Origin: Mobula hypostoma
Lineage: Eukaryota
Direction of reading: 5' to 3'
Assembly (NCBI RefSeq): GCF_963921235.1
Contig: NC_086124.1
Location: forward strand, 24,056,001-24,120,000
Length of the DNA: 64,000 nucleotides
The translations under genes were made by a program, and so were the position numbers. This document shows, in pieces, positions 1 to 64,000 of the stretch. Under the pieces are notes generated by a model that was not told the DNA's origin, did not search any database, and saw only the letters and a list, made by a program, of their open reading frames with translations. Within the stretch, counting starts at the first letter, position 1. Each line of letters begins with the position of its first letter.

Positions 1-215
1 CTCTGTGTCTTTTCTTCTAAACGCTGCTGCTTGCTTTAAATGTTTGCACGATTTGTGTGCCCTTTTTTTTCTTTCACTGGGTGTCAATTAGCGTTTTGTT
101 AATGAGTTCTTCTGGGTTTCTTGTTTTGTGGCTGCCTGTAAGGAGACGAATCTCAAGATTGTATAATGTATACATATTTTGACAACAAATGCATTTTGAA
201 CTTTGAACTTTGAAC
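1..215 (+). mobile_element. 3' end/UTR of a LINE-type interspersed repeat with a (GAACTTT)n tail
   Basis: Ends in ttgaactttgaactttgaac. The terminal segment (gaatctcaagattgtataatgtatacat...aaatg) resembles the ends at about 8455-8510 and 48595-48665. Confidence 0.45.
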
Positions 216-625
216 GAGCCCATGCCACCCAATGACACCAATGTGATCAATTCAACTACTAACTCAGCACCCACGTGACCAATTAGCCTACTGATCTATA
301 CATCTTTGGGATGTGGGAGAAACTGTTGTGTCTAATATTTGAAAAATATTTGAGTAAACTCATGTATATATTGGTTGATGCAGCATTCTTGTTTGTTTAA
401 ATAATTCGTTACGAGTTATATATACAAATACGTGAATTTCAGGCGAATGTGTGATACGTGCACACCTCACTTAAAGTAAACACTGTTAGATCAGCATTTT
501 GGACTCCCAAGACTTCCACTGAATTAGTTTAATGTTTTGAAGTTGCAAAAAGTGGCAGAAAACAGAGCCCTTGACGGAAACCCACAAGGTCATGGGGAGA
601 ACGTACAAACTCCTTACAGACAGAT
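216..625 (-). mobile_element. V-SINE (HE1-like) copy split by an insertion
   Basis: Reverse strand reads ctgtctgtaaggagtttgtacgttctccccatgaccttgtgggtttcc (570-625) and tttctcccacatcccaaagatg...attggtcacgtgggtg (216-345), matching the V-SINE central domain and tail. Confidence 0.55.
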
Positions 626-975
626 GCTGTAAAGCGTTTATGCCAACCACTTCTGAGCCACTGAATTTCTGCATTCTGTCCTTTTTCCTTTTTACTGACG
701 TGATGTACTTATGCAAGGAATATACGGCCTGGATGGTAAACGAAAGCTTTTCAGTGTATCCTGGTACAATGAATCAACGTCATAGTGAAAGCCCACCCCA
801 GTCTGTCCCTGTCACAGTCTGCACTGACAACGACTGGCTCAGGTGCAGAGGAATGGCAGACTCCCATGTAGGGACGGAAACAAGAGCTTGTGCACAGGAA
901 TGCCAACAGAACATCAGTGACTCCAACAAGCGACACAGTGTGACGAAACATTCTCAGAGCAAGGACCCCAGCATA

Positions 976-1630
976 AGTGTTGGTATTTATGGGGGGTCCC
1001 GGGGAGTGTGTCGGTACTTGGGGGGGATCCCAGGGAGTGTGTCAGTATTTACAGGGGTCCCGGGGAGTGTGTCAGTATTTACAGGGGGTCCAGAGGAGTG
1101 TGTCAGTATTTACAGGGGGTCTGTGGAGTGTGTCAGTATTTACAGGGGGTATGTGGAGTGTGTCAGTATTTACAGGGGGTCTGTGGAGTGTGTCAGTATT
1201 TACAGGGGGTCCTGGGGAGTGTGTCTGTATTTATAGGGGGTCCTGGGGAGTGTGTCGGTATTTACATGGGGTCCCGGGGAGTGTGTCTGTATTTACAGGG
1301 GGTCCCGGGGAGTGTGTCAGTATTTACAGGGGGTCCCGGGGAGAGGGTCACTATTTACAGGGGGTCCCGGGGAGTGTGTCAGTATTTACAGGGGGTCCCG
1401 TGGAGTGTGTCATACTTACAGGGGGTCCTGAGGAGTGTGTCAATATTTACAGGGGGTCCCGGGGAGTGTGTCAGTATTTACAGGGGGTCCCAGGAAGTGT
1501 GTTGGTATTTGTAGGGGGTCCCGAGGAGTGTGTCAGTATTTACGGGGTGTCCTGGGGAGAGTGTTGGTATTTACGGGGTGTCCTGGGGAGAGTGTTGGTA
1601 TTTATAGGGGTTCCCGAGGAGTGTGTCAGT
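976..1630. repeat. 30-31 bp minisatellite (about 21 copies), consensus GGAGTGTGTCAGTATTTACAGGGGGTCC(C/T)G
   Basis: Directly visible tandem units, e.g. 30-bp period from about 1095 to 1185. Confidence 0.95.
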
Positions 1631-1818
1631 AGTTCCAGGTTCTTTGAAGTTGTATCAGGATTTCAGGGGTCTCAGGAATGTTGATAAAATCTAGCGGACC
1701 GTAAGGGTGTCAAGATTGAGAGGCCTCGATGTTTACAGCTTTGCTCCATAACAGAAACCTTGGTTTTGGATACGTGACCCATGGTATTCTCTCCCTGCCC
1801 CTTTCCCAGCCAACATAC

Positions 1819-2099
1819 CGAGTGAGACGGTCAGCCCTTCCTCAAGGCTGACGTGTGCTGCCCGCAGCTGAATGTGGCCCCGTCCTTTGGCTTGATCCCA
1901 ATGTATTTGTAGACGTTGAAGGTCCAGTCTGGCTCTACCACCAGCTGCGATGATCGGACAGGCCCGGTGAACGGCTGCCCATTGATCAGGAAGCTGAGCT
2001 CGATCTCGAAAGGGTAGAAGTTGTCAGCATAACACTACAGGGTGTTCGACCTCTGTGGAGCATAGTCGTCTTCTGTGTAGATGTGGATGGTGGGTTTCT
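1819..2099 (-). pseudogene. MHC W-category-like alpha-chain alpha2 exon (beta2-microglobulin-like C1-set Ig domain), disabled
   Basis: Acceptor ttccag|AG at 2099 and donor G|gtatg at 1819, both phase 1. Translation KPTIHIYTEDDYAPQRSNTL*CYADNFYPFEIELSFLINGQPFTGPVRSSQLVVEPDWTFNVYKYIGIKPKDGATFSC/RAAHVSLEEGLTVSL. It has both Ig cysteines, FYP, no C-strand Trp (FLING, like beta2m LLKNG) and DWTF (beta2m DWSF). There is a TAG at 2035-2037, and the exon is 281 bp, one short of 282, with the frameshift near 1862. Confidence 0.85.
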
Positions 2100-2260
2100 C
2101 TGGAACACAGAGCAAAGGTCACCGTGAACAGGTCAAAGGTAAATGTACATGTGGAAAGGTCAGCGTGAACGGGGCAAAAGTAACTGTGAATGGCCACAGG
2201 TTTGTTCTGAACACAACCAAACCTGTCCCTGAAATTCTGGGCAAACCAAGCGTAAGAGGC

Positions 2261-2891
2261 AGGAGGAGAAGATGCAGCGCACCGCGTGTGCGCAGCCCTC
2301 CAGTGAAAATGATGTTGTATCCATTAAATAGGGGCCGTGGACAATTCTGATTTGATAGAGAATGGACGTGAAAGCACAGAGCAACATCTGGAGAAATTTC
2401 TGAAACACCCGTTCGCTGCTGTCGTTACTGTGTGGTCGTGAATCTTTCTGAGGGTAGGCCTCAAAATCCCCGGCCTTGCCTGCTTTTGGCAACCGAGAAG
2501 GAGGTCGAATCGTTCGGACAGAGATGGCGCTCAGTACTCGGTGTTGGAGAGCTGATCAGAGCTCGAAGTTTTCGGATGACTCAGAGTCGGACTGTGGTTG
2601 GCATGGCAGCAAGAGTTTATCTTCCTTCTCCCATCTGTGTGAGACGTGGGACATTTGAGAAACTTTGAACTTTACTGTGCTCACGGACTTCTTCATCAAG
2701 TTATGGTATTGTTACACTGTTTGTAACTATATGTTATAATTATGTGGTTTTGTCAGTTTTTTCAGTCTTGGTTTGTCCTGTGTTTTTGTGACATCACACC
2801 GGAGGAAACAATGTATCATTTCTTAATGCATGCATTACTAAATGACAATAAAAGAGGACTACATGTCTTCATAGTCATAATCATAATCATA
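2261..2891 (+). mobile_element. About 630-bp non-coding retroposon (LINE-UTR-derived), copy 1 of 3
   Basis: Starts ggagaagatg(g)c..., ends aataaaagaggact...(ATCATA)n. Near-identical reverse copies lie at 35479-36135 and 42671-43241. Confidence 0.75.
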
Positions 2892-2964
2892 AGAGGACCT
2901 CAAAGCTTCAGAGAAGGGATATGTAATCAATCAGTATCAATAAAATATGACTATGACTATGACT

Positions 2965-3145
2965 AAAGGTTTAGTGAAAGGGCAAAGATCAGGGATATGG
3001 AAAGGTTTAGCGAAAGGGCAAAGATCACGGATATGGAAAGGATTAGTGAAAGGGAAAAGATCAGGGATATGGAACGGTTTAGCGAATGGGCAAACATCAG
3101 GGATATGGAAAGGATTAGTGAAAGGGCAAAGATCAGGCAGATATA
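2965..3145. repeat. 36-bp minisatellite, about 5 copies (AAAGGTTTAGTGAAAGGGCAAAGATCAGGGATATGG)
   Basis: Units start at 2965, 3001, 3037, 3073 and 3109. Confidence 0.9.
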
Positions 3146-3379
3146 CGAAAAGGACAGAAGTGCAGCTAGTAGAGCCACTGCCTCATCCAGCTGACAGAGC
3201 CAGAAGATGTGGTAGAGGACGGTTCTATTGGACTGAAAGACAATTAGACAGGTACATAGATAGGCAAGATGCATTGGACAAATGCAGCTGAAGGGGTCTA
3301 GTTCAGTTCAGAATGGATCATGAGAAGGTTTGAAATGTTTATAAAATTGAAATATTCACAAATATTCATAAACCAAAGT

Positions 3380-3885
3380 GCTGAGTTGTATGAGATGCTG
3401 TTGAGGCCTAATTTGGAGCATTGTGTTCATTTCTGGTCACCTTTCTTCAGGAATGATATCAATAAGATTGAAAGAGTGCAGAGAAAATTTACAAGGACTT
3501 GAGGACCTGAGTTATTGGGAAAAGATGAACAGGTTAGGACTTTACTCCCCGGAGTGTAGGAGAATGAAGGTAGATTTGATCGAGATAAACAAAATTATGA
3601 GGGGTGTAGAGAAGCTAAACGCGAGCAGGTTTTTTCCGCTGAGGTCGGGCGAGACTGGAACTCGAGTTCGTGAGTTGAGAGTTAAGGGTGAAGTGAAAGG
3701 GAACCTCAGAGGTGTTGAGAATGTGGAACGAGCTGCCATCGGAAGTGGTGGTTGTAACTTTGATTTCAAAATGTAAGAGATGCACCTGGATGGGAGGGGC
3801 ACGGAGGGCGATGGCCTGGGCGCACGTCGATTGGATGATAGTTCAGCAAGGGCTAGATGAGCCGAAGGTCCTCTTTCTGTGCGCT
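3380..3885 (+). mobile_element. CR1 LINE ORF2 3' fragment
   Basis: LLRPNLEHCVHFWSP...IERVQRKFTR...RLGLYSPECRRMKVDLIE, the CR1 C-terminal motif set. Confidence 0.85.
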
Positions 3886-3907
3886 ATGACTCTTCGCGGT
3901 GACTCAC

Positions 3908-4180
3908 TTTTCGGGACGCTCGAACCGTTAGTGAACTTCATCATCTCCTTGGTGATGCCCTGCTGCCAGGCCTGGATCCCGCTCGACCTCTCCTTGAAGT
4001 GGTTCACCTCATCTTGGCCGAGGTCCTTTACCCCGTCTGTCTCAATTCCCTTGATGAAGAACGTCTGGCGCTGGTAATCGTAGAAGAGAAAGGGAGAGGT
4101 GTTCGTGTCGAAGATGTGGCCGTTGGTTTTGGAACTCGGACTGTAGCTGTAATACAACCTTTCAGAGATGCTTTTAAACA
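3908..4180 (-). CDS. MHC W-category-like alpha-chain alpha1 exon (open; part of a probably disabled gene)
   Basis: Acceptor tttgttccaag|TG at 4180 and donor A|gtgagt at 3908. 273 bp, phase 1-1, no stops: FKSISERLYYSYSPSSKTNGHIFDTNTSPFLFYDYQRQTFFIKGIETDGVKDLGQDEVNHFKERSSGIQAWQQGITKEMMKFTNGSSVPK. Length, a beta-strand-then-helix pattern and a terminal NGS sequon fit a class-II-type alpha1, and it splices in frame to the alpha2 exon. Confidence 0.75.
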
Positions 4181-4284
4181 CTTGGAACAAAGTGAGAAAG
4201 AAGTTAGATATATGCCCACCCTTTCCTCGACCACGTCCAAAATAAATAAATTATCAAAGTACATCTACAATCAATGACCATGTT

Positions 4285-4695
4285 ATTAAGTACACCTGCT
4301 GGTTAATGCAAATATCTACTTAGCCAATCACGTGGCAGCAGCTCGATGCATCAAAGCATGCAGGCATAGTCAAGAGGTTCAGTTGTTGTTCAGATCAAAC
4401 ATCAGAATGGGGGAAGAAATGTGATCTAAGTGACCGTGGAAAGATTGTTAGTGCCAGACGGGGTGGTTTGAGCATCTGAGAAGCTGCTGATCTCCTGGGA
4501 TTTTCACCTGCAACTGTCTCTAGCGCAGTGGTTCCCAACCCGGGGTCCATGGACCTCTTGATTAATGGTTGGGGTCCAATACACAAAACAGGTTGGGAAC
4601 CCCCGTTCTAGAGTTTACAGAGAATGGCGTGAAAAACAAAAAAAAAATCCAGTGAGCAGCAGTTCTGCAGGCAAAAACACTTGTTAATGAGAGAA
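4285..4695 (+). mobile_element. Tc1/mariner-derived non-autonomous fragment
   Basis: Same family as the fragments at 9060-9135, 24320-24450, 47960-48040, 48680-49050 and 50174-50644; contains the ATVSRVYREW-like HTH remnant. Confidence 0.7.
4526..4605. mobile_element. 80-bp hAT-Charlie-type MITE nested in the Tc1 fragment
   Basis: TIRs cagtggttcccaacc / ggttgggaacccccg; 8-bp TSD-like flanks ctctagcg / ttctagag, fitting the nTCTAGAn target. Confidence 0.75.
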
Positions 4696-4704
4696 CCGAA
4701 ATGT

Positions 4705-5132
4705 TACATTTATCTACTTATGTTATATAGTTCAGAATGTTGGACAATATCTAGTAACATGAGGAAAGGAATTGAAGCAGCAGAGATGTGGTTTTTGAGG
4801 AGGATGCAAAGAATATCATGGATGAAATGAATATCTAACGAGGTTGGCATGAATAGAGCAAGCACAAAAAGAGAAATAATGTTTGAGATCATGAAAAAGC
4901 AACGTAACTTCATTGGACATGTGATTAGGAAAGAGGAGTTAGAATGCACGGTAATTATGGGAAAGATTGAAGGGAAGAAAGCAAGAGGAAGGCAAAGACA
5001 AATGATGATGGAGACAGCAGCCAGAGAACCAGAAATGAATACCAATGAATTGATCCACTTGACCCAAAAAAGGAGTGTGTGGGCCATGGCAGTCAAAGCT
5101 CAAACTGGGCATGGCACCTGATGATGATGATG
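4705..5132 (+). mobile_element. RTE-clade LINE 3' fragment
   Basis: IEAAEMWFLRRMQRISW...FIGHVIRKEELE...GKIEGKKARGRQR with a (GAT)n tail. Confidence 0.85.
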
Positions 5133-5289
5133 AGAGCGCTTTCCAGAGGGGAGTGTCTGCAATGAGTTTTCCTGCCCACTTCTTCATCCTGGACACGCAC
5201 AAGTTCTGCAGTGATGGTAGACTACAGCCAATGCAGGGCACTGCCCTCGTAGTTCGCTGTAGTTTTTGTCTACTGTGCGAGGATACATT

Positions 5290-5640
5290 AAGAGGATTGC
5301 CGGTTTCTCAGGAGGTAAAGGAGACTCTGCTCATCACCAACCATCCTAACTTCTGTCGAGAATGTCCTGGCTGGTTACATCACGGCCTGGATGTGCAGAA
5401 GTACAAGAAGCTGCAGAGATTAGTGGATTCAGCCCAATGCATCACAGGCCCACCCCTTCTCACCATCAGTAGTGTTTGCCTCAAGAAGAAAACATTAAAG
5501 ATTGCTCACCGTCCAGGGCCACACCATCATTGCGCAGGTCCCATTGGTACAGGAGCCTGAAGTCCCACACCACCAGGTTCAGAAACAGTGGCTTCGATTC
5601 AACCATTCGGCTCTGGAACTGACCAGCACAACTCTCATCA
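5290..5640 (+). mobile_element. Rex1/Babar-type LINE 3' fragment (degenerate)
   Basis: ESVL-GCITAW...KKLQRLVDSAQCITG-like motifs, related to 37560-38500. Confidence 0.6.
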
Positions 5641-5728
5641 CTACCTCGGTACAGTAACTCACCTTGATTACCATTGGATGAGGGTGTGGAAATATCTCTA
5701 TTTTTCCCTTTCAGGGTTCTTTTAAATC

Positions 5729-7838
5729 TTTTAAAGATTGCATGGATGAACTACAACAATTGTTCATCCCAGTTTGGCAAAAGAATAAATCAAGGAAGGT
5801 AGTGCACCCGTGGCTGACAAGAGAAATTAGGGATAGTATCAATTCCAAAGAAGAAGCATACAAATTAGCCAGAAAAAGTGGCTCACCTGAGGACTGGGAG
5901 AAATTCAGAGTTCAGCAGAGGAGGACAAAGGGCTTAATTAGGAAGGGGAAAAAAGATTATGAGAGAAAACTGGCAGGGAACATAAAAACGGATTGTAAAA
6001 GCTTTTATAGATATGTAAAAAGGAAAAGACTGGTAAAGACAAATGTAGGTCCCCTACAGACAGAAACAGGTGAATTGATTATGGGGAGCAAGGACATGGC
6101 AGACCAATTGAATACTTACTTTGGTTCTGTTTTCACTAAGGAGGACATAAACAATCTTCCAGAAATAGTAGGGGACAGAGGGTCCACTGAGATGCAGGAA
6201 CTGAGCGAAATACGTGTTAGTAGGGAAGTGGTGTTAGGTAAATTGAAGGAATTAAAGGCAGATAAATCCCCAGGGCCAGATGGTCTGCATCCCAGGGTGC
6301 TTAAGGAAGTAGCCCAAGAAATAGTGGATGCATTAGTGATAATTTTTCAAAACTCGTTAGATTCTGGACTAGTTCCTGAGGATTGGAGGGTGGCTAATGT
6401 AACCCCACTTTTTAAAAAAGGAGGGAGAGAGAAACCGGGGAATTATAGACCGGTTAGCCTAACGTCGGTGGTGGGGAAATTGCTGGAGTCAGTTATCAAA
6501 GATATGATAACAGCACATTTGGAAAGCAGTGAAATCATTGGCCAAAGTCAGCATGGATTTGTGAAAGGAAAATCATGTCTGACGAATCTCATAGAATTTT
6601 TTGAGGATGTAACTAGTAGAGTGGATAGGGGAGAACCAGTGGATGTGGTATATTTGGATTTTCAAAAGGCTTTTGACAAGGTCCCACGCAGGAGATCAGT
6701 GTGCAAACTTAAAGCACATGGTATTGGGAGTAAGGTATTGATGAGGATAGAGAATTGGTTAGCAGACAGGAGGCAAAGAGTGGGAATAAACGGGACCTTT
6801 TCAGAATGGCAGGCAGTGACTAGTGGGGTACCGCAAGGCTCAGTGCTGGGACCCCAGTTGTTTACAATATATATTAATGTCTTGGATGAGGGAATTAAAT
6901 GCAGCATCTCCAAGTTTGCGGATGACACAAAGCTGGGCGGCAGTGTTAGCAGTGAGGAGGATGCTAAGAGGATGCAGGGTGACTTGGATAGGTTGGGTGA
7001 GTGGGCAAATTCATGGCAGATGCAATTTAATGTGGATAAATGTGAAGTTATCCACTTTGGTGGCAAAAATAGGAAAACAGATTATTATCTGAATGGTGGC
7101 CGATTAGGAAAAGGGGAGGTGCAACGAGACCTGGGTGTCATTATACACCAGTCATTGAAAGTGGGCATGCAGGTACAGCAGGCGGTGAAAAAGGCGAATG
7201 GTATGCTGGCATTTATAGCAAGAGGATTCGAGTACAGGAGCAGGGAGGTACTACTGCAGTTGTACAAGGCCTTGGTGAGACCACACCTGGAGTATTGTGT
7301 GCAGTTTTGGTCCCCTAATCTGAGGAAAGACATCCTTGCCATAGAGGGAGTACAAAGAAGGTTCACCAGATTGATTCCTGGGATGGTAGGACTTTCATAT
7401 GAAGAAAGACTGGATGAACTAGGCTTGTACTCGTTGGAATTTAGAAGATTGAGGGGGGATCTGATTGAAACATATAAAATCCTAAAGGGATTGGACAGGC
7501 TAGATGCAGGAAGATTGTTCCCGATGTTGGGGAAGTCCAGAACGAGGGGTCCCGGTTTGAGGATAAAGGCGAAGCCTTTTAGGACTGAGATTACGAAAAA
7601 CCTCTTCACACAGGGAGTGGTGAATCTGTGGAATTCTCTGCCACAGGAAACAGTTCATTGGCTATGTTTAAGAGGGAGTTAGATATGGCCCTTGTAGCTA
7701 GGGGGATCAGAGGGTATGGAGGGAAGGCCGGTGCAGGGTTCTGAGTTGGATGATCAGCCATGATCATAATAAATGGCAGTGCAGGCTCGAAGGGCCGAAT
7801 GGCCTACTCCTGCACCTATTTTCTATGTTTCTATGTTT
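5729..7838 (+). mobile_element. CR1 LINE, 5'-truncated, with a 646-codon open ORF2 segment (RT domain)
   Basis: [48 protein letters not shown]; (TTCTATGT)n tail at about 7820-7838. Confidence 0.95.
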
Positions 7839-7839
7839 T

Positions 7840-8510
7840 GAAGACGCTGACCTGGAGTTACATGCTGACTTCGGTTCTTTGCGGGAATTGGACCCGCTCT
7901 CGGGGTCTCACGGCTGGCCGTTATTCGATATGCCAAGGACGCGGCCTAGAAGACTCGCACACTTTCAGGGTTACGTGGCTCTGGAGGCCGGCAGACTTGA
8001 GGTCGGTGCTTCAGCAGGAAATTGGTGTGTTGTGGGAGCACACAAAAGATCAAAAGCAGAGAGCTGGCTGCTGGCTGTGTGCCCAGAGACCCAAGTTCAT
8101 TGGGCACAGAGCTCGGAAAAAGCGACGCAACAGACTTTTAACACCGTAAATCAGCGAGTGGCTTTGTTATGTCCCCCCTCTCGCTGTCAAATGGGGACAC
8201 CTCTTTTTCCCTTATTAGGGAGAGAGAGAAAGAGCCTGTGGAATGTTGAATACCGGGTGAACGAGTAGTCCTTGGGGTACTACAAGTCTGTCTCTTTATT
8301 GATGCTTTGCTGTACGCTGGAGTGCTTGGTGAGGTGTACAGCTGCTTTTTCGCTGGTGGGGAGGGGGTCATTGCTTTGCTGCTGCTTGTGCGTAGGTAGG
8401 GGAGCTGGGGGGGTGGCTTTGGAGTTCCACTGTTATCGTGGATGTTTGCAAAGGAATAGGATTTCAGGATGTATATTGTATACATTTCTCTGACATTAAA
8501 TGTACCTTTG
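7840..8510 (+). mobile_element. LINE 3'-UTR-type interspersed repeat
   Basis: Terminal gtatattgtatacatttctctgacattaaatgtacctttga shared with the ends of 1-215 and 48060-48665; no coding motifs. Confidence 0.4.
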
Positions 8511-8714
8511 AGAATTGCTACCTTTCTTGTATTTCCCTTGTAGTTTAACATTCTTGAGCTTGCCTTTTACATAATCACCTGTTCAGTGATTTTTCCAGCA
8601 ATTACGGTATAGTGTTTCTCTATTTTTCTGAAAGCTTCTTAGTTTGTCATGCCGCTTGAATCCGGCTATTTATAGGTTGTTATCTCCAGTCTGAGTATGT
8701 CCTTTGTTCTATGG

Positions 8715-9062
8715 AATGCTGAAAGGCCTCGATAGAGTGGGTGTGGAGAGGATCTTTCCAATGGTGGGGAGAGTCTAAGACCAGAGCACGCAGCTTCGGA
8801 TTGGAGGGGCGTCCTTTTAGAACGGAGATGTGGAGCAATTTCTTTAGCCAGAGAGTGGTGAGTCTGTGGAATTTTTTGCCACAGGCGGCTGTGGAGGCAA
8901 ACTCATTGGGTGTGTTTAAGGCAGAGGTTGATAGGTTCTTGATTAGTCAGGGCATGAAGACAGGAGACTGGGGCTGAGAGGGAAATGGATCAGCCATGGT
9001 GAAATAGCGGAGCAGACTCGATGGACCAAATAGCCTAATTCTGCTCCAATATCTTATGGTCT
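8715..9062 (+). mobile_element. CR1 3' end
   Basis: FRTEMWSNFFSQRVVSLWN...; 3' UTR ggatcagccatg...gcctaattctgctcc and tcttatgg tail. Confidence 0.85.
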
Positions 9063-9596
9063 TTATTAGGTACGCCTGCTTGATAATACAAATATCTAAT
9101 CAGCCAATCGTGTGGCAGCAGCTCACTGCATTAAGAAGTTTTTTTCATAAAAGAGTTTCAACACACTCACTGCTTTTTCAAGATACTTTTTCGAACGAGC
9201 TAGTGTAAGTTTTCTTCTGTCCCATTACACTGATGGACTTTGAGTCAAGGCAAACTATTTATTTGACTTTACCAGGGGTGACAAAAGGGTGTTGCAGGGT
9301 TGCCAGGGCTCCCTAGCTGGAGAGGAGAAAAGTTCAGATCAGATTATTTTGAGATTAAAAGCAAGTAATGCTCAGGCTTTAGAAGGCATTGGTCAGACCA
9401 CACTTGGAGCATTGTGAACAGTTTTAGGTCCCTTATGTGTTGGCATTAGAGAAGGTCTAGAGGAGAATGGTCCTGGGAATGAAAGGGTTAATACATGAGG
9501 AGCATTTGATTGCTCAGACATGTACTTGCTGGTGGTTAGAAGAACGATGGGGGATTCTCGATGAAACCTATTGAATATTGAAAGGCTTAGATAATA

Positions 9597-9644
9597 GATG
9601 TAAAGAAGTTGCACAAGGCAACCAATGGAGAAGAACTGCCACAT
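9597..9644 (-). other. Possible signal-peptide exon remnant of the alpha-chain gene, cut by a CR1 fragment
   Basis: ATG TGG CAG TTC TTC TCC ATT GGT TGC CTT GTG CAA CTT CTT TAC ATC = MWQFFSIGCLVQLLYI in non-repeat DNA upstream of alpha1. It runs directly into CR1 sequence (9355-9600) and has no donor. Confidence 0.25.
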
Positions 9645-10486
9645 CCTTTGAACGGGCCAGTCAATGACTGGCAGGACAGAAGCAGCTTTCGACAGGTTAA
9701 TAAGCCAACCCCTCTCATGACAACAATTCCTGAATACTCTGACTTCTGTCCAATGGAATTAATGTGCCTCGTTAAGATACTGAGACAGCCTTTAAAAATC
9801 AGAAGCATTACAAATTAATACTACATATTTAAAACATAGAGACATAGAGATGCTTAAAACAATTAAAATGTTTAAATTAATAATAAAATATGTAGTAAAA
9901 TTCAGTAATTTAAAAAAAAGATACTGAGACAGCTTTCTTTGACCGACCCATGACAACTGTTGACTAATAATGTGAGGCCAATGTTCCTACTCTTGGACCA
10001 GACTCTTTGCGAGCAATGGGGGGTCCTTAAACCGAGCTGGTTTAGTACATGGGTAGGACGGGTTCTGTGGGACACGTACCAAATGGCACTAACTTAGTGG
10101 GCACTATGGTTGGTACAGATATGTTGGGCCAGAGGGCCTATTTCTGTGCTGTATTGATCCATGACCTCTATTAGTTCATTAGATCAATAAAAAGAAATGG
10201 ATGAAAGCTTTCCGAGTGTGAATTTCTCATCTTATATCATGGAGCCATGGAACTTGATGGTTGAAGGGTAATACCTGTTCCTGAACCTGGTGGTGTGGGA
10301 CTTAAGGCTCCTGTACCTCCTTCCCGAAGGTGGTAGTGAGAAGAGAGCGTGGCCAAGATGGTAGGGGTCACTGAGGCTGGATGCTCACTGGGTGGTGAAG
10401 GTGGTGTTTGGCATGCTGGCCTCCAGCAGTTAGGGAACGGTGTAGAGGAGCAGGGGTATGATGTGCATTTGTCCAGCGATCACGAC

Positions 10487-10580
10487 CAGGGTTCGAACCC
10501 CACCACCGTCGGCAAGTTCACCCATGACCGCGTGGGTTCCCTCTGAGCGCTCTGGTTTCCTGCCACACTCCAAACACGCC
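10487..10580 (+). mobile_element. V-SINE fragment
   Basis: B-box gggttcgaaccc followed by gaccgcgtgggttccctctgagcgctctggtttcctgccacactccaaa (V domain). Confidence 0.65.
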
Positions 10581-10865
10581 GCAGATTGATGCACTTGGGT
10601 TCAAGAGCCACAGAGTAGTGCTGCAGCTCTATTAAACCCTGGTTAGATCACACTTGGAATAATGTATACAGTTCTGATCTCCTCATTACAGGAAGGATGT
10701 GGAAGCTTTAGAAGGGGTTCAAGTTAGATTTGCTGCCTGGATTACAGAGAATGCCTTACAAGGATAGGATAAGCAAACTAGGGCTATTTTCTTGAGAGTG
10801 AAGAATTAGAGGTGACTTGTTAAAGATGATAAGAGGTATTGATTGGACAGGCAGATAACAATATT

Positions 10866-11517
10866 CAAGCAACACACATAAAAGTTGCTGGTGAATGCAG
10901 CAGGCCAGGCACCATCTATAGGAAGAGGTACAGTCGACGTTTCGGGCTGAGACCCTTCGTCAGGACTAACTGAAAGAAGAGCGAGTAAGAGATTTGGAAG
11001 TGGGAGAGGGAGGGGGAGATCCAAAATAATAGGAGAAGACAGGATGGGGAGGGGAAGATCTGAAATGATAGGAGAAGACAGGAGGGGGAGGGATGGAGCC
11101 AGGAGCTGGACAGTTGATTGGCAAAAGGGATATGAGAGGATCATCAGATGGGAGGCCTAGGGAAAAAGAAAGGGGGAGGGGTGAAGCCTAGAGGATAGGC
11201 AAGGAGTATAGTGAGAGGGACAGAGTGAGAAAAAGGAGTGAGAGAAAAAGAATATATTAAAGAATATATATATATAAATAAATAACGGATGGGGTACGAG
11301 GGAGAGGAGGGGCATTAACAGAAGTTAGAGAAGACAATGTTCATGCTATCAGGTTGGAGGCTACCCAGATGGAATATAAGGTGTTGTTCCTCCAACCTGA
11401 GTGTGGCTTCATCTTGACAGTAGAGGAGGCCATGGGTAGACATATCAGAATGGGAATGGGATGTGGAATTAAAATGTGTGGCCACTGGGAGATCCTGCTT
11501 TCTCTGGCGGACAGAGC
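10866..11517 (-). mobile_element. Penelope-like element 3' fragment (GIY-YIG C-terminus plus pLTR)
   Basis: Minus strand translates DLPVATHFNSTSHSHSDMSTHGLLYCQDEATLRLEEQHLIFHLGSLQPDSMNIVFSNFC*, followed by the pLTR also seen at 32350-32730 and 46095-46340. Confidence 0.8.
10932..10967 (-). ncRNA. Minimal type I hammerhead ribozyme motif
   Basis: AGTC-CTGACGA-A-GGG(TCTCAG)CCC-GAAACGTC-GACT: intact CUGANGA and GAAA cores, 4-bp stem I, palindromic ACGU stem III, GUC cleavage triplet. Confidence 0.7.
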
Positions 11518-11534
11518 GATCAATAACAATATTT

Positions 11535-11845
11535 GATGGATTTCATTAAGATGCTCCACCTCATTCTCCTAAAATCCAGCAAGTACAGACCCAGAATCAT
11601 CAAATGCTCCTGTTGCGTTAACCCTTTCATTCATAGTGCTTGTGAACCTCCTTTGGACCCTCCTCCAATGCAAGCAGATGCTTTCTTAGGGGCCCCAAAC
11701 TACTCACGATACTTCAAGTGTGGTTTGACCAATGCCTTTAAAGCCTCAGCATTACATCCTTGCTTTTTTATTCTAGCCCTCCGGAAATGGCTGCTAACAT
11801 TGAATTTGCCTTCCTTATCATTGATTTAACCTTCAAATTAACCTG
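11535..11845 (-). mobile_element. CR1 ORF2 fragments
   Basis: Reverse-complement CR1 C-terminal motifs (LVKPHLKY...; MNERVNAT...). Confidence 0.7.
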
Positions 11846-12070
11846 GGAAACTGGGACGAGCAGTGGTCACATCTCAGAAGTCACTCTGGAGTTGGCAATC
11901 TGGACTCACTCAGTTTGTAGTCAATAGCCAGGAATCAGAAGTCAGTGCTCACTGACCCAGTCCTCACACTAATCCCAGCACCCCTCTCTCCCAGTGTGGG
12001 GAACAACCCAGTGTTTGGATAAGTTCTTGTGTCAGTCTCCCCACATCTGTTTGTCTATATGTTCACAGAC

Positions 12071-12245
12071 TAATTAGGCCATTTGGCCCCGTGAGTCTGC
12101 TCCACCATTTCATCATGGCTGATCCAATTTTCCTCTCAGAAGGCAGGAGACTGGGGCTGACAGAAAATTGGATCAGCCATGATGAAATGGTGGAGCAGAC
12201 TTGATGGGCCAAATGGCCTAATTCTGCTCCTCTATCTTATGGTCT
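12071..12245. repeat. Fold-back (inverted) pair of CR1 3' ends, arms about 67 bp
   Basis: 12072-12139 is the near-perfect reverse complement of about 12157-12223, with a spacer of about 18 bp. Confidence 0.8.
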
Positions 12246-12344
12246 CCTCCCACTGCCCCAATCTCTCCCCTGAGTCCTGTGTCAAACGAATCCCACTATT
12301 CCACTCTCTCTTCACAGCCCTTTGTCAATTCCCAAACTAATCCA

Positions 12345-15300
12345 ACTGCCCCGCTCTAACCCCCCAGCCCCGCGACAGTCACCGGGCTCTCACTGCCCCG
12401 CTCTCTCCCCGCAGCCCCGCGACAGTCACCGGGCTCTCACTGCCCCGCGTTCTCCCCTCAGCCCCGCGTCAGTCACCGGGCTCTCACTGCCCCGCGTTCT
12501 CCCCCCAGCCCCGCGTCAGTCACCGGGCTCTCACTGCCCCGCTCTCTCCCCTCAGCCCCGTGTCAATCACCGGGCTCTCACTGCCCCGCGTTCTCCCTTC
12601 AGCCCCGCGTCAGTCACCGGGCTCTCACTGCCCGCGTTCTCCCCCCAGCTCCGTGTCAGTCACCGGGCTCTCACTGCCCCGCTCTCTCCCCTCAGCCCCG
12701 TGTCAATCACCGGGCTCTCACTGCCCCGCGTTATCCCTTCAGCCCCGCGTCAGTCACCGGGCTCTCACTGCCCCGCGTTCTCCCCCCAGCCCCGTGTCAG
12801 TCACCGGGCTCTCACTGCCCCGCTCTCTCCCCTCAGCCCCGTGTCAGTCACCGGGCTCTCACTGCCCCGCGTTCTCCCCCCAGCCCCGCGTCAGTCACCG
12901 GGCTCTCACTGCCCCGCTCTCACCCCTCAGCCCCGTGTCAGTCACCGGGCACTCACTGCCCCACACTCTCCCCTCAGCCCCGTGTCAGTCACCGGGCTCT
13001 CACTGCCCCGCGTTCTCCCCCCAGCCCCGTGTCAGTCACCGGGCTCTCAGTGCCCCGCGTTCTCCTCTCAGCCCCGTGTCAGTCACCGGGTACTCACTGC
13101 CCCGCGTTCTCCCCGCAGCCCCGCGTCAGTCACCGGGCTCTCACTGCCCCGCTCTCTCCCCTCAGCCCCGTATCAGTCACCGGGCTCTCACTGCCCCGCT
13201 CTCTCCCCTCAGCCCCGTGTCAATCACCGGGCTCTCACTGCCCCGCGTTCTCCATTCAGCCCCGCGTCAGTCACCGGGCTCTCACTGCCCCGCGTTCTCC
13301 CCCCAGCCCCGCGTCAGTCACCGGGCTCTCACTGCCCCGCTCTCTCCCCTCAGCCCCGTGTCAGTCACCGGGCTCTCACTGCCCCGCTCTCTCCCCTCAG
13401 CCCCGCGTCAGTCACCGGGCTCTCACTGCCCCGCGTTCTCCCCCCAGCCCCGCGTCAGTCACCGGGCTCTCACTGCCCCGCTCTCTCCCCTCAGCCCCGT
13501 GTCAGTCACCAGGCTCTCACGGCCCCGCGTTCTCCCCCCAGTCCCGTGTCAGTCACCGGGCTCTCACTGCCCCGCGTTCTCCTCTCAGCCCCGTGTCAGT
13601 CACCGGGTTCTCACTGCCCCGCGTTCTCCCCGCAGCCCCGCGTCAGTCACCGGGCTCTAACTGCCCCGCTCTCTCCCCTCAGCCCCGTGTCAGTCACCGG
13701 GCTCTCACTGCCCCGCGTTCTCCCCCCAGCCCCGTGTCAGTCACCGGGCTCTCTCTGCCCCGCTCTCTCCCCTCAGCCCCGTGTCAGTCACCGGGCTCTC
13801 ACTGCCCCGCCTTCTCCCCCCAGCCCCGCGTCAGTCACCGGGCTCTCACTGCCCCGCGTTCTCCCCCCAGCCCCGTGTCAGTCACCGGGCTCTCACTGCC
13901 CCGCTCTCTCCCCTCAGCCCCGTGTGAGTCACCGGGCTCTCACTGCCCCGCTCTCTCCCCTCAGCCTCGTGTCAGTCACCGGGCTCTCACTGCCCCGCGT
14001 TCTCCCCCCAGCCCCGTGTCAGTCACCGGGCTCTCACTGCCCGCGTTCTCCTCTCAGCCCCGTGTCAGTCACCGGGCTCTCACTGCCCCGCGTTCTCCCC
14101 GCAGCCCCGCGTCAGTCACCGGGCTCTCACTGCCCCGCTCTCTCCCCTCAGCCCCGTGTCAGTCACCGGGCTCTCACTGCCCCGCGTTCTCCCCCCAGCC
14201 CCGTGTCAGTCACCGGGCTCTCACTGCCCCGCTCTCTCCCCTCAGCCCCGTGTCAGTCACCGGGCTCTCACTGCCCCGCTCTCTCCCCTCAGCCTCGTGT
14301 CAGTCACCGGGCTCTCACTGCCCCGCGTTCTCCCCCCAGCCCCGTGTCAGTCACCGGGCTCTCTCTGCCACGCTCTCTCCCCTCAGCCCCGTGTCAGTCA
14401 CCGGGCTCTCACTGCCCCGCGTTCTCCCCCCAGCCCCGCGTCAGTCACCGGGCTCTCACTGCCCCGCGTTCTCCCCCCAGTCCCGTGTCAGTCACCGGGC
14501 TCTCACTGCCCCGCTCTCTCCCCGCAGCCCCGTGTCAGTCACCGGGCTCTCACTGCCCTGCTCTCTCCCCTCAGCCCCGTGTCAGTCACCGGGCTCTCAC
14601 TGCCCCGCGTTCTCCCCCCAGCCCCGTGTCAGTCACCGGGCTCTCACTGCCCCGCTCTCTCCCCTCAGCCCCGTGTCAGTCACCGGGCTCTCACTGCCCC
14701 GCGTTCTCCCCCCAGCCGCGCGTCAGTCACCGGGCTCTCACTGCCCCGCGTTCTCCCCCCAGCCCCGTGTCAGTCACCGGGCTCTCACTGCCCCGCGTTC
14801 TCCCCCCAGACCCGTGTCAGTCACCGGGCTCTCACTGCCCCGCGTTCTCCCCCCAGCCCCGTGTCAGTCACCGGGCTCTCACTGCCCCGCGTTCTCCCTT
14901 CAGCCCCGCGTCAGTCACCGGGCTCTCACTGCCCCGCGTTCTCCCCTCAGCCCCGTGTCAGTCACCGGGCTCTCACTGCCCCGCGTTCTCCCCTCAGCCC
15001 CGCTTCAGTCACCGGGCTCTCACTGCCCCGCGTTCTCCCCCCAGCCCCGTGTCAGTCACCGGGCTCTCACTGCCCCGCGTTCTCCCCCCAGCCCCGCGTC
15101 AGTCACCGGGCTCTCACTGCTCCGCGTTCTCCCCTCAGCCCCGTGTCAGTCACCGGGCTCTCACTGCCCCGCGTTCTCCCCCCAGCCCCGTGTCAGTCAC
15201 CGGGCTCTCACTGCCCCGCCTTCTCCCCCCAGCCCCGTGTCAGTCACCGGGCTCTCACTGCCCCGCGTTCTCCCTTCAGCCCCGTGTCAGTCACCGGGCT

Positions 15301-18300
15301 CTCACTGCCCCGCGTTCTCCCTTCAGCCCCGCGTCAGTCACCGGGCTCTCACTGCCCCGCGTTCTCCCCCCAGCCCCGTGTCAGTCACCGGGCTCTCACT
15401 GCCCCGCGTTCTCCCTTCAGCCCCGTGTCAGTCACCGGGCTCTCACTGCCCCGCGTTCTCCCCTCAGCCCCGTGTCAGTCACCGGGCTCCCACTGCCCCG
15501 CGTTCTCCCCCAAGCCCCGCGTCAGTCACCGGGCTCTCACTGCCCCGCGTCCCCCCCCGCAGCTCCGCGTCAGTCACCGGGCTCTCACTGCCCCGCGTTC
15601 TCCCCTCAGCCCCGTGTCAGTCACCGGGCTCTCACTGCCCCGCTCTCACCCCTCAGCCCCGCGTTAGTCACCGGGCTCTCACTGCCCGCGTTCTCCCCCC
15701 AGCCCCGTGTCAGTCACCGGGCTCTCAGTGCCCCGTGTTCTCCTCTCAGCCCCGTGTCAGTCACCGGGCTCTCACTGCCCCGCGTTCTCCCCCCAGCCCC
15801 GTGTCAGTCACCGGGCTCTCACTGCCCCGCTTTCTCCCCTCAGCCCCGTGTCAGTCACCGGGCTCTCACTGCCCCGCTCTCTCCCCTCAGCCCCGCGTCA
15901 GTCACCGGGCTCTAACTGCCCCGCGTTCTCCCCCCAGCCCCGTGTCAGTCACCGGGCTCTCACTGCCCCGCTCTCTCCCCTCAGCCCCGTGTCAGTCACC
16001 GGGCTCTCACTGCCCCGCTCTCTCCCCTCAGCCCCGTGTCAGTCACCGGGCTCTCACTGCCCCGCGTTCTCCCCCCAGCCCCGTGTCAGTCACCGGGCTC
16101 TCACTGCCCCGCTCTCTCCCCTCAGCCCCGTGTCAGTCACCGGGCTCTCACTGCCCCGCGTTCTCCCCCCAGCCCCGTGTCAGTCACCGGGCTCTCACTG
16201 CCCCGCGTTCTCCCCCCAGACCCGTGTCAGTCACCGGGCTCTCACTGCCCCGCGTTCTCCCCCCAGCCCCGTGTCAGTCACCGGGCTCTCACTGCCCCGC
16301 GTTCTCCCTTCAGCCCCGCGTCAGTCACCGGGCTCTCACTGCCCCGCGTTCTCCCCTCAGCCCCGTGTCAGTCACCGGGCTCTCACTGCCCCGCGTTCTC
16401 CCCTCAGCCCCGCGTCAGTCACCGGGCTCTCACTGCCCCGCGTTCTCCCCCCAGCCCCGTGTCAGTCACCGGGCTCTCACTGCCCCGCGTTCTCCCCCCA
16501 GCCCCGCGTCAGTCACCGGGCTCTCACTGCTCCGCGTTCTCCCCTCAGCCCCGTGTCAGTCACCGGGCTCTCACTGCCCCGCGTTCTCCCCCCAGCCCCG
16601 TGTCAGTCACCGGGCTCTCACTGCCCCGCGTTCTCCCTTCAGCCCCGAGTCAGTCACCGGGCTCTCACTGCCCCGCGTTCTCCCTTCAGCCCCGCGTCAG
16701 TCACCGGGCTCTCACTGCCCCGCGTTCTCCCCTCAGCCCCGTGTCAGTCACCGGGCTCTCACTGCCCCGCGTTCTCCCCCCAGCCCCGTGTCAGTCACCG
16801 GGCTCTCACTGCCCCGCTCTCTCCCCTCAGCCCCGTGTCAGTCACCGGGCTCTCACTGCCCCGCGTTCTCCCCCCAGCCCCGCGTCAGTCACCGGGCTCT
16901 CACTGCCCCGCGTTCTCCCCCCAGCCCCGTGTCAGTCACCGGGCTCTCACTGCCCCGCGTTCTCCCCCCAGCCCCGTGTCAGTCACCGGGCTCTCACTGC
17001 CCCGCGTTCTCCCCTCAGCCCCGTGTCAGTCACCGGGCTCTCACTGCCCCGCGTTCTCCCTTCAGCCCCGCGTCAGTCACCGGGCTCTCACTGCCCCGCG
17101 TCCCCCCCCCCCAGCCCCGTATCAGTCACCGGGCTCTCACTGCCCCGCTCTCTCCCCTCAGCCCCGTGTCAGTCACCGGGCTCTCACTGCCCCGCTCTCT
17201 CCCCTCAGCCCCGTGTCAGTCACCGGGCTCTCACTGCCCCGCGTTCTCCCCCCAGCCCCGTGTCAGTCACCGGGCTCTCACTGCCCCGCTCTCTCCCCTC
17301 AGCCCCGTGTCAGTCACCGGGCTCTCACTGCCCCGCGTTCTCCCCCCAGCCGCGCGTCAGTCACCGGGCTCTCACTGCCCCGCGTTCACCCCCCCAGCCC
17401 CGTGTCAGTCACCGGGCTCTCACTGCCCCGCGTTCTCCCCCCAGACCCGTGTCAGTCACCGGGCTCTCACTGCCCCGCGTTCTCCCTTCAGCCCCGCGTC
17501 AGTCACCGGGCGCTCACTGCCCCGCGTTCTCCCCTCAGCCCCGTGTCAGTCACCGGGCTCTCACTGCCCCGCGTTCTCCCCTCAGCCCCGCGTCAGTCAC
17601 CGGGCTCTCACTGCCCCGCGTTCTCCCCCCAGCCCCGTGTCAGTCACCGGGCTCTCACTGCCCCGCGTTCTCCCCTCAGCCCCGTGTCAGTCACCGGGCT
17701 CTCACTGCCCCGCGTTCTCCCTTCAGCCCCGTGTCAGTCACCGGGCTCTCACTGCCCCGAGTTCTCCCTTCAGCCCCGCGTCAGTCACCGGGCTCTCACT
17801 GCCCCGCGTTCTCCCCCCAGCCCCGTGTCAGTCACCGGGCTCTCACTGCCCCGCGTTCTCCCCCCAGCCCCGTGTCAGTCACCGGGCTCTCACTGCCCCG
17901 CGTTCTCCCCTCAGCCCCGTGTCAGTCACCGGGCTCTCACTGCCCCGCGTTCTCCCCCCAGCCCCGCGTCAGTCACCGGGCTCTCACTGCCCCGCGTCCC
18001 CCCCCCACCCCAGCTCCGCGTCAGTCACCGGGCTCTCACTGCCCCGCGTTCTCCCCTCAGCCCCGTGTCAGTCACCGGGCTCTCACTGCCCCGCGTTCTC
18101 CCCTCAGCCCCGCGTCAGTCACCGGGCTCTCACTGCCCGCGTTCTCCCCCCAGCCCCGTGTCAGTCACCGGGCTCTCAGTGCCCCGCGTTCTCCTCTCAG
18201 CCCCGTGTCAGTCACCGGGCTCTCACTGCCCCGCGTTCTCCCCCCAGCCCCGTGTCAGTCACCGGGCTCTCACTGCCCCGCTTTCTCCCCTCAGCCCCGT

Positions 18301-21300
18301 GTCAGTCACCGGGCTCTCACTGCCCCGCTCTCTCCCCTCAGCCCCGCGTCAGTCACCGGGCTCTCACTGCCCCGCGTTCTCCCCCCAGCCCCGTGTCAGT
18401 CACCGGGCTCTCACTGCCCCGCTCTCTCCCCTCAGCCCCGTGTCAGTCACCGGGCTCTGACTGCCCCGCGTTCTCCCCCCAGCCCCGTGTCAGTCACCGG
18501 GCTCTCACTGCCCCGCTCTCTCCCCTCAGCCCCGTGTCAGTCACCGGGCTCTCACTGCCCCGCGTTCTCCCCCCAGCCCCGTGTCAGTCACCGGGCTCTC
18601 AGTGCCCCGCGTTCTCCTCTCAGCCCCGTGTCAGTCACCGGGCTCTCACTGCCCCGCGTTCTCCCTTCAGCCCCGCGTCAGTCACCGGGCTCTCACTGCC
18701 CCGCGTTCTCCCCCCAGCCCCGTATCAGTCACCGGGCTCTCACTGCCCCGCTCTCTCCCCTCAGCCCCGTGTCAGTCACCGGGCTCTCACTGCCCCGCGT
18801 TCTCCCCCCAGCCGCGCGTCAGTCACCGGGCTCTCACTGCCCCGCGTTCTCCCCCCAGCCCCGTGTCAGTCACCGGGCTCTCACTGCCCCGCGTTCTCCC
18901 CCCAGACCCGTGTCAGTCACCGGGCTCTCACTGCCCCGCGTTCTCCCCCCAGCCCCGTGTCAGTCACCGGGCTCTCACTGCCCCGCGTTCTCCCTTCAGC
19001 CCCGCGTCAGTCACCGGGCTCTCACTGCCCCGCGTTCTCCCCTCAGCCCCGTGTCAGTCACCGGGCTCTCACTGCCCCGCGTTCTCCCCTCAGCCCCGGG
19101 TCAGTCACCGGGCTCTCACTGCCCCGCGTTCTCCCCCCAGCCCCGTGTCAGTCACCGGGCTCTCACTGCCCCGCGTTCTCCCCCCAGCCCGCGTCAGTCA
19201 CCGGGCTCTCACTGCTCCGCGTTCTCCCCTCAGCCCCGTGTCAGTCACCGGGCTCTCACTGCCCCGCGTTCTCCCCCCAGCCCCGTGTCAGTCACCGGGC
19301 TCTCACTGCCCCGCGTTCTCCCTTCAGCCCCGTGTCAGTCACCGGGCTCTCACTGCCCCGCGTTCTCCCTTCAGCCCCGCGTCAGTCACCGGGCTCTCAC
19401 TGCCCCGCGTTCTCCCCCCAGCCCCGTGTCAGTCACCGGGCTCTCACTGCCCCGCGTTCTCCCTTCAGCCCCGTGTCAGTCACCGGGCTCTCACTGCCCC
19501 GCGTTCTCCCCTCAGCCCCGTGTCAGTCACCGGGCTCTCACTGCCCCGCGTTCTCCCTTCAGCCCCGCGTCAGTCACCGGGCTCTCACTGCCCCGCGTTC
19601 TCCCTTCAGCCCCGCGTCAGTCACCGGGCTCTCACTGCCCCGCGTTCTCCCCTCAGCCCCGTGTCAGTCACCGGGCTCTCACTGCCCCGCGTTCTCCCCT
19701 CAGCCCCGCGTCAGTCACCGGGCTCTCACTGCCCCGCGTTCTCCCCCCAGCCCCGTGTCAGTCACCGGGCTCTCACTGCCCCGCGTTCTCCCCCCAGCCC
19801 GCGTCAGTCACCGGGCTCTCACTGCTCCGCGTTCTCCCCTCAGCCCCGTGTCAGTCACCGGGCTCTCACTGCCCCGCGTTCTCCCCCCAGCCCCGTGTCA
19901 GTCACCGGGCTCTCACTGCCCCGCGTTCTCCCTTCAGCCCCGTGTCAGTCACCGGGCTCTCACTGCCCCGCGTTCTCCCCCCAGCCCCGTGTCAGTCACC
20001 GGGCTCTCACTGCCCCGCGTTCTCCCTTCAGCCCCGTGTCAGTCACCGGGCTCTCACTGCCCCGCGTTCTCCCCCCAGCCCCGTGTCAGTCACCGGGCTC
20101 TCACTGCCCCGCGTTCTCCCTTCAGCCCCGCGTCAGTCACCGGGCTCTCACTGCCCCGCGTTCTCCCCTCAGCCCCGTGTCAGTCACCGGGCTCTCACTG
20201 CCCCGCGTTCTCCCCTCAGCCCCGCGTCAGTCACCGGGCTCTCACTGCCCCGCGTTCTCCCCCCAGCCCCGTGTCAGTCACCGGGCTCTCACTGCCCCGC
20301 GTTCTCCCCCCAGCCCGCGTCAGTCACCGGGCTCTCACTGCTCCGCGTTCTCCCCTCAGCCCCGTGTCAGTCACCGGGCTCTCACTGCCCCGCGTTCTCC
20401 CTTCAGCCCCGTGTCAGTCACCGGGCTCTCACTGCCCCGCGTTCTCCCTTCAGCCCCGCGTCAGTCACCGGGCTCTCACTGCCCCGCGTTCTCCCTTCAG
20501 CCCCGTGTCAGTCACCGGGCTCTCACTGCCCCGCGTTCTCCCTTCAGCCCCGTGTCAGTCACCGGGCTCTCACTGCCCCGCGTTCTCCCCTCAGCCCCGT
20601 GTCAGTCACCGGGCTCTCACTGCCCCGCGTTCTCCCTTCAGCCCCGCGTCAGTCACCGGGCTCTCACTGCCCCGCGTTCTCCCTTCAGCCCCGCGTCAGT
20701 CACCGGGCTCTCACTGCCCCGCGTTCCCCTTCAGCCCCGTATCAGTCACCGGGCTCTCACTGCCCCGCTCTCTCCCCTCAGCCCCGTGTCAGTCACCGGG
20801 CTCTCACTGCCCCGCTCTCTCCCCTCAGCCCCGTGTCAGTCACCGGGCTCTCACTGCCCCGCTCTCTCCCCCCAGCCCCGTGTCAGTCACCGGGCTCTCA
20901 CTGCCCCGCTCTCTCCCCTCAGCCCCGTGTCAGTCACCGGGCTCTCACTGCCCCGCGTTCTCCCCCCAGCCGCGCGTCAGTCACCGGGCTCTCACTGCCC
21001 CGCGTTCTCCCTCCAGCCCCGTGTCAGTCACCGGGCTCTCACTGCCCCGCGTTCTCCCCCCAGACCCGTGTCAGTCACTGGGCTCTCACTGCCCCGCGTT
21101 CTCCCCCCAGCCCCGTGTCAGTCACCGGGCTCTCACTGCCCCGCGTTCTCCCTTCAGCCCCGCGTCAGTCACCGGGCTCTCACTGCCCCGCGTTCTCCCC
21201 TCAGCCCCGCGTCAGTCACCGGGCTCTCACTGCCCCGCGTTCTCCCCTCAGCCCCGCGTCAGTCACCGGGCTCTCACTGCCCCGCGTTCTCCCCCCAGCC

Positions 21301-24275
21301 CCGTGTCAGTCACCGGGCTCTCACTGCCCCGCGTTCTCCCCCCAGCCCCGCGTCAGTCACCGGGCTCTCACTGCTCCGCGTTCTCCCCTCAGCCCCGTGT
21401 CAGTCACCGGGCTCTCACTGCCCCGCGTTCTCCCCCCAGCCCCGTGTCAGTCACCGGGCTCTCACTGCCCCGCGTTCTCCCTTCAGCCCCGTGTCAGTCA
21501 CCGGGCTCTCACTGCCCCGCGTTCTCCCTTCAGCCCCGCGTCAGTCACCGGGCTCTCACTGCCCCGCGTTCTCCCCCCAGCCCCGTGTCAGTCACCGGGC
21601 TCTCACTGCCCCGCGTTCTCCCTTCAGCCCCGTGTCAGTCACCGGGCTCTCACTGCCCCGCGTTCTCCCCTCAGCTCCGTGTCAGTCACCGGGCTCTCAC
21701 TGCCCCGCGTTCTCCCTTCAGCCCCGCGTCAGTCACCGGGCTCTCACTGCCCCGCGTTCTCCCTTCAGCCCCGCGTCAGTCACCGGGCTCTCACTGCCCC
21801 GCGTTCTCCCTTCAGCCCCGCGTCAGTCACCGGGCTCTCACTGCCCCGCGTCCCCCCCCCCAGCCCCGTATCAGTCACCGGGCTCTCACTGCCCCGCTCT
21901 CTCCCCTCAGCCCCGTGTCAGTCACCGGGCTCTCACTGCCCCGCTCTCTCCCCTCAGCCCCGTGTCAGTCACCGGGCTCTCACTGCCCCGCGTTCTCCCC
22001 CCAGCCCCGTGTCAGTCACCGGGCTCTCACTGCCCCGCTCTCTCCCCTCAGCCCCGTGTCAGTCACCGGGCTCTCACTGCCCCGCGTTCTCCCCCCAGCC
22101 GCGCGTCAGTCACCGGGCTCTCACTGCCCCGCGTTCTCCCTCCAGCCCCGTGTCAGTCACCGGGCTCTCACTGCCCCGCGTTCTCCCCCCAGACCCGTGT
22201 CAGTCACTGGGCTCTCACTGCCCCGCGTTCTCCCCCCAGCCCCGTGTCAGTCACCGGGCTCTCACTGCCCCGCGTTCTCCCTTCAGCCCCGCGTCAGTCA
22301 CCGGGCTCTCACTGCCCCGCGTTCTCCCCTCAGCCCCGCGTCAGTCACCGGGCTCTCACTGCCCCGCGTTCTCCCCTCAGCCCCGCGTCAGTCACCGGGC
22401 TCTCACTGCCCCGCGTTCTCCCCCCAGCCCCGTGTCAGTCACCGGGCTCTCACTGCCCCGCGTTCTCCCCCCAGCCCCGCGTCAGTCACCGGGCTCTCAC
22501 TGCTCCGCGTTCTCCCCTCAGCCCCGTGTCAGTCACCGGGCTCTCACTGCCCCGCGTTCTCCCCCCAGCCCCGTGTCAGTCACCGGGCTCTCACTGCCCC
22601 GCGTTCTCCCTTCAGCCCCGTGTCAGTCACCGGGCTCTCACTGCCCCGCGTTCTCCCCTCAGCCCCGTGTCAGTCACCGGGCTCTCACTGCCCCGTGTTC
22701 TCCCCCCAGCCCCGCGTCAGTCACCGGGCTCTCACTGCCCCGCGTCCCCCCCCCCCCCAGCTCCGCGTCAGTCACCGGGCTCTCACTGCCCCGCGTTCTC
22801 CCCTCAGCCCCGTGTCAGTCACCGGGCTCTCACTGCCCCACTCTCACCCCTCAGCCCCGCGTCAGTCACCGGGCTCTCACTGCCCGCGTTCTCCCCCCAG
22901 CCCCGTGTCAGTCACCGGGCTCTCAGTGCCCCGCGTTCTCCTCTCAGCCCCGTGTCAGTCACCGGGCTCTCACTGCCCCGCGTTCTCCCCCCAGCCCCGT
23001 GTCAGTCACCGGGCTCTCACTGCCCCGCTTTCTCCCCTCAGCCCCGTGGCAGTCACCGGGCTCTCACTGCCCCGCTCTCTCCCCTCAGCCCCGCGTCAGT
23101 CACCGGGCTCTCACTGCCCCGCGTTCTCCCCCCAGCCCCGTGTCAGTCACCGGGCTCTCACTGCCCCGCTCTCTCCCCTCAGCCCCGTGTCAGTCACCGG
23201 GCTCTGACTGCCCCGCGTTCTCCCCCCAGCCCCGTGTCAGTCACCGGGCTCTCACTGCCCCGCTCTCTCCCCTCAGCCCCGTGTCAGTCACCGGGCTCTC
23301 ACTGCCCCGCTCTCTACTCTCAGCCCCGTGTCAGTCACCGGGCTCTCACTGCCCCGCGTTCTCCTCTCAGCCCCGTGTCAGTCACCGGGCTCTCACTGCC
23401 CCGCTCTCACCCCTCAGCCCCGCGTCAGTCACCGGGCTCTCACTGCCCGCGTTCTCCCCCCAGCCCCGTGTCAGTCACCGGGCTCTCAGTGCCCCGCGTT
23501 CTCCTCTCAGCCCCGTGTCAGTCACCGGGCTCTCACTGCCCCGCGTTCTCCCTTCAGCCCCGCGTCAGTCACCGGGCTCTCACTGCCCCGCGTTCTCCCC
23601 CCAGCCCCGTGTCAGTCACCGGGCTCTCACTGCCCCGCTCTCTCCCCTCAGCCCCGTGTCAGTCACCGGGCTCTCACTGCCCCGCTCTCTCCCCTCAGCC
23701 CCGCGTCAGTCACCGGGCTCTCACTGCCCCGCGTTCTCCCTTCAGCCCCGCGTTCTCCCTTCAGCCCCGCGTCAGTCACCGGGCTCTCACTGCCCCGCGT
23801 TCTCCCCCCAGCCCCGTATCAGTCACCGGGCTCTCACTGCCTCGCTCTCTCCCCTCAGCCCCGTGTCAGTCACCGGGCTCTCACTGCCCCGCTCTCTCCC
23901 CTCAGCCCCGTGTCAGTCACCGGGCTCTCACTGCCCCGCGTTCTCCCCCCAGCCCCGTGTCAGTCACCGGGCTCTCACAGCCCTGTGTCCCTGCCCCACT
24001 CTCTCCCCTCAGCCCCGTGTCAGTCACCGGGCTCTCACAGCCCTGTGTCCCTGCCCCACTCTCTCCCCTCAGCCCCGTGTAAGTCACCGGGCTCTCACTG
24101 CCCCGCTCTCTCCCTTCAGCCCCGCGTCAGTCACCGGGCTCTCACTGCCCCGCGTTCTCCCTTCAGCCCCGCGTCAGTCACCGGGCTCTCACTGCCCCGC
24201 GTTCTCCCTTCAGCCCCGTGTCAGTCACCGGGCTCTCATTGCCCTGTGTCCCTGCCCCACTCTCTCCCCTCAGCC
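12345..24275. repeat. 47-bp GC-rich tandem satellite, about 250 copies; consensus CAGCCCCGTGTCAGTCACCGGGCTCTCACTGCCCCGCGTTCTCCCC(C/T)
   Basis: Period measured directly (e.g. 12787 to 12834). Strongly C-rich on the + strand, with several CpG per unit. Confidence 0.98.
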
Positions 24276-24319
24276 TTGCGTTGTTACAGAGTTGAGAGGA
24301 AACAGGTTCAAGGTGACAG

Positions 24320-24450
24320 GAAAGTGAGAGTAACTCAAATAACCACACGTGTGCAGAAGAGCATTTCTGAACGCATGAAATGCCGACCCTTGAACGTTGA
24401 ATACAACAGCGGAAAGCCACGGAAACACACTCAGTGGCCACTTTATTAGC
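24320..24450 (+). mobile_element. Tc1-derived fragment (right end)
   Basis: gtaactcaaataaccac...gtgcagaagagcatttctgaacgc...cactcagtggccactttattag, the same family as 4285-4695. Confidence 0.65.
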
Positions 24451-24534
24451 GGCGGGCGGCATTTACACTGAGCGTGTATTCTCCGTTTTGTTTTTTGTTA
24501 AGAACTGACGATGTACTTATGGAATCTGGAAAGC

Positions 24535-25182
24535 ATACAAAGCAAAAACTGTTTTATTACTTAAGCTATGATGATTTATAATGAAATTATTTAGTATAGT
24601 GATATATTAATAAGGAATTATTTACAACAAAATTATTTACAGTCAGGCAACTTGTAAAGGTTCAAGTCTTAGCAAATCATTCCTCAGCCGACACCGAAGT
24701 GCCTTCTGGAAACGCGCAGAGTTCCGTTGAAAGGACGGCAAAGTGACCAAAGGATCTTTCTTGGACACTGCCGCTCACTTGATTGTTAGGAAAGCCCGAT
24801 TTCTCTCCGTGGAGGACAGCCTCCTGCTACTCTTCGATGTGAACCGTCCGCCTGGCGTGGAGAGGTGGCCGGAAAATCCTCACCCTCGGCAGCGGCGAGC
24901 TCCTCCACGGTGCTTGTGACGTTGTGGGGCGACCACGGGAGGAGGAAGGTCTGCACTCAGCTCACACCTCTACTGGGGCAAATTGACCTGCAGGTTCCTT
25001 TGCCAGCTCCAGTTCCTCTCCCTCGGGATCGGCCACAGGGCGACGCACCTCCGCAGATAGAGGTTCTTCGCCAGGGAACACACGGGCCGCAGCTGGAATA
25101 GCGAGGGCTCCCCACCGCCATTCATCCCATTGCTGGCTACTGCCTCATGGTCTTGGTGCCTTTCCTCCGGGTCTTCCGGCTC
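24535..25182 (-). other. Candidate terminal exon (cytoplasmic tail/3' UTR) of a minus-strand gene
   Basis: Non-repeat, CpG-rich DNA. Acceptor attctatttctactcaag|G at 25182; AATAAA at 24558-24553 followed by a GT/T-rich element. Confidence 0.45.
24553..24558 (-). terminator. Candidate polyadenylation signal AATAAA
   Basis: Minus strand gtAATAAAacagtttttgctttgtatg. Confidence 0.4.
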
Positions 25183-25412
25183 CTTGAGTAGAAATAGAAT
25201 GTTTAGCCGTCTGCTTCTCTCAAACCGCAGCAAATAAACAATAAACGACGACGCATCCATTGTTCTACCGTGAAGAGGCAAAAAGACAGGCTCCAAGCAG
25301 AACGAGAGGTGAACGAAATGGTCACACCGTCGTGATGAGTGGCCGCTCAGTAGACACTAATGGGGCAACAAGGTAGATCAGGCTACAGGTGCGAGTTGGC
25401 AACAATCGTTAC

Positions 25413-25523
25413 CTTGACAACACTCAAGACCCGGGGGTGGAGGGGGGCGGGGGAGGGAGGGGGTGGCAGCTGCCCTGAGCCAGAAACATGAACTTGAGGC
25501 CAACAACAAAGGGGCAGGCCCAT
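25413..25523 (-). other. Candidate 111-bp internal exon
   Basis: Long polypyrimidine tract ending ctctccag|ATG at 25523; donor AAG|gtaacg at 25413. Open in phase 0 (MGLPLCCWPQVHVSGSGQLPPPPSPAPLHPRVLSVVK) and in phase 1. Confidence 0.45.
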
Positions 25524-25529
25524 CTGGAG

Positions 25530-26130
25530 AGTGAGTGAGTGAGAGAGAGAAAAGGAGATGAAGGGAGAAAGAGAGAGGACAACAGAGAGAGAGAGGGTAG
25601 GAGACAGAGAATGAAGGAGATGTAGAAGGAAAGAGGGAGGACGACAGAGAGGAAGAGGGAGGGAGACAGATAGAGAGGCAAAGGGGAGAAGAGAGGGAGG
25701 TTGGCAGAAAGAGAGGGAGAGGGGGTGTCGGGGCAGATGGGGGAGACAGCAGGCTGGGGAGATGGAGCAAGTGGAGGACTTGGACTTGCGGGGGGAGAGA
25801 TTGAGCGGGGGTGGACAGAGTTCTGGGAAAGAGAGAGGGAGATGAAGAGGGAAAGAGAGGGAGGGGAGAGAGAAGGAGATGAAGGAGGAAAGGAGTGAGG
25901 ACCACAAGAAGGGAGAGAGAGAGAAAGGGAGATAAAGAGAGGGAGAGAGACAGGTGGAGGGGAGGGGGAGTCAGTGCAGGTGGGAGAGATGGAGTGGAGT
26001 AGAGACAGAGTAGGGGCTGATGGGCGTGACGGAGCTGGTGAAGGGGGGGTTGGACAGAGCACTGGGGAAGACAGAGAGGGAGGGAGGGGCAGACAGGGTG
26101 ACTGAGAGAGAGACACACACACACACACCC
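25530..26130. repeat. Polypurine (GA-rich) low-complexity tract ending in (AG)n(AC)n
   Basis: About 600 bp dominated by G and A on the + strand. Confidence 0.9.
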
Positions 26131-26574
26131 ACACATACCCCAATTTATAACACTAATTCTAATCCCTCGGTCCATGACCCTGATCTGGTCCCTAATCTCC
26201 CTCATCTCCAGTCATCATGTTACTCTTTACATCTGTTATAAATTTGCGGTAAAATTTCAGGATTTAGTTTAGGGACTTAGAGTTAGTTCCAGCACATATT
26301 TCCTTTGATAAGGGCACAAAAGTGTTCACGATACTCCAAGTGTAGTCTGACTGATGCTTTAAAAAGCCTCAGCATTGCATCCTTGCTTTTATGTTCTGGT
26401 GCTGTGGAAACGAGAGTTTCCCTCACCGTTGCACCCCGCTCCCTGATCCCCTGCCATTTCTACTCAAGCCATTGATTTCCCTCCAGCAATCTGGGGGCTG
26501 TTCCAATGACAGGAACGGGGAATGGGAGGTCTCAGCTCACCCCCCCCCCCCCACTGAGTGAATCTGCCACTCAC

Positions 26575-26600
26575 CCGAATCTATGTTTGGTTACTCGGGC
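26575..26600 (-). other. Candidate 26-bp cytoplasmic micro-exon
   Basis: ggtttcttttag|GCCCGAGTAACCAAACATAGATTCGG|gtgagt with strong sites on both sides; in phase 1 it reads (G)PSNQT*IR. Confidence 0.45.
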
Positions 26601-26719
26601 CTAAAAGAAACCACAGCGTGAATACTGAATGCAGTAGACTAGACTGGAAAAAATGTAAGTGAATTACTTCTTGCCCCGCAAGGAGTATTCAGGTCCCAAG
26701 ATGGTGGGACGGGAAGAGG

Positions 26720-27235
26720 TCAGAGTATTGTGAGCAGTTTTGGTCCCTTTAACTAAGAAAACATTTGCTGGCATTGGAGGCTCATGAGAATGATCCCGGG
26801 AATGAAAGAGTTAACGTATGAGGAGTGTTTGATTTCTCCGGGCCTGAAGTCACTGGGGATTAGAAGAATGAGGGGGGAGTTTCATTGTAACCTGCCAAAT
26901 AGTGAAAGGCCAAGATAGAGAAGATGTGGAGAGGATGTTTCCTATCGTGGGGGAGTCCAGGACCAGAGGGCACAGCTTCAGAATAGGAGATCACTTTAGA
27001 ATAGAGATGAGGAGGAATTTCTTTAGTGGTGAATCTGTAAAATTCATTGCCGCAGTTGGCTGTGGAGGCAAGTCAACGGGTAATTTAAAGTGGAAGCTGA
27101 TAGGTTCTTGGTTGTCAAAATTTATGGGACAAGGTTGGAGAAAGAGGCAGAGAGGGAAAATGGGAAGATGGAAAGGCAGAACATAATTGATGGGCTGAAT
27201 GGCCTAACACTACTCCTGTGTCTTATGGTCTCTTC
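26720..27235 (+). mobile_element. CR1 3' fragment
   Basis: DVERMFPIVGESRTRGHSFRI...FRIEMRRNFFS and a tcttatgg tail. Confidence 0.8.
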
Positions 27236-28019
27236 TGGCACATGGCAGTTGCAAGAGGAGGTGCTGTGAGAAGGGTGGTGGTGACAATCTGGGGTGACCT
27301 TGTTTTTGTTCGTCCATCGTCGACGTCGATGAGGACCTCGACACCAGATGGTGTCAAGACTAGCGCGTGATTTGGATTTAAGTGAGGGAGAGTTGCGCAG
27401 CGTCAGCCTCACTCTCTCTTCCCAATTCCCATCTGGATCCAGTGGCAAAACAGAGTTGAGACGGCTGGAGGTGGGACTAGGTGCAGTGGATGACCAGGAT
27501 GTCTTCTGTGTCTTGTGCTACTCTACATGTTCCACGACGCTTGCAGAGACCACCTTCTTGACCGTTGGACCTTCCATTGGTCTCGTCCGCTCAATCCACT
27601 GGAGTCTGTCTTCACATGCTGGGATAGACAACTTCCTATCTCACCAAGGGTTTGAGACCCGTCGGCTACCCTCACCTGGTTTAGCCAGCTTGTCGAAGCC
27701 GTTGCCCGGGGTGTGGCTGTTGTCGCATGCAAACAGCTACAGGGAGCCACAGGTGAGAGCTGAGTGCCAGGTGGGGACCAAAGGTGGGCTAATGACCTTG
27801 AAAAGGACGTGGCATGTTCCCCCACTAGAGGTGCTAGCCCTCCCTGACACCCCATACACCCCAAAAGGTGTATAAAGTCACTCTTAAGTTGTTTTACTGT
27901 TGTCACATGCACCAAAGTATATAACAGACATTCATGCAGATCATACAGTGCATTGAGGTAGAACAAGGTAAAATAAGAAAAGAATTCAGAATAAAATGTC
28001 ACAGCAACAGAGAATGTTT

Positions 28020-29335
28020 TGCGGGATAGGGAATAAGGTTCAGATGGACTACACTCCAGGGATCTGAATAAAGGTGGCTGTAGAGATCATGGAGACATTA
28101 ATCATGATCTATCAAGAATGACTAGATTTATGAATGGTTCTGGGGTACTGGAAAATTGCAAACGTCACTCCACTCTTCAAGAGGGGAGAGAGGCAAAAGA
28201 AAGGAAATAGTAGGCCAGTTAGTCTGACTGCTGTGGCTGGGAAGATGTTGGAGCCGATTGTCAAGGAAGAGGTTTTGTGAGTACTTGGAGGCACATGATA
28301 AAATAGGCCATGGTTTCCTTAAGGGGATATCTTGCCTGACAAACCTGTTGGAATTCTTTGAGGAAATAACAGGCAGGATAGACAAAGGAGAGTCAGTGGG
28401 TTTTGTGTACTTCGATCTCAGAAGGCCTTTGACAAGTTGCCACACATAAAGCTGCTTAAGAAGATAAGAGCCTGTGGTTTTACAGGAACGATACTCGTGT
28501 AACCCTTAGGCTTGGCGAGCAGATCACTCTCGAGAAAGACACCTCCGGTCCGGCCCAAACTTGAGAAATCTTGTTTGTGCGGATGCTACATGGTGTTCCC
28601 CGTTACAAATCAGTACCACGAGATAACAAACAGTACACAATATGCAATTAAATGATTGAGCTTTATAATTCTTAATTTGACTATGGGGTTAGTAAAGAAA
28701 CAAAAAAAAAAAAATGGGCCCATTCTCATGAAACAGTCTATTTCGCAGCATTGTAGCTCACGGTTTTCCCATCGGTTCATTCTCCCTCGATTTTCTCCCT
28801 GGGCGTCAACTCCCGACCCCCTTCCAAGTCTACAACCTCCCCGTTCTGACATCTTCTCTCTCCATCTTCCGCCGACCCAAAAACCGTGAATTCCTTCTCT
28901 CAGCCCCACAAGAAAAAAACAACATGCCTCTCATTGGATGGTAGACATTCCAAACCCTCATTATCTCTAGTCATAACCCAAACATTGCTGCTACAGAAAA
29001 ACCATTACATTAGCAGCGAAACCTTACAGCACGTTACACTAGCATGGAGAAAGCAGTGGCTGATTGGCAGGTGACAAAGAGTGGGAATTAAGGCAGCCTT
29101 TTCTGGTTGGCTGCCAGTGACTAGTGGTGTTCCACAAGGGACAGTGTTGGGACCGATTCTTTCTTCTTTATATGTCACTGAGTTGGATGACGGAATTGAT
29201 GGCTTTGTTGCAAAGTTTGCAGATGATATGAAAGTAGATGGAGGGGCATGTAGTTTTCAAGAAGTAGAGGGGCTACAAAAGAATTTAGACAGATTAAGAG
29301 AGTGGACAAAGAAGTGGCACATGGAATACAGTGTC
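28020..29335 (+). mobile_element. CR1 ORF2 fragment interrupted by a solo LTR
   Basis: WKIANVTPLFK, CLTNLLEFFEEIT, then after the insert [16 protein letters not shown] and KFADD. Confidence 0.85.
28498..29038 (-). mobile_element. Solo LTR (541 bp)
   Basis: Termini tgtaac...gttaca; 4-bp flanks ctcg/ctag; it splits the CR1 sequence gatact|agcatgg. Confidence 0.75.
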
Positions 29336-29469
29336 AGGATACACTGGCCAAATTCAGGAAATTGGGAGATGCTGAGGGGGTACCCTGGTTTTCATGGATT
29401 GGCTGGGCCAAAAGGACTGTATCCATGCTGGATTGCTCTATGTCTTTCTGAAACTCTATGATATGAGGT

Positions 29470-31310
29470 AGAAGCTCATGAGGTTGAAAACCCCAAGGCA
29501 TTCTACCAGTATGTGAAGAGCGAGAGGATAAGATGTGAGAGAATAGGACCAATCAGGTGTGACAGTGGAAAAGTGTGTATGGAAGAGGAGGAGATAGCAG
29601 AGGTACTTAATGAATACTTTGCTTCAGTATTCACTATGGAAAAGGATCTTGGCGATTGTAGGCATGCCTTGCAGCAGACTGAAAAGCTTGAGCATGTAGA
29701 TATTAAGGAAGAGGATGTGTTGGAGCTCTTGGAAAGCATCAAGTTGGATAAGTCATCAGGACCGGACAAGATGTACCCCAAGCTACTGTGGGAAGCGAGG
29801 GAGGAGATTGCTGAGCCTCTGGCGATGATCTTTGCATCATCAATGGGGACGGGAGAGGTTCCAGAGGATTGGAGGGTTGCGGATGTTCTCTCTTATTCAA
29901 GAAAGAGAGTAGGGATAGCCCATGAAATTATAGACCAGTGAGTCTTACTTCAGTGGTTGGTAAGTTGAAGGAGAAGATCCTGAGATACAGGACTTATAAA
30001 CATTTGGAGAGATATAACACGTGTAGGAACAGCCAGCATGGCTTTGTGAAAGGCAGGTCATGCCTTACGAGCCTGATTGAATTTTTTGAGGATGGGACTA
30101 GACACATTGATGAAGGTAGAGCAGTAGATGTAGTGTATATGGATTTCAGCAAAGCATTTGATAAGGTACCCCATGCGAGGCTTATTGAGAAAGTAAGGAG
30201 GCATGGGATCCAAGGGGACATTGCTTTGTGGATCCAGAACTGACTAGCCCACAGAAGGCAAAGAGTGGTTGTAGACGGGTCATTTTTGGCATGGAGGCCG
30301 GTCACCACTGGTGTGCCTGTTCTGGGACCCCTGCTCTTCGTGATTATTATAAATGACCTGGCTGAAGAAGTGGAGGGAATGGGTTAGTAAATTTTGCTGA
30401 TGACACAAAGATTGGGGGTGTTGTGAATAGTGTGGAGGGCTGTCAGAGGTTACAGCAGGCCATTGATAGGATGCAAAACTGGGCTGAGAAATGGCAGCTG
30501 GAGTTCAAACCAGATAAGTGCGAAGTAGTTCATTTTGGTTGGTCAAATATGATGGCAGAATATAGTATTAATGACAAAGCTCTTGGCAGAGTGGATGATC
30601 AGAGGGATCTTGGGGTCTCAGTCCACAGGACACTCAAAGCTGCTGCACAGGTTGACTCTGTGGTTAAGAAAGTTTACGGTGCATTGGCCTTCATCAATTG
30701 TAGGATTGAGTTTAGGAGCCGAGAGGTATTGTTGCAGCTATATACTGTGGGAGCCTGGTCAGACTTGGAGTACTGTGCTCAGTTCTGGTCGCCTCACTGT
30801 AGGAAGGATGCGGAAACCATAGAAAGGGTGCAGAGGAGACTGACAAGGATGTTGCCTGGATTGGGGAGCATGCCTTATGAGAATAGGTTGAGTGAAGTCG
30901 GCCTTTGTTCCTTGGAGTGGTGGAGGATGAGAGGTGACCTGATAGAGGTGTATAAGATGATGAGAGGCATTGATCGTGTGGATAGTCAGAGGCCTTTTCC
31001 CAGGGCTGGAATGGCTAGCATGAGAGGGCACGGTTTTAAGGTGCTTGGAAGTAGGTACAGAGGAGAAGTCAGGGGTAAGTTTTTTTACACAGAGAGTAGT
31101 GAGTGTGTGGAATGGGCTGCCGGCGACGGTGGTGGAGGCGGATACGATAGGGTCTTTTAAGAGATTCCTGGACAGGTACATGAAGCTCAGAAAAATAGAG
31201 GGCTATGTATAACCCTAGGTAATTTCTAAGGTAAGGACATGTTCGGCTCAGCTTTGTGGGCCGACTGGCTTGTATTGTGCTGTAGGTTTCCTATGTTTCT
31301 ATGGTTCTAT
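29470..31310 (+). mobile_element. CR1 LINE ORF2 (RT) with stops and frameshifts, plus 3' tail
   Basis: KSSGPDKMYP, QHGFVKGRSCLTSLIEFF, FADD, LEYCAQFWSP; (TTCTAT)n tail. Confidence 0.92.
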
Positions 31311-32349
31311 TCTCCTTCACCTTGTCTTCTAGGGCAACTTCATGCCTTCTTTTAGCCCTCCTGATTAATTTCTTAAGTGTTCTCTTGCTTTTCTGATACC
31401 CCATAAGCACCTCATTTGTCCCAACCTGCCTATACCTGCCATGCACCTCCCTTTTCTCTTAACCAAGGCCTCATTATCTCTTGAAAACTAAGCTTCCCTC
31501 TACCTGTTACCTTTACCTTTTATTCTGACACATTCTCAAAACGCTTTGTACTCTCAAAATTTCACTTGTGAAGGCCTCCCACTTAACAAGTGCGCCTGTG
31601 CCAGAAAACAGTTTGTCCCAGTCCATTTCTGATACTATCAGAATTGGTCCTTCACCAATTTAGAATCTGAACCCGCAGACCAGACCTATCATTTTGCATA
31701 TTTAGTTTCAAACTAATTGGATTGTGATCACAAGATGCAAAGTGTTCACCTGCACCAGTGATTCCCAACGGGGAGGGGGATGTTATGTGATTTAAGAGGC
31801 CATTAGAGGAAATGGAAGTCGGCCGGGGGCATTCAAGATTCTTAGGGGTGGGGGGAGGACAGTAAGTGGCACCCTAACTTGAGGCTCGAGAGCTGACCAA
31901 CCGTTAGCAGAGTAGGCACTTCCGAAAAAAAGGATGAGGCACTGGAACACAGGAAGAACCACAGCTCAGCAGGCAGTGAGCACCCGTCGTCACAACATGT
32001 CAGAAATTCGACAGTCTCATCCGACCTTACTAGCCAAGCAGACATTACTGCGGATGCATAATTTAGCAACCAGGGTGTCCGACAGCTCCCCTTGACTCAT
32101 GACACAGAACGAGTTCATGCAATTTAACAGTTGATAGGTCAAGTACACCCTCTCAACTTTCTCTACAGATCAATGGAAAACAGGTCACGCAACAATACAG
32201 TGCTGGCCGGAACCAAATAGTGAAATAGAGTCAATTAGTGAACCTGCCAACTCCCAGGATTCCTCGTGAAGTGTTCAAAGTGACCTCGGCTTCTTATGTG
32301 CATTCAAGAACCACCTTTGGGCATTGTGAGACCTTACTTGATTGATCAA

Positions 32350-32730
32350 TCACTCCAACTGGAATAGTACACACATTCTTTCTCTCACTCTCCTTTTTCT
32401 CCCTCTTTTCCTCTGACTATACCCCTTGCCCATCCTCTGGGTTTCTCCCCCCCCGCCACCCCCTTTTCCTTCTCCCTGGGCCTCCTGTCCCATGATCCTC
32501 TCATATCCCTTTTGCCAATCACCTGTCCAGCTCTTGGCTCCATCCCTCCCCCTCCTGTCTTCTCCTATCATTTTGGATCTCCCCCTCCCCCTCCCACTTT
32601 CAAATCTCTTACTAGCTCTTCCTTCAGTTAGTCCTGACAAAGGGTCTCGTCCTGAAACGTCGACTCTACCTCTTCCTAGAGATGCTGCCTGGCCTACTGC
32701 GTTCACCAGCAACTTTGATGTGTGTTGATA
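32350..32730 (+). mobile_element. Penelope-like pLTR fragment nested in the hAT element
   Basis: Homologous to the reverse complement of 10866-11230; the hAT sequence resumes after it (compare 51240-51300). Confidence 0.8.
32630..32665 (+). ncRNA. Hammerhead motif with a core mutation (CUGACAA), probably inactive
   Basis: AGTC-CTGACAA-AGGGTCTCGTCCT-GAAACGTC-GACT; the G8 position is changed to A. Confidence 0.5.
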
Positions 32731-33852
32731 GTATAAAGGTAGCTTGCCGAACACCAGTTCTGCCCCAACCAACATTCAGATTCCAATCTGAATCCTTGTC
32801 AACGTAATTTCCGCTGTTGTGATCGCCTTCATCTTCGCCTGGCTGTTCCTTTGCGTGCCGCTACCATTGTTCCATCCGTGTCAGCTCGCTGTTGCTGCTG
32901 TTGTTAACATCTGATAGGCATTCCCAGTTTGTGTAAACTTTTTATTTTAATTTAGCCCCATTTATGATGAATAAATACATACGGCACTATCTCTATGAGT
33001 CTGAAGGTAGTGAAGCCTTGAATTCTAATCCTGCTGAGAAACAGAAACTACAAAAAGTGTGTCAATACAAAGTTACATACCTGGAATATGGTTTTATTCC
33101 ATCCCATCAGATCAGCAATGCCTCATGTCTCTTATTTATAATACTGTACTGTCTAATGAAGCATAAAACCATCAAGATTGCAGGAACACTTCAATAAAAG
33201 ACACCTGGAAAAAGCTACTTATGGTATTACTCAGTTCCAGAAGGTGAAAGGAGCATTGGAAAAGCATTGCACACCTGAGTTATTTGCCAAGAAAGCTAAA
33301 AATGACCATGCTAGTGGTCTCATTGCTTCTGATAACATTTCCAAAATGATAGCAAAGTGTGGAAAATCACATACACTTTGTGAAAGATTAATAATGCCTG
33401 CTGTATCAGAAGTGCTCACCACTGTTCTCAAAATGATGCCAGTATTTTAAAATCAATTCCTTTGAGTAATAACTCTCCAGCTCATCATAGTGATGAAATG
33501 AGTGAAGACATTGAGTATCAACTAGGCACAGAACTACAAAAAACAGAATTTGGGATACAACTGGATCTGTGCACTGTGCGAGACAACAAGGCATTGCTAA
33601 TAGCATATGTACAGTTTATCAAAAATGGAAAAGTTTATGAAGAGATTCTCTTCTTTAAAAAGTTAAAAACAAATATCAATTGAGAATCAATCTATGAAGA
33701 GCTCAAAATGTATTTGAGGATGAAAGTATCCTGATTAGGAACATGATTTCTTGTGCAACAGGCGGAACACCATAAATGATGGGATGCCATGCTGGGTCAG
33801 TGGCATTTATGTAAAAAAAAATCCATGTCTGTTTACAATCCATTGTCTAAAG

Positions 33853-35245
33853 TAATGGTCGCAAGCCAGTCGATCACGATCGACCGGTCGATCTTTGAGA
33901 CTTTCCCAGTAGATCCCAAAAAAAAAGAAAAATAAATACACAAATACTGTTGTAATGTGAGCATTATAAAAATAAGTAATACTAATTAGGATAATGGTAA
34001 TATAGCAAATGCTCCCACTACGGAAAGCTGTTTGTAAAGAGAGGTTGTTTCTGGGGTTGCGGGGTTTTACTTCCGTTCTTTCTGCCCGGTGTGCATCTCC
34101 GTTCGGTGTCTGAGTGGCGGCAAAGGGTTGCAACGATTTGTTGACTTGCTGCCTGAAATAAAGACTTTTCTGTCGACAAGAAACGAGGAGCATGAGGAAC
34201 TGTCAGATGATGCATGGCTACTGGATTTAGGGTTTCTGACAGACCTAATGGCTAAATTAAACGCATTTAACAACGTTAAGACCAACACCTGCCCCACATG
34301 ATAAGCGCAGTAAATGCGTTTAAGGCCAAGCTCTGTGCTTGGATTTCAAATTTAAAGAACGGGAGGCTGACACACTTTCCCAACTTGGAGAAAATGTTAC
34401 AGGCCATCAAGGAAAAAAATGCTTTTCGCCCTGAGCAGTACTGTGCTTACCTGGACAAACTGGCAATAGAGTTCGGTCGGCGTTTTGGGGAGTTAAACAT
34501 CATGAAAGATATTGCTGCATTTATTTCAAACCGATTTCTGTCGATCAATATAGAACAGATAGCAGCCAAATTCCAGCAAGTACTTGGTGTGCCAAGTGAC
34601 ATTGAAATGAAAATAATTGATTTGCAAAATGACATTGAGCTTAAAGCAAAATCAAGGGACGGTGACCTTTGGGGGTTTGTCAGCAGGGAGAAGTTTCCTC
34701 ATCTCACCACATGTGCACTAAAAGTCAGTGCCCACTTTGGGTCAACTTATCTGTGTGAAATTGCATTTTCACAGATGAAAATTATTAAACCTAAGTACAG
34801 AAGCCGTCTTACTGACAGACACCTCACAAACTGTCTCAGACTGGCTGTCTGTAGTTATGAGCCAAATTTCAGGGAAATAGCAGAAAGTATTCAGCCCCAG
34901 TCATCACACCGAGTGCAACAGTCAATTTTTATTATTTATTTTATGTGTTGAAATAAAATTAAATCATGAAACTTAGAATTAAAGGTATGAAGTATTGTAA
35001 TGTTCTTAAAGAAAGACAGCTATGGCCTGTTTGATATGCTAGTTACAGTGTTTTCTTGGTTGAAATAATTTGAAAGTTTGACAAAAGCATTTTATGTAAT
35101 TCAAGTACAATTAGCCCAAATAAAAGACCTCAAGTTGGAAGTAAAATCTGAGCTGTTTTCTCTCTAAACGATTTAGTAGGTACATCTTGCCTTTCACTAA
35201 GGCCGAGGTAGGGGATCTTGGGCTTAAAAATGTTGGCCACCACTT
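33853..35245 (+). mobile_element. Internally deleted hAT transposon (GTF2IRD2/SPIN-like transposase C-terminus)
   Basis: 8-bp TSD gtctaaag / gtctaaat. ORFs WLSGGKGLQRFVDLLPEIK..WLLDLGFLTD and 217 aa ending FGSTYLCEIAFSQMKIIKPKYRSRLTD (hAT dimerisation domain). Confidence 0.88.
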
Positions 35246-35478
35246 GTCTAAATCATCGTCAACATTTTGAGCCAAAAACCTCAACCAGTGACTTTTTTCA
35301 AGCATGACTCTTGTAATATCTGCTAGCAACAAAATTAAAGTTCATCCTTTAAATAGCGGAATATTTTGCCAGTTATGCCAAGATAATGATGAAAATTTTA
35401 AATGCTTGTTTCTTTACACTGAGGTGCATTGGCTGTCAAAGGTCTGTTATTGAAAATACTTCTTTGATCTTTTTTTTT

Positions 35479-36135
35479 AGATTATGAGGACACGCAGTCC
35501 TCTTTTATTGTCATTTAGTAATGCATGCATTAAGAAATGATACAATGTTCCTCCAGTGTGATATCACAGAAAAACAAGACAGATCAAGACTGAAAAACTG
35601 ACAAAAACCACATAATTATAACGTATAGTTACAACAGTGCAAGTAATACCGCAATTTAATAGAAGAACAGACCATGGGCACGGTAAGAAAAGTCTCAAGA
35701 TCTCTCGAAAGCCCCAACATCTCATGCAGACGGTAGAAGGAAGAAAACTCTCCCTGCCATGAGCTTCCAGCGCCACAAACTTGCTGATGCAGCACCCTGG
35801 AAGCACCCGACGACAGTCCGTCTGAAAACTTCGAGCCTCCAGCCAGCCCTCCGACACCAAGCACCGAGCACCATCTCTGCCGAGCGCTTCGACCCCAGCC
35901 CCGACCTCCAGCAACAGGTAAAGCCGAAGATTTGGGGCCTTCCCTCTGGAGATTCTCGATCACACAGTAGCAGCGGCAGCAAACCAGGCATTTCGGAAGT
36001 TCTCCAGATGTTTCTCCGTGCTTTTCACGTCCTTCTCCATCACATCAGGATTGTGCACGGCCTCTATTTAACAAATACAATATCATTTCACCAGGGAGGC
36101 CGCACGCGCTGCATCGCGCCGCCATCTTCTCCTCC
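35479..36135 (-). mobile_element. About 650-bp non-coding retroposon, copy 2
   Basis: Reverse-complement homologue of 2261-2891; 5' end ggagaagatggcggcgcgatgcagcgc. Confidence 0.75.
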
Positions 36136-37559
36136 CTTTTGGCCACTCTGGCTGAATTTTTGCTCAAAGTAGACGAGAGCTTGGGGAACAAGACTGAACT
36201 TCTACATGGAAATTTGGCATACCTAGCCAATCTATATGGCGAAATGAACATTCTAAATATAAATGAGAATTTCAATTTAATCCAGGCAAAAAGTGTAGTG
36301 TCCACTTTTATCAGAAAGTTGGAAATATATGAGTAAAACATTAGGAGAAAAATGTTCTCATCGTTTCCCTGCATGGAAAGTATGGCACTCCCTTTCACAG
36401 ATGATGATTTGCAAAAGTACTGCTTACACCTGCAGTCTCTGAAGAAGGATTTTCCGAGTGAATTTGAACGATCTATAAATTCCGGACTGGGCGTTTAACC
36501 CATTTCTTTGCAAGGTGGAAGAATAGCAAGGGAGCTCGCAAGAAGAAATGATCAAAATTCAGTGTGATGAAAATGCAAAAATGCTTTTCAAAACTGTCGG
36601 CTTTTGTGATATTTGGTTACACTGTCATAGAAAGTTTCCTGGTCTTTGGAGAAGATCCAAACAGCTCCTTATTGCATTTCCATCCTCCTACCCTGTTGAA
36701 AGATGTTTCATTGCAGTGAATCACAAATTCACAAAAACAGAACTGCTTGGTCATTGTTATATGTGGGGACTTAAGGCTTTTGCTGTCACAACTTGAATCA
36801 GATATTTCAACTCCTGCTAAAAACCTTCAAGGTCAGGGCTCATATCGATATTGAAGCTGCTGTGCAGTGTATAGGTACAGTGTAAGCGAGGTTTAAAGAC
36901 AAACAAGAATTTAAAGCAGAATCAGTTCTCTCATGTTAGCATATGGTAGACATGTTTCTGCGCTATGGGGGTGCCGGAAAGTACATTGTGGTAAGTATGA
37001 AGGTGCTTTAGGAGGGCATTGGGCTAAAACCTGTTAGAAAACACTGACCTACAGAAACTTCTGTCACCTGCCCTAATTTGATAAACTCTATCCCATCTCG
37101 TCCTTTTACAGCATGGGAGTCCCAGTTAATGTGTGTAAAGTTAAAATCACCTTCTATAACAACCTTATGTTTCTTGAAACTGTCTGTGATCTCTCTACAG
37201 ATTTATTCCTCTAAATCCCTCGGACTGTTGGGTCGTCTGTAATATAGTCCCATGAACATAGTCATACCTTTCTTTTTTCTCAGAGTGCCTCACTAGACGA
37301 GTTCCCCAGTCTGTCTCGATTGAGCACTGCTGTGACATTTTCTTTGACAAGTAATGCCAGCCCTCCTGCTTTAAACCATCCTACTCTGTTGCATCTAAAA
37401 CAGACCCTGGAATATTGAGCTGCCAGTCCTGCCCCTCCTACAACCAGATCTCACCAATGGCTATAATATCATAACTCCAAGTGTTAATCCATGCCCTAAG
37501 CTCATCCACCTTTCCTACGCTACCTCTTGCATTGAAATATACACAAGTCACTGTACACC

Positions 37560-38500
37560 CATGATTGTGTAGCCAAGTTTCCATCAAACTCAATGTATAA
37601 GTTTGCTGAATACACCACAATTGTAGGCCATATCTTGGGTAATGATGAGTTTGAGTACAGAGAGGAAATTAAGAACCTGATGGAATGGTGCGAAAACAAT
37701 AACCTATCCCTCAACGTCAGCAAGACAAAGGAATTGGTTGTTGAATTCGGAAGGAGTAGCGGACCGCACGACCCCATTTACATCAGTGGTGCGCAAGTGG
37801 AACAGGTCAAAAGCTTTAAGTTCCTCGGGGTCAATATCACAAATGACCTGACTTGGTCCAACCAAGCAAAGTCCACTGCCAAGAAGGCCCACCAGAGCCT
37901 TTACTTCCTGAGAAAACTAAAGAAATTTGGCCTGTCCCCTAAAACCCTCACTAATTTTTATAGATGCACCGTAGAAAGCATTCTTCTAGGGTGCATCACA
38001 ACCTGGTATGGAAATTGTCCTGTCCAAGACCGGGAGAACCTGCAGAAGATCGTGAACACAGCCCAGCACATCACACAAACTAATCTTCCGTCCTTGGACT
38101 CACTTTACACCGCACGCTGTCGGAGCGGTGCTGCCAGGATAATCAAGGACACAACCCACCCAGCCAACACACATTTTGTTCCTCTTCCCTCCAGGAGAAG
38201 GCTCAGGAGCTTGAAGGGTCGTACGGCCGGATTTGGGAACAGCTTCTTTCCAACTGTGATAAGACTGCTGAACGGATCCTGACCCGGATCTGGGCCATAC
38301 CCTCCAAATATCCGGACCTGCCTCTAATATTTTTGCACTACCTTACTTTCCCTTCTCTATTTTCTATTTATGATTTATAATTAAAATTTTAATATTTACT
38401 ATCGATTTGTACTCCAGGGAGCACGAAGCGCAGAATCAAATATCACTGTGATGATTGTAGGTTCCAGTATCAATTGTTTGGCGACAATAAAGTAAAGTAA
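37560..38500 (+). mobile_element. Rex1/Babar-type LINE 3' portion (RT C-terminus plus 3' UTR)
   Basis: 229-aa ORF YKFAEYTTIVG..WCENNNLSLNVSKTKEL..FYRCTVESILLGCITTWYGNC; (TAAAG)n tail. Confidence 0.88.
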
Positions 38501-38749
38501 AATTAAATTTCAGGACACGCAACCTTTCAAATCCTGACTTAGTCTGAGGTCTTACCAACATCTGTCTCAACAATCTCTCCGCTAACTGTTCTGGCATTGT
38601 AGTTCCCATCCCCCTGCAACTCTAGTTTAAACCCCACCCTGAAGCACTAGTAAACCTTCCCACTAGGATATTAGTCCCCTTCCCTTTCAGGGGTAAACCA
38701 TCTCTTCTGTACAGATCCCACCTTCCCCTCTCTCCCATCTCAGTCACTA

Positions 38750-40268
38750 AAGCTTGTAACTCCTCCAGAGTTGTCATAGATCTCTTGGTGGCGTCCCTCA
38801 CTCATCCCCTTCTTGCATTGTCATCCAAAATTCTTATGTGCTTCCTCCTACATCAACTCATTAGCCACATGTTAAGCTGTATAAAATTCCTTTTAATATG
38901 ACACACCAAATCATCACTGGTGCAGCCAATTAGTCTTAGAAGTCACGTAATTTGTTTTCTGTTTTTGGAGACCTGTGTGCAGTCAGGGTGTTTCAATTGA
39001 TAGCAGTAAAAATACATCTATATCTGGGAGGTCCAACTGCTCGTGAACCAGTGTCCAGGTAAAAACTACACCATGAAACAAAAGAACTCTCCAAGCAGCT
39101 CCGCCAAAAGCACAAGTCAGGAGATGGATACAAGAAAATTTTCAAGTCACTGAATATCCCTTGGAGTGCAGTTGTTGATCATCAAGAAATGGAGAAAATA
39201 TGGCACAGCTGTAAATCTGCCCAGAACAGGCCGTCCTCAAAAACTGATTGACCATGCAAGAAGGGGACGAGTAAGGGAGGCCACCAAGAGATCTACAACA
39301 ACTCTGGACGAGTTACAAGCTTTAGTGGCTGAGATGGGAGAGACTGCGCTTACAACAACTGTTACCGGGTGCTTCACCAGTCATAGCTTTATGGGAGAGT
39401 GGCAAAGAGAAATCCACTGTTGAAAAAAACTCACATGAAACCTTGGCTAGAACTTGCCAGAAGGCATGTGGGAGACTCTGAAGTCATCTGGAAGAAGGTT
39501 CTATGGTCTGATGAATCCAAAAGTGAGCTTTTTGGCTATCAGACTAAACACTGTGCTTGGCATAAGCCAAACACTGAACATCCTCAAAAACACACCATCC
39601 CTCCTGTGAAGCATGCTGTGGGGATGCTTCACTGCAGCAGGCCCTGGAAGGCCTGTGAAGGTAGAGGGTAAAATGAATGCAGCAAAATACAGGGAAATCA
39701 TGGAGGAAAACCTGATTCATTCTGCAAGAGAAGTACGACCTGGGAGAAAATTTGTTTTCCAGCAAGACAATGACTCCAAGCATAAAGCCAAAGTTACAAA
39801 GGAGTGGCTTAAAAACAACAAAGTTAATGTCCTGAAGTGGCCAAGTCAGAGTCCAGCCCTCAATCCAATTGAGAATTTGCGGCTGGGCTTGAAAAGAGTT
39901 GTTCACTCACTACTCCCGTGCAATCTGACAGAGCTTGAACAGTTTTGTAAAGGAGAATGGGGAAAATTTGCAGTATCCAGATGTGCAAAGCTGATAGAGA
40001 CCTATCCACACAGACTCAAGGCTGTAAATGCTGCCAAAGATGCATCTACTAAATACTGACTTGAAGGGGGTAAATACTTATGCAATCAATTATTTTGTGT
40101 TTTATGTTTGTGATTAATTTGGATCACTTTGTTGAGATACGTTTTCACTTTGACACGAAAGAGTTATTTTCTGTTGATCGGTATAAAAAAGCCAAATTAA
40201 ATCCACTGTGTTTTAATAGAAAATGAAACTTCTGCGGGGGTGGGGTACGAATACTCTTTATGGCACTG
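38750..40268 (+). mobile_element. Tc1/mariner transposon with a frameshifted transposase
   Basis: LPRTGRPQKL, KKVLWSDESK, FVFQQDNDSKH, WPSQSPALNPIENL; right TIR ggggtacgaatactctttatggcactg followed by TA. Confidence 0.9.
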
Positions 40269-40511
40269 TATCTATCAATATTATGTATCACAATGTACTG
40301 CTGCAAAACAACATTCATGACCTATGTCGGTGATACTAAACCTGATTCTGAAATAATAGTACTGTCACTGGCTTGAATTTATAATAAATGTATGTTTGTT
40401 AAAGAAAAAAGGTGGGGACACTGTTCCCGGCACTTGTAGAACTGGCTGCAGTTCAAGGTCAAAATAACTTCCTCTGTTTGACGTGAGCTTGTATTCAATC
40501 ATCCAGTTAAC

Positions 40512-40761
40512 CATGTACAGTTCAGAGTCAGAACATTCTGGTAAACACTCCCTGCAATGAAAGGGACGAAGGCTTGGTACGGTTGACTTCAATGACAGCC
40601 CGGGGGTTGCAGTGGTTCAGGTCTCTGATGAAAGCTTCCAAAAGTGAAACGCTGGCCCCAAATTTACTCGCAGATAAAACAAAGTAGGTGACATCTTTGC
40701 TGTTATAACCAAGTCACAGGTCCGTTCTCGAGAACCACGGAGCTGTGCTGGAGTAGATTGT
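40512..40761 (-). pseudogene. MHC class-II-type/W-category beta1 exon relic
   Basis: Phase-1 acceptor cagttag|AC. Frameshift-joined translation DNLLQHSSVVLENGPVT/GYNSKDVTYFVLSASKFGASVSLLEAFIRDLNHCNPRAVIEVNRTK/AFVPFIAGSVYQNVLTLNCT. The middle segment aligns without gaps to the class II beta1 pattern YNxEExxxFxxxxxxFxAxxxLxxxxxxxxN. The donor is degenerate, so the end coordinate is approximate. Confidence 0.6.
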
Positions 40762-41184
40762 CTAACTGATGTGCATTCCAGATAAACACAAATTAGAAGG
40801 ATAGTTTAACAGTCAAAGCCATTCTGAGTTGGGAATGAGTTACTTAAGACAAGGTGATTTCTATCTCCAAAGTTGCAGATTGCATCTATCAGTTACAGTT
40901 TCAATCTCTTTCCTCTCATGTTAGACATCACAACATCAATGCCTCAACAAGCTCTATAGAACCATACAGCATAGAAACAGGCCCTTCAGCCCAACTGGTC
41001 CATGCTGGCCAAGATTCACATCCAAACCAATACTACTTGTCCACATTTGGCACACCTCATTTACCCTGTTTGCACTCCCTGCCTTCCCCTCTTCTCCCTC
41101 TCCCCCCACCTTGAAATCTTTCTTATCCATATATCTTTCAAATGCTGCTGTCCTGCCTGCCTCAGTCAATTCCCCTCGTAGTTT

Positions 41185-43815
41185 GTGGGATTATGATGTT
41201 TGTGGCCATGACAGAGACTTGGCTGGCACCAGGGCAGGAATGGATTCTCGATATTCCTGGATTTCAGTGCTTTAAAAGGGATAGAGAGGGGGGAAATAGG
41301 GAAGGAGGGGTGGCATTACTGGTCAGGAATACTATTACAGCTACAGAAAGGGTGAGTAATGTAGCAGGATCCTCTTTTGAGTCAGTATGGGTTGAAGTCA
41401 GGAACAGGAAGGGAGCAGTTACTCTATTGGGGGTATTCTATAGGCCCCCTGGTAGCAGCAGAGATACAGAGGAGCAGATTGGGAGGCAGATTTTGGAAAG
41501 GTGCAAAAATAACAGGGTTGTTATAATGGGTGACTTTAACTTCCTTAATATTGATTGGCACCTGATGGTTTATACGGGGCAGAGTTTGTTAAGTGTGTCC
41601 AGGATGGATTCCTATCACAGTATGTTGACAGGTCGACGAGAGGGAATGCCATATTAGATCTAGTATTAGGTAACGAATCGGGTAAGGTCACAGATCTCTC
41701 AGTGGGTGAATATCTGGGGGATAGTAACCACCGCTCCCTGGCCTTTAGCATTATCATAGAAAAGGATAAAATCAGAACGGACAGGAAAATTTTTAATTGG
41801 GGAAGGGCAAATTATGAGGCTATAAGGCTAGAACTTGCGGGTGTGAATTGGGATGATGTTTTTGCAGGGAAATATACTACGGATATGTATAGGGATGTTT
41901 AGGGATCTTTTGCGGGATGTTAGGGATAAATTTGTCCCGGTGAGGAAGATAAAAAATGGTAGGGTGAGGGAACCATGGGTGACAAGTGAGGTGGAAAATT
42001 TAGTCAGGTGGAAGAAGGCAGCATACATGAGGTTTAGGAAGCAAGGATCAAATGGGTCTATTGAGGAATATAGGGTAGCAAGAAAGGAGCTTAAGAAGGG
42101 GCTGAGAAGAGCAAGAAGGGGGCATGAGAAGGCCTTAGTGAGTAGGGTAAAGGAAAACCCTAAGGCATTCTTCAATTATGTGCAGGACAAAAGGATGACA
42201 GGAGTGAAGGTGGGACCGATTAGAGATAAAGGTGGGAAGATGTGCCTGGAGGCTGTGGAAGTGAGTGATGTCCTCAATGAATACTTCTCTTCGGTATTCA
42301 CCAATGAGAGGGAACTTGATGACAGTGACGACAATATGAGTGAGGTCGATGTTCTGGAGCATGTTGATATTAAGGGAGAGGAAGTGTTGGAGTTTAAAAT
42401 ACATTAGGACAGATAAGTTCCCGGGGCCTGACAGAATATTCCCCAGGCTGCTCCTCGAGACGAGGAAAGAGATTGCTGAGTCTGGCTAGGATCTTTATGT
42501 CCTCGTTGTCCATGGGAATGGTACCGGAGGATTGGAGGGAGGCGAATGTTGTCCTCTTGTTCAAAAAAGGTAGTAGAGATAGTCCGGGTAATTATAGACC
42601 AGTGAGCCTTACGTCTGTGGTGGGAAAGCTATTGGAAAAGATTCTTAGAGATAGGATCTATGGGCATTTATGGATTAGATTATGAAGACACGCAGTCCTC
42701 TTTTATTGTCATTTAGTAATGCATGCATTAAGAAATGAGACAATATTTCCTTCGGTGTGATATCACAAAACACAGGACAGACCAAGACTGAAAAAACTGA
42801 CAAAACCACATAATTATAACATACAGTTACAACACTGCAACAATACCATAACTGATGAAGAAGTCCATGAGCACAGTAAAAGTTCAAAGTCTCTCAAATG
42901 TCCCACATCTCACACAGACGGGAGAAGGAAGAACTCTCCCTGCCATGCCGACCACAGTCCGATTCTGAGTCATCCGAAAACTTCAAGCTCTGATCAGCTC
43001 TCCGACACCGAGTACTGAGCGCCATCTCTGTCCGAACGATTCGACCTCAATCTTGGTCGCCAACAGCAGGCAAAGCTGGGGATTTTGAGGCCTACCCTCC
43101 GAAAGGTTCCCAACCACGCAGTAACGACAGCAGCGAACGAGTGTTTCAGAAATTTCTCCAGATGTTCCTCTGTGCTTTCACGTCCATTCTCCATCAAATC
43201 AGAATTGTCCACGGCCCCCATTTAACGGATATGATATCATTTAGAGTTCTTTGAGGAGGTGACCAGGCATATAGATGAGGGTAGTACTTGGAGTACTGTG
43301 TCCAGTTCTGGTCGGCTCACTATAGGAAGGATGTGGAAACATTGGAAAGGGTACAGAGGAGATTTACCAGGATGCTGCCTGGTTTAGAGACTATGGATTA
43401 TGATCAGAGATTAAGGGAGCTAGGGCTTTTCTCTTTGAAGAGAAGGAGGATGAGAGGAGACATGATAGAAGTATACAAGATATTAAAAGGAATAGATAGA
43501 GTGGATAGCCAGTGCCTCTTCCCCAGGGCACCACTGCTCCATACAAGAGGACATGGCTTTAAGGTAAGGGGTGGGAAGTTCAAGGAGGAAATTAGAGGAA
43601 GGTTTTTTACTCAGAGAGTGGTTGGTGCGTGGAATGCACTGCCTGAGTCAGTGATGGAGGCAGATACACTAGTGAAGTTTAAGAGACTACTAGACAGGTA
43701 TATGGAGGAATTTAAGGTGGGGGCTTATATGGGAGGCAGAGTTTGAGGGTCGGCACAACATTGTGGGCCGAAGGGCCTGTACTGTGCTGTACTATTCTAT
43801 GTTCTATGTTCTATA
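41185..43815 (+). mobile_element. CR1 LINE (endonuclease to 3' tail) with an internal RT deletion and a nested insertion
   Basis: VAMTETWL, GVFYRPP, IMGDFNF, NYRPVSLTS, EYCVQFWS, (TTCTATG)n tail. Confidence 0.92.
42671..43241 (-). mobile_element. Non-coding retroposon, copy 3 (5'-truncated)
   Basis: Reverse-complement homologue of about 2320-2891, inserted in the CR1. Confidence 0.78.
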
Positions 43816-44049
43816 CGGATGTATACACACATAGTTCTCCAACTGGGACAAGCCTCTTCTCATTACAATCATCGGGATGAGGTTCAGGAGGCTGAAGAAC
43901 CAGCTTCTGCCATCAGATTTCGGAACAGTTCATGAATCCATGAACACTGTTCTCTTTTTTTGCACTAATTTATGATCTATGCACCGTACTGCCGCTGTAA
44001 AACTACAAATGATCAGAATCAGGTTTATTTTCACCGGCGTGTATTAGCA

Positions 44050-44650
44050 GTGGCAATAAATGATTTTAGAGAAAGAAAATTAAACAACCAAGTAAATCAA
44101 TTACAAAAGTATATGTATATATTGAATAGATTAAAATATATATTTAAAAGAAGTGAGGTAGTTTTCATGTTTTCGATGTCCATTTAGGAATCTTATGGCA
44201 GAGGGGAAGAAGCTGTTCCTAAATTGCTGAGTGTGTGCCTTTAGGCTTCTGTACCTCTTTCCTGGCAGTAACAACAAGCCAAGGGCATGTTGTGGGTGAT
44301 GGGGGTCCTTAATAATGGACATTGCCTTTCTGAGGTACCGCTCCTTGAAGATGTCTTGGATACTACGGAGGCTAGCACCCAAGATGGAGCAGACTAATTC
44401 TACAACTTTCTGTAGTTTCTCTCGGTCCTGTACTTGCCCCCTACCATACCTGACAGTGATGCAGCCTGTCAGAATGCTCTCCACAGTACATCTACAGAAG
44501 TTTTAAAGTGTTTTAGGTGACAAACCAAATCTCTTCAAACTCCTAATAAAATATAGCCACTGTGTCGGCTTTTTTTATAGCTGGATCAATATGTTGGGAC
44601 CAGGTTAGGTCCTCAGAGATCTTGACACCCAGGACTTGAAATCGCTCACT
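44050..44650 (-). mobile_element. Rex1/Babar-type LINE 3' fragment
   Basis: ESILTGCITVRYG..DREKLQKVV..FRNSFFPSAIRFLN. Confidence 0.8.
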
Positions 44651-45073
44651 CTCTCATTGTGTCCTATACGAAACTTATGATTTAAACTGATTCCGATACT
44701 GACCACCCTCTGGGTGAAAAAGTTGCACCTCAGGCTCATAGTGAATCTCTCTCCTCTCATTTTAAACCTACGCTCTCTAGTTCTTGATTCCCCATCGCTG
44801 GGAAAAAGACTGCACATTCACCCTAAGTATGCTGTTCAGGATTTGGCAAGGTGGAAATGAGGGGGATCAAAGTGAGCAAGGTTAGGAAGGAGGAGGAGGA
44901 GGAGGCAAAAGCGATCTCCATAATTCCCTCCATTTAAGTGACACCCAACGCCATCCCCTCCCATTTGTCCCTCCCACACACATTTCCCACTAATCCCCCA
45001 GGCACCTTGATAACCATCCCCCATCATAAACCAATTCCTCCTTCCATTTATTCCCTCTCACCTATTGCATGAT

Positions 45074-45290
45074 GGGCATGTGGCCAAGTGGTTAAGGCGT
45101 TCGTCTAGTTACCTCAAGGTTGCTAGTTCGAGCCTCAGCTGTGGCAGCGTGTTTGTGCCCTTGAGCAAGGCACTTAATCACACATTGCTCTAGTCTGTGT
45201 GAGGAGTGGCGCCCCACACAGGCTTCCAATCTGTGCCTTGTAAGACATGAAAAATGCCGGACGCAGGCCTCTCATGGTCTGAGTCGATGC
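45074..45290 (+). mobile_element. tRNA-derived SINE
   Basis: A box TGGCCAAGTGG, B box GTTCGAGCC, then gtgcccttgagcaaggcacttaa (conserved SINE central segment). Confidence 0.75.
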
Positions 45291-45760
45291 TGCCCCCCCA
45301 CCTATTGAACCCATTTCTTCACCCCCGAGGATTAGTCTGCACTGCCTCCTCACACACACCCCTTCAGCACAAATCTCTGAAACCACCCCCTTAAACTCAG
45401 CACCCCCCCTCATCACTCACTCCACATTTACCTGCTCACACTTTGCACAGACCTGCTTAGCTTCAACCAGTCCTCCAACCCATCAGTCCCCCCATCTGTA
45501 ATCACCTTCCAACCCTGCACCACCCAGTAACACACACACTCAATGCACCCACACCTGAATCCCATGCTCTGCAACTGTCTCATTCTTTCCACCCTCTGCA
45601 CCATTCTTCACCCCACCCTCTGCATCTACCTTCTCAACACCTAATGCACCCACCCTTTTAAGTCCATGCCCTCTCCCCCACCCTGCGCACCCACACATCA
45701 CTCCCATTCTCTGTAGCCACCCTTCTGAATCCATCTGCACGACACCCTATCCCTGTTCCA
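45290..45760. repeat. C/A-rich low-complexity tract
   Basis: G-poor sequence of imperfect ccacccc/cacac motifs. Confidence 0.7.
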
Positions 45761-46094
45761 TCTAAGCCGTCCAGATGTGTGGCTGCGCAGTTAGTGAAAT
45801 GTTCCCACACTCACAGCCTTCGCAGCTGCTCAGTTGGAATTTTCTTTAGTGCTCACTGCGAACGTGGATTCAGTTTTATGAATTAAATCATATGTAAATC
45901 TGGGACAGACTACAAGTGGAACATTTAGATGATCTGATCAGGGCTAAGAAGTATCTTTCAGCTGGATGACGTTTACAGGCAATGGATTCATAATAAAGAC
46001 AGACAAGAATAAGTTTATGAAACTAGCAAGATTTTCTTTGTTGTGCTGTATTTAATTATGCCCTTCAATTAATAAGTAAAATAAAATGTACGTG

Positions 46095-46340
46095 ATTCTA
46101 AAAACGCAAACACGAGAAAATCTGCAGATGCTGGAAATTCAAGCAACACACACACAAAATGCTGGTGGAACGCAGCAGTCCAGGCAGCATCTATAGGAAG
46201 AATACAGTTGACGTTTCGGGTCGAGACCCTTCGTCAGGACTAACAGGAAAAAGACATAGTAAGAGATTTGAGAGTGGGAGGGGGAGGAGGAGACCCGAAA
46301 TGATAGGAGAGGAGGGGGAGGGATGAAGGCAAGAGCCTCT
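46095..46340 (-). mobile_element. Penelope-like pLTR fragment
   Basis: Homologous to 10866-11050. Confidence 0.75.
46206..46241 (-). ncRNA. Minimal type I hammerhead motif (intact core, stem I mismatch)
   Basis: AGTC-CTGACGA-A-GGGT(CTCG)ACCC-GAAACGTC-AACT. Confidence 0.55.
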
Positions 46341-46539
46341 GATCTGGGCCGACATTTACATGCCAGACGGCAACAAATTAATTAGCTTGTTTATTTCGGC
46401 TTTTTTCTCAAAGATGTGCTGGGTGCGCTCCGGCTACCGCTGCACACCTGCATGCTTCACGGCCCGGAGGCTGGGGACCACTGCCCTAGAACTGCCCATC
46501 ACTCGCCGGGCCTCATTAGGCATTTGTCAAATCCGCACT

Positions 46540-47810
46540 TGTAGTATTGTGAGCAGTTTTATCTGAGAATAGATGTGCTTGCGTTGGCGAGGGTTCAGAG
46601 GAGGTTCACAGGAAATGATCCTGGGAACGAAAGGGTTAACATGCGGACAGCATTTCACAGGTGAAGGGCAAGTAGTGTCAAGGAAGCAGGGTGTCAGTAG
46701 AAGGACTTAGATTGGGAGAATCGGCAAAGAAGTAGCGGATGGAACAGTGTCGGGAAGTGTATTTTGGCAGAAGGAATAAAGGCGTAGATTATTTTTCTGA
46801 ATGGGAGGAAATTCAGAACTCAGAAGTGCGAAGGGACTTGGGAGTACTTATGCAGGGTTCCCTGAAGGTTAATTTGCAGCTTGAGTCGGTGCTGAGGAAG
46901 GCAAATGCAACGTGAGCATTTGTTTTGAGAGGACTAGAACATAAAAGCAAGGACGTGATACTGAGGCTTTATAAGGTACTGGTGAGCCCTCACTTGAAGT
47001 ATTATGAGCAGTTTGGGGCCTCTTATCTAAGAAAAGATGTACCGGAATTAGAGAGGGCCCAGAGGAGGTTTATGAGAATGATCCCAGGAAGGAAAGTATT
47101 AACCGAGAGACAACACAAATCCGAGGTGCAAAGGGAATTGGAGGTCCTCGAACAGGATTCCCTAAAGGTTAATTTGCAGGTTGAGTCAGGAGTAAGGAAG
47201 GCAAATGCAGTGTTACCATTCTTTTCCAAGCGACTAGCATATAAAAGTAAGGATGTAATGCTGAGGCTTCATAAGAGATTGGTCTGATGCAGATTGAGTA
47301 CTGGAGAGGGTCCGAATGAGGTTAACGAGAATGATCCTGACAATGCAAGGGTTAACATATGATGAGCATTTGATGGCTCTGGGCCTGTACTTGGTGGAGT
47401 TTAGAAGAATAATGGGGTTGGGGGGTGGGGGTGTAAATCTCATTGAATCCTATCAAATACTGAAAAGCCTAGACAGAGTGGACGTGGAGACGATGTTTCC
47501 TCTCATGGGGGAGTCTAGGACCAGAGGACACAGTCTCAGAATAGAAGGACATCCCTTTAGAACAGAGATGAGAAGGAATTCCGTTAGGTAAGTCCCTGAA
47601 TTCATTGCCACAGACTGCTCTGGAGGCTACGTCACTGGGTATATTTAAAGATGAAGTTGATAGGTTCTTGATTATTAAGGGTGTCAAAGGTTACAGGGAG
47701 AAGGCAGAAATATGGGGTTGAGAGAATAATAAGTTAGCCATGAAATGCCAAAGCAGATTCAATAGGCCAAATGGACTAATTCTGCTCCTATAATTTACAA
47801 TCTTATGGTG
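46540..47810 (+). mobile_element. Cluster of CR1 3' fragments
   Basis: Repeated LRLYKVLVSPHLKY / LVEFRR / MGESRTRGHSLRIEG motifs. Confidence 0.8.
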
Positions 47811-47893
47811 ATCAGAATGGTCCAATTGGGCTGAAGGGCCCATATCTGTATTACTCCATGACTGATGTAGGAAGGGGAGATACTGGTCCTCAC

Positions 47894-47933
47894 CAGGTTA
47901 CAGCAGGATTCTCTACGGCAAAACAATCGTAAC
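47894..47933 (-). other. Candidate 40-bp micro-exon following the beta2 exon
   Basis: ttttcaactcattcag|GTTACGATTGTTTTGCCGTAGAGAATCCTGCTGTAACCTG|gtgagg; in phase 1 with the beta2 exon it reads GYDCFAVENPAVT. Confidence 0.4.
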
Positions 47934-48059
47934 CTGAATGAGTTGAAAATGTGAACCAAATCACCCAATCATGTGGCAGCAACTCAATGCATCAAAGCAT
48001 GCAGACAAGGCCAAGAGGTCCAGTTGTTGTTCAGACCAGAATCCGGGAAGATTCCAGGA

Positions 48060-48665
48060 AGCTCAAACAGCCTCAAGGCAAAGCAGATTAAAGATAAGGT
48101 AGGGGCCAATGATCGACTCCCTTTTGCCAATTAAAGTGTCGAGGAAGATTGAATCTGAGGCAACTGCTTGCCTTTTGATTGCAGGGATGGATTTCTCTGC
48201 TGTCAGAGGAGTTTGTGTGGTGCCTTTCACTCACTGTTGTTGGAGGGCAGGCCTCTGTGTTTGAGTGGTCTCTCTCTCTCTCTCGCTGTTGGTCAGAGGA
48301 TATTACCAAGGTTCTGAATTTATGGATTGGACTATGGACTTTTTCAGTCTTATGATTTTTATATTCTGTGTTTTCCCCTGTTCTTTAACCTTATTGTTGC
48401 ATAGCATGTTTTGTTAGTTTTTTGTGCAGGGGAGGGGGTATAGGTCTGAATGTTTTTGTTAGTTTTTTATGTGAGGGAGTGGGGTTTTGGGGGGTTGATG
48501 TTCTTGTTAAGTTTTGATTTTTTTTTGTGCAGTGGAGGTGGGGGGGGTTTGATGTTTATCTTTGAATGACTTCCATGGATTTCTTTTTTTCCTGGCTATC
48601 TGGAGAAGATGAATCTCAGAGTTGAATACTGAGTACATAGTTTGATAATAAATGAACCTTTTATT
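48060..48665 (+). mobile_element. LINE 3'-UTR-type interspersed repeat
   Basis: Terminal gaatctcagagttg...tttgataataaatgaacctt shared with 1-215. Confidence 0.45.
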
Positions 48666-48679
48666 GAATGATTGCTAAT

Positions 48680-49050
48680 GCATGACGGGGTGGTTTGAGT
48701 ATCTCAGAAATTGTTGAGTTCCCGGGATTTTCAGGCACAAGTCTCTGGAGTTTAAAGTGAACAGTGTGAAAAACAAAAAAAAATCATCTACTGAGTGGCA
48801 GTTGTGGGCGAAAGTGCCTTGTTAGTGTGATTTCAGAGGAGAATGGCCAGACTGGTTCCAGCTAACAGGAACGCAATAGTAACTCAAAGAACCGCCTGTT
48901 ACAATGGTAGTGTGCAGAAGAGCGTCAGTGAACGCAAACATTTCGAACCTTGAAGTGGATGAGCTGCAGCAGCATAAGACCACGACCTTACACTCAATGG
49001 TCACTTTATTATGTTGAGGAGGTGCCTAATAAAGTGGCCACTGAGTGTAT
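48680..49050 (+). mobile_element. Tc1-derived non-autonomous element fragment with TIR
   Basis: Ends cctaataaagtggccactgagtgta; same family as 50174-50644. Confidence 0.7.
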
Positions 49051-49128
49051 AATATAGTGTTTGACAGAGTGTGAACCAGATCGTCACCAGTACACTGGAC
49101 CCCAAATTATTCAGACTCTGAGCCTTAC

Positions 49129-49410
49129 CCCAAACTGCATGCAGCTTGTCAGGGACGCTCAAATGCTTGATTTCACAAGTGTAAGTGTCACCCTTCCTGG
49201 GGTCAATTTCGACCTGTCGGCTGACTTGGAACGTCCCATCCTGGTTGGGTAAAATTTTCGTCATTAGCACTTCCCGATCGATCACCACACCATTCCGCAG
49301 CCACGTTGCGTGGATTTTCTTGGGATAAGATCCATGCACTTGGCATGTCAGGGCCAAGGTATTCTCTCTGTTCCTCAGGTGTCTTGAGGTTATTGTGATC
49401 ATCGGCTTCG
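49129..49410 (-). CDS. MHC W-category-like beta2 / class-I-alpha3-like C1-set Ig exon (intact)
   Basis: Acceptor ctgtccactgcag|CG at 49410 and donor G|gtaagg at 49129. 282 bp, phase 1-1, open: AKPMITITSRHLRNRENTLALTCQVHGSYPKKIHATWLRNGVVIDREVLMTKILPNQDGTFQVSRQVEIDPRKGDTYTCEIKHLSVPDKLHAVW. It carries the class I alpha3 motif PNxDGTFQ (class II beta2 has NGDWTFQ). Confidence 0.88.
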
Positions 49411-49545
49411 CTGCAGTGGACAGAAACACATTGAAGCTGAACTTGGTTACAGGATCAGAAAAAGTAAAGAGCAACAGAATTTCAAAGTTCAAAGTATGTT
49501 TATTATTAAAGCATGTGTACATTATACATTATGTGATAAGACTCC

Positions 49546-49785
49546 TGAACGGATCCTGACCCGGATCTGGGCCATACCCTCCAAATACCCGGACCTGCCT
49601 CTCGGTTTTTTTGCACTACCTTACTTTCCATTTTTCTATTTTCGACTTATGATTTCTAATTTAAATTTTTAATATTTACTATCGATTTGTAATCCAGGGA
49701 GCGGGAAGTGCAGAATCAAATATCACCGTGATGATTGTACATTCTAGTATCAATTGTTTGGCGACAATAAAGTATAAGGTATACA
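49546..49785 (+). mobile_element. Rex1/Babar 3' UTR fragment
   Basis: Near-identical to 38270-38500. Confidence 0.8.
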
Positions 49786-49896
49786 ACCTTGAGATTCCAC
49801 CATGACGGAATGGTGGAACAGACACAATGGGTCGAATGGCCTAATTCTGTTCCTATGTTTATTCACCTCCTTAGATGCTGCCTGGCCTGCAGAATT

Positions 49897-49923
49897 TGTG
49901 TGTGTGTGTGTGTGTGTGTGTGT
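49897..49923. repeat. (GT)n microsatellite
   Basis: About 13 perfect units. Confidence 0.95.
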
Positions 49924-50173
49924 GGCAATCCGGAACTGCTTTGGATTGCCACCATCTGCAGAATCTTTTGTGTTTAGAAACTGTCCCCGGTCATCTGCCT
50001 CTGACCAGGGGTATGGTTCTTTCAGTCACTCCCAAGTCACATGAAAGTTCCAAGAACTGTCGGTAACCCAAAGTTTCTGTAAGGTGGAAATACTTAGAAA
50101 TGAATATTTGCATGGTGAGGTTAATTAGCTACAGGTTAGTGCATATCAGAATCAGATCTGATAACAATGACAT

Positions 50174-50644
50174 AGACTCAGTGTCCACTTTATTAGGTAC
50201 GCCTGCTCGTTAATATAAACCTCTAATCAGCCGATCATGTGCCAGCAACTCAATGCATAAAAGCATGTAGACATGGTCAAGAGGTTCAGTTGTTGTTCAG
50301 ACCAAACATCAGAATGGGGAAGAAATGCAATCTAATTAACTTTGACCATGGACCAGATGGGGTTGTCTGAGTATCTCAGAATCTGCTGATCTCCTGGGAT
50401 TTTCATACACAACAGTCTCTGGAGTTCACAGAGAACGTTGTGACAAAGAAAAAACATCCAATGAGCGGCAGTTTTGTGGGTGAAAGCACCTTGTTAATGA
50501 GAGAGGTCAGAGGAGGATGGCCAGACTGGTTCAATCTGACAGGACGAGGACAATAACTCAAATCACCATGTGTTACAGCAGTGGTGTGCAGAAGAGCATC
50601 TCTGAATGTGCAACATGTGAAACCTCAAAGTGAATGAGCTGCAG
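50174..50644 (+). mobile_element. Tc1-derived non-autonomous element
   Basis: Left TIR actcagtgtccactttattagg; body matches 4285-4695. Confidence 0.75.
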
Positions 50645-52341
50645 CAGTGATTTCCAAGGTGGGGGATGCGGTATCGCTCCCCAAGGAGGCAGTTTGAGGT
50701 TCTAAGGAGGTGTTACGGGAAATAGATGTCATCGGGGCAGAGTGGCACCCTTACTTGAGGCTCGAGACCTGGCCAACCGTTAGTAGAGTAGGCACTTCCG
50801 ACAAAAAGAATGAGGCACTGGAACACACAGGAAGAACCACAGCTCAGCGGGCGGTGAGCACTTGTCATCACATCAAGTCTGAAATTTGACAATCTCGTCC
50901 AACCTTACCAAGCAAACAGACATTATTGGGGATGCATAAATTGGCAAACAGGGTGTCCAACAATTACCCTTGGCTTGCAGCACGGAACGAGTTCATGCAA
51001 TTTAACAGTTGATAAGTCAAGTACACCCTCTCAACCTTCGCAACAGACCGAGGGAAAACAGGTCGCGCAACGATACAGCGCTGGTCGGAACCAAAGGGTG
51101 AAATAGAGTCAATCAGTGAACCTGTCAACTCTGAGGAATCCTCTTGAGGTGTTCAAAGTGACCTCGGCTTCATATGTGCGGTCAAGAACCATCTTTGGGG
51201 ATTACGAGACCTTACTTGATTGGTCAATTGTGCTAACTGGAAATAGTAAGAAGATAGCTTCCCAAACACAAGCTCTGTCATGACTAACATTTGATTCCAA
51301 TCTGAATCCTTGTCAATGTAATTTTTGTAGTTGTGATCGTCTTCACCTTTGCCTCGCTGTTCCTTTGCGTGCTGCTGCCACCTTTCCATCCGTGTCAACT
51401 CACTGCCGTCAACATCCGATAGGCATTCCTGGTGGTGTTAATTTATTATTTTAATTTAGCTCCGTTAACGATGGGTAAGTATTGTTCCATACCCCGTAAC
51501 TGGGTTGCCAAACCGGCAGAAATGGATCACTCAGTTGGAGTCTGGATTACTAGAACTAAGAAAGTTTTATTAAAGAAACAAGCAACACAGTACTCTAATC
51601 AAAAGGATAATGAATGCAACAGTTCAGCAATGATAAACATACATGTACACAGAATTAGGATAACAGGATCAATCAAGCTCTATCGTTGTCTAGGGGTAAA
51701 TGATTAGTTTCAAGGTGACGCAAAGTTCAGTTCAATTTAGTTCAGTTCAGTTCGCAGTAATCGCTGCCGTGGCGATGGACAGTGGGGGGGAAGGAGAGAG
51801 AGAGCAAAATGAATGAATATTCAAAACGGCTTCCACACAGACCTTCGCAGTCAGCTTTCGGGCGAGTCCTTTGTGATGTCATCTGAGGTCACCGACCGTG
51901 ACCCCTCCGTTTCCAGATATGAATCGTTTCTCTGCGGTAAACCTGGCACCCAGGCAAGGGTGGACACACACCAGGTTCCCGCCGATCGTGCCTTTCCACC
52001 CTGTGCGTCTATGGCTCAGTACTTCCCACCGACTTGTGAGAGACGCACCGCTTCCAGGGTCTTGTTACCTCGGGTGTCGTGTGTGTGTCGCCTTAGCGAA
52101 CCTGTCGCTTTTTATCCCCCTGCTGGGGTATCGCCTGTCCATCACTTCAAACAGTTCAGGGTTCAAAGGGGGAGCCAATCTTGACATCTCTCCTTCCCCT
52201 TCATTAACATCTCCAAATGCTGCTCCATTGTTTTCCTTATCTCTCTCTCTCTCTCCTGAAGACAGGTGGCAGACCAACTGTTGATCCCACTGGTGCCAGC
52301 ACAGGACAGCTACATCTTAATCTATGTGTATTCTTGTCACA

Positions 52342-52354
52342 CTTCCCCCCTTTA
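52342..52354 (-). other. Polypurine tract of the LTR element
   Basis: taaagggggggaag-like purine run immediately before the TGTGACA start of the 3' LTR. Confidence 0.8.
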
Positions 52355-53305
52355 AGGATTTTTACCGGGGGGTAAAAATTACAAACATGAATACATTATT
52401 TGATACACACAAATATACATCTTCATCAGCTATTTGGCTAATACAGTGAGTTTGAAGTTGTCAACACCTGACAGACAGTCATCCATCACATTTTCTGTTC
52501 CTTTTATATGTGTTATTAATAATCCCTTAGACCAGGCTCCAACTTAGCAAACTTCATAGTGGCCAAAAACACTGATGAATTGCGACCAATGTAACCTCTC
52601 ACTGGGTTTCGTCCCGGACCACAATAACAAGGGTCGTCCCATTGCGACTTAGTTTTCTCTCGCCAGGGCTTAGTAGGAGGGGGAGGGGTAGTGACCGCAG
52701 AGTTATTGCAAAACTTCCTACAGTACCCCACCATCTCCAAGAGCCTTCTGAGGGCCCTCTTGTCTGTCGGGGTTGGGATGTCAGAGATAGCCTGCACTGT
52801 AGCTTGCATCGCTGCCAGCTGCCCCTGTGTCACCCCAATTCCCAGGTAAGTGACCTTCGCGTGGCCGAACTCGTATTTTTCAAGGTTCACTATCAAGCTG
52901 GCTTCAGACAGCCGTATTACATCGCCAATACACACCCCTGTGTTCGTCAGCCCTTTAGTCACCGAATTACTCATTCTATAGGAATGTTGTTTGCTAGGCT
53001 GACCTAGTGAAACAGACACCACCCAACGTCCCAGTTCTTTGCATCACCTCGGGACAATCAAACACACGTGTGCAAGTCATTTAATTACTTCTCCTAAAGA
53101 GTCGCTTTGTTCGGGGATTAAGGGAGAGACCTTATCAGCAGAGCTGGCCAAAACAATAGCCTTCTCCCATCTGGTCGATACCATACTCATCTTTTCAAAA
53201 TGTTTTTTTTTCTCTTATCAGGGGGACCCTAGCTTCATTGATTTCCGCGCTAACACCGACTAGGTTTGTTAGCATATCAAAAGCCTGTGACCGTCTCAGT
53301 TCGCG

Positions 53306-55445
53306 TCAGCCATAATCAATAACATCCTTCCTCTTGTGCAGCCGGTAAACCTCTTCCATGATTCCATCAACTGTTTCCTCCAGCACCGCAAAATGTCCAC
53401 CGGGGGGTACCTTGTGGGCCAGGTTAAAAATCTCATCCCCATAAGTCTTTTGCACCACCCCCAACTCCTCATCTGCGGATACTGTCCTTGATTTCCCTTT
53501 CTTCCTTAGCACTTCCTCATCCGCACAATAGCCTACTAGTTCCCTTGTTAATTCTGTGTCAGAGAGAGCTGTCTCTGCAAAAACCATCAGCCCCTCATCT
53601 CGCTCCTGCATCTGCACAAATTCTTTCCTGGCTACTGCTACCTCCGTCCCAGCTCCCTCACTACCTCTTGTCTCCCTACACTCCTTCTTTTCACTTTCTA
53701 CCCCCTTCTCGTACAAGGCTGGCAGAAACGTCTCAGCTAAATTTACTACCGCGGTCCCGTGATGAACCTGTGAGTCCATGGGCGGGGCCTCAATGCTGGC
53801 AGGCTGACCTGTCAATCTCACTGCTGGGAACACGATTCCCCCAGCGAGGTCATTACCGAGCAAGACTTCCACGCCTTTCATCGGTAATTCGGACCTCACC
53901 CCGATCGTGACTAGTCCAGAGACCAGGTTGCTTTGTAAGTGTAGCTGGTGCAAAGGGACGGCCTCTGTCCCTCCCCCAATACCTTTGACCTTGACCTCCC
54001 CAGTCTGGGTCTCTGAGCTAAACTCTAATACACTCTTCAGTATTAGTGACTGACACGCTCCCGTGTCTCTCCAGATCCGCACTGGAACTGGTTTTAACCC
54101 CTCCTTCACCAACACCAATCTGACCGAGATAAACCTCTCGCGCCCTTCCTGAACTTTGGCAGACCTTTCCTTCCCTAGCGGTTCGTTTACCAGCTCGATA
54201 CAGCCAGTCAAAATCGCCGTTTTTCCTTTTCCCGTCTCCTTCTTTGGGGCAAAGCACCTGGACGCAAAGTGTCCGACTTTCCCACAATTATAACAGACGA
54301 CCCCAGGAGACTTCCTACCAGACTGCTCCCGGTCTACCTTATCCTTCTCACTAGTCCCTGGCTTACTTTCTTACTTTTCTGGCGGACTCTCCCTGCCGTC
54401 CTGACTACCCTTCTGGTAGCCTTTACTCGGGGCAAACTTCATTTTATGCGTCAACGCATACTCATCCGCTAACTTAGCAGTTGCGGCTAACGTGGCTGCC
54501 TCTTTCTCATCGAGGTAGGGTCTCATACCCTCAGGGACACAACCTTTAAACTGCTCAATCAGGATCAGCTGTAGCAGTCTGTCATAATCCCCCTCTACCC
54601 CCTTCGAGGCGCACCAACGTTCACAATATGTCTGCATCTCATGGGCAAACTCTAAATACGTGCGGTCCCACTGCTTCCTCGCATTCCAGAACCTCTGCCG
54701 GTATACCTCCGGGACCAACTCATAAATCCTGAGGATGGCCTCTTTCACCACCTCGTACCTCCGGGCATCTTCCATGGACAAAGCTGAGTAAGCTTGTTGG
54801 GCTTTCCCTATTAGTACACTCTGAAACAAAACAGCCCACTTATCCCTCGGCCAGTCCTGACGTAGCAACTTTTTCGAAATGGAGAAAGTACTGATCCACG
54901 TCAGTATCATCAAATGGGGGAACCAGCCTAACCTCCTGGGTCGCCCAGAACCCTCCACCTTGGTTCAGCACAGGCCCCTGCTCTGCCCTTATCCTTAACT
55001 TCTCCAGCTTGAATTCCCTTTCCCTCTGTTTCTCCAACTGCCTCTCTTCTCGCTCCAACTGCCTCTCTCTCTCTTACCTTTCTAACTCCCTCTCTTTCCT
55101 TTCTAACTCTCTCTCGTTCTCTTCTCGCTCCAACTGTCTGTCCCTCTCTTTCTCTTCTCGCTCCAACTGCCTTACCCGGAACTCGTGCTCGAGTCTCAGT
55201 TTTTCAAGCTGCACCAGTACCGCGTCTCCAGCAGGTTTTTCAATAGACACCACCTCCAGCTCGCCTTGGGGAAACACACCTTTAGATACATAGTGCTCTA
55301 CGACAGCTCTGTGTATCTCCTCTCTCCTCATTGTCGACTTCCCCTTAGCAAGATTCAACCATTTGGCCACAGCTTCCAATTCCGATTTCCTGGCATCCTC
55401 TAATGCCTCCAAGGTCGGCGCCTTTATAAATTCCTCAGCCTCCAT
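53306..55445 (-). pseudogene. Gag (SCAN-like, CCHC) plus protease of the Gmr1-like element, frameshifted
   Basis: ORF pieces 55074-55445, 54840-55058, 54371-54958 and 53306-54211: WAVLFQSVLIGKAQQAY, EQFKGCVP, CYNCGKVGHFASRC, IWRDTGACQSLI. Confidence 0.85.
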
Positions 55446-55522
55446 TTCTGCTGTTTGTCTTTTCTTTCTTTCGGGAATTTTGACCCAATCAATTTACTCC
55501 GTCCCAAATTTAGTGTTCAAAA

Positions 55523-55540
55523 TCACGGACGGGAACCCCA
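55523..55540 (-). other. Primer-binding site, degenerate tRNA-Pro type
   Basis: TGGGGTTCCCGTCCGTGA, 4 nt after the 5' LTR; compare the tRNA-Pro PBS TGGGGGCTCGTCCGGGAT. Confidence 0.65.
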
Positions 55541-57214
55541 CTTATGTTACGTACCCCGTAACTGGGTTGCCAAACCAACAGAAATGGATCACTCAGTTGG
55601 AGTCTGGATTACTAGAACTAAGAAAGTTTTATTAAAGAAAAAAGCAACACAGTACTCTAATCAAAAGGATAATGAATGCAACAGTTCAGCAATGATAAAC
55701 ATACATGTACACAGAGTTAAGATAACAGGATCAATCATGCTCTATCGTTGTCTAGGGGTAAATGACCAGTTTCAAAGTGACGCAAAGTTCAGTTCAATTT
55801 AGTTCAGTTCAGTTCGCAGTAATCGCTGCCGTGGCGATGGACTGTGGGGGGAAGGAGAGAGAGAGAGCAAAATGAATGAATATTCAAGGCTTCCACACAG
55901 ACCTTCGCAGTCAGCTTTCGGGCGAGTCTTTTGTGATGTCATCTGAGGTCACCGACCGTGACCCCTCCGTTTCCAGATACGATCATTTCCCTGCGGTGAA
56001 CCTGGCACCCAGGCAAGGGTGGACACACACCAGGTTCCCGCCGATCGTGCCTTTCCACCCTGTGCGTCTATGGCCCGGTACTTCCCACTGACTTGTGAGA
56101 GACGCACCGCTTCCAGGGTCTTGTTACCTCGGGTGTCGTGTGTGTGTCGCCTTAGCGAACCTGTCCCTTTTTAACCCCCTGCTGGGGTATCGCCTGTCCA
56201 TCACTTCAAACAGTTCAGGGTTCAAAGGGGGAGCTGATCTTGACAGCTCTCCTTCCCCTTCATTAACATCTCCAAATGCTGCTCCATTGTTTTCCTTATC
56301 TCTCTCTCTCTCCTGAAGACAGGTGGCAGACCAACTGCTGATCCCACTGGTGCCAGCACAGGACAGCTACATCTTAATCTATTTGTATTCTTGTCACAGT
56401 ATGTACGGTGTGATCTCTACAAGTTTGAAGGCAGTGAAGCCTTGAATTATAATCCTGCTAAGAAACAGAAACTATACAAAGTGTGTCAATACAAAGTTAC
56501 ATACCTGGAGTATGGTTTTATTCCATCCCATTAGATCAGCAGCGCCCCATGTTTCCTATTTGTAATACCTCAACTCGTGACTTTTTTCAAGCATGACTCT
56601 TGTAATATCTGCTATCAACAAAATTAAAGCTCATCCATTAAATAGCAGAATATTTCACCATTTATGCCAAGATAACAATGCAGAGATTGAACGCTTGCTT
56701 CTTCACACTGAAGTGTGTTGGCTGTCAAAAGGCTGCTACTTAAAACATTTCTTTGATATTTATGACACTGGTGGAAGTCAACAAGATTGAACTTCTATAT
56801 GGAGATGTGGCAAACAAAGCCAATCTGTATGACAAACTGAACATTCTAAATATGAAACTGCAGGGTGAAAACTTCAATTTAATCCAGGCAAAAAGTGCAG
56901 TGTCCACTTTTATCAGAAAATTGGAAATATGTAAACAAAACATTGGGAGAAGAATGTTCTCAGTTTCCCTGCATGGAAAGTATGGCACTCTCTTTCACAG
57001 ATAGTGATTTGCAAGAGTGCTCCTTACACCTGCAGGCACCAAAGAAAGATTTTCAGAATTGATTCAAGGATTTGAATGATCCAGAAATTTCAGACTGGGT
57101 AATTAGCCCATTCCTTTTCAAGGTGGAAGAACAGAAAGGGAGCTTGCAAGAAGAAATTATCAAAATTCAGAATAAGGGAGAAGAAAAAATGCTTATTTAA
57201 AAATGTCGACTTTT

Positions 57215-60200
57215 GGGACTTCCAGGTTGAGCATGGAGTGACTGGGTGCGTGTGAGTGTGGCTCCCAACTTTTATTGGAAATCTACCTGTTTATCTTTGC
57301 CGTATGCTTGAGATAACTGAATATTTAACATTGTGAACAACCTGGGACGTTGCTGGATGCTGAAATGGCAAATAAAATGTACCTTCGAAGTAAAACTGGG
57401 GAAACAGATAGTGAAGCCTCGAGCAAGAAAGCTGATGTTACAGTAATGGTGCTGTTGCACGTTGCTGGACGTGGACCTGCACTGCCCGATGACTTGGAGA
57501 GGCTTTGTTTAGTACTTCTTACTGACATGATGCAAGTGATGCATTCTGTCCTAAAAAGAGAACTTGAAGATGCTTTGTCACCAGTGAATGCTACCATGGA
57601 ACAAATTATGTCTTATTACGAGTCACACGATGAACGCATTCGTAGGGTTGAAGACGGCCTGAATGATTACAGTGACTGACCGGTGAGCGCCGAAGCCGCC
57701 ATTGCAGCGTTGCAGAGCGAAAACGCATTTCTGAAGAGAAAGCTTGATGGCCTCGAAAATCGGTCGCGGAGATCCAATTTGAGAGTGGTCGGCATTCCTG
57801 AAAATTTGGAAGGTTCGAACCCTGTTAAATTTATGACCGAGTTTTTTGACAAAGTGCTGGGGACAAATTTCTTCCCAAGGCCTCTCGTGCTTTCTCGTGC
57901 TCACCGAGTCAGGCCTAAACCTTTCAGTGTCTCTGAAGCTAAGCAAACGAGACCTGGTTCCTGGTTCTCTTTCAATTCTTTAAGATAAGCAACGCATCAA
58001 TAGACGGAAGCAGAAGCCATATTTCCGCGGACACCGCATGTTTTTTTATGAAGATTTTAGTGCTGAACTGGGGAGAAAACGAGCAGCTTTCAAGGAGGTG
58101 AAATCCCTGCTCTACGGGAAAGGGGTCAGGTTTGGCCTCTTGTATCCTGCCCAGCTCCAGGTCATGCATGAAGGTGAAAAGCATTATTTCGATACACCAG
58201 AGGCGGCCAAAGAGTTTTACCATTCGCACTGGGGAGAAGAAGAACGAGAAGAGCAATGACTTTTTTTTTAGGTTATTCATGCAGCATTGAAGGGGCCTCT
58301 AGCCGAGGCAAACTGTTAATTTTCGCAATCCACTTCTTTGTTCATTTTTTCCAGTTTAATTTGAGGAACACAATCAGGTCGAACTGCTGTGCTGCGGAAT
58401 CTGATTAACAAAAACTTTCAACCAGCAAAATGTAAATATTTGGGATTTGTATCTCTGGCATTTAGTTTCCTAGTTTTTTTTTAATGTTTTGCTTGACCTG
58501 TGTTATCTTTAGCCTAAATATATTAAAGGTAGAATAAGTGATGGTATAAGTTTTAAGGAGGGGAGCCACCCTGGATTAGATTGAAAGTTTGGTTGTATGG
58601 GGAATGCTTTGGAAGTGTTTTGTTTGGTAATGCCTGTGATCATCCTCAGTTGGGGAGGTAGATCTAGTTTTCGGGGGTTAATTGGGTTTTTTTGTTGTTT
58701 GTGTAAAGGGGTGGGGGGAGTGTTTTGCATGGCACCATGGCAGCTTATTGTTTTGTGTGTTACGGATTGGCCAGACTTCCTTTTCATTGTGCGTTATTGT
58801 GTGCAGCTTGTGCCCTTGCACTGTTTGGATTGTAGGTCCTGTTTGTTTTTTGATATGGTTGACATGAGTGCTGCTGGTGGAGGCCACCCTGTGAGGTTTA
58901 TTTCTTGGAATGTAAAGGGGCTCAATGGTCCTGTTAAAAGAGCTGAAGTTTTCTCTCATCTGAAACAATTAAAAGCAGATATACTATTTCTACAAGAGAC
59001 ACATTTAATAGTGGCAGACCATAATAGACTTCGTAAAGCGTGGATTAGTCAGGTTTTTCATTCCAGATTTAATAGTAGGTCCAAGGGGGTGGCAATATTA
59101 ATCACCAATAGAATGTAGTTTACACCATCTGATGTAATCAGTGACCCGAATGGTCGTTTTATTATACTCTCTGTATCTCTTTTTCAGATACCTGTCATTT
59201 TGGTAAATGTTTATGCCCCTAATTGGGACGACGTCCACTTTGCAAATAAGGTTTTGTCATTAATACCTAACCTGAATACACACCATCTAATCTGTTCAGG
59301 AGATTTGATCTGTGCTATTGACCCACTGCTTGATAGGTCTAGCTCTAGGGGAACATTTCCTGGTATAGCAAAGGCCTTCTCGATGTTTATGCAACAAAAT
59401 CCAGGGCAAAAATCAAAAAGGGACACTTTTCAACATAATTGTATAAGGGCTAAGTGTGTTGTAAAAGCAAGCCTGAAGGCTTTGTGTGTCAATGCAAGGA
59501 GCATTCATAACAAGGTGGATGAATTGAATGTGAAGATAGTTTTTAATGAATATGATATAGTTGGGATCACAGAGACATGGCTCCAGGGTGAACAAGGATG
59601 GGAACTCAACATTCAGGGATATTCAATATTGAGGAGGGATAGACATGAATGAAAAGGGGGTGGGGTGGCATTGTTGGTTAGTGAGGAGATTAATGCAATA
59701 GAAAGGAAGGACATTAGCCGGGAGGATGTGGAATAGATATGGGTAGAACTGCATAACACTAAGGGGCAGAAAACGCTGGTGGGAGTTGTGTACAGGCCAC
59801 CTAACAGTAGTAGTGAGGTTGGGGATGGCATTAAACGTGCAATAAGGGAACAGCAGTTATAATGGGTGACTTCAATCTACATATAGATTGGGTGAACCAA
59901 ATTGGTAAGGGTGCTGAGGAAGAGGATTTCTTAGAATGTATGTGGGATAGTTTTCTGAACCAACACGTCGAGGAACCAACTAGACAGCAGGCCATTCTAG
60001 ACTGGGTACTGAGCAATGAGGAAGGGTTAGTTAGCAATCTTGTCGTGCTAGGCCCCTTGGGTAAGAGTGACCACAATATGGTGGAATTCTTCATTAAGAT
60101 GGAGAGTGATATAGTTAAATCAGAAACAAAGGTTCTGAACTTAAAGAAGGGTAACTTTGAAGGTATGAGACATGAATTAGCTAAGATAGACTGGCAAATG

Positions 60201-63200
60201 ATACTTAAAGGGTTGTCGGTGGATATGCAATGGCAAGCATTTAAAGATTGCACGGATGAACTACAACAATTGTTCATCCCAGTTTGGCAAAAGAATAAAC
60301 CAGGGAAGGTAGTGCACCCGTGGCTGACAAGAGAAATTAGGGATAGTATCAATTCCAAAGAAGAAACATACAAATTAGCCAGAAAAAGCAGCACACCAGA
60401 GGACTGGGAGAATTTCAGAGTCCAGCAGAGGAGGACAAAGGGCTTAATTAGGAAGGGAAAAAAGATTATGAGAGAAAACTGGCCGGGAACATAAAAACTG
60501 ACTGTAAGAGCTTTTATAGATATGTGAAAAGAAAAAGACTGGTAAAGACAAATGTACATCCCTTATGGTCAGAAACAGGTGAATTGATCATGGGGAACAA
60601 GGGCATGGCAGACCATTTGAATAACTACTTTGGTTCTGTCTTCACTAAGGAGGACATAAATAATCTTCCGGAAATAGTAGGGGACCGAGGGTTTAGTGCG
60701 ATGGAGGACCTGAGGGAAATACATGTCAGTAGGGAAGTGGTGTTAGGTAAATTGAAGGGATTAAAGGCAGATAAATCCCCAGGGCCAGATGGTCTGCATC
60801 CCAGAGTGCTTAAGGAAGTAGCCCAAGAAATAGTGGATGCATTAGTGATAATCTTTCAAAACTCTTTAGATTCTGGATTAGTTCCTGAGGATTGGAGGGT
60901 GGCTAATGTAACCCCGCTTTTGAAAAAAGAAGGGAGAGAGAAACCGAGTAATTATAGACCATTAAGCCTGACATCGGTGGCGGGCAAAATGCTGGAGTCA
61001 GTTATCAAAGATGTGATAACAGCACATTTGGAAAGCGATGATATCATCGGACAAAGTCAGTATCGATTTGTGAAAGGAAAATCATGTCTGACGAATCTCA
61101 TAGAATTTTTTGAGGATGTAACTAGTAGAGTGGATAGGGGAGAACCAGTGGATGTGGTATATTTGGATTTTCAAAAGGCTTTTGACAATGTCCCACAAAG
61201 GAGATTAGTGTGCCAACTTAAAGCACACGGTATTGGGGGTATGGTATTGATGTGGATAGAGAATTGTTTGGCAGACAGGAAGCAAAGAGTGGGAATAAAC
61301 GGGACCTTTTCAGAATGGCAGGCAGTGACTAGTGGGGTACCGCAAGGCTCAGTGCTGGGACCCCCATTGTTTACAATATATATTAATGACTTAGACGAGG
61401 GAATTAAATGCAGCATCTCCAAGTTTGCTGATGACATGAAGCTGGGCAGCAGTGTTAGCTGGGAGGAGGATGCAGGGTGACTTGGATAGGTTAGGTGAGT
61501 GGGCAAATTCATGGCAGATGCAATTTAATGTTGATAAATGTGAGGTTATTCACTTTGGTGGCAAGAAAAGGAAAACAGATTACTATCTGAATGGTGGCCG
61601 ATTAGGAAAAGGGGAGGTGCAACGAGACCTGGATGTCATTGTACATCAGTCATTGAAAGTGGGCATGCAGGTACAGCAGGCGGAGAAAAAGACGAATGGT
61701 ATGCTGCCATTCATAGCAAGAGGATTGGAGTACAGGAGCAAGGAGGTACTACTGCAGATGTACAAGGCCTTGGTGAGACCACACCTAGAGTATTGGGTGC
61801 AGTTTTGGTCCTCTAATCTGAGGAAAGACATTCTTGCCATAGAGGGAGTACAAAGAAGGTTCACCAGGTTGATTTCTGGGATGGCACGACTTTCATATGA
61901 TGGAAGACTGGATCGACTAGGCATATATTCTCTGGAATTTAGAAGATTGAGGGGGAATCTTATTGAAATGTGTAAAATTCTAAAGGGTCTGGACAGGCTG
62001 GATGCAGGAAGATTGTTCCCGATGTTGGGGAAGTCCAGAACGAGGGGTCACAGTTTGAGGATAAAGGGGAAGCCTTTTAGGACCGAGATGAAGAAAAACT
62101 TCTTCACACAGAGAGTGGTGAATCTGTGGAATTCTCTGCCACAGGAAACAGTTGAGGCCAGTTCATTGGCTATATTTAAGAGGGGGTTAGATATGGCCCT
62201 TGTGGCTAAAGGGATCAGGGGGTATGGAGAGAAGGCAGGTACAAGGTTCTGAGTTGGATGATCAGCCATAATCATACTGAATGGTGCTGCAGGCTCGAAG
62301 GGCTGAATGGCCTACTCCTGCACCTATTTTCTATGAAAATGGTTATATGGAACCTTGGAGATTTTTGAATCCATCAGTTAGGCAATTCTCTTTCTTTTCT
62401 CATGTTCACCACTCCTATTCCAGGCTACACTACTATTGCTTTATAGATAGCTCCTTGATACCAATGATTAGACAAATTGAGTACACTGCTATAGTTATAT
62501 CTGATCACTTGCCCGTGAAACTGGACCTATGTTTTCCTTTAAACATTAGAGAACAGCCTCTGTGGCGACTTAATCCCCTTTTGCTTTCCAATGAGAAATG
62601 TTATAATTATATATCGGCTAACATTGACACATTCTTCGAGACCAACAAAACTGAGTCGGTATCGTACTCTTTACTTTGGGAAACTTTAAAAGCTTACTTG
62701 AGGGGTCAAATAATATCTTATACCTCACATGCCAATAAAGAGCATAGGAAGGAAATGCAAGTGTTATCGCAATCTATTTTGGACCTGGATAGGCAATATT
62801 CTGAGGCACCCAGTGCGGAATTACATAAAAGCAGGGCTGATTTGCAAGCGAAGTTTAATCTTCTCTCTACAAACCTATCTGAACAATTAATTCTTAAGAG
62901 ACGTGGCCTCTATTATGAATATGGTGACAGGGGGAGCCGGCTTATGGGAGAGTCAAGCTGCATCACGACTTATTCCCCAGATAAGAGACACGCGCCAAAG
63001 CTTGACAAGCAATCCAAAAGAGATTAATAACATCTTTGCAACTTTTTATTCCTCTCTGTATACCTCAGAGTTTCCATCAGATATAATGAATATGGAACAT
63101 TTTTTTGATAATTTGGAAATACCAAAGGAACCAGAGGAGGTGGAGAATTTAGATCGGGCTCTTGGGGCAGGAAGAGATTAATAATGCCATTATGGCTATG

Positions 63201-64000
63201 CAGAGTGGTAAGTCCCCAGGTCCTGATGGTTATCCAATAGAATTTTATAAGAAATTTAAGGATAAGCTCATACCGGTCCTTCTGGAAGTGTTTCAGGAAT
63301 CTTTGGAGAATGGTTCCTTACCCCCTACTCTTTCACAGGCATCTATTTCACTTCTTCTTAAAAAGGACAAGGACCCGACTCAATGTGGATCATATCGCCC
63401 CATCTCACTTTTGAATGTGGATGTGAAAATTTTGGCTAAAGTGCTTGCGCGCCGTTTAGAACGTCCCCTTCCCAAGATAATCTCAGATGATCAAACAGGT
63501 TTCATTAAAAATTGCCATTCTTTTTTTAATATCCGTCAACTGGCTGACGTGGTTTATTCGCCCAGTGATTCTCTGAGTCCGCAGGTTGTTATTTCCTTGG
63601 GCACGGAGAAGGCATTTGATAGAGTGAAGTGGGTATACTTGTTTAGTGTTTTGGAGAAACTTGGATTTGGCAGAATATTTGTAGCCTGCGTTAAGCTATT
63701 ATATCACTTGCCTTTAGCATATATACAGACAAATTATTCTCGATCTGACTATTCCCCATTAATACATGGCAGTCACCAAGGCTGCCCATTGTTCCCTCTT
63801 CTTTTTGCAATTGCAATTGAGCCTCTTTCTATTGCACTTTAAGTCAACTACATTATTTCAAGGTGTTAGGAGAGGGAACGTGGAACACCGTGTATCCCTA
63901 TATGCTGATGACCTCTTACTTTACGTTAGCGTCCCTGCAGGTAGCAGTCCTGCTATTGTGTCATTATTAGGTCAATTTGGAGCCTTCTATGACTATAAAC
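57215..64000 (+). mobile_element. L1-clade LINE from the 5' UTR through ORF1 and ORF2 (runs off the window), degenerate
   Basis: ORF1 ENRSRRSNLRVVGIPE..RAHR..YEDFS..FGLLYPA. ORF2 endonuclease FISWNVKGLN..FLQETHL..NVYAPN; after the CR1 insert: WRLNPLLL, KSPGPDG, YRPISLLNVDVKILAK, DQTGFIK, QGCPL, YADD. Confidence 0.92.
59401..62335 (+). mobile_element. CR1 LINE inserted in the L1 endonuclease domain; same subfamily as 5729-7838
   Basis: Endonuclease GITETWL/VYRPP/GDFN, RT motifs and 3' tail. Flanked by AAAAT on both sides, splitting L1 ...MQQN|GYMEPWRF. Confidence 0.93.

Follow-up and report, generated by a model that had tools for sequence, protein, structure and literature searches.

MHC-domain exons in the window

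Four MHC-domain exons lie on the minus strand of the window, the whole 64,000-nucleotide stretch of Mobula hypostoma DNA that was analysed (NC_086124.1:24056001-24120000). They are exons of the W-category (WA/WB) MHC family: a WA alpha1 and a WA alpha2 exon, a WB beta1 relic and a WB beta2 exon (Table 1). The W-category has been proposed to connect MHC class II with class I. To our knowledge, its genomics is very little known outside a few sharks and teleosts. The first-pass annotation had described the four exons, an in-frame join of alpha1 and alpha2, beta2-microglobulin-like motifs in alpha2, a beta1-like relic and a class I alpha3 motif in the 49.1-kb exon; all of these were found in the DNA, and the match scores of the four exons speak against chance resemblance.

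WA and WB exons share the minus strand and are 45 kb apart; there is no close head-to-head pair. The gaps between the exons hold transposons, including LINE reverse transcriptase and endonuclease, a Tc1-type DDE transposase and a gag-like SCAN ORF. A repeat search of the whole window was dominated by a 47-bp satellite.

Table 1. W-category exons and terminal segments of the WB isoforms in the window
Feature	Position	Strand	Remarks
WA alpha2 exon (beta2m-like C1-set), disabled	1819-2099	-	281 nt; 282 expected
WA alpha1 exon (WA_DS5-like)	3908-4180	-	273 nt, phase 1-1, open
Terminal coding exon of isoform X2 (XP_062891234.1)	35963-36065	-	residues 202-235 match 100%
Orphan WB beta1 relic	40519-40778 (approx.)	-	expected acceptor reads TG
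Terminal coding exon of isoform X3 (XP_062891235.1)	43240-43320	-	residues 202-228 match 100%
Intron read-through tail of isoform X1 (XP_062891232.1)	49004-49128	-	unbroken tblastn match from beta2 to the stop at 49004
WB beta2 Ig exon (WB_DS1-like), intact	49129-49410	-	282 nt, phase 1-1, open

The alpha1 exon has an AAG acceptor and a GTGAGT donor. The Mobula birostris protein XP_072102696.1 matches it with 89% identity over 91 amino acids (tblastn, E 4e-52), and just one near-invariant column is altered. Sequence and profile searches of Pfam and PDB gave no match for alpha1, and it was placed by fold comparison only. The AF2 model (pLDDT 84.7) consists of strands followed by a long helix. 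Its top 50 Foldseek matches in PDB were all class I or class II groove domains, with probabilities up to 0.99, TMq values of 0.44-0.63 and E values of merely 0.04-0.1. Alpha1 models as an MHC groove half-domain, and the structural match to MHC on which the first-pass annotation depended at this point is present. A fused leader upstream of alpha1, suggested by a tblastn extension into 4181-4214, was rejected: the segment is a polypyrimidine tract that translates into Phe/Leu-rich text and has no in-frame Met.

The alpha1 donor and the alpha2 acceptor are both in phase 1 and join the exons in frame through a split lysine codon (A/AG). The alpha2 splice sites are intact (acceptor CAG, donor GTATGT). 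Pfam recognised the exon as C1-set (E 9e-11), and its 67-amino-acid piece had a match of E 3e-20 among 1.8 billion proteins. WA alpha2 domains are defined by the beta2m-type Trp61, the 'W' of the name, and by Phe or Leu in place of the Ig-core Trp37; Tyr8, Leu55 and Phe or Tyr at position 57 are further criteria (Okamura et al., PNAS 2021, PMC8713811). In the window, the motif PTIHIY is located at 2077-2094 and DWTF, as part of EPDWTF, at 1918-1929. The C-strand reads ELSFLING, with Phe in place of Trp. The diagnostic residues Y8 (in HIY), F37, L55 (in SSQL) and W61 are all there. Position 57 is a valine, likewise in every WA_DS5-like protein compared, including BBJ00836.1 of the banded houndshark Triakis scyllium.

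Two lesions, both read from one assembly, interrupt alpha2. A TAG nonsense codon at 2037-2035 stands directly ahead of the first Ig cysteine, and one nucleotide is deleted between 1864 and 1863, immediately past the second cysteine. Beyond the deletion, the frame matches M. birostris XP_072102696.1 again; the identity to this protein is 93% with both breaks read as X. The exon also carries D74A and E25D, replacements in columns that are invariant across 16 WA_DS5-like proteins. The WA gene in the window is a pseudogene, with alpha2 disabled by the TAG and the deletion.

The beta1 relic contains two stop codons, TAG at 40764-40762 and TGA at 40716-40714, and is about 2 nt overlong. It matched Mobula WB beta1 in tblastn (E 3e-4) and scored 28 bits on a WB beta1 profile, while shuffled sequences reached at most 3.8 bits (0 of 1000 equalled its score). 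Its second half alone was matched by 77 of 1000 shuffles and is not significant in either frame; a frameshift in this helix half is a weakly supported suggestion.

The splice sites of the beta2 exon are CAG (acceptor) and GTAAGG (donor). Within ILPNQDGTFQ, the motif PNQDGTFQ at 49226-49249 carries P57 and G61, the diagnostic residues of WB beta2 (Okamura et al. 2021, PMC8713811), and the Trp61 of class II beta2 is absent. The database match of the exon was E 8e-58, with 100% identity to the beta2 domain of RefSeq XP_062891234.1, and the identity to an intact Mobula paralogue is 91%. The near-invariant Phe of GFYP is replaced by Ser, which is unique among the 64 C1-set domains compared.

Placement within the WA and WB lineages

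The best matches of the alpha2 piece among the 1.8 billion proteins were chondrichthyan 'class II-like' proteins, followed by proteins named WA by their depositors: BBO93651.1 of the salamander Ambystoma, BBO93978.1 of the zebrafish Danio and BBO93986.1 of the lungfish Protopterus. Triakis BBJ00836.1 and BBJ00839.1 also matched; their records carry just the name 'MHC class II alpha chain like protein', and they are probably the WA_DS5 of Okamura et al.

A tree was calculated from 64 C1-set domains, with no WB-named deposits and a single beta2m row among them. One branch (93/94) separates all WA, including Ambystoma, Danio and Protopterus and the houndshark proteins. The window alpha2 is located inside a WA_DS5-like chondrichthyan clade (100/98) as sister to M. 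birostris XP_072102696.1, and its union with class II alpha (IIA) was rejected by the AU test (p 1e-4). The beta2m row stands weakly beside IIA (81/66); being a single row, it is silent on the claimed sister relation of WA alpha2 and beta2m. Judged by these data, the alpha1 and alpha2 exons are assigned to WA and to a WA_DS5-like lineage, with the intact protein XP_072102696.1 of M. birostris as nearest relative. Full-length relatives have an alpha1-alpha2-TM layout.

The window copy resembles WA_DS5 (PMC8713811) in the order of alpha1 and a beta2m-like C1-set alpha2, the phase-1 junction and the residues Y8, F37, L55 and W61. It differs in being a pseudogene, in D74A and E25D and in lacking a head-to-head WB partner. 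The likeness to beta2-microglobulin extends to the missing C-strand Trp, the DW(S/T)F motif and the N-terminal Tyr, and beta2m is among the best PDB sequence matches of alpha2. In contrast to beta2m, alpha2 encodes the second of two domains in a class II-type chain and is not a free single-domain gene, and in the tree it is placed with WA, apart from the one beta2m row. UniProt calls some WA fragments 'Beta-2-microglobulin'.

In the same tree, the window beta2 is found within a ray WB clade (100/99); the WB clade as a whole has 99/90. WB joins class I alpha3 in a group (99/93) that also takes in two rows judged tapasin-like by eye. The union of the window beta2 with class II beta (IIB) was rejected by the AU test (p 1e-6). 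The 49.1-kb Ig exon is accordingly a WB exon, allied to class I alpha3 rather than to class II beta2. The phylogeny of both Ig exons agrees with the first-pass annotation, which had expected alpha2 with WA or beta2m and the 49.1-kb exon with WB or class I alpha3. The nearest WB paralogue is M. hypostoma XP_062891132.1.

The finer assignment to WB_DS1 rests on a by-eye comparison with the rows of the supplementary alignment of Okamura et al., in which the beta2 of skate protein P0096 equals the row 'little skate WB DS1 like 01' across the part displayed. The window gene shares P57, G61, the lack of W61 and the class I alpha3 grouping with WB_DS1 of the banded houndshark and the WB_DS1-like gene of the little skate (Okamura et al. 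2021), and the gene that uses this beta2 has a class II-type leader-beta1-beta2 layout. It departs from them by having no CP/TM/CY exon in any isoform, by the loss of half of beta1, by the Phe to Ser replacement in GFYP and by 3' ends of intron or transposon sequence.

The WA_DS5 and WB_DS1 lineages have other partners in the white shark (Okamura et al. 2021, supporting information). The WA (DS5-like) and WB (DS1-like) exons of the window are not a cognate head-to-head pair.

RefSeq isoforms of the WB gene

The first-pass annotation had considered the locus hidden from annotation. It is not fully hidden: the beta2 exon is already part of three RefSeq models named 'class II DR-1 beta chain-like', XP_062891232.1 (X1), XP_062891234.1 (X2) and XP_062891235.1 (X3). 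These isoforms are computed models; beta2 and two downstream exons of the window match them at 100%. Each isoform ends differently. X1 reads through into the intron. The terminal exon of X3 is antisense to a plus-strand LINE-type ORF at 43288-43746. The terminal exon of X2, with the acceptor aaatag, derives from a repeated element with diverged copies at 43117-43215 on the minus strand and 2334-2432 on the plus strand. M. birostris XP_072102720.1 has the same transposon-derived tail of 34 residues, 31 of them identical. This protein reads DRMFQ where other WB have DGTFQ, so G61 is gone.

None of the three isoforms includes the helix half of beta1 or a transmembrane exon; their beta1 stops after DDLNLQSK. 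A TM region with conserved glycines is a feature of WB and is present in intact paralogues such as P0002; it is missing from X1-X3. Leader and TM exons of WA or WB were sought in the window with tblastn, full-length profiles and short-query BLAST, and no credible candidate emerged; the window extends 1.8 kb downstream of alpha2, and a WA TM exon, like the WB exons for leader and beta1, may sit just outside.

A similar case is WB_DS1_n2 of the banded houndshark, 'a possible pseudogene' known only from an odd fusion cDNA (Okamura et al. 2021, supporting information). Both are WB_DS1-type copies transcribed in aberrant forms, with no normal full-length product. Species and lesions differ, and the comparison implies no orthology.

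A decaying edge of the W-category family as the probable explanation

The window is very probably the decaying edge of an expanded W-category MHC family in Mobula, in keeping with birth-and-death turnover within a transposon-rich region. Along the minus strand from 5' to 3', the first element is a beta2 exon that belongs to a WB_DS1-like gene, transcribed but truncated. This gene would have its leader and half-beta1 exon past the window end, and its isoforms finish in sequence from an intron or a transposon. Next comes the dead, orphan beta1 exon of WB, and then a WA_DS5-like pseudogene in which alpha1 is intact and alpha2 disabled. The working copies would be intact paralogues of WA and WB at other places on this chromosome, and no membrane-bound W-category heterodimer would be made from the window.

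Could the locus be working after all? The alpha2 lesions would then be assembly errors or a single null allele of a polymorphic gene, and the WB gene would use outside exons to build a membrane chain. The open and well conserved alpha1 (89% identity to XP_072102696.1) fits this explanation, as do the intact alpha1 and alpha2 splice sites and the open beta2 with its good ones. It is nevertheless very unlikely. It has to accommodate two independent lesions within a 281-nt exon, together with replacements in invariant columns, and the RefSeq isoforms X1-X3 all lack a TM exon and a complete beta1. No TM exon is present within 49 kb downstream of beta2, a stretch that includes the WA pseudogene. 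A different role for the truncated WB gene would be that of a retained TM-less beta variant, secreted or intracellular, whose transposon-recruited C-terminus predates the split of M. hypostoma and M. birostris. The shared tail of XP_072102720.1 and a beta2 exon open in both species speak for retention. Such conservation between two close species is expected under neutrality too, and three isoforms with three 3' ends are typical for a gene without its proper terminal exon. The helix half of beta1 is gone, Phe of GFYP is replaced in M. hypostoma and G61 is lost in M. birostris. Retention is very improbable on balance, and it is hardly likely that the TM-less transcripts encode a retained soluble beta-type protein of half-beta1 and beta2 with a transposon-captured C-terminus. 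Such a protein would be the first soluble W-category member.

That the exons are ordinary class II A/B, classical or non-classical, class I or beta2-microglobulin is extremely improbable. The names in the databases point in this direction ('class II ... chain-like' in RefSeq, 'Beta-2-microglobulin' for some WA fragments in UniProt), and so do the PDB sequence matches, which are beta2m and class II beta for alpha2 and class I alpha3 for beta2. The tree and the AU tests contradict it. Position 37 of alpha2 is Phe, unlike the Trp of class II alpha2, and position 61 of beta2 is Gly, unlike the Trp of class II beta2. An alpha1 exon with an in-phase junction lies 1.8 kb upstream of the beta2m-like exon, which is therefore not beta2m. 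The gene that uses the beta2 exon has a leader-beta1-beta2 layout and is therefore not class I.

With alpha2 inside the WA clade and beta2 beside WB and class I alpha3, the W-category reading is correct. The first-pass claim of a W-category cluster in a ray thus stands for the exons, confirmed by the tree and the AU tests. It does not stand for the working alpha/beta locus that its title implied: the WA gene is a pseudogene, the beta1 exon a relic, and the WB isoforms are without a TM exon. Instead of a new kind of locus, the decaying family edge is a mostly broken further example of the family described in 2021 (Okamura et al. 2021, PMC8713811). Among batoids, W-category genes were previously known from the little skate (Okamura et al. 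2021, supporting information). The window adds no new type of molecule and has no bearing on how the class I/class II split arose. For annotators, it advises caution: W genes carry the labels 'class II-like' or 'beta-2-microglobulin', and some models are probably non-functional. For the devil ray, it indicates a W family large enough to shed copies, which fits the birth-and-death of a multigene family.

Exon anatomy and the W-category assignment

The MHC-domain exons reported by the first-pass annotation are present: reading of the DNA and tblastn with relatives placed four of them in the window, all on the minus strand, and a six-frame motif search of the window recovered the three protein motifs at the positions listed in the table. 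The outer coordinates, 1819 and 49410, coincide exactly with the ends of exons. Alpha1 and alpha2 join in frame as described, donor and acceptor meeting in phase 1 within a Lys codon.

Features of the window (positions in nt of the window)
Feature	Position	Strand	Details
WA alpha1 exon	4180..3908	-	273 nt, phase 1-1, open; AAG acceptor after pyrimidine tract, GTGAGT donor
WA alpha2 Ig exon	2099..1819	-	CAG acceptor, GTATGT donor; PTIHIY at 2077-2094, DWTF at 1918-1929
WB beta1 relic	about 40778..40519	-	DNA reading and tblastn
WB beta2 Ig exon	49410..49129	-	282 nt, phase 1-1, open; CAG acceptor, GTAAGG donor; PNQDGTFQ at 49226-49249
LINE copies	5742-7682, 29.0-31.2 kb, 41.1-43.7 kb, 59.8-63.8 kb	+	reverse transcriptase and endonuclease domains; 646-aa open ORF in 5742-7682
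Long-ORF run	52516-55445	-	SCAN (gag-capsid-like) domain 54371-54958, E 9e-13
Tc1/mariner-type transposase fragments	39166-40059	+	DDE_3, E 2e-11
Satellite	12345-24244		12 kb, 47-bp unit, ~252 copies, 92% matches, ~70% GC, strong strand skew
Minisatellite	983-1639		31-bp unit, 21 copies, 87% matches
Repeated element, at least 320 nt	2307-2626 and 42923-43242		opposite orientation, 91% complementary
Repeated element, more diverged copy	35963-36064

The 67-residue open piece of alpha2 was searched against 1.8 billion representative proteins. The top matches were chondrichthyan proteins of ~250 aa (E 3e-20 to 8e-13), followed by proteins deposited as WA from Ambystoma (BBO93651.1), Danio (BBO93978.1) and Protopterus (BBO93986.1). 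The E-value was about 1e-7 for class II beta chains and only 3e-4 for the match to a beta2m-like protein. With the skate match as query, the full elasmobranch set was retrieved, including M. birostris XP_072102696.1, which is 89% identical to the window WA in alpha1 and 93% in alpha2, and the banded houndshark (Triakis) proteins BBJ00836.1 and BBJ00839.1, deposited as 'MHC class II alpha chain like protein'. The houndshark pair is probably WA_DS5 of Okamura et al., because the alpha1 text of the window resembles the 'DS5 like' rows in their supplementary alignment. A sequence search of PDB with the alpha2 piece gave beta2m and class II beta2, not class II alpha2, as best matches. Residues diagnostic of the W-category have been listed (Okamura et al. 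2021, PMC8713811). The window alpha2 has Y8, F37 (where the Ig-core Trp is expected), L55 and W61. Position 57 is Val, not Phe or Tyr, as in every WA_DS5-like protein compared, houndshark included.

The beta2 exon retrieved a ray protein family named 'class II ... beta chain-like' in RefSeq, including M. hypostoma XP_062891234.1. Intact Mobula paralogues, for example XP_062891132.1, consist of a leader, a beta1 of ~86 aa scoring above the Pfam cut-off for MHC_II_beta, a beta2 and a TM rich in glycine. Outside rays and skates, their matches rank class I heavy chains above class II, the few listed being alpha-type. In PDB, the best sequence matches of the beta2 exon are alpha3 domains of class I and MR1, and P57 and G61 are present. 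Over the part shown, the thorny skate member of the WB clade (P0096) agrees in every letter with the 'little skate WB DS1 like 01' row of Okamura Dataset S2, and the Mobula beta1 and TM likewise resemble the WB_DS1 rows. Judged by these sequences, the beta2 lineage is WB_DS1-like.

The maximum-likelihood tree comprised 64 C1-set domains cut from the retrieved proteins, with one beta2m row and no rows deposited under the name WB; the stop and the broken codon of the alpha2 exon were each entered as X. Window alpha2 was placed inside the chondrichthyan WA_DS5-like clade (100/98) with M. birostris as sister. All WA rows (22 of 22) fall on one side of a branch (93/94), apart from class II alpha2 (99/89). 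Window beta2 lies inside the ray WB clade (100/99); WB (99/90), class I alpha3 and two rows labelled by eye as tapasin-like join (99/93), away from class II beta2. AU tests rejected constraining window alpha2 with class II alpha2 (p 1e-4) and window beta2 with class II beta2 (p 1e-6). The tree, the AU tests and the diagnostic residues that are present bear out the W-category reading.

Alpha1 had no match by Pfam, by phmmer against PDB or by a 22-sequence profile against PDB. Its AlphaFold2 model, built on the WA alpha1 alignment, has a mean pLDDT of 84.7 and shows strands, then a single long helix. An MHC structural match, the absence of which had been set beforehand as a point against the W-category reading, was found by Foldseek against PDB: the top 50 matches were without exception class I or class II groove domains, with probability up to 0.99, TM-scores by query of 0.44-0.63 and E of only 0.04-0.1, which is in line with the size of a 90-residue half-domain. 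The modelled alpha1 fold is taken to be MHC-type.

State of the WA and WB genes

The first-pass annotation implied functional genes, which does not hold. The window WA is a pseudogene. A TAG at 2037-2035 in alpha2 directly precedes the first Ig cysteine, at a position occupied by Tyr in 15 of 16 relatives. The exon has 281 nt, not 282: one C is lost from the Arg codon after the second cysteine (TGC|GGG). Beyond this gap, residue-for-residue agreement with M. birostris resumes, through AAHVSLEEGLTVSL. Two invariant residues are changed: the Asp that precedes the second cysteine to Ala, and one Glu to Asp. Alpha1 is almost free of changes, so the death of WA was probably recent.

A WA leader or TM exon was not found in the window; a position below coordinate 1 is possible for the TM exon. 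The 31-bp minisatellite lies just downstream of WA alpha2, in a stretch where a connecting-peptide/transmembrane/cytoplasmic (CP/TM/CY) exon could have been anticipated. At about 530-595 on the minus strand, HDLVGF...LPLFAT weakly resembles the Hypanus/Mobula WA leader MDLVGFLMALLLPMAT (E 1.8), with ATGAC where ATGGAC is needed. It could be what remains of the leader of another WA copy, located downstream, or may be a chance match.

The beta1 exon at 40.7 kb survives as a relic: TG stands at the expected acceptor site, stops occur at 40764-40762 and 40716-40714, and the length is ~2 nt off. Over the first 55 codons its identity as WB beta1 is clear, with a score of 28 bits where 1000 shuffles reached 3.8 at most; erosion of the helix half has gone too far for proof. 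The relic lies downstream of the beta2 exon and therefore stems from another, otherwise lost, copy.

The locus is less hidden than had been proposed, as the beta2 exon already belongs to a public RefSeq gene model with three isoforms of M. hypostoma, each matching the window at 100% in the exons located there. By these matches the window is Mobula DNA, almost certainly that of M. hypostoma. X1 (XP_062891232.1) runs on past the beta2 donor as far as a stop at 49004, X2 (XP_062891234.1) continues into a 34-residue terminal exon (36065..35963), and the last exon of X3 (XP_062891235.1), 43320..43240, lies antisense to a LINE ORF. In all three, beta1 ends after DDLNLQSK, before the helix, the CP/TM/CY exon is absent, and the differing 3' ends come from intron or transposon sequence. 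In the window beta2, Ser replaces the Phe of GFYP, unique among the 64 C1-set domains (59 Phe, 3 Ile, 1 Leu). The WB gene owning this exon looks truncated. The transposon-derived tail of X2 recurs in M. birostris XP_072102720.1 (31 of 34 residues identical), and the loss of the proper WB 3' end is therefore probably older than the split of M. hypostoma and M. birostris. Retention of a TM-less WB product with a transposon-derived tail is the one reading with some novelty, and it is unlikely; a truncated gene is the preferred reading.

Arrangement and repeats

WA and WB genes form close head-to-head pairs, in white shark WA_DS5L/WB_Nds5L and WA_DS10L/WB_DS1L (Okamura et al. 2021, PMC8713811). 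In contrast, the DS5-like WA and the DS1-like WB of the window share one strand and are separated by 45 kb, in which LINEs, the 12-kb satellite and a Tc1-type element lie. No plus-strand W-category partner occurs in the window. The two genes are cluster neighbours, not a cognate pair.

The window is transposon-rich vertebrate DNA with a GC-rich satellite, which separates the WA pseudogene from the remaining cluster and yields giant spurious Pro/Ser-rich plus-strand ORFs of up to 3392 aa. All LINE copies run opposite to the MHC exons. The Tc1/mariner-type fragments lie directly downstream of the beta1 relic. The long-ORF run is probably an LTR-type retroelement; the 301-aa and 168-aa ORFs adjoining the SCAN ORF had no Pfam match. 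One copy of the repeated element sits inside the WA alpha1-alpha2 intron, and the more diverged copy supplies the X2 terminal coding exon.

Place within the known family

W-category proteins are widely mislabelled in public databases. WA chains go under the names 'class II beta chain-like', 'DP alpha-1 chain-like' or 'Beta-2-microglobulin', and a zebrafish record titled WB_05 (BBO93980.1) clusters with WA sequences at 90% identity or more. The literature search found no paper on W-category genes of Mobula. The category was described in 2021, and the supporting information already lists WA_DS5-like, WA_DS10-like and WB_DS1-like sequences of a batoid, the little skate (Okamura et al. 2021, PMC8713811). 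The window therefore adds a further, mostly broken, member to the known W-category family.

Follow-up and report, generated by a model that had tools for sequence, protein, structure and literature searches.

The closest described relatives of the gene analysed here are those of the WB_DS1-like lineage of the W-category (Okamura et al. 2021, PNAS, PMC8713811), with which it shares the beta2 sequence and whose intact paralogues consist of leader, beta1, beta2, CP/TM and tail. The pairings known from sharks are DS1 with DS10 and DS5 with Nds5L (Okamura et al. 2021, PMC8713811), and in these animals the WA partner lies head-to-head at 272 bp to 4.2 kb from the start codon, the start codons of the WA_DS10L/WB_DS1L pairs being 272 bp apart (PMC8713811). 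A second WB_DS1 locus of the banded houndshark, WB_DS1_n2, is a possible pseudogene of which only the beta2 exon was found (SI of PMC8713811), and this beta2 is known only from a cDNA of an unusual read-through/fusion type whose splice junction is normal (PMC8713811). The W-category is a little-studied MHC group, and for Mobula our literature search returned no article about it.

The window analysed here, a 64-kb stretch of the Mobula hypostoma genome, carries a beta2 exon and, downstream of it in the direction of transcription, a beta1 relic, and the initial annotation had taken this for an inverted domain order. Both elements were placed on the minus strand in that sequence (49129-49410, then 40523-40779), but the order only looks inverted because the window edge cuts off the leader and beta1 of the beta2 gene, of which the beta2 exon is exon 3. 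An apparent new MHC domain order is thereby corrected to an ordinary truncated gene copy at the window edge, and the locus very probably represents a transcribed, truncated WB duplicate, as depicted by predicted models, together with older W-cluster debris, in normal domain order. The parts of this gene that lie inside the window are as follows.

49129 to 49410, minus strand: beta2 (Ig C1-set) exon of the WB_DS1-like W-category beta gene, exon 3 of XP_062891232/234/235
49001 to 49128, minus strand: 3′ end of isoform X1 formed by the retained intron (adding 42 residues; stop at 49003-49001), matching the C-terminal 42 residues of P0174 at 100%
43237 to 43319, minus strand: alternative terminal exon of isoform X3, transposon-derived, matching residues 202-228 of P0175 at 100%
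35960 to 36063, minus strand: alternative terminal exon of isoform X2, within a ~620-bp repeat family, matching residues 202-235 of P0162 at 100%

The beta2 exon is 282 nt long and of phase 1-1, with a fully open reading frame and with both the acceptor (ending in tccactgcag) and the donor (beginning with gtaagg) intact, and the unique, non-repeat DNA around it is limited to about 49012-49531. It was recognised by the Pfam C1-set model (E 5e-16) and by a WB beta2 profile (E 7e-52), and it encodes, at 100% identity, residues 108-201 of P0162, P0174 and P0175, which are three RefSeq isoforms of one M. hypostoma gene and whose exons have acceptors and a donor in correct phase. Searching the window by tblastn with 176 MHC/Ig proteins and by a profile scan revealed only two C1-set exons in the 64 kb, at 49.1-49.4 kb and, as a WA alpha2 exon, at 1.83-2.10 kb; no second beta2 exon was found, and in particular no further WB C1-set exon follows the relic, as had been noted initially.

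Although RefSeq names this gene "DLA class II ... DR-1 beta chain-like", and the public annotation is thus "class II beta-like", its sequence places it in the DS1-like lineage of WB within the W-category. The beta2 aligns with the WB_DS1-like rows of PMC8713811 (AKP.ITITS...C.V.GFYP..I..TWLRNG); P0166, of the beta2 family, agrees exactly with the 44 residues printed in the WB_DS1-like beta2 row for little skate, and P0017, of the same WB family, is almost the same as the WB_DS1L beta1 row of the great white shark. A classical MHC class II beta gene such as HLA-DRB shares with it the 282-nt phase-1 C1-set beta2 exon and the class II beta-like RefSeq name, whereas the nearest non-WB relatives of the beta2 are class I alpha3 domains (MR1, H-2K, chicken YF). 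In the search with P0162, identity dropped to 29-31% beyond the WB family, the next-best matches being either class I or, from Xenopus, class II alpha-like; none of the 150 nearest proteins was a classical class II beta sequence, and 17 of the 45 aligned beta2 relatives carry MHC_I. The MHC_II_beta match of P0162 reached 18.9 bits, under the Pfam cut-off (20.9), and the beta1 of the intact paralogue P0001 exceeded it just slightly (24.3 bits). Such a class I/II mix corresponds to the mixed character described for the W-category. An ESM Atlas look-up returned generic C1-set neighbours only.

The WB_DS1-like genes are expanded in devil rays: on this M. hypostoma chromosome RefSeq holds at least five proteins of this type, that of the beta2 gene among them, and intact WB genes lie about 3.8 Mb from the present locus. 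The M. hypostoma paralogues are 86-91% identical to the beta2 (91% for P0001), except P0163 at 81%. At the protein level, S replaces the near-invariant F in the GFYP core motif of this beta2, and R is found where most WB family members have L.

The initial annotation had proposed to look for a leader and beta1 beyond 64 kb, and the predicted models combined with coordinate arithmetic indicate that both lie there, on the minus strand. Residues 1-107 of the models (leader plus a 59-residue beta1) had no true match inside the window, and a gene span of 31,526 bp, counted from the stop at 35960, puts the ATG near 67,485. A WB_DS1-like gene on the minus strand would then start about 3.5 kb past the window end and run through leader, broken beta1, a roughly 16.5-kb transposon-filled intron and beta2. 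The beta1 of P0162 lacks its last 27 residues, which are the helical half of the groove wall. Among the called genes, no WA partner stands head-to-head near the start codon; the nearest one upstream, head-to-head and 7.7 kb off, encodes a 2164-residue SRCR (scavenger receptor cysteine-rich) protein.

The three isoforms differ in their 3′ ends, with stops at 49.0, 43.2 or 36.0 kb, and none of them carries a membrane anchor. The C-terminal 42 residues of P0174 (X1) match through to 49004, and 48802-49011 is repeat sequence. The X3 terminal exon has its acceptor ag at 43321-43320 and its stop at 43239-43237, lies antisense to a LINE 3′ end, and matches the P0175 tail over 43320-43240, with repeat copies at 43286-43529 and 43000-43242. 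The X2 terminal exon has its acceptor ag at 36065-36064 and its stop at 35962-35960, with the P0162 tail matching over 36064-35963, and belongs to the ~620-bp repeat family, whose copies were found at 35477-36088, 42675-43242 and 2262-2876. All three tails fall in repeated elements or intron. If the models represent real transcripts, as they presumably do, transcription past beta2 would take one of three routes, namely read-through into the intron or splicing to either of two cryptic exons, one of transposon origin at 43.3 kb and one of repeat origin at 36.0 kb, and each of these would add 27-42 unrelated residues before a stop. None of the three isoforms uses the relic or the alpha exons, which speaks against the earlier suggestion of one multi-domain transcription unit.

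No CP/TM/CY exon was found in the 49 kb downstream of beta2 or in any isoform. Within the window, tblastn of seven WB tails (word size 2, E up to 1000) was blank, as were profile HMMs for the leader, CP/TM and cytoplasmic parts and two hydropathy/glycine scans for a TM helix, the hydropathy-plus-glycine scan having been calibrated on true WB TM helices. The absence of a TM exon reported initially was thus upheld across the 64 kb by all these searches. The "tail-like exons" once assigned to 26.6-24.5 kb are not supported, since permissive tblastn gave only weak plus-strand matches at chance level there, for example 10 residues at 26557-26586.

Compared with the WB_DS1-like lineage, the beta2 gene lacks CP/TM/CY, its beta1 is shortened, its introns measure 13-17 kb and its 3′ ends derive from transposons. 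It keeps leader, partial beta1 and beta2, whereas its intact paralogues keep the full class II-type layout of signal peptide, groove, C1-set and CP/TM/CY with conserved TM glycines; it is a truncated derivative of the WB family, not a complete member. With the houndshark WB_DS1_n2 it has in common an orphan but spliceable WB_DS1 beta2 exon, although the Mobula models still join leader and partial beta1 to beta2 and continue on the 3′ side into transposon exons instead of a WA exon.

The relic and the WA exons downstream of it comprise the following elements.

40523 to 40779, minus strand: WB_DS1-like beta1 (groove) pseudo-exon in the last intron of isoform X2, located by tblastn and frameshift-aware alignment
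12345 to 24244, no strand: 12-kb satellite of a 47-bp GC-rich unit (TRF: 252 copies, 92% matches)
3909 to 4183, minus strand: WA_DS5-like alpha1 exon, open, boundaries approximate (open segment 4250-3846)
1819 to 2099, minus strand: WA_DS5-like alpha2 (C1-set) pseudo-exon with in-frame stops at 2037-2035 and 1833-1831

The relic, present as a single copy within the window, was matched by ten batoid WB proteins (best P0164, E 8.5e-6 by tblastn), and only batoid DS1-like proteins match it. The frameshift-aware alignment covered 85 of about 86 domain positions and passed through two stop codons in frame, a single additional codon and, near 40577, a -1 frameshift; the relic no longer has an AG acceptor ahead of it. 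Its identity is 26-35% to batoid and 21% to shark beta1 domains, so that its divergence from any batoid beta1 exceeds that among the functional batoid copies. An assignment as WB_Nds5L- or DS3-like was rejected, as the relic is without their cysteine pattern and starts with the batoid DS1 motif GMHI. It does not belong to the beta2 gene. As a WB_DS1-like groove exon it is much older and has decayed heavily, and it is probably what is left of a WB gene that occupied this site before; the broken WA_DS5-like gene 36 kb further on is probably a remnant too.

In the WA alpha1, the open segment 4250-3846 contains FKSISERLYYSY...NGHIFD...SPFLFYDY and matches the WA_DS5-like rows of Dataset S1 (PMC8713811); Pfam gave no match on this segment, and its assignment comes from the published alignment rows. 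The alpha2 piece between the two stops was recognised as C1-set (E 8.8e-11), and a manual count puts the alpha2 at about 68% identity with the N-terminal portion of the WA_DS5-like row for little skate. The satellite (GC 0.71, with strong skew) separates the WB debris from the WA pseudogene. The same-strand beta-then-alpha layout described initially is real, but the two are not a cognate pair: the beta is WB_DS1-like and the alpha WA_DS5-like, 45 kb and the satellite lie between the two exon sets, and the alpha2 has two stops. Old W-cluster debris, in the form of the beta1 relic and the WA_DS5-like pseudogene, thus persists beside a truncated WB copy.

How the beta2 exon and the relic came to lie in this order can be read in more than one way. 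They might derive from two WB genes of about the same age that lay in tandem, one deletion having taken the TM/tail of the first together with the leader of the second, and another the rest of the second. Both are on the same strand and of the same WB_DS1-like lineage, only TE sequence lies between and after them, and W genes are clustered in sharks; nevertheless, the beta2 is intact and close to its M. hypostoma paralogues, whereas the relic, besides its stops, frameshift and missing acceptor, is remote from all batoid beta1 domains. The maintenance of each therefore ended at very different times, and two genes of similar age are quite improbable. Among the three explanations offered initially, WB copies eroded with TE involvement came closest, though amended to a truncated young copy and a much older beta1 pseudo-exon. 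We infer an order of duplication and deletion events in which the groove exon belonged to the earlier gene.

As to the fate of the young copy, the models argue that the beta2 gene is most likely a transcribed, decaying duplicate, because its groove domain is truncated, it has no membrane anchor and its GFYP core is substituted, and its product would presumably be without function. Relative to the intact paralogues it has no TM/tail exons, a shortened beta1 and three non-homologous tails; disabling stops are present in the relic and in the WA alpha2 exon. In this WB_DS1-like copy the anchor has been lost, and exons of transposon origin form the 3′ end. Alternatively, the open beta2, the perfect splice signals and the TM-less architecture in a second species could reflect a retained, possibly secreted product. 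A functional, anchorless WB chain kept by devil rays after loss of the TM exon and capture of a transposon-derived terminal exon would accord with these features and with every stop lying in a terminal exon, because of which nonsense-mediated decay is not expected; shorter houndshark WB_DS1 cDNAs without the penultimate CP/TM/CY exon (PMC8713811) also point this way, as does a Mobula birostris model, P0002, in which beta2 is spliced to the repeat exon of X2 and the tail agrees at 31 of 33 residues. We nevertheless regard such a secreted chain as unlikely: the groove wall is predicted without its helical half, P0002 starts at an internal Met in beta1 and cannot start earlier, three different 3′ ends suggest sloppy termination and not a single selected tail, F to S and L to R replacements are present, and an SRCR gene stands where an alpha-chain partner would be called. 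That an anchorless W-category beta chain with a transposon-captured C-terminus has been kept in both M. hypostoma and M. birostris is likewise rather improbable; if true, a secreted W-category molecule might help show what W-category proteins bind.

A model of similar structure also occurs in a second assembly, which bears on whether the layout could be an assembly artefact in which repeats led to a join that is collapsed or chimeric. The region is TE-dense and holds the 12-kb satellite, but the 64-kb window is gap-free, with no N, and the three gene models are consistent over 36-67 kb. In the independent M. birostris assembly a model likewise connects beta2 with this repeat exon, over a similar span (25.9 kb, vs about 30 kb in M. 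hypostoma) and next to the same SRCR gene, again head-to-head upstream, so that the misassembly raised initially is very unlikely. The P0002 beta2 is 87% identical to the M. hypostoma copy and 95% to another M. birostris gene; judging from these sequences, P0002 may be a paralogue, or an orthologue whose relationship gene conversion has obscured.

The beta2 exon is preceded by a polypyrimidine tract and AG and followed by GTAAGG, and it encodes an Ig C1-set domain (Pfam E 5e-16) that, against solved structures, matches class I alpha3 domains (MR1, H-2K and chicken YF) and DR beta to about the same extent.

49410-49129, minus strand: beta2 exon, 282 nt, phase 1 at both ends

Screening 1.84 billion representative proteins returned a small set of relatives from rays and sharks (46-90% identity) that are built like class II beta chains, with a leader, a single groove domain followed by a single C1-set domain, a transmembrane (TM) segment rich in glycine and a tail. 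The W-category has been known since 2021 (Okamura et al., PMC8713811), and by comparison with the alignment tables of that paper these relatives are assigned, on sequence, to its beta lineage WB_DS1-like. All 44 printed residues of the WB_DS1-like beta2 row for little skate were matched exactly by the Amblyraja protein P0166, and the lamnid-shark protein P0017, which clusters with entries from basking shark and great white shark, was nearly equal to the white shark WB_DS1L beta1 row. A literature search for the W-category in Mobula turned up nothing.

Using the intact M. hypostoma paralogue P0001 as seed, the search retrieved P0162 (M. hypostoma XP_062891234), which contains the beta2 exon exactly and is named "DLA class II ... 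DR-1 beta chain-like isoform X2" in RefSeq. RefSeq thus already lists the gene, with a class II name, and it is classed here as a defective W-category member. Its cluster comprises three isoforms with the leader, the 59-residue beta1 and beta2 in common. They differ only 3′ of beta2, and the window matches every one of their tails at 100%.

49128-49004, minus strand: X1 tail, read-through of the donor into the intron, stop at 49003-49001
43319-43237, minus strand: X3 terminal exon, spliced, acceptor ag at 43321-43320
36063-35960, minus strand: X2 terminal exon, spliced, acceptor ag at 36065-36064
35477-36088, 42675-43242 and 2262-2876: three copies of an unclassified ~620-bp repeat, 74-76% identical

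Both spliced tails preserve phase 1, and all three tails lie within intron or repeats: one copy of the ~620-bp repeat is the source of the X2 terminal coding exon, another abuts the X3 exon, and the X3 exon overlaps a LINE 3′ end in antisense. Unique DNA around beta2 extends only over ~49012-49531.

No coding counterpart of model residues 1-107 was found within the 64-kb window. When the gene-table span of 31,526 bp is measured from the X2 stop (35960), the start codon falls near 67,485, so that the models and this coordinate arithmetic predict the order leader, beta1, ~16.5-kb intron, beta2. The inverted domain order proposed in the initial annotation, with beta2 before beta1, is therefore not upheld, as the models put the gene's leader and beta1 ahead of beta2, outside the window. 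The head-to-head upstream neighbour, 7.7 kb off, is a scavenger receptor cysteine-rich (SRCR) gene of 2164 residues, not a WA gene.

The beta1 sequence inside the window is a relic that lies in the final X2 intron and is used by none of the three isoforms.

40779-40523, minus strand: beta1 relic, frameshift-aware alignment, beginning with GMHI at 40779

The region (40.6-40.8 kb) was matched by ten batoid WB proteins, best by the sawfish protein P0164 (E 8.5e-6), and the alignment spans essentially the whole domain, interrupted by two stops in frame, an additional codon and, near 40577, a -1 shift; the AG acceptor is lost. Identity of the relic to beta1 domains is 26-35% for batoids and 21% for shark, whereas among functional copies those of Mobula are 50-71% identical to stingray, 51-59% to sawfish and 30-45% to skate; the beta2 exon itself is intact and shares 81-91% identity with the M. 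hypostoma paralogues. Judged by these identities, the relic is much older than the beta2 exon as dead sequence.

The lack of a TM exon was borne out in the window. The tblastn search with seven WB tails (word size 2, E up to 1000) gave nothing credible as an anchor exon, leaving the tail-like exons proposed at 26.6-24.5 kb unsupported, and profile HMMs for the leader, connecting peptide/TM and cytoplasmic parts gave only noise, against E 7e-52 for the beta2 profile. A scan for hydropathy plus glycine, with genuine WB TM helices as calibration (mean hydropathy 2.0-2.4, 4-5 Gly), yielded a sole, weak candidate inside a repeat.

The locus is most probably a transcribed, truncated WB_DS1-like duplicate. 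The last 27 beta1 residues are absent from P0162, and in its beta2 the near-invariant F of GFYP is replaced by S, and an L kept by most WB family members by R; because of the shortened beta1, the missing anchor, the three makeshift 3′ ends and these two substitutions, we read the gene as decaying. A retained, secreted WB chain seems unlikely. An origin from two similarly old tandem genes, worn down by deletions, is quite unlikely, since beta2 and the relic have decayed to very different degrees. A close precedent is houndshark WB_DS1_n2, for which just the beta2 exon was recovered, from an unusual fusion cDNA; its authors considered it a possible pseudogene (PMC8713811).

An assembly artefact, one of the explanations offered initially, is very improbable in light of M. 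birostris. The model P0002 (XP_072102720) begins at an internal Met of beta1 and continues through beta2 into the same repeat-derived tail as X2 (31/33 residues identical), and its gene has the same SRCR neighbour and a similar span (25.9 kb). These shared features argue against misassembly and suggest that the truncation predates the M. hypostoma/M. birostris split. For beta2, identities were 87% between P0162 and P0002, 91% between P0162 and P0001, and 95% between P0002 and P0158, another M. birostris gene. Copies within a species are thus more alike than same-neighbour copies across species, and these sequences hint at gene conversion among WB_DS1-like paralogues. Because its beta2 is closer to P0158 than to P0162, P0002 either was touched by gene conversion or is a paralogue of the P0162 gene.

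The alpha exons match the WA_DS5-like rows of PMC8713811.

4250-3846, minus strand: WA_DS5-like alpha1 open segment
~2099-1819, minus strand: WA_DS5-like alpha2 exon, with stops at 2037-2035 and 1833-1831
983-1639: tandem array of a 31-bp unit, 21 copies, 87% matches

Sharks pair WA_DS10L with WB_DS1L and WA_DS5L with WB_Nds5L, each pair head-to-head with 272 bp to 4.2 kb between start codons, and the DS1 beta and DS5 alpha lineages adjoin in gene order (PMC8713811). Given these pairs, the beta and alpha exons, typed by sequence as WB_DS1-like and WA_DS5-like, are not a cognate pair; the same-strand beta-then-alpha layout noted initially is real. No plus-strand WB partner of the WA pseudogene was found in the window by tblastn or profile HMMs. 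The array at 983-1639 adjoins the alpha2 pseudo-exon on its minus-strand downstream side, the expected site of the WA TM exon, and none was seen there.

The window is gap-free, and beside a 12-kb satellite most of the remainder is transposon debris.

12345-24244: satellite of a 47-bp GC-rich unit, 252 copies, GC 0.71, ~12 kb
5742-7682 and 60524-62252, plus strand: LINE reverse-transcriptase ORFs
52516-55445, minus strand: gag-, protease- and RT-like ORFs (by-eye reading)
33000-35000 and 39166-40059, plus strand: hAT-like and Tc1/mariner-like transposase fragments (by-eye reading)

One LINE ORF is uninterrupted over 646 codons, so this element may be young, and the ORFs at 52516-55445 are perhaps an LTR retroelement. 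The plus strand of the satellite is strongly C-rich, and the ORFs read from it, as long as 2763 codons, are artefacts; the hAT-like and Tc1/mariner-like fragments sit between it and the beta1 relic.
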